In this document: one piece after another, positions 1-39,195 of the stretch
Layout of the letters: each line of letters begins with the position of its first letter
Position numbering within the stretch: position 1 is the stretch's first letter
From: Cyanophora paradoxa CCMP329
Taxonomy: Eukaryota; Plantae; Glaucophyta
DNA: 39,195 nt
Direction: 5' to 3'
Assembly (NCBI GenBank): GCA_004431415.1
Contig: QPMI01000450.1
Location: 1 to 39,195 of the forward strand
Notes under the pieces: generated by a model
The model's database searches: none
The model's input: only the letters and a program-made list of their open reading frames with translations
Told to the model about the DNA's origin: nothing
Made by a program: the position numbers and the translations under genes

Positions 1-1046
1 AGAAGCGCCTCGCCTTCTGGCAGGGAGACGGCCGCCTGCCCCTCACCCGCTTCATCATCACCCACTGCGTCGTCGACCACCACCTACCTCGTCGGCTCGG
101 AGACGGAGGGCGGCATGACGAGCGTGGCGGGCATCTGCGAGTACGTCTCGCGCACCGAGGGCCCGGACGCCTCCGCCGCCCTCGCCGCCAACATCGAGAA
201 CGGCGCGCTGGACGAGACCCTCGCCGGCTTCGGCTCCTGTGCCGCCCTACTCCTACAAGCTCGGCGGCGTCTGGCAGACCTACATCCGCGGCATCGTCCC
301 CAAGGCCCCGCTCTCCTCGGCGAGAGCCAGCCGGCGCTGGAGGCGATCGCGATCCCCGTCGCCCAGTTCAAGGACCCGGCGCCCGACGTCGGGCCCTTCC
401 CTCGTCAAGCCCCACACCAAGGGCAAGGGCAAGCGCACCCGCAACTCGGCGCCGGCCTTCCTCCCGCCCCAGCCCCCCGCCACGGCCCCCAGCAGCGCCC
501 CGGCCAGCAGCGCATCGACGAGATGCTGCCGCGCCAGGTCCGGCCCGCGTACCCCCGCCTTCCCTGTACCTCCCTCCCCTCGCCCCGTTCCTGATCCAAG
601 GGCAGGGTACCTCCGCCTCCCCCGCGAGCGCCGACGGCCCCAGCCCGTCCCCGGCCCCGGCGCCGTCCTCTCCGCGATCCAGGGCTTCGGGGCCCAGCAG
701 GAGGCCGAGCGGCAGGCCCTGGCGGCGCGCCTGGCGCGCGAGGCGGAGGAGCGGCGCCAGGCCGTCGGGCCCAGCGCCTCCAGCACACCCTCGCCTTCCG
801 CGCCGAGCTGGAGGCGGGCTTCCGCGCCGGCCAGATCTCCGGCGCGGAGGCCTCGGAGCGCTGGCGGGCGTTCGAGGCGGAGACGGCGGGGCTGTCGAAG
901 GCCTCGGCTCAGCTACCGGCGCGTGGCCGTCCCGCAGTCCTACGCGCGGCGGGCGACGCTGGAGGCCTCGCGCGCGGAGATCGACGCGGCGGAGGACGTG
1001 GCGGCGCGAGGAGGCCAGCCGAGCCTTCCGCCACCTCCACCACTGA
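1..1046 (+). pseudogene. Frameshifted, 5'-truncated viral coding region of unknown function
   Basis: Protein-like segments switch frames (KRLAFWQGDGRLPLTRFII.., MTSVAGICEYVSRTEG.., PYSYKLGGVWQTYIRGIVPK.., QQEAERQALAARLAREAEERR); no recognisable family. Confidence 0.4.
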
Positions 1047-1382
1047 GGCCCGAGGCGGTATTTTTTCTCAACCCTTCCAATCGGTCTCGCGATGGCCTCG
1101 CTGACAGCTACCCCGCATTACTCCTAGGAGCCCTCGCCGCGACCCTCACCTGGCTCCTCGGCGGCACCCCACGGCCTCGGCCGTCATCGGCGTGGGCTTC
1201 GGCTACGCCGCCAAGCCCTCTACGCCCCGGCTCCGTCTCGATGGCGACGGCCGGCATGCGCCCCGCGGGGCGTTAACTCTCCCTTTTCAAAGTTCCATTC
1301 CCCCCTTTCCCTTTTCAAAGTTGCGACGTCCTTTTGAGTCCGTTGCATTTAAATTTTCTTCATCGTCTGTACACGTCTAAAC

Positions 1383-1876
1383 ATGCCCAACGCCGTAGAG
1401 AAGCTGTTGTGTACGGTGTTCAAATCGGACTCGCGCTGCAGCAAGATCGGCGAGGCTGCCAAGGGCGGGGCGGGGCGAAGGCCGGCGGCGGGCGGAGGGG
1501 CCTAAGATAAGGGGCGCGGACCCGGCGCCGCCGGCGCTAAAGTCGATTAAGGCTGCGGGCAAGGGCCGCGGCGTCGGGCCCCTGCCCTCGTGGCGATCGC
1601 CCCGGGCCAGCGCGAGGCGGCGCACGCGGCGACGGCGGCGCTGGCCTCGCAGCAGCAGAGGGAGGGGCGCCGCGCCTGAGCGCCGGCCTCTGGTCGCAGC
1701 CTGCGCCCGCGCGCGAGTACGGCGTCAGCGCTTACTTCGACGGCGCGAACGAGCTGAGCCGCCAGGAGATCTGGGCCTGGGAGGCGCGGCGCGCGGTCGA
1801 CGGGCACCTGCCGTTGCTCGTGGCGCTCGGCGGCTCGCTCCTCATGGTCTGGTACCTGCGCGGCTTCGCGATTTAG
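1383..1876 (+). pseudogene. Frameshifted gene for a small protein with a C-terminal membrane anchor (not in ORF track)
   Basis: AAATTTTCT motif upstream; ATG at 1383 (MPNAVEKLLCTVFKSDSRCSKIGE); ends HLPLLVALGGSLLMVWYLRGFAI-TAG at 1876 in another frame. Confidence 0.5.
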
Positions 1877-1905
1877 ATAGATTTTCGAAGCGCTAGCTAG
1901 TAGAG

Positions 1906-2232
1906 ATGAGCTGGCTCGACGCGCTGCTCACCAAGACCTTTGGGCCCAAGGGCGCGCCGCGGCTGCAGTTCGGTGAGCTCAACGCCGCGATCGGCGCCAC
2001 AGTCGAGATGAAGAACCGCGAGAACGTGCTGCGCGGCGACGGAGGCGCGTGGGCGGACATTGCGGCGGGCGCGCTGGGCTCCGCACTCACCGCACCGGGC
2101 AAGGCGGGCCGCGCGCTCACGGACGTGGCCGAGCGCTTCTGGCACTGGCTCAAGGTTGCCGTGGTCATCGCCGCAGCGGTTGTGGCGGGTCTCCTGGTGC
2201 TCGAGGCTCGCGCGCTATTTTCTAAACGCTAG
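1906..2232 (+). CDS. Hypothetical membrane protein (C-terminal TM helix)
   Basis: 108 aa; VAVVIAAAVVAGLLVL; ATTTTCG motif upstream. Confidence 0.7.
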   Translation: MSWLDALLTKTFGPKGAPRLQFGELNAAIGATVEMKNRENVLRGDGGAWADIAAGALGSALTAPGKAGRALTDVAERFWHWLKVAVVIAAAVVAGLLVLEARALFSKR

Positions 2233-2248
2233 GTAAAGCGAGCGAACC

Positions 2249-2652
2249 ATGCCCCGCGGCGGCTCTTCCCCCCGTGTCTCCTTCGCTGAGAACGAAGTCG
2301 CCGCTACCCCCTGGAGCCCGGCGTCAAGCTGGAGCGCGCGAACGCAGTCTCCGTCAAGAAGGCCAAGCGCGCGCTGGTTCTAGAAGTCCCCAAGACCGCC
2401 TCGCAGTTCCTTCCCACGTCCGAGTACGACGGCACGGAAGATACGGAGAAGGTTGCATTCAACAAGCGCAAGACGTACAAGGCGATACGCGAGGGCCAGC
2501 TGCTGCCCACGGACGCGGTTCCCGGGCTGCCGGGCACCACGGCCGGCGAGCTGCTCGTGCGCAACCTGCGCCTGCAGTACGTCTCCCGCCTCCGCCGCTC
2601 CAAGGCCAAGAAGGCGCGCCTGGACTCGGGCGATAGCAGCTCTAGCTCGTAG
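2249..2652 (+). pseudogene. Frameshifted basic hypothetical protein (not in ORF track)
   Basis: TTTTCTA motif then ATG at 2249 (MPRGGSSPRVSFAENE); continues in another frame as VKLERANAVSVKKAKRALVLEVPK...SGDSSSSS-TAG at 2652. Confidence 0.5.
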
Positions 2653-2668
2653 GGCTCTGTACTCAATA

Positions 2669-2953
2669 CTACCAGTTCCTGTTCCTATCCCAGAGCACGA
2701 CTCGGGTAAAGGGCACGGTCATAGCGAACATGAACTCGGCAAACTTGGAGAAGTTCATGAGGGTCCCTAGGCGCGGGTCCTCCCAGTAGATAGCTTCGCG
2801 CAGGGACTCGTAGATGCGCATGAGGGAGCGCTCGTTCTCGGTCGCGAAGGCGTCGGAGGGCTCGTCGGGATCCGGATCCGAGAGCTCCGAGTACTCGTCC
2901 GAGCTGCCAGCGCTCTCGACGCCTGCGGCCGGGTCGGGCGAGGGGTCAGCCAT
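2669..2953 (-). CDS. Hypothetical protein, acidic N-terminus
   Basis: 94 aa ORF; ATTTTCTA motif upstream on the minus strand. Confidence 0.7.
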   Translation of the reverse strand: MADPSPDPAAGVESAGSSDEYSELSDPDPDEPSDAFATENERSLMRIYESLREAIYWEDPRLGTLMNFSKFAEFMFAMTVPFTRVVLWDRNRNW

Positions 2954-2979
2954 TCTTTGCTGGTAGAAGGGCTAGAAAA

Positions 2980-3321
2980 TCACGGGCGCCGGTACTCCAT
3001 CGAGTCGCCGCGCCAGTACTTGTTGCCGGAGGCGAGCAGCTTCATCGGCTCGCCCGTCGAGTCGTGCGTCCAGGCCTCGCCCGTCCAGACGGCCGTGCCG
3101 CCGTCCTCTAGCTTGAGGCGGTGGCCCGCCTCGAGCCGATCGCCGTTGAGCATGCGGCCGGCCATGAGCGCCAGGTCCCACTCGGTGAGGCCGCGCTGCT
3201 CTTCGGGGGTGAGGCCGCGCTCGACGCGCTCGGGCTGGCGCGCCTCGCGCTCCATGCGGCTGAGGCCCACCAGGAAGAAGATCGGCAGCGCAAAGGCCAT
3301 GAGATCTAGCAGGGCCTCCAT
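2980..3321 (-). CDS. Hypothetical protein with N-terminal hydrophobic segment
   Basis: 113 aa; LLDLMAFALPIFFLVGL; TTTTCTA motif upstream. Confidence 0.7.
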   Translation of the reverse strand: MEALLDLMAFALPIFFLVGLSRMEREARQPERVERGLTPEEQRGLTEWDLALMAGRMLNGDRLEAGHRLKLEDGGTAVWTGEAWTHDSTGEPMKLLASGNKYWRGDSMEYRRP

Positions 3322-3331
3322 TGGGCAAGAC

Positions 3332-3625
3332 TTAGAAAAGGTTCCGGGCCAGGCCCGAGAGCTGCGGGCCCAGGCGCCGGGCGGCGTAGTAGAGCGCGGC
3401 GGCCGCGGCGGCCAGGATCAGAAGGCGCGGCGGGCCGCGCGCGGGCTCCTCCAGGGTCAAGTCCACGGTCTCTGGCTCGCGGGCCGGCGTCGCCAGGATC
3501 TCGGGCTCGGAGCTAAGGGACTTGGGCCCGCGGCGGCGGCGCTGCTTGGGGGCGGAGGCGGCGGCGGCGGCGGAGAGAAGGTCCTCGGGCTCCTGCTTGA
3601 TACCTGCGCAGTCAGTAAAGTCCAT
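3332..3625 (-). CDS. Hypothetical protein with C-terminal hydrophobic segment
   Basis: 97 aa; LLILAAAAAALYYA; AATTTTCC motif upstream. Confidence 0.65.
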   Translation of the reverse strand: MDFTDCAGIKQEPEDLLSAAAAASAPKQRRRRGPKSLSSEPEILATPAREPETVDLTLEEPARGPPRLLILAAAAAALYYAARRLGPQLSGLARNLF

Positions 3626-3787
3626 GCTTGCTGGGTACCTCGGAAAATTGTGGGAGGTGCCCGGCGGCTGCGAACGTAGGATGGGGGGAGAAGTGACGCG
3701 GACGCGAATACGTCATAGTCGAATACGTCATAGTCCAAAACCTGGACTCGGGACTCGGCCCGGGCCCTGGGGAGGGGGGTACATGTT

Positions 3788-3827
3788 ATGTCCAAATGTC
3801 CAAATGTCCAAATGTCCAAATGTCCAA
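3788..3827 (+). repeat. Tandem repeat (ATGTCCAA)x5
   Basis: Five perfect 8-mers between repeat copies 1 and 2. Confidence 0.95.
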
Positions 3828-4312
3828 TTGAAAGGTTGCGGAGGTTGCGGACGCGTCACAAATACGTCATAGTCGAATACGTCATAGTCCAAAACCTGGA
3901 CTTGGGACCTGGGCCCAGACTCTCGCCAAGTTTCAAATAATAATACTGTACCCCTGTTATCTGCAAGCTTATCTTATCGTTATCGTGTCACCTATCCTAT
4001 CCCGATCCTATCGCTATCCTTTCGCGATCGCTTGACTACACTATTGCATTCATTGCTTTTGAATGTAGTTAATGTCATAGCAACTTGAACATGATGTCAT
4101 GATGATTTCAAGTTAAATACCGGGGTACGGTGTTTTTGTTCAAGTCTCTTTTTTTACCGGCAGGGCCCGGGCCGAGTCCCGAGTCCAGGTTTTGGACTAT
4201 GACGTATTCGACTATGACGTATTTGTGACGCGTCCGCAACCTCCGCAACCTTTCAGTTAATTAATTAAGCACTGGGCTAGCGCTAGGCTAGCTAGATATC
4301 GATACCAGCTAG

Positions 4313-4741
4313 CTAGCTCAGCTCTACCCTGCCCAAGTTGATGGTATCTAGCAGCGCCTGCTCCTCTAAGTCTGCACCGCCTCCTCCTAGCGCTAGCGCT
4401 AGCTCGATACCGCCTCCAGACTTGATCTCCCTTGGCTTCAGCCACCGAAGGGGCTCAGGCCACCTCCTCCTGGTGAAGCCGGTATCGTTGCGCTTGTCCA
4501 GCTTGAGGTAGCGGTAGGGCGCCGGCGCCGGCCAGTCGGGCCTGTGGCTGCTGGCCTCCTTGGCTATGTCCTTGGGCCTACGCGGAAGCAGGTCGGCCTT
4601 GGCCTTGGCCTTCTGCAGAGGGCCCAGCGCCTTGAACTTCGGTGCCTTCGTCGCCGGCAGGGCCTTCGGCTGAGGCTTCGGTGCCTTCTGCGCCTTCGTC
4701 TTCGGCTGCGGCTGCGGCTTTAGCTGCTTCGATTTCGGCAT
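4313..4741 (-). CDS. Lys/Pro-rich basic hypothetical protein
   Basis: 142 aa; has its own TTTTCT motif ~25 nt upstream, inside the neighbouring ORF. Confidence 0.55.
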   Translation of the reverse strand: MPKSKQLKPQPQPKTKAQKAPKPQPKALPATKAPKFKALGPLQKAKAKADLLPRRPKDIAKEASSHRPDWPAPAPYRYLKLDKRNDTGFTRRRWPEPLRWLKPREIKSGGGIELALALGGGGADLEEQALLDTINLGRVELS

Positions 4742-4979
4742 ACTTCTTGCTCATAAATGAGAAAAGCGCCTCGAAGTCGGCTTTTATCTCCTCCTTGGTC
4801 CAGGATGTCATCTGAGTCGGGTCACCTGAGAACGGCGCATCGAACGCCACGTGGAGCGATTTGCAGGCCTGAGCTATCATTGGCTCCGGCCAGGCCAGCT
4901 CGATCAGCTGAAGGTAGATACTGAGGGCCTTGTCGAGCTTGGCGCCCTGGGAGACTAGCTGGGAGATGGCGGGCTCCAT
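4578..4979 (-). CDS. Hypothetical protein, helical N-terminus and acidic tail
   Basis: 133 aa; ATTTTCTGA motif upstream. Confidence 0.65.
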   Translation of the reverse strand: MEPAISQLVSQGAKLDKALSIYLQLIELAWPEPMIAQACKSLHVAFDAPFSGDPTQMTSWTKEEIKADFEALFSFMSKKYAEIEAAKAAAAAEDEGAEGTEASAEGPAGDEGTEVQGAGPSAEGQGQGRPASA

Positions 4980-5138
4980 GGTACTGGATTAAGCAGCTAG
5001 CCGGGGTTCAGAAAATGGCGCCAAGTCCGAGCTTATTTTTTTACCGGCGGGGCCTGGGCCGAGTCCCGAGTCCAGGTTTTGGACTATGACGTATTCGACT
5101 ATGACGTATTCGCGTCCGCGTCACTTCCCCCCCCCTCT

Positions 5139-5169
5139 TCAGGTGAGCGCTCACCTGACCCTCACCTGA
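5139..5169. promoter_or_regulatory. TCACCTGA motif cluster including the perfect 20-bp palindrome TCAGGTGAGCGCTCACCTGA (5139-5158)
   Basis: Same octamer recurs at 5162, 5542 and (as TCAGGTGA) 17211, 17231, 17243, 32568. Confidence 0.55.
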
Positions 5170-5233
5170 ACGGCCTCAAAACCGCAGCCGCGCCGCGCCC
5201 TCGCTCACACTTCACAGCCAAGAGAAATCAAGA

Positions 5234-5518
5234 ATGTGCGCCCCCAAGTACGAGACCTGCTGCCTGACCTTCGGCATCTTCGAGTACGAGGCCATGGACG
5301 AGGATCTCGACGAGAACGGCGAGATCTGCTTCAACTACTGCAGGCTGCTGCGCAACATCTCGCTGGAGTGCCGCAAGGGCGACTGCTTCCAGCACATCAT
5401 GCTCAATCCCGCCAAGAACGAGATCACCCTGTACGCCGTCGCCAGCCCCAGCGCCAGATTTAGACTCTCGAATATTCGCGTAGCCGTGATCGAGGCCCTC
5501 CCCTCCCCAGTGAGCTGA
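5234..5518 (+). CDS. Cys-rich hypothetical protein
   Basis: 94 aa ORF with strong GC3 codon bias. Confidence 0.7.
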   Translation: MCAPKYETCCLTFGIFEYEAMDEDLDENGEICFNYCRLLRNISLECRKGDCFQHIMLNPAKNEITLYAVASPSARFRLSNIRVAVIEALPSPVS

Positions 5519-5637
5519 ATTGAACACGTGTTTTACCTGAATCACCTGAGCGCTCACCCGAGGTCAGCCTGAAGTCAGGTGGGGCGGCCTTAAATATTTT
5601 CTAGCGCTAGGCTGATCGCACACTAAGCTCAGACAAC

Positions 5638-6420
5638 ATGGCCACCGTCCGCAACGCCACCGAGATCGACCCCGCCAAGCTCGCCTTCGAAATCGATGCC
5701 AACGGCCGCATCAAGGCCAAGTACGACGGCCTGCAGGGCCTCATGATGTACGCGCCGCCCATGGTCACGATCAACCCGTGCATCAACACCGAGCAAGGCA
5801 AGGCGTGGAGCGACGAGAAGAAGGCCTTCGTCATGGAAGAAAACGGCGGATTTTACACGCTGGACCTCACCGATCTCAGCGCCGTCGACGGCCAGACGAA
5901 CCCAGCCGCGGACGAGTTCCTCAAGCTGCTGGAGGCCCTGGACGCGAAATTCTGCGAGTTCGTGCAGCAGAACCAGGCCAAGCTCAAGGTCTCGCCCGGG
6001 CGCGCCCTCTCCAAGGATCAGATCTCGGTGCTGCAGACGCCCAGCGTGCGCATCAAGGTCGACAAGGAGTCGGGCCAGGCCTTCTACAAGTACCTCAACA
6101 TGCGCATCCGCACGCAGACGATGGCGGGCAAGCGCAAGACGATCCCAGTCGTCGACATGTCCAACTACCTCATCACCGAGCGCGCCACCATCGGCACCGG
6201 AGACCTGGTGGCGGCCCTCGTTAAAATCGACACCGCCTACGCCATCCCCGAGGGCAAGTTCGGCCTCAAGTGGTCCTTCCTCGCCGTGCAGCAGTGCAAG
6301 GTCGGCGCCTTTCGCTTCGCCGGCCGCACGCCCGAGCTGGCCTTCAAGCCCTACGACAACGAGGCCGATTTCGAGCCCTACCTAAACCCCGAGTCTATGT
6401 ACACCACCCCCATGCAGTAG
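5638..6420 (+). CDS. Probable single-stranded DNA-binding protein (OB-fold, NCLDV/T7 gp2.5-like)
   Basis: 260 aa; 'YTLDL..EFLKLLEALDAKFCEFV' helix, beta-rich C-terminal half 'GDLVAALVKIDTAY..GKFGLKW...VQQ', acidic/aromatic tail; fits the expected mriyavirus core. Confidence 0.6.
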   Translation: MATVRNATEIDPAKLAFEIDANGRIKAKYDGLQGLMMYAPPMVTINPCINTEQGKAWSDEKKAFVMEENGGFYTLDLTDLSAVDGQTNPAADEFLKLLEALDAKFCEFVQQNQAKLKVSPGRALSKDQISVLQTPSVRIKVDKESGQAFYKYLNMRIRTQTMAGKRKTIPVVDMSNYLITERATIGTGDLVAALVKIDTAYAIPEGKFGLKWSFLAVQQCKVGAFRFAGRTPELAFKPYDNEADFEPYLNPESMYTTPMQ

Positions 6421-6474
6421 TTTAGACGAATAAATTGTAAATTCTCTGGTGCAATTGATTACAAGCGTTTACAA

Positions 6475-7278
6475 TCAGAGGCCGTTGAACTTGCCGCCCA
6501 CCGCCCTGGGCTCCGCCGCCGTCGAGGCCGCCGCCTCCGTCACCTCCTTCATCATCTCCGGGTTCGCGTTGGCCGCGTGCACCGCCAGCACCGTCTGCAC
6601 CAGGGCCATCCCCAGGCGCGCCTCGGGCCCCAGGGTCACGTAGCGCGAGTACTTAATCACCAGCTCCTCTAAGATCGGCTGCACCTGGTCCATGGAAGAG
6701 AGCGTCGCCTGCCCGAGCCCGTCTAACTTCAGGCCGATCGGATCGTACGCTTTGTTAAGGTGCTCCAGCGAGTGCATGCCCGCGATCAGAAAGAGGCGCG
6801 CCGCCTCCAGCGAACCCCGCGTGCTCAGCTCGCGCTGAATTTCCTCGTACTCTTCCTTCAGCTCGTCCAGCGGCGTGGCGAGGCTCAGCTTCTTCGTGGA
6901 CGTCAGCTCGCCCCCGAACGAGCGCCTGTACTGCGCGATCTGCCGCAGAACCTGCTTCTTCTCGTCCACGTCCACCTGCGCCTCGTCGCGCGGCCTCTCC
7001 TGCAGGTCGATCCCCAGCGCCTTTTTCACGCTCTGCTCCTTCTTCTTCGTCATTTCGATGTGCTCCTGCACGCTGAAGCTCGCGCCCTTGCTCGGCGCCG
7101 TCGGCGGCACCGTGGGCCCGTCGCCCGGTAGCGACGTCTTGTCGGCCTTCGGCGCCTTCTCGCCCTTTTCCTTGCCTTCCTTCGCGGGGCGGCCCTTCTT
7201 CCGAGGCTGCGGGATCCCCACCGGGTTCGGCCCGTCCACGGCCAGCGCGTCGAAGCCCAGCATCGCCGAGGGGTCCAT
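6475..7278 (-). CDS. NCLDV conserved protein, DUF5767-like
   Basis: LEHLNKAYDPIGLKLDG...ILEELVIKY...LGPEARLG...VH matches the family pattern E.LN..FDP..KLDG...EEL..KY...PE.RL...H. Confidence 0.7.
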   Translation of the reverse strand: MDPSAMLGFDALAVDGPNPVGIPQPRKKGRPAKEGKEKGEKAPKADKTSLPGDGPTVPPTAPSKGASFSVQEHIEMTKKKEQSVKKALGIDLQERPRDEAQVDVDEKKQVLRQIAQYRRSFGGELTSTKKLSLATPLDELKEEYEEIQRELSTRGSLEAARLFLIAGMHSLEHLNKAYDPIGLKLDGLGQATLSSMDQVQPILEELVIKYSRYVTLGPEARLGMALVQTVLAVHAANANPEMMKEVTEAAASTAAEPRAVGGKFNGL

Positions 7279-7313
7279 GGTTACGCTTGCCCCTTAGAAA
7301 TTTCCTCGGATTT

Positions 7314-7643
7314 TTACTCCGACGTCAGCTCGACGAAGAGCTCGATGTAAAGCCACAGTTTCTCGCGCAGCTCGGGCCCGCTCCCGTAGAAGAGCGAGCG
7401 CACGGCCGAGGCGTACTCCTGCGGCAGCTTCTCGAAAACTCCGTCGTCCCGCGCCTTAATTAATTCGGCCTCCGCGTTGATGTGCCTCCTAAAGAGAACG
7501 ATGACCGCCGTGGCGCCTATGCCGCGCAGCGACTGGATCTGCGCCCGCACCCCCGGCTCCTTGGCCTCCGGCTCCAGCAGGTCGAGGAAGCGGCCCCAGC
7601 GCGCCTCGATCTGCTCGCCCAGCGTCGCCTCCGTCGCTGCCAT
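7314..7643 (-). CDS. Small helical hypothetical protein
   Basis: 109 aa; C-terminal 'REKLWLYIELF'; AATTTCTA motif upstream. Confidence 0.7.
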   Translation of the reverse strand: MAATEATLGEQIEARWGRFLDLLEPEAKEPGVRAQIQSLRGIGATAVIVLFRRHINAEAELIKARDDGVFEKLPQEYASAVRSLFYGSGPELREKLWLYIELFVELTSE

Positions 7644-7665
7644 GTCGCTAAGGGGGCTTTAGAAA

Positions 7666-8784
7666 TTAGCGGGCCAGGGATGCCGCCGCCTTTTGGTACA
7701 TTTCCGCCATGCGTGCGTTGGTTTCCCGTCGGATGTTCTTCTGTCTGTCCTGAGTCTCCACGACCATGGCTTGGAATGCCTTTTGGATGTCGAACTGATC
7801 GTCGGTTTCCATCCCTGCGACAGTACCCTCCTGTCGCACCTGGTTGAGAGCTTCGCGCTGATCCGAGGTTGTAAAGTCTTTCCCTACGCGATTGTTGGGG
7901 TTCACCACCCTCGGCAGCAGATTCTGGTCCGCATACGGCCATGCCGTCGGCAGCGCAGGGCCCCGCGTGCCTTGCTGGTCCATGAGCATTGCTCCGAAGG
8001 GATTGCCCTTGCTGAAGTCGACGTCGTTCCGTCCGTACGGCCTGTTGTGCTCGCTGCTGATGTTCGCCGTCTGCGCGTTGAACATGGGCGAGAGGTCGGG
8101 CGTGTAGCCGGCGCGGAAGCCGCCCTTGCCGGCAGCATCGACGGGGCCGTAGCGCCCGGCGGGCCCCAGCAGGTTCTCCTTCTCGATTTCTTCCATCGTC
8201 TTGATCCAGCCGCGCTCGCGTGCCCACTTCATGACGAGATCGTCGTAGTTCATCGGGAAGAAAACCTTCTGGTACTTATCGAAACGCTGAATTTCGATAT
8301 CCTGCTCGATCATGTTCGTAATTCGCTCGAGCAGCTCGGGGTAATATTCCTCGAGCATTTTAGCCACGCCGGGCTGCTTCAGGTCGAAGGCCGTCATGGC
8401 CCACTGGTCGAAATCGCGAATCATGATTTCCTTCCGCAGCGCGAACGCATTCTCGACGTCCTCTTCGTTGATCTGGCGGTTGGGATAGGCATTCTGCAGC
8501 TGCTGCCGAATGCCCATCCGCATCAGCTTCTCCATCTGCGGGGTGTACTTCATCGCGGGCAGGGTCTTCGTGGGAAGGGCCGTCAACCCGAGGCCCCGCG
8601 CCTGATCCTCCGGCGTGTAGATGTCCGCCTTGCCCGGATCTGTGACGTGCACCTCGGGTAGGATCGTGCCGGGCGCATACTTCTCAATGATGCCCGTCAC
8701 CTCGCCCTTCAGGTCGTTCTTCAGCGACTGGCGCTGCTTCTTAGAGCCCTCCCCGATGTCCATCATGGAATGGCCCTTCGTCAT
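7666..8784 (-). CDS. Hypothetical (probably virion-associated) protein downstream of the capsid gene
   Basis: 372 aa intact ORF, co-oriented with the capsid gene. Confidence 0.8.
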   Translation of the reverse strand: MTKGHSMMDIGEGSKKQRQSLKNDLKGEVTGIIEKYAPGTILPEVHVTDPGKADIYTPEDQARGLGLTALPTKTLPAMKYTPQMEKLMRMGIRQQLQNAYPNRQINEEDVENAFALRKEIMIRDFDQWAMTAFDLKQPGVAKMLEEYYPELLERITNMIEQDIEIQRFDKYQKVFFPMNYDDLVMKWARERGWIKTMEEIEKENLLGPAGRYGPVDAAGKGGFRAGYTPDLSPMFNAQTANISSEHNRPYGRNDVDFSKGNPFGAMLMDQQGTRGPALPTAWPYADQNLLPRVVNPNNRVGKDFTTSDQREALNQVRQEGTVAGMETDDQFDIQKAFQAMVVETQDRQKNIRRETNARMAEMYQKAAASLAR

Positions 8785-8875
8785 CGTGCCTCGGTTAGGA
8801 TCCCAGTGGGAAAATTTATTGGTTCACATCGGCGACCGAGGCTCGCCCCCTCTCACACTCTGGCTAGCTGGCAAT

Positions 8876-10321
8876 CTAATGGAAGCGGCGGTAGGCGCCG
8901 CCGTTGATGAAGCTGATCTCGTTGTAGTAGCGGCAGTAGATATCGGCGATCGGCGTCGTCAGCGTCCCCGCCGTGGTGAGCGTGAGCTCGATCGTCTTGA
9001 AGGCGCCGAAGTCGAGGCCGCCGAACATCTTCGTGTCGTCTGCCACCTCGGTGCCGAAGGGAATAGCGTAGATGAATTCGGTGCCGTACTGAGCGGAGGC
9101 GGCGGTTGCCGCGCCGTTCTGCACCGCTGGCATGATGTCGCTGTTGTTGTAATCCTGGGTGTCAAGGGTGGTGATGGCGGTGTCGTTGCCCGACCACGGG
9201 TGCGGGTGAAGGGCATTGCGCAGCGCATTAATGATGGAAACCTCGTTGGTACCGTACGTCGTATCGGCCGCCTCCGCCAGGGCCTTTGCGCCGTTGGCGT
9301 CGGTGTTGTCGGCGAAGCCCTGCAGCAGCTCGAGGTACTTGCGCGTGGGCACGTTGCGGTGCTCGCGGTTCGCGATGGCGGTGCGCAGGAAATGCGCGTC
9401 GTGAATAGAGCTGTCGAGCGCCTTGATGTTATCGCACTTGAGGTCGATTTTGCTCAAGGGGCGGAACTTCCAGAAGTTGTACCCCTGGTCCGTCGCGGCG
9501 CCGTCGCGTACGACAATTACCATCTCGTAGCAGACGCCAGTGAACGGCAGGCGGAAGCTCGTGCCGCTCGTGAACTTTACGTTGTACGACTGCATGTACT
9601 TGCCAGCCCACGTGACGCTGTTGGGGTGGAGGCTGAGCTCGTACGGGCTCACGTGGGTGTAGCGCAGCACGAGCTTCGAATCGAGGTCGGTGGTCGCCGT
9701 CAGGCCACTGTCGGTGTGGATTCCGGTGGTGACCCAGGTGGCCGTAACATCCTTGTGGCTCGCGTACGTGATCTGAATCTTGAGGTCGTTGCCCGAGCCG
9801 CGGAGCTTATAGAGGGGCACGGCGAACTTGCGACCGTAACCGGTGAGAACGCGGAGCGGGATGTGAAGCACCTGCGCCCGCTGGGAGCGGCGCAGCAGAA
9901 CCTGTGTCGCCCAGCACTCGTTGATCAGGTTGACCGTGTGCGGAACGGAACGATCCTGCTCGAGCTCGTCGTAGATGGCATCGTAGGCGCCCTCGTACTC
10001 GTGGACGAGCTGCGTGCCCACGAAAACCTTCACCTTCTTCAGCAGGATGAGGCCGGCCTTCGGGAGGTAAATCTTCCCGGAGGCCACCGCAGGCAGCTTA
10101 ACCTTGAGCCAAATATCGTTGATGAGGGGCGCCGAGTGCGGGATGATGAAATCGAGGGTCTGACCGAAGCTGATGCCGCTCTGGACGGGGCTGACCTCCA
10201 GCACCTCGTCCACGAAGGGCGTCGCGGTGTCGAAGGAGTCGTTCACGTGCACGGACGAGTTCGAGCTCAGGAGCGACTGCGCGAGGGCGGTGGTGGGGGC
10301 GGAGATGAGCGCGGAAGCCAT
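8876..10321 (-). CDS. Double jelly-roll major capsid protein (NCLDV-type)
   Basis: 481 aa; 'FGQTLDFIIPHSAPLINDIWLKVKLP', 'LLKKVKVFVGTQLV', 'LHIPL', 'VPLYKL', C-terminal 'IYAIPF..GGLDFG..IELTL..YNEISFINGG' follow the NCLDV capsid pattern. Confidence 0.9.
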   Translation of the reverse strand: MASALISAPTTALAQSLLSSNSSVHVNDSFDTATPFVDEVLEVSPVQSGISFGQTLDFIIPHSAPLINDIWLKVKLPAVASGKIYLPKAGLILLKKVKVFVGTQLVHEYEGAYDAIYDELEQDRSVPHTVNLINECWATQVLLRRSQRAQVLHIPLRVLTGYGRKFAVPLYKLRGSGNDLKIQITYASHKDVTATWVTTGIHTDSGLTATTDLDSKLVLRYTHVSPYELSLHPNSVTWAGKYMQSYNVKFTSGTSFRLPFTGVCYEMVIVVRDGAATDQGYNFWKFRPLSKIDLKCDNIKALDSSIHDAHFLRTAIANREHRNVPTRKYLELLQGFADNTDANGAKALAEAADTTYGTNEVSIINALRNALHPHPWSGNDTAITTLDTQDYNNSDIMPAVQNGAATAASAQYGTEFIYAIPFGTEVADDTKMFGGLDFGAFKTIELTLTTAGTLTTPIADIYCRYYNEISFINGGAYRRFH

Positions 10322-10348
10322 GGTTTAGGGGTGCGTTGAGAAAATTTT
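10322..10348 (-). promoter_or_regulatory. Representative copy of the conserved upstream motif (A)ATTTTCT(A/G/C), putative late promoter
   Basis: AAAATTTTCTCAACGCACCCCTAAACC-ATG; equivalent motif ~15-35 nt upstream of most viral ATGs on both strands. Confidence 0.65.
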
Positions 10349-12221
10349 ACGAGGCACCGCCAGCCCGTTTCACTTGCTCGGCAACCTTGTACAGGCTACG
10401 CGCGTCGAAGTCACCCCTCATGAACTTTCGAATTGCAATTTCGGGAACGGCCTCGATTATGTCGTTCGGCAAGTCCAGCAGCATCTTTGCTTTTATCACG
10501 AACCTCTTCTTCAATTCCGTCTTTTGGAACTCTTCCAGATTGTCGGCTCGCTGAACCTTCGCCACGAGCTCGTCGAACACGACTCTCACCTTTGCCGCTT
10601 TGAGGTCCTCCTCCATTTGGATGGCTTCACGTTCGGCAGTCTCGGGTGCATCTTCCATTTCGATTTCGTTCGCGATGCTTGCCTCGAGTGCCTGCACAGC
10701 CTCATTCACAGCCTCTTCTTCCATCGCAACTGGCGGGCCCACCGCCGCCTCCAGTTCCTGGCGATGGTCTTCCCTTACGACGGCGCGGTACTGCTCCGCA
10801 GTGCCGCTGCGCCGCTTTGCGAGCACTTCTTCGCGGCCCTGTCCCAACCGTTCGCTGGCTATGTCCGTGCGCCTGTTGTAACCCTGCAGAAGCATGGATG
10901 CCGCGGTGCCCTGCTTCGAACCCCCCTTGCGTTTCTCTTTGGGGTCGATGAGGTTCTCGATGGGTGCGCGCGGTGACGAGGGCCGCTGACCGGGATCGAA
11001 GAGCTGGGGTACAGCCACCGCCGGGGGGAGGGCAGCCCCGGCACTGGCAAAAGTTTGCGCGACGGCGTTGGCCGCAGCCGTGGCCGCCGCCTCGGCCGCT
11101 ACCACCTCTGGCGGGCGCGAGGGCCCCGCCTGCGGCTCGGGCGGGGGCGGGGGCGGGGGCTGCTGCTCCGCGGGGGGCGCGGATGGCCTGGCCACCGTCG
11201 CCGGGGGCTGGGAAGGGCCGGGCTGGGGCGCCAGTGGGGGCGTCTGCGGCGGCCTCGGTGGCGCGTCGCTGGGCCTCCCCCCTCCATCGCCCATATCTAC
11301 ATCGCCGTCTCCGTTGCCAGGGGGCGGCCTTGGCCTGCGGGGGGCGCGAAAGGCCACGCTCGGCTTCTTGTACGGCAGCTCTGCCTGGATGAGCGCTTCC
11401 TTGGCGCCATTCCCGTTAAGGGCCTGAGCGCCGCGCTCATCGACGGCATCATTGTCGCGTTGCGTAAGTCGTGCACGCTGGTCCCTCTCCTTCTCTAAAA
11501 TTCCGCTGAGCCGCGAGAGGTTCTTGGTCAGGCGTCGGATCTCTGCACGTTCATCGCGCTGGCGACTCTCGTTGGGCCCGGGGCCTTCATCGTCTTCGTC
11601 CGGCGGATCGGCCTGGGCAAAGGGTTTGTAGGTGTTCTTCTCCGAATAATCGGGCGGCTTGCCATCGGGGAATGCTGCGTGTGCGTAAATGCTAGTGGGT
11701 TTGAACTCTTCGCCATTGATGATGTACTTGTAATAATAGTAGGCATCATCGAGGTTCATCGGGCCGAGCGTCTCAAGGCGCTTCTTGCGCTTCAAGAATT
11801 CCGTGACTTGGTCTTCCTTCGACATGCAAAATTCACGTACGCCCGGGAGAACAGTTAGATTCTTACCGTCCACGTCGCAGGCGCCGGCCCCCAGCGCTTT
11901 CGTTCCAGACGTGAAGGCAGATTGGCCCATGAGCCAAGCGCGGAAGCCCTCCTCGTACTCTCCGTCGATTTCCTGTTCCATGTCTTTGAACTTGTTGATG
12001 TAGTACGCATTTGCAATTGCCTGCGCCTCTACCTCTGCAAGTTTATCGACTTTTTGCCTATCCTCGATGCGACGCACGTCGTCGGACCGGTGCAAGGCCG
12101 TCTTTGCCATCTGCTGGAAGCGCGCGTACTTCTCGCTCTCAAAGGGCGTGATGTGCGAGTCCCCGCCCCCCGGGACTGCCAGCACGTTGCGGGGCGCGAA
12201 ACGCGAGGCGAGCCCCCTCAT
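10347..12221 (-). CDS. Large hypothetical protein with central Pro-rich linker, upstream of the capsid gene
   Basis: 624 aa intact ORF. Confidence 0.8.
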   Translation of the reverse strand: MRGLASRFAPRNVLAVPGGGDSHITPFESEKYARFQQMAKTALHRSDDVRRIEDRQKVDKLAEVEAQAIANAYYINKFKDMEQEIDGEYEEGFRAWLMGQSAFTSGTKALGAGACDVDGKNLTVLPGVREFCMSKEDQVTEFLKRKKRLETLGPMNLDDAYYYYKYIINGEEFKPTSIYAHAAFPDGKPPDYSEKNTYKPFAQADPPDEDDEGPGPNESRQRDERAEIRRLTKNLSRLSGILEKERDQRARLTQRDNDAVDERGAQALNGNGAKEALIQAELPYKKPSVAFRAPRRPRPPPGNGDGDVDMGDGGGRPSDAPPRPPQTPPLAPQPGPSQPPATVARPSAPPAEQQPPPPPPPEPQAGPSRPPEVVAAEAAATAAANAVAQTFASAGAALPPAVAVPQLFDPGQRPSSPRAPIENLIDPKEKRKGGSKQGTAASMLLQGYNRRTDIASERLGQGREEVLAKRRSGTAEQYRAVVREDHRQELEAAVGPPVAMEEEAVNEAVQALEASIANEIEMEDAPETAEREAIQMEEDLKAAKVRVVFDELVAKVQRADNLEEFQKTELKKRFVIKAKMLLDLPNDIIEAVPEIAIRKFMRGDFDARSLYKVAEQVKRAGGAS

Positions 12222-12496
12222 TTGCTCTTCTTAGGGGTGGCCTTTGAAATTTTATCGGTCTTGGCCTTGTCTTCCTTCCCGTCCTTCTTATCGCCCCCCT
12301 TCTTCCCCTGCTTCGTCGGGCGCATCGCCACGAATATTTCGCCGGGCGAGACGTCCTCGTACAGCGGCTTCGGCCCCTTTGGAAATTCGGGCGGGCCCTT
12401 CAGCTTCTCCTTCGCCTCCTTCACCTCCGCCTTTGTCGGCTTCTCCTGTCCGTTCGTGGGCGCCTTTTTCGCGGGCTTCTTCTGCGTCTCCGGCAT
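12218..12496 (-). CDS. Small Lys-rich (possibly DNA-binding/core) protein
   Basis: 92 aa, highly basic; stop overlaps next start (ATGA). Confidence 0.65.
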   Translation of the reverse strand: MPETQKKPAKKAPTNGQEKPTKAEVKEAKEKLKGPPEFPKGPKPLYEDVSPGEIFVAMRPTKQGKKGGDKKDGKEDKAKTDKISKATPKKSK

Positions 12497-12499
12497 AGC

Positions 12500-12838
12500 T
12501 TAACCACCGCCAGAAAAATATGGGTTCGCACCCCCGTACGTCTCGGGGAACTGCCTCTCCCACCTGCGCATGGCCGCGTCCCTCTGGTCGTCGAGGCTAC
12601 GGTAGGCCGCGGCCCTCTGGCCCATCACGATTTGCCAGAGCCGTGCACGGACCTCGTCCTGCAGTCTGTACACCCAATCGCGAATGTTCTCGACGATATC
12701 CGTCGGCAGCGTGGCCAACCCCGCCTTCAGCTCAGGCACATCCGTGGGATCCTCTTCGAGCGTCAGCTTTTGCATGCGAGCGCGCAGCATCTCAATTTGC
12801 GTATCAATTGGGGCCCAGTAAGGGACAGATCGAGACAT
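12500..12838 (-). CDS. Hypothetical protein
   Basis: 112 aa; AATTTCT motif upstream. Confidence 0.7.
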   Translation of the reverse strand: MSRSVPYWAPIDTQIEMLRARMQKLTLEEDPTDVPELKAGLATLPTDIVENIRDWVYRLQDEVRARLWQIVMGQRAAAYRSLDDQRDAAMRRWERQFPETYGGANPYFSGGG

Positions 12839-12850
12839 CGGGGTACGGGA

Positions 12851-13114
12851 TCACTGAGAAATTACACTGGGTCGGAAGAGGAGGTACCCCACCAGGATCC
12901 CCGCTATAATCCAGAGGGGCGACCAGTCGCGCTCCGCCGCCGCGCCCCCGTGGTGCTGCAGCAGCTGGGCGGCCCCCGGCCTGCTCAGCCCGTGCGTGCG
13001 GTGGTCCGTGTAGTGCGGGCGCGGGAACTGCTCCTGCGGCACGCGAGGCGGGTAGATGCCCTCGAAATGGTTGCGCATTTGGTACATATCCCTATCGAAC
13101 AGCAGGGAGGCCAT
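12851..13114 (-). CDS. Small membrane protein
   Basis: 87 aa; C-terminal LWIIAGILVGYLLF. Confidence 0.7.
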   Translation of the reverse strand: MASLLFDRDMYQMRNHFEGIYPPRVPQEQFPRPHYTDHRTHGLSRPGAAQLLQHHGGAAAERDWSPLWIIAGILVGYLLFRPSVISQ

Positions 13115-13340
13115 TTCTTAATTTGGGGAGGGACTTAGAAATACTGCCCGTGAGCTCCCTGTCGCGGATCCTGCGAAAGTCGGCGAAGAGGCCGCGCGCG
13201 CAGCGCCTGCAGACGAGGCGGGCCCGCCCGCCCACGCGCGCCACCGTGATCTCGTGGCCGAACTGCAGGTGGCCCGGGAAGCAGGTGGGGGGGTAGTCGC
13301 AGACGAAGCAGTGGCAGGGGCAGTTGCGCCGCCGAATCAC
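13092..13340 (-). CDS. Small Cys-rich zinc-finger-like protein (start uncertain)
   Basis: C-terminal part of ORF 13092..13703: CPCHCFVC...CRRC. Confidence 0.4.
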   Translation of the reverse strand: MIRRRNCPCHCFVCDYPPTCFPGHLQFGHEITVARVGGRARLVCRRCARGLFADFRRIRDRELTGSISKSLPKLRNGLPAVR

Positions 13341-13729
13341 TGCTGAAGAATCGCAGGCTCGCTCGCCGCCTTCTTCGGCGCGCGCTGGCGCTTCGGGACT
13401 TGGCTCTCGGCGGGCGCCGAGTCGTCCGCCGGCGCCGCCGTCTTCTTGACCCGGGGCGCCGCGGGGGGCTTCGGGACCGTAGGGGCTGCCGGTGCCTGGC
13501 TCGAGCCGGCGGCCGGGCCAGTGGCGTGGGCCACCTGCGGGCGCTGCGGCGGGGGGCTGGTCTCCCGGGCCCCCTCCTCGAGGACCCGGCGCATGAAGCG
13601 CGAGACCCGGCCGCTGCATTGCGTGCAGGAGCCGACGGCCACCTGGCGGTTGTTCTTGCTGGTACGCACCTCGACGTTGGCGAGCTTGGTGTTGGAACGG
13701 CACTTGAAGCAGTAGTGGGCGTGCTCCAT
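13337..13729 (-). CDS. DUF5679-like zinc-ribbon protein with low-complexity tail
   Basis: YCFKCR...SKNNR..AVGSCTQCSGRVSRF matches YCxKC...KNxR...GxCxxCG..xxRF. Confidence 0.75.
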   Translation of the reverse strand: MEHAHYCFKCRSNTKLANVEVRTSKNNRQVAVGSCTQCSGRVSRFMRRVLEEGARETSPPPQRPQVAHATGPAAGSSQAPAAPTVPKPPAAPRVKKTAAPADDSAPAESQVPKRQRAPKKAASEPAILQQ

Positions 13730-13730
13730 G

Positions 13731-13895
13731 CTAGCTACGGATGTAGCAGCCTTCAGAAAAAAGTGCGTAGTAGCGGACGGCGCACCGGGCGCAGCAGACG
13801 TAGACGCCCGCCTTGAGCACCCAGCCGCGCTTGGTCTGCGGCAGGCGGCAGATTTCGCAGCAGAGGGGCCTGGGCTTGCGGCACGAGGATCCCAT
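13731..13895 (-). CDS. 54-aa zinc-finger microprotein (below ORF-track cutoff)
   Basis: MGSSCRKPRPLCCEICRLPQTKRGWVLKAGVYVCCARCAVRYYALFSEGCYIRS; two CxxC; ATTTCTA motif upstream; fills the intergenic gap. Confidence 0.6.
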   Translation of the reverse strand: MGSSCRKPRPLCCEICRLPQTKRGWVLKAGVYVCCARCAVRYYALFSEGCYIRS

Positions 13896-13927
13896 CTGGC
13901 GGGCGGGGCCTAGAAATCACAATGGGA

Positions 13928-14404
13928 TCACAACGGATTGAGGGCGGCGTAGAGGGCGATTAAGTAGGCGTCGCAGAGGTCGTCGAGCTTGCCGTTGCGA
14001 TCCGCGATATCGGCAAGCTCGGCGGGTACAAGGTCGCGGCACTTGTCCACGGCGCCGCGCTTGCGCTCCTTGTAGCTCGGGTTCGAGATCTTGAAGAAAT
14101 GCTTGATGGCGCGCGGGCTCACGATCCGCGCACGCCCGTACAGGAGGGCGTGGAGCGTGCACTCGATGCAGCGATTAATTCCCGTCCTCTGGCCCTCGAT
14201 CGCGATCTGGTCGGGAAGGCCGAAGGCGCTATGGCCGCGAGTAACCTCAACCAGGCGCGCCACAAGGCGGCCACAGCAGCGCGCAGACGGGAAGAGGGCG
14301 ATCTTTTGCCAGTCGAGAATCTGGGATTCCTTTGTCTGCGGATCGAATTCGATGAGGCACCAAGCGAAATTAATGACCCCCACATCCACGCCGAGAATCT
14401 TCAT
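13928..14404 (-). CDS. RuvC-like Holliday junction resolvase (poxvirus A22 family)
   Basis: MKILGVDVGVINFAWC, IAIEGQ, YKERK, KLDDLCDAYL catalytic motifs; start moved to ATG 14404, which follows ATTTTCT. Confidence 0.9.
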   Translation of the reverse strand: MKILGVDVGVINFAWCLIEFDPQTKESQILDWQKIALFPSARCCGRLVARLVEVTRGHSAFGLPDQIAIEGQRTGINRCIECTLHALLYGRARIVSPRAIKHFFKISNPSYKERKRGAVDKCRDLVPAELADIADRNGKLDDLCDAYLIALYAALNPL

Positions 14405-14441
14405 TCCGAGGTCACAAGAAAATCTGAATGAAGGGGGTAAA

Positions 14442-15510
14442 ATGGCCAAGGACCCCAAGAAGCCGAAGAAGCCGAAGGCGGCCAAGCCCCAGGCCGCCCA
14501 GCCCGCAGGCGCAGCGCCCGCGGCCCCGCCCCGCCGGCCAGGCCACCGGCTCGGGCTCGGGCACCGCCCCCGCCGCCGGCGCCAGCTGCGCGATGGGTAT
14601 GACGGAGGACGGCATGCAGCTCACGCCCGAGCAGGTCAACGCCTTCCTCGACAACTCGAAGACGGGCGGCATCGAGCGCATGGCCTGCCTGCCCGAACTT
14701 AAATGGTTCGACGTGAACACCGTGAAGTCCGACGCCACCGTCGTCTGTGTCGGCAAGCGGCGCACGGGCAAGTCCTTCTTCCTTCGCGATCTCATGTTCA
14801 ACCTCTCGGGCACCTTCCCGGGGGGTATCGTAATCAGCCAGACCGATCGCCTGAACGGGTACTGGAAGCAGTACATACCCCAGCGCTTCATCTGGCCCAA
14901 GTACAACCCGGGCGTGCTCTTCCATTTATTCAGGAGACAGCAGGCGATCATGCAGCACAACAAGTCCGAAGACGTGCTGGCCGGAAAGGAAGATCCCGTC
15001 GACCCGCGATTTTTCGTGCTGCTCGACGACGTGATTTCCGACGCGCGGCTGCGGTACGACGAGGCCCTCAACGAGCTGTTCGTGGCGGGGCGCCACTACA
15101 AAATCATGACCCTTATCACGACGCAGTATGCCAAGGGCATCAATCCCGTCCTGCGCTCCAATACTGATCTGGCTGTCATTTTCAAGTGCTCGCAGGCGAT
15201 GCAGCGCGAGGCCCTCGCAAAGGAGTGGGGCGACATCATATCCCAGCGCGCCTTCTACTACCTGCTCGATAAATACACGCAGGATAACCACTGCCTTATC
15301 ATCGATTCTTCCAACAACTCTACGAACCCTCTGGACGTCCTTTACGTCTACAAGGCCGAGGAGCCGCCCCCGTTCCGAATCGGATCCAAGGAGTACTGGG
15401 AGGGCGAAACCGTCAACGGGGAAAATCTCGTGGGTCCGGACGACGGCACGGTGGACAAGACGCTCCTCGGCATGATAAATAATTTCAGGAAGCACCGCGG
15501 CCTCGCCTGA
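14442..15510 (+). CDS. A32-like genome packaging ATPase (FtsK/HerA superfamily); probable frameshift near the N-terminus
   Basis: Walker A GKRRTGKS, Walker B FVLLDD, GRHYKI, ITTQY, LRSNTD. The AAAATG start at 14442 (MAKDPKKPK) is out of frame with the ATPase body; in-frame Met alternatives exist near 14593-14614. Confidence 0.93.
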
Positions 15511-15536
15511 TTTTTTCTGAGGCTACGTGCGTAACC

Positions 15537-15881
15537 ATGTCGCCCAGCGCCCACATCGCCTCCGTCTTCCGCGTCGAGTCCATCGCCTACGACTGCCTCC
15601 TGGAGGCCAGCCTTGACCCCTCCTCGCCCTTTAACGACGGCGAGGTCAGCAGCGCCCTGGAGAGGATCTGCGACGCGCTGGGAATTAACTGGGAGCGCCT
15701 CACGTCGGAGGCGGCGGACGAGGCCGCGGCCGAGTCCCTGGGGAGCGAGGATTCCAGCTCGGAAGAGATGACAGACGAAGAGGGAGACAGGGTTATTTAC
15801 GTGCGCGACCCGGACGATTTTGCGACCTCAGAGTCCAGCTCGGAGGAAGAGGAGGAAGAGGACGAGGACTCCGACGCCTAG
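15537..15881 (+). CDS. Acidic hypothetical protein
   Basis: 114 aa; TTTTTTCTGA motif upstream. Confidence 0.7.
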   Translation: MSPSAHIASVFRVESIAYDCLLEASLDPSSPFNDGEVSSALERICDALGINWERLTSEAADEAAAESLGSEDSSSEEMTDEEGDRVIYVRDPDDFATSESSSEEEEEEDEDSDA

Positions 15882-15916
15882 GCGCGCCCCTTAAAAATTT
15901 CCGAGGCCCCAGGAAA

Positions 15917-16261
15917 ATGTCAAAGGTGCTCCTAGGGCTCTCCCAGGCTATCGTGCAGTACGCCCTCGGCCTGGCATCCGGCTCCCTCATCGACGCCGCC
16001 TTCTCCTCGCACGAAGGCGAAAATAGGGCGGGCCACGCGGCCGAGCTCGCCGCGCAAGTCGCCGTCAACGGCCTCTCCCTCGGCCTGCTCTCGAAATACG
16101 TGCTCACCCTCAAGTTTTTCGACGACGACCCCACCGGCGGAATTATGTTCATCCTCGGATTTACACACGGGCAGACGAACATGCTAATCAAGGCTACCAG
16201 CGCGAGCTTCGGAATCAAGCAGGCGCTCGAGCGGAAGGCCGCCGCGATCACTAAAGAGTAG
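15917..16261 (+). CDS. Hydrophobic hypothetical protein
   Basis: 114 aa; AAATTTCC motif upstream, AAAATG start. Confidence 0.7.
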   Translation: MSKVLLGLSQAIVQYALGLASGSLIDAAFSSHEGENRAGHAAELAAQVAVNGLSLGLLSKYVLTLKFFDDDPTGGIMFILGFTHGQTNMLIKATSASFGIKQALERKAAAITKE

Positions 16262-17092
16262 CTAAAGAGTAGGAAAGAAATGCCAGTCGTTGTACTCGCA
16301 GATCCTGTTCCAAATCGAATCTAACTCCGAGAGTTTCTGCCTGCTCTTGAGCAAGGGAAAGTAGGGGAGGTGCTGGGGCAAATCTAGCAGCACGAAAATC
16401 TGCCTGAAAACGTAGTTGTAGTTGAGCATATTCTTCCTACCCTGCGACTTGAAAATGCTGAAGGGGACCTCCACCAGGGCGAACATCTCCTGCACCCGGT
16501 CCATATCCTCCGCGCTCATCGGAGGCGGGCGCTCGCCCGTGATGCGCCACTTGATCTGCGCCCAGCGCTCGATGTACTTCTGCTGCTTCAGAGCCCGGAG
16601 AACTTGGCGGATATTGTCTTTGCTCCACTCCTTCCCTGCCATGCGCCTCGCAATAGCTGCCAGCACGTCCTCGGGTACAGGAGAATCCTCCAGGCAGTGC
16701 TGCTTAAGTCGCTCAGATACGTGGTACTTGCGCAGGTAGTTGCTGTGGATTTCGCTGACAGCCAGGGGTTGATGGTCCGGATAATAAAGATCCAGGACCA
16801 GACCGCAGCCTTGGCAAACCAGATCCCCATCCAGGTGAACACCAACGAGGGCGGTAGAGCCGCAATTTCCGCAGGGGACAGCGGCTTCGCCTTGGGGGCC
16901 TTGGGTGCGACGGTTGCGCTTGCGGGGGCGCTCTCCGGCTCCAAGGTAGGAACTGGTGATGGCGGCGGCGGCGGCGGGGTACGGTGCCGGAGTGTCGAAG
17001 TCTGGGTCCCCCTCGTCGTGAAGGATGGCGCCGTAGCGCTGGATCTGCTCAAAGTTTCGGAGGAGGAGATCGATTTCGCCAGAGTCTGCCAT
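16262..17092 (-). CDS. Viral late transcription factor 3 (VLTF3-like)
   Basis: Zinc ribbon CGNCG..VCQGCG; 'NYLRKYHVSERLKQ'; 'RKNMLNYNYVFRQI..L..FPLLKSRQKL...DSIWNRIC...W.F.PT' is the VLTF3 C-terminal signature. Confidence 0.92.
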   Translation of the reverse strand: MADSGEIDLLLRNFEQIQRYGAILHDEGDPDFDTPAPYPAAAAAITSSYLGAGERPRKRNRRTQGPQGEAAVPCGNCGSTALVGVHLDGDLVCQGCGLVLDLYYPDHQPLAVSEIHSNYLRKYHVSERLKQHCLEDSPVPEDVLAAIARRMAGKEWSKDNIRQVLRALKQQKYIERWAQIKWRITGERPPPMSAEDMDRVQEMFALVEVPFSIFKSQGRKNMLNYNYVFRQIFVLLDLPQHLPYFPLLKSRQKLSELDSIWNRICEYNDWHFFPTL

Positions 17093-17324
17093 TCCTCCGA
17101 GTCCTCGTACTGCAGCTGAGCTACGCCCTTGCAGAAGTAGCAAACTGGCTTCACGCAATCGAGTGGGTCCCAGCCGCAGGTGAGCCCGCAGATGTGACAG
17201 AAGGCGTTGCTCAGGTGATTCATGTGAGGCTCAGGTGATCGCTCAGGTGAGGCGCAGGCGTACCCCGGGGCCCCACGTGGAAGCTCACCCTAGCCTCGGA
17301 AAATTTTCTAGGCCTTGGTCTGAC

Positions 17325-18182
17325 ATGCTCAACCTCATCGCGAGGGGCGTAGCAGCAAACAGGCAAGCCCGCGCCCCGAACCCGCACCTCCGCATGGACG
17401 CCTCCGGCCGCTCCCGGGTAGAGACTCACATCGTGGTGGGCAACATCAACGACAAGGTGCTGGCACCCGACAAGACGTGGTTCCAGAAGGTGCTGGACGC
17501 GGCGCCCACCAAGACCTTCACGACGCCGTCCGGGGTAGTCGAGCAGAGGCCGCAGCGCGAGTCGAATTTTATGATCACCATCCAGACCAACTACAAGCCC
17601 CGGAGCAGGGGAGAAGGCTCCAAGGTTCAAGACGCCTTTCACAGGGGGCTGGAGGCCCTTTTCTACGACGACAGGCAGCTGGCAAAGTGCATAAAGATGG
17701 GGGTATACGCGGACAAGGCGAACCCCAAGGGTCTCGATTTTAAATCGGACATGTACGACACGCACGTGGAGAGGGGCAACGCGAACATCGGCATCGAGTA
17801 CGGGCCGCGGTCGGGGCGGCTCCACGCGCACATCCTGCTCACGCTGGTGCACTACTCGCGCGTGCAATTCGACGGCAAGCGGGCGTCGGATTTCCTCATC
17901 GATTTCATGCGGACGGAGGGGCAGGGCGGCCTGCCGAATTTTTACAAGGACGACTGGTTCGGAGAGGAGTACCAGAAGACGGCGGTGCGCCCGATACGGA
18001 GAAAGGACGCCCTCGGCATGCAGTGGACGGGCAAGGAGACGGGCTACAGGAAGCGAGAAACCGCCAGGCAGATGCACGTAGACGTAAAATTGCTACCGCA
18101 GAGCAACCTTAAGGATCTGCTGCAGCTGTACATTACGAAGACGGTAGAGGCCCTCGAGACGGGTGCTGTAAAGCTCGTGTAA
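17325..18182 (+). CDS. HUH-superfamily endonuclease (Rep-like), short paralog
   Basis: Motif I FMITIQTN, motif II EYGPRSGRLHAHILL, motif III LYITK; ATG 17325 follows AAAATTTTCTA. Confidence 0.8.
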   Translation: MLNLIARGVAANRQARAPNPHLRMDASGRSRVETHIVVGNINDKVLAPDKTWFQKVLDAAPTKTFTTPSGVVEQRPQRESNFMITIQTNYKPRSRGEGSKVQDAFHRGLEALFYDDRQLAKCIKMGVYADKANPKGLDFKSDMYDTHVERGNANIGIEYGPRSGRLHAHILLTLVHYSRVQFDGKRASDFLIDFMRTEGQGGLPNFYKDDWFGEEYQKTAVRPIRRKDALGMQWTGKETGYRKRETARQMHVDVKLLPQSNLKDLLQLYITKTVEALETGAVKLV

Positions 18183-18205
18183 TTTTTTTCTTGTAGCCAA
18201 TAAAT

Positions 18206-20179
18206 ATGCCTCCGAAGCGCCGAGGCCGTAAGAAGAAGCCGGAGAGCGAGTCCGAGGGGTCGGCGTACGAGGAAGAGGAGAAGCCAGAATCGGAATCAGA
18301 GGAAGAGGTAGAAGAGGAAGAGGCCGAGGATGAGCCGAAGCCAAAGGGGAAGCGGGGGAAGAAGATGAAGGAAAAGAAATACAACGAGCTCGATATGCCC
18401 ATAGTCGAAATTCCAAAGCGGGCCGTGCTGGTCGAGGGCGAAAACGGGCAGATCATCGAAATGCAGAAGGGCATCCCGGATGTAGTTAAAATTCTCGAGG
18501 ATCCGATCACGCGCGTGCAGGTACCGGAAACCACTGCGCTCGACGCCTACTACAAAGATGCCACGTTCTGGAGCATCCACAGCAAGCAGTTCTACGACGC
18601 GCTGCCCGAGGAGCGCCTGCGGGCCATCCCGCGCGCCTTCCAGAGCGCCCAAAAATCGCCGCCCGTCTGCTACCGCTGCCTGCGCCTCATGTACGAAATC
18701 CCGAGCATACCCCGCAAAAAGGGCACCGCGGAGGCCGTCGCGGAGGCGACCGCGAAGAAGGAGGCCGCGTACGCCGATTACGCGAAAAAGGTCGACAAGG
18801 CAAACGAGTGGGCGAAGGCGCAAAGGCCAAAAAACAAGTACCCCCCGATCAAAGACAAGAAGCCCGCGCAGCTGCCCCCGGTGTACCCGAAGAACTCGTG
18901 GCTCTGCATGCAGTGCTACCGATTCCTGGACGATCGCGGCCTCCTCGCGAATTTGGGCCTGCAGCGGCGCAAGAGGGGCGACACCACGGCCGTGTCGGCG
19001 CAGGCGCAGAATCAGATGGCGCAGACGGTGCTGGGCGGCCCGAAGACGAAGGCCTCGAAATCCGCCAAGGATATGGCCGCCGCCTTCGGCCAGTCGACCA
19101 TCGCGCCGGGTTCGGGCCAGGAGAAAATTAGGAAGCAGGATATCGCCGCGCCCGACATGAGCAGGATCGACGAGATCCTAAGGAAATCGACGGAGGTGAG
19201 GGAGAACATAGAAAAGACGAAAACGGGGCTGCAGGCCGCGAGGGCCAACGGGCTGGAGGCGCTCGAAAAGGTCATCACCGAAATCAACGAGACGGGCCGC
19301 TCGGTTTTCATCCTCAACAAAAAGAACGCCGACGGCAGCACGCGCTACGATATTCGACAGGCGCGCCAGTCGCGGTACTGGGTGCTCTTCAACACACACA
19401 AGAGGCTGGGCGCCGCGAGAGAATTCGAGGTGGAGGCCTTCCGCGGCAGCCTGGCCCAGGTGCTCTCGGACGCCGAATTCTACAAGTTCATTCGATTTAA
19501 TTTAAAGGAAGAGGACGGCAAGTACAAGGACGATACCTTTGCAAACGCCATCATCGGAATTCGCGTGCAGGGGGGCGTGGAAGTGGGGCCGACCGACGGC
19601 TGCTTGCACGCCCACGTGCTCGTCACGATCGACCACATATCGAACCTGCAGGTGCTCTGGGCAAAGTACGATTGGGTCGTGGTACTCAAGGAAAAGGAGC
19701 CGGGTACGACAACCGTCTACGAGAGGCTGGGCGAAATTCTGGCCGGCAAATTCGCGGAGGCCGGAAGGAGGCTGGTGGAGCAGCTGCAGCAAGAGGCGGG
19801 GCAGGACGCGGAGAGAATCCTGCAGAACGCGGAGCTCATCGACGACCTGAACCGGGGGAGAATCGGCATGGGAAAAGACCCGCCCACCATCCTCGCCGAG
19901 CTGATTCCGGAGGAAAATTACGGCGGGCGGCTGCAGGAGTACCTCACGAAGACGCTGCCCGAGACGCAGCGGCGCGACCTGCTGAAGCAGTGGTCGCACG
20001 CGCGCAACCAGAATAACACCGACAACAACACGGACGGCTACCTCTTCTCCATCTTCCAGACGGAGTCCGCCCCTCGGACGATCCGCGCTTCGCGCCGCAG
20101 GCCGCCGAGATCGGAGGGCTGGGCCGCGGGCGCGGAAAGGGCAAGGGGCGCGGAAGGGGCAGGGGCCGCGGTTAATTAA
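18206..20179 (+). CDS. HUH-superfamily endonuclease, long paralog with N-terminal charged region and two CxxC pairs
   Basis: YWVLFNTH, EVGPTDGCLHAHVLV, EYLTK; CYRC and CMQC upstream. Confidence 0.8.
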   Translation: MPPKRRGRKKKPESESEGSAYEEEEKPESESEEEVEEEEAEDEPKPKGKRGKKMKEKKYNELDMPIVEIPKRAVLVEGENGQIIEMQKGIPDVVKILEDPITRVQVPETTALDAYYKDATFWSIHSKQFYDALPEERLRAIPRAFQSAQKSPPVCYRCLRLMYEIPSIPRKKGTAEAVAEATAKKEAAYADYAKKVDKANEWAKAQRPKNKYPPIKDKKPAQLPPVYPKNSWLCMQCYRFLDDRGLLANLGLQRRKRGDTTAVSAQAQNQMAQTVLGGPKTKASKSAKDMAAAFGQSTIAPGSGQEKIRKQDIAAPDMSRIDEILRKSTEVRENIEKTKTGLQAARANGLEALEKVITEINETGRSVFILNKKNADGSTRYDIRQARQSRYWVLFNTHKRLGAAREFEVEAFRGSLAQVLSDAEFYKFIRFNLKEEDGKYKDDTFANAIIGIRVQGGVEVGPTDGCLHAHVLVTIDHISNLQVLWAKYDWVVVLKEKEPGTTTVYERLGEILAGKFAEAGRRLVEQLQQEAGQDAERILQNAELIDDLNRGRIGMGKDPPTILAELIPEENYGGRLQEYLTKTLPETQRRDLLKQWSHARNQNNTDNNTDGYLFSIFQTESAPRTIRASRRRPPRSEGWAAGAERARGAEGAGAAVN

Positions 20180-20196
20180 TCTGACGCGCCCGCAAG

Positions 20197-20829
20197 ATGT
20201 TCCAGGGGGAATGCACCCACTCGGACGTCATCACCGTCGTATGCGGCGCGCTCTTCCTGATTTCCGAGCTGCTGGGCGGCACGGAGCGAGTGCGCCCCAA
20301 CACCGTGCTGGGCGCCCTGAAGGCGGCGGCCCTTAGGGTCGTGCGCCGCGGGCAGCCCGAGCCCGAGCCCCCGCCCGAGCAGAGGCGCGAGAGCGTCCAG
20401 AACATAGGCCCGCACCACGTGGACATTCAGATGACGCAGACCGGTACGCGTTTTTTTCTAGAGAACATGGGAAATGGAGACTCCCGCGACACCAGCCCCC
20501 AGCGCCGAGGATCAATCGTCCACCAACACCAGCACCAGCAGCAGCACCACGGCCTACCCTTGGCTTCTTAGGACTTACGCGCGAAAGAAGCAGCAGCAGC
20601 CGAAGGCACCGGCGGAAATGGCGGCTGACCTGGATCGGTGCACCCGCCGCGCCATCGCGAGCTACGCCAAGCGGGTCGAGCAGTACCACCCCAGATGGCA
20701 GAGGACGCCAGGGCGTACGCGAAAAACCCCGCCGCGAGCCCGCCCGTGATGGCCGCCGTCATCGACCGGCTGCAGTGGGCGCTGCACGAGGAGGGAGAGC
20801 GCGTCAGGAATTTCTTCATGCCCAAGTAA
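20197..20829 (+). CDS. One or two small hypothetical proteins (ORFs 20197.., 20474.., 20638..; the latter two probably joined by a frameshift)
   Basis: Hydrophobic N-terminal ORF; TTTTTTCTA motif before ~20467-20474; protein-like sequence switches frame near 20695. Confidence 0.45.
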
Positions 20830-20857
20830 ATTTCTGAAAGGGGCCTTAAACCCGAGA

Positions 20858-21046
20858 ATGATGTCCCTGCCGAGCCTCGACAACATCCTCAGCGATTCGC
20901 GCTACCTGGGCAGCCTCCTGACCCTCGGCGCCGTTGCGTACATGTCGCCCGCGCGCTACTACCTGCTGCGGATCCTCCTCGCACAATTCGCGGGCTACTA
21001 CTTCGTGGGGCCCACCCTCCTGAACATGGGACCGAAGCGGGCTTAA
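20858..21046 (+). CDS. Small membrane protein
   Basis: 62 aa, two hydrophobic stretches; AATTTCTGA upstream. Confidence 0.65.
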   Translation: MMSLPSLDNILSDSRYLGSLLTLGAVAYMSPARYYLLRILLAQFAGYYFVGPTLLNMGPKRA

Positions 21047-21075
21047 TTTCTCAGCCCCTCCTAAGGCCCTAAATA

Positions 21076-21525
21076 ATGTCCTGCGTTAACCTCTACGTCC
21101 AGTCGAACGGAGAGACGCAGGATTCCGAGGGCTTCTGGCGCCTCAGGCTGAACCAGATCCCCTCCGACATCGACACGCTGCAGATCAAGGGAGTCTACCT
21201 GGAGCTGGACACGACCGCGATTCCGGACCCCACCGCCGCGAAAACCGTAAACGTGCTGCTGATGGACGTGCCCGATTTGAACGTCACGACCATCTCGAAC
21301 GTGAACGCGTGCATCAACAAGGTCGTGATTCCGACGTGGGGCCACGACGGCCTGGAAAACACCATCCTTTACTGGTTCGAGGTGCCCATGGCCGTGCGCC
21401 CGAATTACGTCGCGTACGACAAATTCCAGGAGCTGCGCGTGCGCTTCACCGACATCACGGGCGCCACCAAGAAGAACAACGCCTTCATCGTCAAGAACTT
21501 CGGCCTCTGGGCCTACGCTAAGTAG
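21076..21525 (+). CDS. Beta-rich protein, candidate minor capsid/penton-like
   Basis: 149 aa; 'FWRLRL..I..IDTLQIKGVYL' and 'KFQELRVRFTDITG' resemble single-jelly-roll minor capsid patterns (weak). Confidence 0.5.
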   Translation: MSCVNLYVQSNGETQDSEGFWRLRLNQIPSDIDTLQIKGVYLELDTTAIPDPTAAKTVNVLLMDVPDLNVTTISNVNACINKVVIPTWGHDGLENTILYWFEVPMAVRPNYVAYDKFQELRVRFTDITGATKKNNAFIVKNFGLWAYAK

Positions 21526-21553
21526 GCCGACTAGATTTTCGCAGGCCCCTTAA

Positions 21554-22029
21554 ATGCGCCTGATCATATTCCCGCGAAAGGGCTCGGGCGTCAAGACGCG
21601 TACCTTTACGGGCGTGCCTGGCTACCCCTCGCCCCTTACTTACAGAGTCGATCTTGTAACCGCCTCTGGTCCAATTAAATACGGGCTGCTGCACAGCCTC
21701 AGTCACATCCGTCTCGGTGAGAGCGCATGGCAGGACTTGGCCTTAATCGTAGAATTCGAGTACAGGGGGTAGACACGCTAATGGGCGATCACTTTTACAG
21801 GGTACGGGTAGCAAGGGAGGGGTACTCGCTGCCGAACGGCACGGGTGGGGAATACTGGGAGCCAAAGATTCGCGACGCCTCCGAGGCCTACCGCTGGCTG
21901 CGTGACGAGCAGATCACTATCAGGCCCGATTACCCCTACGCCGACGTTTTCTGGCAGGTGCCCGTGGGCCGCTGGACAACGGGCGAGGTGAGCGGCAAGC
22001 TGAAGTGGACGTGGGACGCGGAGCATTAG
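21554..22029 (+). CDS. Hypothetical protein(s); ORFs 21554..21772 and 21727..22029, possibly one frameshifted gene
   Basis: Single upstream ATTTTCG motif; overlapping co-oriented ORFs. Confidence 0.5.
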
Positions 22030-22054
22030 TTAATTTTTCTCTCTCGCGGATAAA

Positions 22055-25000
22055 ATGTCGATGCTCGACGACCCCTGGCGCATGGCCATCCCGAATCCGG
22101 ACGAGGTGCTGAACGGTGCCTTCGCGATAGACGGGAGCCTGAGCGTGAGGGGAATTTACGCGGATGAGATAAGGCTGCGCAAGGGCGCGACCTACAGCGA
22201 TTTCCTGACGTCCGTCGGTACCTTGGACGATTACGGTGACCTCACCGCAATTATCAAGGGGCTCTGGGGCGTGACGACCGAGACGGGCGTGGACTGGAAC
22301 ATTATCAAGAGGGCGGCCGACGTGAAAATCGCAAACTCGGTCACCGCAAAGGATGCCACCCTGAACCTCGTGAAACTGACTCTAAAGGGGCAGAGGGAGA
22401 CGTGAGGCCCGGGTACAACGCACTCGAGCGCATCGCGGGCCCCTGCGCCACATCTACTGGAGCCGCCAGGCGCTGCCGAGCATGGAGCCCGAGCAGTACA
22501 GGCGCGACAGGGAGGAGTTTTTCGCGTGGTTCGACCACTTCAAGGTCAACATCCGCGCCCTGAGCGCCGACAGGACGGGCGAGACGCCGGAGACGACGGG
22601 CGGGGCCGCATCCCAACGGCGCCCGACGTGCTCCCCGATCGCTCGGACTGGGCGAAGACGCAGAACTGGGCGCTGAAGGACCACTTCCACGACGAGAGGT
22701 ACGCCCTCGTCAAGCACCCGCACGTGAAGGCCGACATCACGGACTGGGCGCACCGCCACCTGTACGACGACATCATCGGCGGGCCCAAGGTGCCGGGTGC
22801 GATTCCGGGTGGGGTACGGGTGGTGGAAGCACGGGAGGTGGGGTACAGGCACCGGGGTGGGGGTACAGGCACCGGGGGTGGGGTACAGGCACGGGGGCGG
22901 AGGGGGCTCCAGCGGCACGCCAGTGGGCGGGGGCGGGGCAGCAGCGGCTCGGGTGGCGGCGGCTCAGGCGGGGAGGGCATGGATAAGGTAGCAGGCCTCG
23001 CCACTTCAACGGCCATCTTCGGGGCGCCCTCATCGTAGGCGGCATCAAATACTACAAGGATCGGAAGGGGTTCGTGAGGCAAATCGACGAGCTGAACGCG
23101 AGACCCCCATTAAATTCGATACCGAGGACGCGCAGCGCGAGTACTACAAACTCGAGAACGAAAAGAAGCAATGGAGCGAGCTGAAAGACAAGGAAATGAC
23201 AGAGGTCGCGGAGAAGAAGGCGGAAGCGAACAAGCTGATGACAGACGCGCAAAGGCAGGAAGAGAGCGCCCTCACCGCGCTAAGGTCGGCAGAGCGCCAG
23301 GTCGCGGAAGAGCGCACGAAAATGATACTCGACGCCGAGGAGGAGCTGAAGAGGATAAACGAGCAAAGGGAAGCCGCCAAGGCGAAAAAGCTGCAGGAAA
23401 TTGAAGCGCTGACCGCAGGCACCGAGCTGCTTGAGGCGCAGAGGAAAGAGATCGAGGATAGGAAGAAGAAATTGGAAAAGGAGGCAGAGACGAGAAGGCA
23501 GCTGCTGGAAGAGGAAGAGGAAACGAGGAGAAAGGCAGGAGAGCTGCAAACGGGGGCGGTGCAGGAGGCGAACAGGCTCCGGGAGGAAATCAAAAATTTA
23601 AAGGAGGCCGCCGAGCGCGCGGACGAGCAGTCGAAAAAATTCAAGGCCAACGCGGACGAGCTGGCACAGAGGCTGCTCAAGTACGCGGCCACGGCAGAGG
23701 CTCGCTCGCCCATGGGGACGGCCGAGACGCAGACGACGCCGAGGCCCGATCCGAGGCCGGCCGCCGAGAGGCTGCCCTTCGCGCGGCTGGGTAGGAGCGA
23801 CCAGGTGGAAGAGCTCATTGGCCTCACGCTCGAGGATCAGAGGGCCCTCTTCGACGCGTTAGAGCAGCGGCGCAGGGCGGACGAGGAGGCAGCTGCCAAG
23901 ACAGAAGAGGAACGACTGAAGGCAATGCAAACTGCATCAGACGAGGAATTTGCACGGCTGGAGGAGCCGAAGGTAGCGGAGCGTAAGCGACGACTGGAGA
24001 CGTTCAGGGGGCGCAGATGGATTTTTACCGCTCGGAGCTCAAAAAACTGAAAGAAGGAAATGCATCGGGGACAGGGTCCGCGCCATGGAAGAGAACATGC
24101 GCGACTTTAGCTACGTTATGGATCAGCTGACGGGAAGGGGTCAGAAAGACGCCGAAGAACTGAGGAGAAAGATGGCCGATGAGAAGTGGAAAAACTTTGA
24201 GCGTCAGGCTGTTCAGAGGCCCATCAGCGATGCCATCTGGATAGCATACGGCGACGTGGAGGAGATGCACCGCGAACTGCGGACGGAAGTGAGCCTATGG
24301 CGGGGAGCCCTCGAATGGTCACTGTACCGGATGCAAAAGGGAAAGTTTGTGGCAGAGCTGCGAGCCAATCCGAAAACGGTGAGCGCGGGCGCACAGAGCG
24401 CGTACCTCTCCATGGTCGATTACGTGGGCAAGCTGAGCAAATTTTGGGAAATGCGAAGAGCCATCATTCCAGCGGAGGGGCTCGCGCAGTACGATGCCAT
24501 GGTGCGCGATCTGGAGGCCTTCAAACGTGAGCACCCACCCGCCAAATACAAGATTCACATAGATACGACGGCATTCATGGGCGATCTAAGGAAGAGAGGA
24601 GACGAGGCCAAGAGTCAGATCGAGGAGCGCTACAGAAAGGCCCAAGCGGACAAGGAGTACGCAAACAGGGTGATTGAAGAGCGGAAGCAGCAGGCGAAGG
24701 AGAACGCGGCGAGACGCAACGCCGAGATAGAAGAGCAGAGGCGGAAGATCGCAGAGCGCAAGGCGGCAGAGGAAGAGGCAAGAAAGACCAAGGTAGAGAC
24801 AGAGTACCAAGCATTGAAACGGGAGGCCAATCAAATATTAAAACGAAGGGAAGGGCGTACGCCGATGAGGGCGCGGGCGTCGGCTTGGCCAGCCCAGACG
24901 ACATCACACTCGCGGAGAGGGACGACGTTTCCGTGGAGGAGATGCGCCCGGGCACCGCCCGCCTGCCCTCCGAGGGCGTGTTTCAGACGCTCGACAGGCG

Positions 25001-27243
25001 CGTGATGGGCGACTCGGACGTTATTTTGCGCAACGCCCTCATGCCCTACGGCGACTGGAACCGCGCCACCGCCGACGCCCTCGCCGATTTCGACCTCGAG
25101 CGATTCACCACCAAAGAGCAGCGCGACGCGTACCTGGGGCGCCCGAGGGCAAGGCGGCCCGGGTGGCCAAGGAGGCCCTCAGCGCCGAGACGCTCTTCTC
25201 GGCGGCGGGTACGGCGAACAACGACGGCATGTCTTTCGGGGCAGCCGATTTATTTCAGGGGGCGGGCATCGACTTGGTGGGCGCCGGGCTCGGGGTACGG
25301 GCTCGCGGGCCATGCGGCGGGCGGGCGCGGCGGCGGCGGGCCTTGGGCTGGCGACGGCCGGCGGCCTGCTCTCGGCCTACCAGGCGCTCTCGCAGGGCAA
25401 GATAGGGGAGGCCGAGTTCTTCGATACGTTCCGCGATCAGATGATCATGACGGTCGGCTCTTTTGGCCTTCAGACGGGCATGTCGTCCGCCCTGAGCGCC
25501 CTCACGAAAATGAGGATCGGCACGGTGGGCGGACTTGGCCTGTCCATCCTCGCGGGCGCCATCGCGCAGGTGATCGTGGATATCATCAACGGGCGCAGCG
25601 CGGAAGAAATCGTGAAGAACTTTTTCAAGTACCCCGTCGACTGGGCGACCGACACCATACAGTTCATCGCGGAGCTCTCGCAACAGATCTACGACTGGGG
25701 CGTCGAGACGTGGGGCGACGAGGCGAGCCAGCTGCGCAACCGAATTAATCGGCTGGAGGGCGAGCTGGGCTCCGGATTTTTGGGTGTGTACGACCCCTCG
25801 GAGGCGCGCGAAATGGCCTCGCTCTTGGCCCAGGAGCTGCGGTTAAACGAAATCAAGGAGCCGAAGGAGCTGCAGGCCTTCATTCGCGCGCTCGACAACA
25901 GCATCAACGATTACCGTACCCCAAGGACCAGAAGACCCTGCTCGAAATCGATCGCGCGACCGTGCTCTTCCTCTCCCAGCTCACCGTTAAAATGCAGGAG
26001 GGCTTCGGGTCGACTTCGCTCGCCCTGAGTCGACTTATGCGCGACCTGAAGCAGATGATAAAGGAGGAGACCAAGGGGCGGAAGCGCGTCTTAATTGCCG
26101 TCTACCAGGAGGGCCTCAACAGGATCAATCACATCGAAGCCCTAAGGCGCGAATTCGGCTCGGCCATCCGTCACTCGGGCGTCTCGTCGAACGGAGGGGC
26201 GCAGGTGGCCCGCCTGGCGGACGCCAACTCGCGCCTCGAGATTCCCGGGACCTTCCGCATGCAGGATTGGTGGGAGGCCGAGGCCTTCAGGAATTACGGG
26301 GCCTTCATAGACAACGGGATCAATTCGCAGAGCCCCAAGGCAAACTGGCTGGTACCCAAGGCCTACGTCGATAAATTGGTTGACAGGCCTGCAGCACCAT
26401 ACACCAAGAAGATCGCCAAAGGCATCGAGTACTGGGCGCCCGAGCCAGGCCAGCCCGTGTTTGCATCGCAGAACTACGAGTGGCACATGGCGCCGGGGGC
26501 GAGCCAGGCCGTGAGCACCGTGGGCGTTGCCGTGCCGCAGCTGGCGACGGTGGCACACACGGGGCGTATGCAGATCTCAGCGGGAGGCCGACGATACCCG
26601 TGATACCAACAACGTGGGCGTGGGATAGCATCACGGGGAAGCCGAGTACGTATCCCCACGCAGACCACCAGCACACCATCTCTCAGATCAGCGACTGGAC
26701 GGCCCCGGACTTGACGAACATCTCCGTGGATTGGGACAACGTAACGGGCAAGCCACTTACCTTCCCCCCTCTACACACAGTCACAATGTGTACTGGGATA
26801 ATGTCATCGACCGACCCACTTCCTTCCCACCCTCTACGCACAGTCACACAGAGTACTCGCTCACCAGCCACGGGCACAGAAACGTGAACATGGATGCGTA
26901 CATAACGCACGGCACGTCCTTCCACTCCTACGCTGCGTACACGGAGTTTAACATCAATTCAACATACACGGTGACGTTCAACATTACATTCGGACAGGCG
27001 TACGACACTGGAGGCGGACTGGGGACCCCAGCAAACCCAACGCCGGTTATTAACGTAACCCCCTCGTTCGACATCAATCCCGGCGGCAGCACGGATGTCG
27101 ATTTCTACGGGGCCAACGTCACGGCGGTGAGTCACACTGGCTTTACAGTTAAAGTGAGATTCCAACCCAGAATGACGGTCACGCCCACCCAAATTGTCCA
27201 GCTTTTTATTCATTGGACCGCGATCGGCAAGCTGCTTATGTAA
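22055..27243 (+). pseudogene. Giant (~1,700 codon) structural gene broken by multiple frameshifts: coiled coil, Gly-rich hydrophobic helices, phage-like fibre repeats, C-terminal fibre-tip domain
   Basis: Consecutive overlapping ORF fragments with no intergenic gaps or promoter motif between 22055 and 27243; WDSITGKPSTYP.DHQH and WDNV.G/D.P.FPPSTHSH repeats; terminal 'TGFTVKVR...IHWTAIG'. Confidence 0.6.
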
Positions 27244-27267
27244 TCGATTTTCTGATGCAATCCAAAA

Positions 27268-28327
27268 ATGTCGGTCGCTGTCCCTCTATTTACCTATGCT
27301 GCCAGCGTGAATCACAAGGGCGATCACACGATTAAGGAGACCACCCTCGGAAACCAGGCCACCGAGGCCCCCTACAACGCCACGGCCGTCCCCTTTTCCG
27401 AGGCCGACCTCGTCCGCGTCGGCGAGCTGCGCTGCGACAAGATGCGCACGCGGGAGGGCGGGTCGGCCGTGCCGGGGCGCGTGAGGACGCAGAGGCTCAC
27501 CGTCACGAACGGGGCCTGGGACGGGAGCGGGTACACCACGAATCAGGTGACCTTTAATGGGACTGTGAACGGGGAGGGGAATGCGGCTCTGTATGTGCAA
27601 GGAGGCGGAGCAAACGTGGTGGGGGGCTTAGGGTGAGCGGGGCTTCAAACTTGGCGGGCATCGTTACATTGGACGATAAGCTGCAAATTACCGGAACGTC
27701 ACCGTACATAAATGGCGGTGGTTCAGGCGTAGCTATAAAGTACAACGAAAACGATAGACTCCTCTGTGGGACTCTTGGCGTTGGTGTTACAGGTACTCTA
27801 TTTACCTCGGCAATCGAAGGCCCTACTAATGGCCTAAGCATAGCAAACACTTCAATCGTTGATAGCGGAAGCGTCAGCTCTGGTCTATCCTTGAGAAACA
27901 ACGGCACCGAACGACTGCTGTGCGGAACCGTCGGCGTTGGCATCACGGGTCGGCTCATCGTCTCGACGCTCACGGGCGATGGAAACCGAGCCGTTTATTC
28001 GGATGCTCAAGGATACCTGACAAACTCGTCGAGCGATAGCCGCCTGAAAGAAAATGTCGCGAGCATGTCGGGCATTCTCCCTCTTCTGCTGCAGCTGAAT
28101 CCCGTGTCGTTCACCTGGAAGAACACATCCTCGGGGGTTCGAAAACGGATTACGGTCTCATCGCACAGGAAGTCCAAGGCGTCTTCCCGAGTCTCGTTTT
28201 CGAGAACGCGGATGGATTTCTCGGGGTAAACTACGACAGGCTCATTTCCCTGTCGTTGAAGGCAATTCAGGAACTTTCACAAGAAGTTCAAACTCTCAAA
28301 GACCAGGTAGCGGCACTGGCGAGCTGA
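27268..28327 (+). pseudogene. Fibre protein with C-terminal peptidase S74-type intramolecular chaperone; two frameshifts (~27630, ~28130)
   Basis: SSDSRLKENV...LLQLNPVSFTWK, then in another frame YGLIAQEVQGVFPSLV..GFLGVNYDRLISLSLKAIQEL...-TGA at 28327. Confidence 0.85.
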
Positions 28328-28347
28328 TCTGGAACAACTAGGAATAA

Positions 28348-30485
28348 CTACACCGCGAGTATCACAATTCGACCGTTGCCACCGTCGCTGAAAGACGAGC
28401 CACCGTTGCCGCCCCTACCAATGCCTGCTGCGTAGTGAGCGTCTCCGCTATTTCCTGCCACCTGGCCGGACCCAGGATACACCGTAGCATCCGTCAAGTT
28501 TCCTATGTAGCTCGAGCCACCGCCACCTCCAAACATTCTTGCTATTGGGTTCTCTGACACTCCGCTCCTGCTGGACCCAGAGCCTCCACCGAAGTAACCA
28601 CCACCACCACCACCACCGAACCTGTAGCCGCTTGAATCAGGCCCAGTCTCTCCACCTTGGCGCAAAGTTCCCGGGTTGCTGGGCCTGGCCCCTGAGGCCA
28701 CAACACCGGCTCCGCCAGCGGTTTGGGTGCCTCCTTGAGCCGGTATCTCTCCGGTTACTCCAACCAACCCAGCCGCACCACCGGTCAACCCCCGCCTACT
28801 CCCCCGCCGCCATTCGAATCACATGTACCCCACCTCCGGCCCCTGCAACAACCAAGTCGGTCCCTGCAACGCGCTGAATTGCAGAACGACCACCACCGGC
28901 GCCGTTTTTGTACTCCGGATCGACGCTATGGCTCCAGCCCCTTCCACCACCTCCGTAGACGGTAGCAGTGGCAGTCCCCGATACACCCTTTGGGCCGCCG
29001 CATCCAACAACAAGGATGAGCGTCTCCCCGAGGACACAGCCAATGTACCAACTACGCAAGCACCCGCGCCTCCACGGACCCCCGTACCTGCGCGTTCTCC
29101 GCCTCCACCCCGGCCGCCCATACGATGACACGCACAGCCACAGTCCCCGTTGGTACTACGAAAGTCTGGTCGGCCCCGGTGTAGGAGAATGTACCCAAAA
29201 CAGGAGCGTTTGCAGTTGTTGCACTGGCAGACGAGGACTGAGGGCCTTCCTCGCCGATCTGGTTGACGCCCTTGATGGTGTAAGTGTAAGTGGTTCCGTA
29301 AACGGTCGTTGTGTCCGAAAAGGGGCTGCTCGTGTCGCTGGCAAGGAACACGCCACCCCTGTAGATGTTGTAGGAGACGGTGACGCCCGTCACCGGCACC
29401 GACCACTCGAGCACAACAGGCTGTGCTGCCCCCGCCGCGGGGGTTGCAGTGAGCCCAGTGGGCGCCCCCGGGTCCGTGGTGACGTACGCCGCAATACTCT
29501 TCGGCCCCTCCCCTCCCGTGTTCGTCGCGGAGATCTGGTACTCGTACCCTGTACCCCAGACGGTGGTCGTGTCGCTGTAGGAGTTGGTCGCGGAGTCTGT
29601 GAGGTAGGCCCCGTCTCTGTAAATCTTGTATCCCGTCGCTCCCGTGGACGCAGTCCAGCTGAGGCTGACAGGCTGCTGCTGGTCGTTGGGTGCTGATGCC
29701 GTCACGTTCGTGGGGGCGTTTGGCATAGTCCAGACCAGGAGCGGATCGGACTTGTCGTATTCGACACCGCCCACGATGCCGGCCACCTGGTAAGAGTATT
29801 CCGTGCCCCACGTAAGAGCAGTGCTATCGTCAATGTACGAGGTAGACAGGGCACTGCTCGCAAATCCGATTGGCGTACCGTTCCTGTAAATTCGAATCGA
29901 GTCCGCGCCCTCCATGGCCACCCAGTTGATTGTGACGACTATGGCGGGTTTCGGGAAGCCCGAAGACGCGGGGCCGCCCCCGGCAATAAAATCGCCGTAG
30001 GTCTGGGCCGTGGCGGTCGTGAGCGTGGTGTAGGCTTCGATCTGCGGGCTGAAGCCGCCTATGCCTTGGAAGAGAATGTAATTGCTCATGGCACCCTCGT
30101 GGGTGTAGAGAAGCGACTGTGCGTAGGTTGTGGGCGGGGCTTTGCCATCAGAGCCCGTGCTGCTGCTGCCCTGTTCGCGAACCGCCGCCACGCGGTAGAG
30201 TCGCTGGGCCCCCAAACTAAAGGGAGAGTCCGTGTAGGTGACGGTTGGCGCATTCACCGTGGCCACGAGATCCCAGGGGCCGTTGATGCTGGTCGCCCTG
30301 TACACCTTGTACTTGACGGCGTTGGTGACCGCGACCCAGTTCAGCTGAAAGCCGTACGTACTGTTCCCGTTGTTGAGCACGGAGCCCGATCGCACCTGGG
30401 GCCTGCCCACAGTCAGCGAGATCGGCTCCACGCCATACTGCGGAGCCTGCACCACCTGCTTTTTCACGAATACGAAGCGGGGCAT
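28348..30485 (-). pseudogene. Fibronectin type III repeat protein with C-terminal ALK/LTK-type glycine-rich domain; frameshifted (~29115, ~28800)
   Basis: Repeated LxW..V.GA..YxIYR..Y.D..YxYxVxA FN3 patterns; then FSYTGADQTFVVP..VIVW, LVVGCGG, GGGRSAI, LVVAGAGGG, GGGGYFGGG, GGGSSYI, GGNGRIVI. Confidence 0.8.
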
Positions 30486-30524
30486 TTTCCTCTACGATCC
30501 GAAAAAATATCTGCCCCGGGGTAA

Positions 30525-31169
30525 ATGACTTCCAACTGGTACCAGACCCTCAGCGGCTCACTTGACGTTGGCAACAACACCAAGGATTTCGCACGCATAC
30601 CCTCCGGCAGTTACGTCGACGTCTTTCTGCAGAATCCCGTCGTGATTCAGGTCGTTCAGAACGCCTACGCCACGCCCAAGATTTATTCCTACCAGCTCTT
30701 CTTCGACCCTCTGAGCCTCAGCGCAGAGGTTATCGAGCTGCTGCACGAATCAGGACTCGTGAAAAAGGTGGCACCTGCCACGGCCACTGCCAACGTCTTG
30801 CGCTGTCTCGAGGTCAAGTTCAGGGAGACGGGGTACGGCCCCACCGTGAACCGGTACCCCAGTTCTTCGAATCTTCCGGGTACGGGAACTTACCAGATGA
30901 GGGGTACGCTCAAGGGCGACGTGCTCTTCACGAAATTCAATCCAAGTCCCGCGACCCTGGGGCCCTCTACACGGGCGGCAACCCACGCGGCTCGACTCTA
31001 CCCCGCTTCCCCTTCACCTTTTTCAGGTTCCAGGTCTTCCCCCTCTCCTACGCCGCCGACCAGCCCCACTTCAGCACGGGCGCCAGCCTCTGCGCGGAGC
31101 TGCGTGAGTGCTCGATTTCCTACGCGTACGGCACCGACGCTGACTCTGTGCCTGGGGCCCGCGTCATGA
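30525..31169 (+). CDS. Hypothetical protein, paralog of the next gene; C-terminal frame probably shifted
   Basis: QNPV, SGLVKK, LEVKF, LFTKF motifs shared with 31228..32040. Confidence 0.65.
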   Translation: MTSNWYQTLSGSLDVGNNTKDFARIPSGSYVDVFLQNPVVIQVVQNAYATPKIYSYQLFFDPLSLSAEVIELLHESGLVKKVAPATATANVLRCLEVKFRETGYGPTVNRYPSSSNLPGTGTYQMRGTLKGDVLFTKFNPSPATLGPSTRAATHAARLYPASPSPFSGSRSSPSPTPPTSPTSARAPASARSCVSARFPTRTAPTLTLCLGPAS

Positions 31170-31227
31170 ACATCGGTGGCGACATCACCCTCTTTCACGG
31201 ATAATCTTTCTCATTTGAGGTCGCAAA

Positions 31228-32040
31228 ATGCCGACCACCTCGGCCACCATCGTGAAGACCGTGTCTGCCGGCTCGATCGTCCCCGATTTCTACGGCAACG
31301 CTGGGAACGTGGCCAACGCAGGGACGGACAAGGTGGAGTGGGACGGAAACTACGCCACCCCGCTCACCGTGAGGGTCCAGAATCCCGTCATGTTGCGCGT
31401 CACCTCCAACGATTTCGAGAATCCCGCCTCCTGCTCCGTGTACGTGTACTTTGACATCGACTCGGGCGTGAGCGCGGATGAGGCGGAGGCGCTCTGGCTC
31501 TCGGGCCTCCTGAAAAAGATAGAGCCCTCTGTGCCTGATCGGCCCGCCATTCGCGTGCTCGAACTCAAGTTCACCGCTAACACCGCCCTCACTCGCAAAT
31601 TCGGGAATGGTGCGAATCCGAACATCAAAACGCATTTAGATGGCGCCCTCATCGATGCCACACACAAGACCACGCAGGCCGTTCCCTTTGAGATGTACAA
31701 CCTCTGGAAGATGACCGCAAAGGAGATGATGACGAATGCCACCACGGGCGGCGCCTCGGGTACCGATTATTCATACGGCGCCTCGAATCCCCGTACCCAG
31801 GTCTGGCCCCGGCTCCTCTTCACGAAATTCACTTTCAAATTGTACAACAACATCGCCGGAATGCCTACCTCTGGAATGGTCGTGGGCTCTACCCTCATGG
31901 CCGAACTAATTGAGGCAGAGGCGGACTACACGACTGCGACTACCAACTCGACAGCGCCAGGCGCCGGAGCCGAAGTTTACGTGGCCTGGGAAACGGTCGG
32001 TCGCGAGTACGACACCAAGATTCACACCACTAGCGTCTAG
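31228..32040 (+). CDS. Hypothetical beta-rich protein (possibly structural)
   Basis: 270 aa intact ORF, AAAATG start. Confidence 0.75.
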   Translation: MPTTSATIVKTVSAGSIVPDFYGNAGNVANAGTDKVEWDGNYATPLTVRVQNPVMLRVTSNDFENPASCSVYVYFDIDSGVSADEAEALWLSGLLKKIEPSVPDRPAIRVLELKFTANTALTRKFGNGANPNIKTHLDGALIDATHKTTQAVPFEMYNLWKMTAKEMMTNATTGGASGTDYSYGASNPRTQVWPRLLFTKFTFKLYNNIAGMPTSGMVVGSTLMAELIEAEADYTTATTNSTAPGAGAEVYVAWETVGREYDTKIHTTSV

Positions 32041-32395
32041 ACTGGCTAAGCTGCATTAGCACCTGTGTCGCCTCCATCATCTCCCGAATCTCCTCGCTCT
32101 TCTCCTGTAAATTGGCGTACCCCCTCCTCTTCTTGCGAATCTCCGACATTGATGCCCAGCGCAGGTTCTCCCTCCTGTAGTCCAGCGGGTTGCCGTTGAT
32201 GTGTTCCACGTAGCGTCCACGTGGCGACTTCCCGAGGATCAGCTGGGAGAGGTAGTGCTTGCGCCCTCCAAACGTCTTGCTCACCCTGTCCCTGTCCACT
32301 CTCCAGGGAAACTCCAAGGCACTCGGGGGTACGTCCGAGTTGACCAGGACGTTGTAGGCGACGTCTTGCGAGTCGGTGCACCGGAGCAGGGCCAT
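32030..32395 (-). CDS. HNH endonuclease-like protein (HNH_3 type), degenerate active site
   Basis: YLSQLILG...[20 protein letters not shown] versus consensus VDHINGNxLDNRxxNLRWxT. Confidence 0.8.
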
Positions 32396-32419
32396 TTTGC
32401 CCTAGGTTCAGAAAAACCT

Positions 32420-32507
32420 GGGACTTGGGACTTGGGACTTGGGACTTGGGACTTGGGACTTGGGACTTGGGACTTGGGACTTGGGACTTGGGACTTGGGA
32501 CTTGGGA
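32420..32507 (+). repeat. Telomere-like tandem array (GGGACTT)x12
   Basis: 12 perfect heptamers plus GGGA. Confidence 0.97.
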
Positions 32508-32616
32508 AGAGTTGAAACCCAGGTCCCGGCCCAGACTTTCTCCAGGATCAGAAATTTGTCAGACAAGTCAGGTGAGTTTTTCTACCGACTTTTTTACTCC
32601 TACCACTCCTCATACT

Positions 32617-32662
32617 CTTTTTTACTCGTAGTCTTTTTTACTCGTAGTCTTTTTTACTCGTA
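32617..32662 (+). repeat. Short tandem repeat of TTTTTTACTCGTAGTC (~2.8 copies)
   Basis: Directly visible between the two inverted heptamer arrays. Confidence 0.85.
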
Positions 32663-32948
32663 TCCCATCTCGTACCCTCCTTCTCTCGACATCTCACACG
32701 AAAACTCCTACCCCTCTTCACATCCGTTTTCGGTTGCATACTCTCGTGAGCTTTCATGTCCAGTATCATGCTACAAGTCGTACACCAGTTCAGACTCTAC
32801 CTCGCTTGAAATCTCACCTGGAATGTCACCAGAAACGTCATATGCAGATTTCCGTACCCCTCTACATGTCTGCCCGGTGGTTAGGGACTTGGCGCGGCAA
32901 ACTCTCAGATCCAGAGAGATTCTGGGCCCAGACCCTGAGTCTAACTCT

Positions 32949-33001
32949 TCCCAAGTCCCAAGTCCCAAGTCCCAAGTCCCAAGTCCCAAGTCCCAAGTCC
33001 C
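32949..33001 (-). repeat. Telomere-like tandem array (GGGACTT)x7, inverted relative to 32420
   Basis: (AAGTCCC)x7 on the plus strand. Confidence 0.97.
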
Positions 33002-33071
33002 AGGATCGCGCCAAGTCGTAACTGAATAGTCGGCCAATTTTTACAAGTATGTACAATGGAATGACGCAATA

Positions 33072-34140
33072 CTATTTACAGCATCTCAAAGTCAGAGTCA
33101 TCGTCATCGGAAACCAACTCAATGAGGCCCTCGGGCGCCGACTTAAGGGAATGCGGGGAAGGGACTGCGCTGCCTGCACCAAGTCCTGCCGCTCGCGCTC
33201 GCGCTGCGCCGCCAAGGCCGCTGCCGCCTCTGCCTCGCGCTGCTGCTGAGCCTCGATGCGCGCCTTGAGCTCGGCCGCCTCCTTCTGCTTGCGCTCGGCG
33301 ATCCGCGCCTTGTTGATCTGGTACTGGACAAGGCGCTCGTGGCGCCGCTTGCGCTCCAACTCCTTGCGGAGCTCGTTGCAGAGGACGCGCTTCTCAATGG
33401 TCTTGACGTGCTGAGTCAGGCGCTCGCTGTAGTGTGACGTCACGCGAGAACGGGCAATGCCGGCGCCGAGCTTCAAGTCCTTCTCGTGTGCCTTGGCGGG
33501 TCCTTGACGCGCTCGGAGTTGTCGGTGAATGACGTAGTCTCCATGAACTTCTTCTTGACGATTGACTTGGTCTTGATAATGCGGCGCTTGCGAGTCGGGT
33601 TTTCGTTGTCGCCTTCAGAGTCAGAAGACGACTCAGAGTCGTATGGAATCGGCACGTCAAAGTCGATGAAGTCGTTGATGTCAGACTCGACGTCAGAGGC
33701 CTCGGACTTGGCGTCATCGGCGGGCTCGGGGCGGGCTCGGCGACGGGCTGAGGGGCAGATGACGACGATGACGGAGGGGGGTAATTCGTGAAGACTTGAG
33801 GGGGTAGGCCCAGGCGAGCGTCTCGGCAGCAGACTCGGCGAAAAGCTTGGGGTCGCCCCAGCCGTTGGCGGTCTTGACCCAGCCGGGGACGGGGGCACGT
33901 CGACGGGGGGCTCGGGCTTGGGTTGCTTGGACTTGGATTTCTTGGCCTTGGACGTGAAGGCGGACTTGGGAGAAGTTGCACTTCGGGGCCAGTGGCGCGT
34001 AAGATGGCATAATTGTAGATGTACCCCAGAGCGTCGGCGCGCTGCTCCATCTCAGGGGTAGCCCCTTGAGTGCCACCGGAGTTAGCCCACGTTGCTTGGA
34101 CAAAGGCGAAGTCCTCGGCAAGCTCAGCGGGAATCGACAT
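33072..34140 (-). pseudogene. Frameshifted gene: Pro-rich, acidic and coiled-coil regions (fragments 33394.., 33714.., 33473.., 33072..)
   Basis: Protein-like sequence runs from MSIPAELAEDF (ATG 34140) through several frames to the coiled coil ending at 33072. Confidence 0.55.
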
Positions 34141-34476
34141 CTGCGCAAAGGGAAAAGAAATCAGCAAAGGCAAAACGTGAGGTGACTGTGAGGGCGGACT
34201 TGTGAAAATTCGGAGAGGCAGGGTTTCCTTGGGCTGAGAGAAGGCGGCGAACCCGTTTCAAGAGTGAGGCAAAATGGCGGCGGACCGCGGTTTTGTGGGC
34301 GAATTTTTTCCTGGGCTAGTTCGCAACGGAAAACGTTGCCAACTGGCCTGAAAAAGCCAAATTTAGCGTTGGACCGAAGACAGAAAAAGGAGCCGGCCTG
34401 ACGGAAATTGCCCGAGTGCGTCCGCCGAAGGTCGAGTCTCGGATGGGGGTACACCCTCAGGGGCCCCCCTGGCCCC

Positions 34477-34947
34477 TCACCCTGGTAGTACCCTCTCAAA
34501 GGGATTTTCGAAGCCGTACAATTCTTGGTAAGTCTCGTAATCCGGGCTGTACCCCCTCACAATCTGCGGGAGCCCCATTGAAAGCCTCCGTCTATCCTCT
34601 CTCAATTCCCTGCGGAAAAGTCTACGGTCTTCTCGAGCTTCGCGCGTCACGCCAGCTGGGCGTGGTCTATGATTGTTAGGGTTGTCGTAGCCTGGTCCCA
34701 CCAGCCTCACGAAATTTTCGCGTATGGCCTCGGGGAGACTCTGGAAACGGTTCGTTGCGTGGAACTCGATCCATTCATTGAATCGACGCGGATATTGACG
34801 GATGACTTCAAGCACGCCCTGTGTGTTGGGCTCTGGTGTTATGTCGGGAATGTCATGTCCTGTGAGGTGCCAACGCCAGAACTCGCGCAGCCTCTCGAAT
34901 GCCATATGCAACTCAAAGGGGAAATCGTAATAGAGATTGCCTGACAT
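34477..34947 (-). CDS. Hypothetical protein (156 aa from MSGNLYYDFPF)
   Basis: AAATTTTCGG...AAAAATG at 34947; the longer track ORF merely reads through the repeat array. Confidence 0.65.
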   Translation of the reverse strand: MSGNLYYDFPFELHMAFERLREFWRWHLTGHDIPDITPEPNTQGVLEVIRQYPRRFNEWIEFHATNRFQSLPEAIRENFVRLVGPGYDNPNNHRPRPAGVTREAREDRRLFRRELREDRRRLSMGLPQIVRGYSPDYETYQELYGFENPFERVLPG

Positions 34948-35003
34948 TTTTCTCCCCCTCCGAAAATTTCCCCGTTTTGAGTCCAGACTCTGATTCCAAC
35001 TCT

Positions 35004-35056
35004 TCCCAAGTCCCAAGTCCCAAGTCCCAAGTCCCAAGTCCCAAGTCCCAGGTCCC
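35004..35056 (-). repeat. Telomere-like tandem array (GGGACTT)x6 plus one variant unit
   Basis: (AAGTCCC)x6 then AGGTCCC on the plus strand. Confidence 0.97.
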
Positions 35057-35183
35057 ATTTTTCTCCCATTTCAGTCCGAGATTTTGCCCAAGTCCAAATC
35101 CGGGCCCGGGATTCGAACCCTCGTTTTCGGTCGATTTCACGCGTGAAAAACGCACTTTTCGGCCTTTTCCGATTTTTCCTTTC

Positions 35184-35293
35184 TCGCGATCGCAGAAATG
35201 CCCCCGATCTCGAAATCGCGATCGAAAAGGGTCGCGATCGGGAGAAAGTCGCGATCACCAGGGTCGCGATCGGGTCGCGATCGCCGCGATCGC
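35184..35293. repeat. Cluster of CGCGATC(G) motifs (~7 copies)
   Basis: Irregularly spaced TCGCGATCG-type palindromic units. Confidence 0.8.
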
Positions 35294-35544
35294 CAGCCTC
35301 GGAGGGGGTACCCCCACAGCTGTTGCGGCGGTTATAAGAACCTCCGCAATCCAAGCGTCACTTCCGAGTCTCGAGCTCTCGGAGTTGCCTTTTCGCGTTT
35401 GGCCCATTGATGGCCCTCTTATATAATTAGTGCAGGATCTGATCCCATTCCCGTCAACATCGAGAGTTTAGTTTTGTATTTGAACAAATTATATATATAT
35501 ATTTCTCCCCCTTTGTAATTCAGATCAGATCCAAACCTCATGAC

Positions 35545-36880
35545 CATTGCGATTGCGATTAATATAGGACGTCTTCAAGGCTTAGCTTTGATCTGCGATT
35601 ACGATTAGCTAGGGCGTCCTTAATCTGCGATTACGATCAGGGGTTGGACGCCGTGTGACGAAAGTTGGACGAAAGTTGGACGAAAGTTGGACGAAAGTAG
35701 TACGAAAAGTTGGACGAAAGTCGGTCTTCATGCGTACGCCTGCACGCACAACAGACCAGCGCTAGCCGCCGCGCCGACCAGCCACATACGTCTGAGGCCG
35801 AGGTAGTGTACATTTCCACGCGCGCGCCAGACTACGGACGCGACGATGAACACTCCCTCGGTGCGGCCGTGCGACATGTGAGTCGCGAGCCCACGTCGGT
35901 CGGACTCCTTCGATCGATTTCGTGCTGTACACAAGCATCCCGCCCGCCAAAGCTCTCGATGCGCTTGGGCGCACCGCGGGCTGCGGGCGCGCGCTCAGCG
36001 GCTACGGAGGGCATCTGCGGGCGTATATCTCAGAGATCGTTGCGAGAGCCGTCCGGCCGCGCCGCCGGCTCTCCTGGTCATGGCTCAAGCTTAAGAGTGA
36101 GGCCCGCCGGACGAGCCCCGTTCCAGGCGTCGCAGGGAGGTGAACCAAACACGCCGTGTGTGACGGGTTTAAGCTTAAGCGCAAGATGTAATTGCGAATG
36201 CATATGCAAGCTTGAACGCCGGCGCAGCCTGGCCCAGTGGCAGCGCTAGCGCAGCCTGGCCCCTGGCCCTGGCAGCAGCGGCGATTAAGATTAGACGTAC
36301 GTTTCTTCTGATGCTTAAGAAGGCGGTTGAGGTTATGTTTTGCGATTACGACTACGCTTTGCGATTACAACTTAGCCTACGAGGTTACGCTTTGCGATTA
36401 CGACCTAGCCTACTAGGCTACGAGTCGCGAGCCTCAGCGCTTTGCGTTCAGGTTTCAAAAGTTTCCTATTGCGATTACGACTAGACGCCGCAGCTTTCTA
36501 GCTTCGAATTCGATTTATTAACCTGCGATTATGATCTATTAAAACAGACCTGCGATTAAATTGGTGTTCGAGCTATTTAGTGTTTGTTTTGCGATTACGA
36601 TTTGATGTGATCTAGCTTTAATGTTGCGATTAAGGTTAAATTATAATTAGAAGTCTCTTCTGATGTTTAAATTTGGCAAGTTGCCAAATTTAAACAACGA
36701 TCTCTGAGATATCCGCACGCAGATGCCCTCCGTAGCGCGCGCCCGCAGCCCGCAGGGTGCCGAAGTGCATCGAGAGCTAGGGGCTTGTCCAGCGGGCCTT
36801 GCTCTTCGGGCCAGGTGAGCCGGCGGCGCGGCCGGGCGGCTCTCGCAACTATCTCTGAGATGTCTGCCCGCAGATGTCCG
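35545..36880. repeat. Repeat-rich flank: ~12 TGCGATTA(CGA) units, (GACGAAAGTTG)n at 35657-35721, inverted ~80-130 bp repeats (35950-36078 versus 36697-36778 and 36811-36876), hairpin at 36664-36696
   Basis: Directly visible repeats; no credible ORF. Confidence 0.8.
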
Positions 36881-37786
36881 CGGGGCGCAGTCCGCGAGAG
36901 CTCGGGGCTTGTGCTCTCCAGGACTCAGGGACTTCTTCTCCTTCGTAATTTCTTGCTCATCGATTCGAAATGATAATCATGCTTTTTTTTCCATCAACTT
37001 GTTCCTGATGCCACATCCCCCCGGGTCCACATGTACACCCACCCCTCACGAGCCCCACCCCCTACGCCTCGGGAAAATCTGTGTCGAAGGCCCCATATGC
37101 TATGACAGGGCGCTACGGGGCGCTGGGGCGTCGGCGCTACGCGCGCCGACGCTCGTAGCTAGCGCTCGGCTCCCATCCCCTTTTCCCCATCAGGGCACCA
37201 GTCCCTGCGGGTTACGCTCTCACCCAAACAGCACGGGTACAGTTAAAGCGCTGTAGGTAGGAGGTCCGGCGCGCCCGTAGCGTAGAAAGAGCAAGTTGCG
37301 GTGACTGAAGATGAGAATACCATGAGCAGTTGTAAAAATGTAGGATCAAAATGATCAATTTCTTTATAAGCATCAACAATGTTTAATCCCGCCGTACGCG
37401 TCCGGGCCTAGCGCTAGCTAACGTAAGCGAGCTCGTAATCGGATTTCGCCCCCGCCGTACGCGTCCGGGCCCGGCGGCCTATCGATATCTAGCCCGCCGG
37501 CGCCGCGCTTCTAGATCTCGCCTGCGGTTCGGTCGTCCACTGACCTCCGAGGCTCCTCTTTCGCGGCGCGGACGGCCTCCCCGTGACGTACGATTACATC
37601 AACGGGCTCATTAAGGAGGTAGCGGCCGCCTCCGCGACCTCCGCGTCCTTGGCGGCTGGTCCCACCCGGTGACTCAGTGTGACTGCAGCACCAAAGCTCA
37701 AGCCGCTGATCCGAGCTCGAGCCGACCAAGCCGCCGAACTCGTGCTCAAGCCGGCCACCGGGAGTACACAAGTTTTTGCGATCACC

Positions 37787-38854
37787 ATGAGGTTCGCTTC
37801 CTGTCGCGCTGCGTTGGCTCTAGCGCTGCGCTCCCCGCACGCCGGCGCCGTCTAGGGAACGCGCCCTACGCCGATAGCTTTGACCGGGCCGGGGGTCGTG
37901 GTCGCGCGGCCCGCGCGTGGCGCGCGCTGGCGCGTGAGCCGAGCGCTGACGCGTGTCTCCGCAGCAAGCTGGCGAAAGAAGTCCTGCAGGAGGGCATCCG
38001 GTCGATGCTCTCGTCCTCCAAGGATGAGAAGACCAAGCGCGGCTTCCTGGAGTCTGTTGAGCTCCAGATCGGCCTGAAGAACTACGACCCGCAGAAGGAC
38101 AAGCGTTTCAGCGGCACTCTCCGCCTCCCGCACGTCCCGCGCCCGAAGTTCGCGGTCTGCGTCATTGGCGACCAGGTTCACTGCGACCAGGCCAAGGCTC
38201 TCGGCGTGGACTTCATCGATATGGACGGTCTGAAGAAGTTCAACAAGAACAAGAAGATCATCAAGAAGTTCGGTGCCTGTCTTTCAGCTCTAGCTATGTG
38301 TCGTTCATGCTCCCTGTTGACGATTGGCCTTTGCAGCCAAGAAGTACAACGCTTTCCTGTCGTCGGACTCCGTCATCAAGCAGATTCCTCGTGTTCTTGG
38401 CCCCGGCCTCAACAAGGCGGGCAAGTTCCCGAGCTCCATCACCCACACCGATGACCTGAACGACAAGGTGCCTTTTCCTCGTTGACAGGATGCTGTAACT
38501 TTCGGCATACGGGCCTCTTATACATCGACGCCGTAGATTAAGGAGCAGAAGGGCTCGATCAAGTTCCAGCTGAAGAAAGTTCTGTGCCTTGGTGTCGCCG
38601 TCGGCAACGTCGACATGACCCCCGAGCAGCTGGTTCGCAAGCTTTTCGTGTTGTTTCATTTCGGCGCTGACGTTGTTTGCAGCAACTGAACGTCACCCTG
38701 ACGGTCAACTTCCTTGTGTCGCTTCTGAAGAAGAACTGGCAGAACGTGAAGTCCATCGTCATGAAGTCCACCATGGGCAAGCCCATCCGCCTGGTGCGTC
38801 TTTGCTCTTTCATCGAATCATTACCTACATCTGAATGTGCGTTCACAGTACTGA
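37787..38854 (+). CDS. RPL10A: Host 60S ribosomal protein uL1 (L10a); exons 37787-37791, 37965-38272, 38337-38467, 38537-38632, 38683-38793, 38849-38854 (218 aa)
   Basis: MSKL...[25 protein letters not shown]...[19 protein letters not shown]...[16 protein letters not shown]...[24 protein letters not shown]; five GT-AG introns restore a continuous frame. Confidence 0.97.
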
Positions 38855-39195
38855 GAGGCTCATGCATTGATTGGACGCACCCCCTTGCCGGACACCAAAT
38901 TACCAAGACGAGGGCCTGTGCCCTGCTGTCGTTGGGAGCCATGTCTTTGCTCTATCATGATCGCAATCGAAACAGAGATTTTACGCGGGGGGGGGGGGGG
39001 GGCGCGCATGCACACGGGCCCTCTCTCGAGCTCACATGCACGTGCACCCTCTTGGCGAGAGCTTCGACATCTGTAGAGCTCGAGGGGGTGACATGATGTG
39101 TGTGCATGCACACATGCGCGGGCCCTGTTCAGCAAGGATGATCGATATCATGATCATGAGATGGCGGCTGCGGTGGCAGTCCGATGCATATATAT

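Follow-up and report, generated by a model that had tools for sequence, protein, structure and literature searches.

A multi-copy, Gamadviridae-like endogenous virus of Cyanophora paradoxa, joined to host DNA and possibly inserted by its own HUH enzymes

In the work presented here we analysed a stretch of 39,195 nucleotides from Cyanophora paradoxa CCMP329 (contig QPMI01000450.1, hereafter the window), which contains the greater part of one copy of an endogenous virus, a small relative of giant viruses with roughly 30-40 such copies in C. paradoxa. Our overall interpretation, to which we give an even chance, is that the window covers 35.4 kb or more of a single copy of a multi-copy, Gamadviridae-like virus, joined to host DNA at about position 35425, that this virus would replicate in the nucleus as an HUH-driven rolling circle and that HUH catalysis would also have inserted it. 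The link between this viral class and a glaucophyte host had already been made in a 2026 preprint. New here are the sharp end of the element, its copy number, the swapping of its capsid and a weak hint of culture-specific insertion.

The element fills the window from 1 to 35.4 kb and continues past the left edge. Its outer parts and the host flank are as follows.
1..1273, plus strand: frame-broken coding region with long overlapping open frames, product without assigned function; here the element extends beyond the left edge
35060..35425, no strand: non-coding, multi-copy terminal segment of the element, defined by contig depth
35425..35430, no strand: right junction between element copy and host DNA; the multi-copy sequence stops here, directly after a TATATA run
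35427..37780, no strand: intergenic host DNA, a patchwork of repeats and unique sequence, in which single-copy bins alternate with high-depth bins
37787..38854, plus strand: host RPL10A (uL1), five introns, expressed (exon 2 match to the host protein; spliced joints in RNA run X15)

Contig depth over the terminal segment, read from 35060 rightward, was 2900 compared with a single-copy depth of 71 in DNA run X2 and 1096-1202 compared with 38 in run X6, which corresponds to about 29-41 times single-copy depth. Single-copy contigs begin at 35396 (X2 and X6) and 35401 (X1). The depth of the junction contigs (39.7, 71.2 and 40.8) is similar to that of RPL10A (42.1, 71.3 and 37.6) in all three DNA runs examined (2012, 2024 and 2019); the junction contigs carry 30-31 element bases, which is the limit of the tool for 'bridging', and no contig reaches from the element or the junction to RPL10A. 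This single-copy junction in each run supports the endogenisation proposed in the original prediction, and a real integration into host DNA is highly probable. The virus had also been described as adjoining RPL10A in an unidentified host. A spliced RPL10A and a real junction are indeed present; however, the virus ends at about 35425 and is followed by host repeats, so that RPL10A starts 2.4 kb downstream of the junction. The host is Cyanophora paradoxa, as exon 2 of RPL10A is 100% identical to the protein of this species (P0018). RNA contigs show four of the five introns as GT..AG joints, and the first was read from the sequence against P0018.

In run X1 a second flank branches off after 35430, within 5 bases of the same point, and a host repeat piece starts at 35427. 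The two flanks share their first five letters. The second flank, seen only in X1, is a weak hint of culture-specific insertion. Because just two flanks were seen, a common end for all copies can be assumed only provisionally, and the copy in the window could be truncated. The terminal 151 nt fold no better than shuffled sequences (z -1.64), so that no Helitron-like end hairpin was shown in this segment.

The search for other copies that the original prediction had advised was productive: 29 further contig labels bear capsid models, 33 in all and grouped into 14 clusters, in agreement with the depth of the terminal segment. Gene order is kept from the gene at 33 kb to the gene at 2.2 kb on tig00021108 and from the latter to the long HUH gene on tig00000057. 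Sister copies, compared as proteins, have backbones that are 92-100% identical, and a CpG o/e of 1.0-1.1 in the coding blocks indicates no CpG loss. Since 30-40 copies combine this identity with intact CpG content, the recent rate of insertion appears to have been high. For capsid, VLTF3, ATPase and HUH no relative was confirmed in IMG/VR or JGI contigs, and the 23-base end pattern had no matches in metagenome contigs.

The core of the element consists of the following genes.
5638..6420, plus strand: likely SSB-like protein (ESM features; 22-member cluster)
8876..10321, minus strand: major capsid protein, NCLDV-type double jelly roll, type A of three in the host (Pfam and structure model)
10347..12221, minus strand: 624-aa protein co-varying with capsid type (65% identical to the counterpart in one type-C copy over the N-terminal 304 aa)
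13928..14404, minus strand: RuvC-like resolvase of the poxvirus A22 family (Pfam Pox_A22, E 6.8e-8; PHROG 159, E 1.5e-5)
14428..15510, plus strand: A32-like packaging ATPase (Pfam Pox_A32, E 6e-5, 23.1 bits against a cutoff of 22.8)
16262..17092, minus strand: VLTF3 late transcription factor with TFIIB-type zinc ribbon (Pfam, E 1.2e-24 and 4.6e-6)
17325..18182, plus strand: putative short HUH endonuclease, called from its HAH and YITK motifs (12-member cluster)
18206..20179, plus strand: putative long HUH protein with an uncharacterised N-terminal region and a C-terminal HUH domain (HAH and YLTK motifs)

Thus, the predicted set of capsid, A32 ATPase, RuvC, VLTF3, SSB-like and two HUH genes within about 35 kb was recovered by Pfam and fold comparison, the HUH genes by motifs and the SSB-like gene, weakly, by ESM features. 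These features lie at 0.92-0.97 to Nucleocytoviricota clusters with DUF5871/DUF2738, with a recognition value below the threshold of the tool; DUF2738 we take to be the T7-like SSB family. The A32-like ATPase is the sole Walker A match among the called genes. The Pfam profile search covered the 45 ORFs of the window and a further 150 stop-to-stop frames and was complemented by a six-frame motif scan. As anticipated for integrases, neither a tyrosine recombinase nor an rve integrase was found in any of them, nor was a polymerase or helicase; VLTF2 and PDDEXK likewise gave no Pfam matches in the window, and PolB, RNA polymerase and D5 primase-helicase were not found in the 35.4 kb of the element seen.

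For the capsid, the profile and structure checks proposed beforehand gave a Capsid_N match (Pfam, E 8.9e-5, below cutoff) and a model (pLDDT 72.6) nearest to NCLDV capsids, with Z 28-37 compared with about 20 for virophage capsids. Against the PBCV-1 capsid chain the model reaches Z 37.1 (rmsd 2.6, 355 aligned residues) and against Sputnik Z 20.6; no PLV capsid is listed in these fold results, in which the protein is nearer NCLDV than virophage. The alignment behind the model includes 42 NCLDV-like rows, which may have inclined it towards NCLDV; the profile that found them was built from host copies only. The best capsid matches are generic NCLDV capsids at 16-23% identity. A model built from host copies only (pLDDT 33) was unusable, and the profile of these copies alone had no PDB matches; PDB matches of the alignment with distant rows reflect those rows and were not counted as evidence. 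In a quick tree of 54 of 61 capsids the eight host rows share one long branch (2.03) without a labelled relative, with long-branch warnings. A distant capsid match led to 22 loci with 24-28% identity to that match, several of them from giant-virus bins or contigs of >80 kb. Within the host, three capsid types that are 59-69% identical occur on the nearly uniform backbones, probably because copies or co-infecting genomes recombined and exchanged capsid cassettes. When one backbone carries three capsid types, a single virus can be split by classification based on the capsid.

The HAH and YxxK motifs of the HUH genes are invariant in 15 of 15 aligned rows (11 short, 4 long), and the aligned rows of the short protein are 93-100% identical. 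Along 107 aa the long and short HUH proteins are 25% identical (pairwise E 1e-7), and their genes carry adjacent numbers in sister copies. The calls rest on these motifs only, as Pfam, PHROGs, NCBIfam, PDB and ESM Atlas contained no HUH match; the HUH profile had one chance match in PDB (E 0.97).

The NCLDV-type capsid, A32 ATPase, VLTF3, RuvC and HUH catalytic motifs are features of Mriyaviricetes, whose genomes span 35-45 kb; the element measures at least 35.4 kb, its left end lying outside the window. We consider it very likely a mriyavirus-type element, and the tandem of a short HUH gene and a long one with C-terminal HUH domain points to Gamadviridae, judged from sequence. In their capsid, A32 ATPase, VLTF3, RuvC and likely SSB-like genes, the adjacent short and long HUH genes, the lack of a polymerase in view and a size of at least 35 kb, the Cyanophora copies resemble the 'Gamadviridae' (Pleurochrysis endemic viruses, Phaglo-G; PMC11253617). 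According to the accessible text of 10.1101/2022.07.28.501842, Phaglo-G is also high-GC, lies in an algal assembly and has flanking short tandem repeats. The host differs, however, being a glaucophyte here and a haptophyte there, and the Cyanophora element carries a fibre and FN3 module of phage type, is present in dozens of copies and has three capsid types. The long HUH protein has 657 aa compared with >1,500 aa in PEV2, and helicase, VLTF2 and PDDEXK were not found in the part of the element seen; an SF2 or SF3 helicase is present in 55 of 60 mriyaviruses (PMC11253617). Embedded Mriyaviricetes-related regions in a Glaucocystophyceae assembly have already been reported in a preprint (10.1101/2025.04.19.649669), and its Fig. 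S2 legend places glaucophyte elements in the Mriyaviricetes capsid tree. Sharing class, host class and embedding in host DNA, they very probably belong to the same family as the element in the window; the main text of the preprint names no species and is silent on copy number, end structure, capsid types and HUH. The methylated 'GEVEs' of C. paradoxa (PMC12344493) are likewise Nucleocytoviricota-like gene clusters in the same species, likened here by description only; where accessible, that source describes them as insertions of giant viruses and gives neither a class nor a copy structure.

The evidence favours, rather than shows, HUH-driven insertion, which we put forward tentatively. Since the window showed no integrase gene, the virus's own rolling-circle nicking enzymes may well have made the insertions. 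Replication would be nuclear and initiated by HUH as a rolling circle (following PMC11253617) with host polymerases, late transcription would run through VLTF3 at an ATTTTC-type motif, and insertion would occur by HUH-catalysed strand transfer at a fixed end, with no dedicated integrase. HUH tyrosine chemistry, a fixed end and a short target preference provide the working analogy with AAV Rep, IS91, IS200/IS605 and Helitrons, which lack a giant-virus capsid module and resemble the element by analogy, not by membership. The HUH enzymes of AAV, IS91, IS200/IS605 and Helitrons integrate DNA. Among the points against this explanation are the left end outside the window, where an integrase may lie, the small number of flanks and of element bases in the junction contigs, the missing end hairpin, the absence of a helicase from the 35 kb seen, an HUH fold unconfirmed by profile or structure and the long branch of the capsid. 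A further extension, which we regard as doubtful, is that the long HUH protein acts as a rolling-circle integrase of temperate dwarf relatives of giant viruses that insert at a fixed end next to a short AT-rich target, still move in laboratory cultures of Cyanophora and switch between three capsid cassettes. If true, it would amount to capsid-encoding, Helitron-like proviral latency, which is not described for Nucleocytoviricota in the literature searched. Mriyaviruses have been proposed to stand nearer to the giant-virus ancestor than any other living relative; rolling-circle replication is predicted for them, and an integrase is not known. An axenically growing alga with dozens of young copies offers many junctions for reading the insertion chemistry, two HUH enzymes and a culture for induction.

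Insertion might instead have been the work of the host, if double-strand-break repair captured linear virus genomes in repeated infections, with some copies spreading later by segmental duplication and the HUH pair serving replication only. A fixed end is also expected from a linear genome, the three capsid types imply repeated outside supply, the flank is rich in repeats, and regions of Nucleocytoviricota without mobility genes are read as mainly accidental insertions in the available text of 10.1101/2025.04.19.649669. The high recent rate implied by copy number, backbone identity and CpG content speaks against it, as does the branching of two flanks within 5 bases and after five common letters, and we judge this reading unlikely, if still of some weight. 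It also seems unlikely that, as in the Zora, VC134 and VC218 viruses, a tyrosine recombinase or rve integrase carries out the insertion, here from a gene left of the window. The left end does lie outside, element genes are seen up to 1906, a genome of 35-45 kb would leave up to about 10 kb unseen, and related groups carry rve or YR (accessible part of 10.64898/2026.06.19.733378); but the same part of that source reports mriyaviruses proper without integration genes, and 35.4 kb is already inside the class size range.

With respect to identity, the element could represent a small NCLDV-related lineage of its own (Zora/Zephyr-like) or a giant-virus fragment that was duplicated. For polinton-like viruses one would expect a PLV-type capsid, a YR or rve integrase and terminal inverted repeats; no integrase is in view here, and one of the two ends was seen. 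As far as 10.64898/2026.06.19.733378 is accessible, Zoravirus (VC102), VC134 and VC218 are also small NCLDV-related viruses, some with HUH, but have 20-30 kb, often rve or YR, and no described set of VLTF3, RuvC and twin HUH, while some Zora and Zephyr genomes are credited there with HUH and VLTF3. The generic capsid matches at low identity fit such an origin, and among the 50 BFVD matches listed, many of them unnamed, none is named yaravirus or Pleurochrysis virus. It is nevertheless improbable: VLTF3, RuvC, SSB-like and tandem short and long HUH genes fit the Gamadviridae description (PMC11253617), 35 kb contain no giant-virus replication or transcription genes, the compact gene order recurs on other contigs, and glaucophyte elements have their place in the capsid tree mentioned above. 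Least probable is an assembly chimera of a free or episomal culture virus with a host contig. Gaps in the host repeats leave no contig across the whole right flank, and about one quarter of the sampled words of 33100-39195 are absent even from the best runs. A chimera is unlikely because the junction contigs match the single-copy depth of the host in three runs made years from each other, and many diverged copies lie on many contigs.

The remaining parts of the element are as follows.
1906-2232 and 2249-2652 (one frame break), plus strand, and 2669-2953, 2980-3321 and 3332-3625, minus strand: five small intronless element genes, recognised from sister copies
3680..5137, no strand: internal repeat block, four 55-90 bp repeats in the order + + - - around an AT-richer centre
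6475..7278, minus strand: DUF5767 protein (Pfam, E 2.6e-13)
13337..13729, minus strand: DUF5679 zinc-ribbon protein (Pfam, E 8.5e-10)
26629..30485, no strand: fibre/attachment module with H-lectin-like protein, phage tail fibre with Peptidase_S74 chaperone (frame-broken) and FN3-repeat protein (Pfam; PHROGs)
30525..32040, plus strand: pair of paralogous genes without assigned function (40% identity over 68 aa; 15-member cluster)
32030..32395, minus strand: HNH endonuclease (Pfam HNH_3, E 1.9e-7)
32419..35057, no strand: three 7-bp-unit arrays (one plus, two minus), all with the same flank after them, and two genes in between
33076-34140 (six frame switches) and 34477-34947, both minus strand: the two genes enclosed by the arrays

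The coding region at 1..1273 had no matches in Pfam, PHROGs or NCBIfam, and the fibre module reaches PHROG tail-fibre matches down to E 1.6e-17. The 7-bp arrays were rejected as the end of the element, as multi-copy sequence runs about 370 bases further, and the repeats at 3.7-5.1 kb were ruled out as its left end by the element genes found beyond them. These repeats have a core in common with the 7-bp arrays of the right end and may be a candidate origin or enhancer. Frame breaks were not accepted as proof of decay: named sister copies have the gene at 2.2 kb intact, and its break here falls on a run of C. Sisters of the small genes at 1906..3625 are numbered beside SSB and capsid in the C. 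paradoxa protein set; the small genes have an upstream ATTTTC-type motif. For the gene at 33 kb, 35 sister models fall into 18 clusters, and several of them have numbers beside HNH or the gene at 31228.

The viral element in the window is genuinely endogenous. It belongs to a Gamadviridae-like family with multiple copies in Cyanophora paradoxa and, judged from its gene set rather than from trees, is likely a member of the class Mriyaviricetes (defined in PMC11253617, in excerpt). From 1 to about 35 kb coding density is high, introns are absent and GC content is 56-70%; non-coding DNA and then a spliced gene follow. A Pfam search of 45 ORFs of the window confirmed the predicted capsid, A32 ATPase, RuvC and VLTF3 genes, with Capsid_N scoring below the cutoff and the capsid being backed by a structure model:

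16262-17092 (-), VLTF3, Pfam E 1.2e-24
RuvC (Pox_A22), Pfam E 6.8e-8
Pox_A32, packaging ATPase, Pfam E 6e-5
8876-10321 (-), capsid, Capsid_N, Pfam E 8.9e-5, below cutoff

Further Pfam matches among these ORFs were DUF5767, DUF5679, FN3, HNH_3 and Ribosomal_L1, and PHROGs gave phage tail-fibre matches at 27.5-28.3 kb. By language-model features, the proposed SSB-like protein (260 aa, encoded at 5638) is similar to DUF5871/DUF2738 clusters of Nucleocytoviricota. The two adjoining genes proposed as HUH genes (17325-18182 and 18206-20179, both +) both carry the HAH and YxxK motifs, which are kept in 15 of 15 aligned HUH rows, and are related to each other (25% identity over 107 aa); the fold was not confirmed by Pfam, PHROGs, NCBIfam, PDB or ESM Atlas. 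A second, long HUH is described for gamadviruses (PMC11253617, in excerpt). Neither integrase nor polymerase nor helicase was found in the 45 ORFs, by a motif scan or among 150 stop-to-stop frames, which comprised 146 of the 155 from unannotated regions and four from the fibre region, so that the absence of an integrase noted originally holds for the window.

A profile built from the host's own capsid copies found 53 distant proteins (E 6.6e-11 to 1e-3), 42 of which were aligned with eight host sequences. All 50 rows matched Capsid_N and 40 matched Capsid_NCLDV. The structure model based on this alignment (pLDDT 72.6) gave Z 33-37 against chlorovirus, faustovirus, iridovirus and coccolithovirus capsids, 25 against poxvirus D13 and about 20 against virophage capsids.

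Other copies were found: 33 capsid members in 14 clusters, every cluster from the C. paradoxa protein set. Leaving aside the protein of the window itself, they are spread over 29 contig labels. Gene order recurs on tig00021108 (g18347, the gene at 33076-34140 (-); g18348, HNH; g18349; g18357, HUH; g18365, capsid; g18372-18375, left small genes) and on tig00000057 (g153-155; g158, SSB; g162, capsid; g170-171, HUH pair). The genes at 1.9-3.6 kb and 33-34 kb are therefore part of the element, whose left end thus lies at the window edge or further left. No CpG loss is seen, which points to young copies. For the 33 kb gene there are 35 sister models, found among proteins of 316-2000 aa; many are on labels without a capsid match, perhaps because contig ends cut those copies or because they are truncated derivatives. 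Likewise, the right-end genes (30525-34140) occur on many labels without a capsid match, as broken assemblies or a non-autonomous derivative. In one sister model, P0197, the 31228 gene runs on directly into the second of the 7-bp arrays; this points to a copy from which the HNH gene and the first array are missing, or to an intron predicted wrongly.

The capsids form three types, A (6 models, the window's type), B (3) and C (24), which are 58-70% identical to each other among 16 near-full models; types B and C are 61-69% identical to the window capsid. Another element gene is listed for 18 of the 29 labels. On the 15 of these with type B or C capsids, the non-capsid genes are 92-100% identical to their window counterparts, three HUH rows having been placed through adjacent accession numbers. 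The gene upstream of the capsid differs along with capsid type (65% identity). Majority-rule polishing of the species' long-read assembly (source in excerpt) could raise backbone identity artificially, yet cannot generate three capsid types. From these sequence comparisons we infer that capsid cassettes were probably exchanged between backbones by recombination.

The Mriyaviricetes-glaucophyte link is already known from 10.1101/2025.04.19.649669 (in excerpt), which describes embedded related regions in one Glaucocystophyceae and one Pavlovophyceae assembly and viral content above 1% in Glaucocystophyceae; its supplements may already list these copies. Methylated GEVEs are reported in C. paradoxa (PMC12344493, in excerpt) and Cyanophora PLVs are mentioned once in the accessible part of PMC12220804. 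Supplement 2 of PMC11253617 does not mention 'cyanophora', PMC10120064 mentions neither Cyanophora nor NDDV, and a search outside subscription journals listed no paper about the end structure of mriyaviruses, integration driven by HUH or the exchange of capsids. What is added here is a sharp element end, the capsid types and an integration mechanism open to direct testing.

C. paradoxa is probably haploid, with about 100 Mb and short introns (PMC6704402, in excerpt). RPL10A exon 2 (gene at 37787-38854, +) is 100% identical to the C. paradoxa protein P0018, the next single-copy eukaryotic homologue among the matches listed reaching 70%; the label of P0018 follows the pattern of those on the capsid, SSB and HUH relatives, and Cyanophora paradoxa is the species named in the accessions of these relatives. 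Four of five introns are visible as GT..AG joints in the probable RNA run X15. Contigs from this kind of run (one) and from three DNA runs (X1, X2 and X6, of 2012, 2024 and 2019) were mapped to 35060-38960. The RPL10A contig has depths of 42.1 (X1), 71.3 (X2) and 37.6 (X6). Terminal element segments reach 2900 in X2 (35140-35352, about 41 times RPL10A) and 1096-1202 in X6 (35152-35333, 29-32 times), a rough ratio that fits the protein counts. Single-copy contigs begin at 35396 (X2, depth 71.2; X6, 40.8) and 35401 (X1, 39.7) and extend to 35485; given these starts and 31-letter words, the branch between element and host falls within 35425-35430, past a TATATA run. The 43 bases from 35427 on belong to a 7-8-fold host repeat. 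The predicted joining of virus and chromosome near RPL10A thus stands in its junction, at single-copy depth in all three DNA runs; the element itself ends at 35425-35430, and host repeats intervene before the gene.

That the join is an assembly chimera seems very improbable given these contigs, although they carry only 30-31 element bases, continuity left of 35060 rests on the assembly plus gene order in sister copies, and none of the contigs listed spans all of 35396-38960; the single-copy pieces (35396-35485, 35849-36054, 36042-36724, 36728-36836, 37265-37582, 37561-38960) have host repeats between them. In X1 only, a second single-copy contig (depth 44.3) matches the element as far as 35430 before entering other DNA, and the two flanks have their first five letters in common. 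This second flank hints weakly at an insertion differing between cultures, since contigs prove presence, not absence.

Tentatively, HUH strand transfer acting at a fixed end is the preferred route of insertion, because of the many young copies, the sharp end and the two flanks alike in their first five letters, and because the second HUH gene would need a role. The right end has no notable hairpin (z -1.64). Insertion of linear virus genomes by host repair is a less probable alternative; insertions without integrase have been read as mainly accidental (10.1101/2025.04.19.649669, in excerpt). An integrase encoded to the left of the window, where the element may continue, is about as probable as host repair; mriyaviruses are stated to lack integration genes (10.64898/2026.06.19.733378, in excerpt). 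Since the window shows no polymerase, host nuclear enzymes would have to replicate the element: after PMC11253617 (in excerpt), an HUH nick would start replication, SSB and RuvC would resolve the products, and A32 would package the DNA into an NCLDV-type capsid bearing phage-like fibres.

Several further features were observed. The stretch 26629-30485 holds a phage-type tail-fibre gene with a Peptidase_S74 chaperone, plus H-lectin-like and FN3 genes; since Cyanophora PLVs reportedly have similar fibre domains (PMC12220804, in excerpt), this module may be common to several virus groups. Three small cysteine-rich frames (13092-13320, 13734-13916, 17070-17223) are possible zinc-finger genes, one of which could be a divergent VLTF2-like factor. 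The long coding region at 22400-26030, with coiled-coil and membrane segments split over several frame pieces and without any family match, is possibly one large tape-measure-like virion protein. In the flank, 36001-36879 has inverted arms, 42-69 bp long and roughly 700 bp apart, that enclose AT-rich DNA with repeated GCGATTA motifs (a possible MITE). A host repeat at 37156-37294 is of very high depth, its sum being hundreds of times that of single-copy DNA; its flanks vary, and it is also found in the probable RNA run (possibly SINE- or MITE-like).

Of the 37 starts examined, 27 have an ATTTTC-type motif 8-35 bases upstream, vs 5% of random windows; this pattern, picked after the sequences had been seen, is likely a putative late (VLTF3-dependent) promoter. 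TCACCTGA occurs 10 times (0.9 expected). Seven of these occurrences cluster at 5139-5549 and 17211-17250, which places them upstream of the regions for SSB and VLTF3, and the sequence likely represents a putative early (host-factor) promoter. At 3.7-5.1 kb lie four repeats of 55-90 bp (+ + - -), which have a core and flank in common with three 7-bp arrays at 32.4-35.1 kb (+ - -), and both are candidate origins or HUH binding sites; short tandem repeats also lie on the flanks of Phaglo-G (10.1101/2022.07.28.501842, in excerpt).
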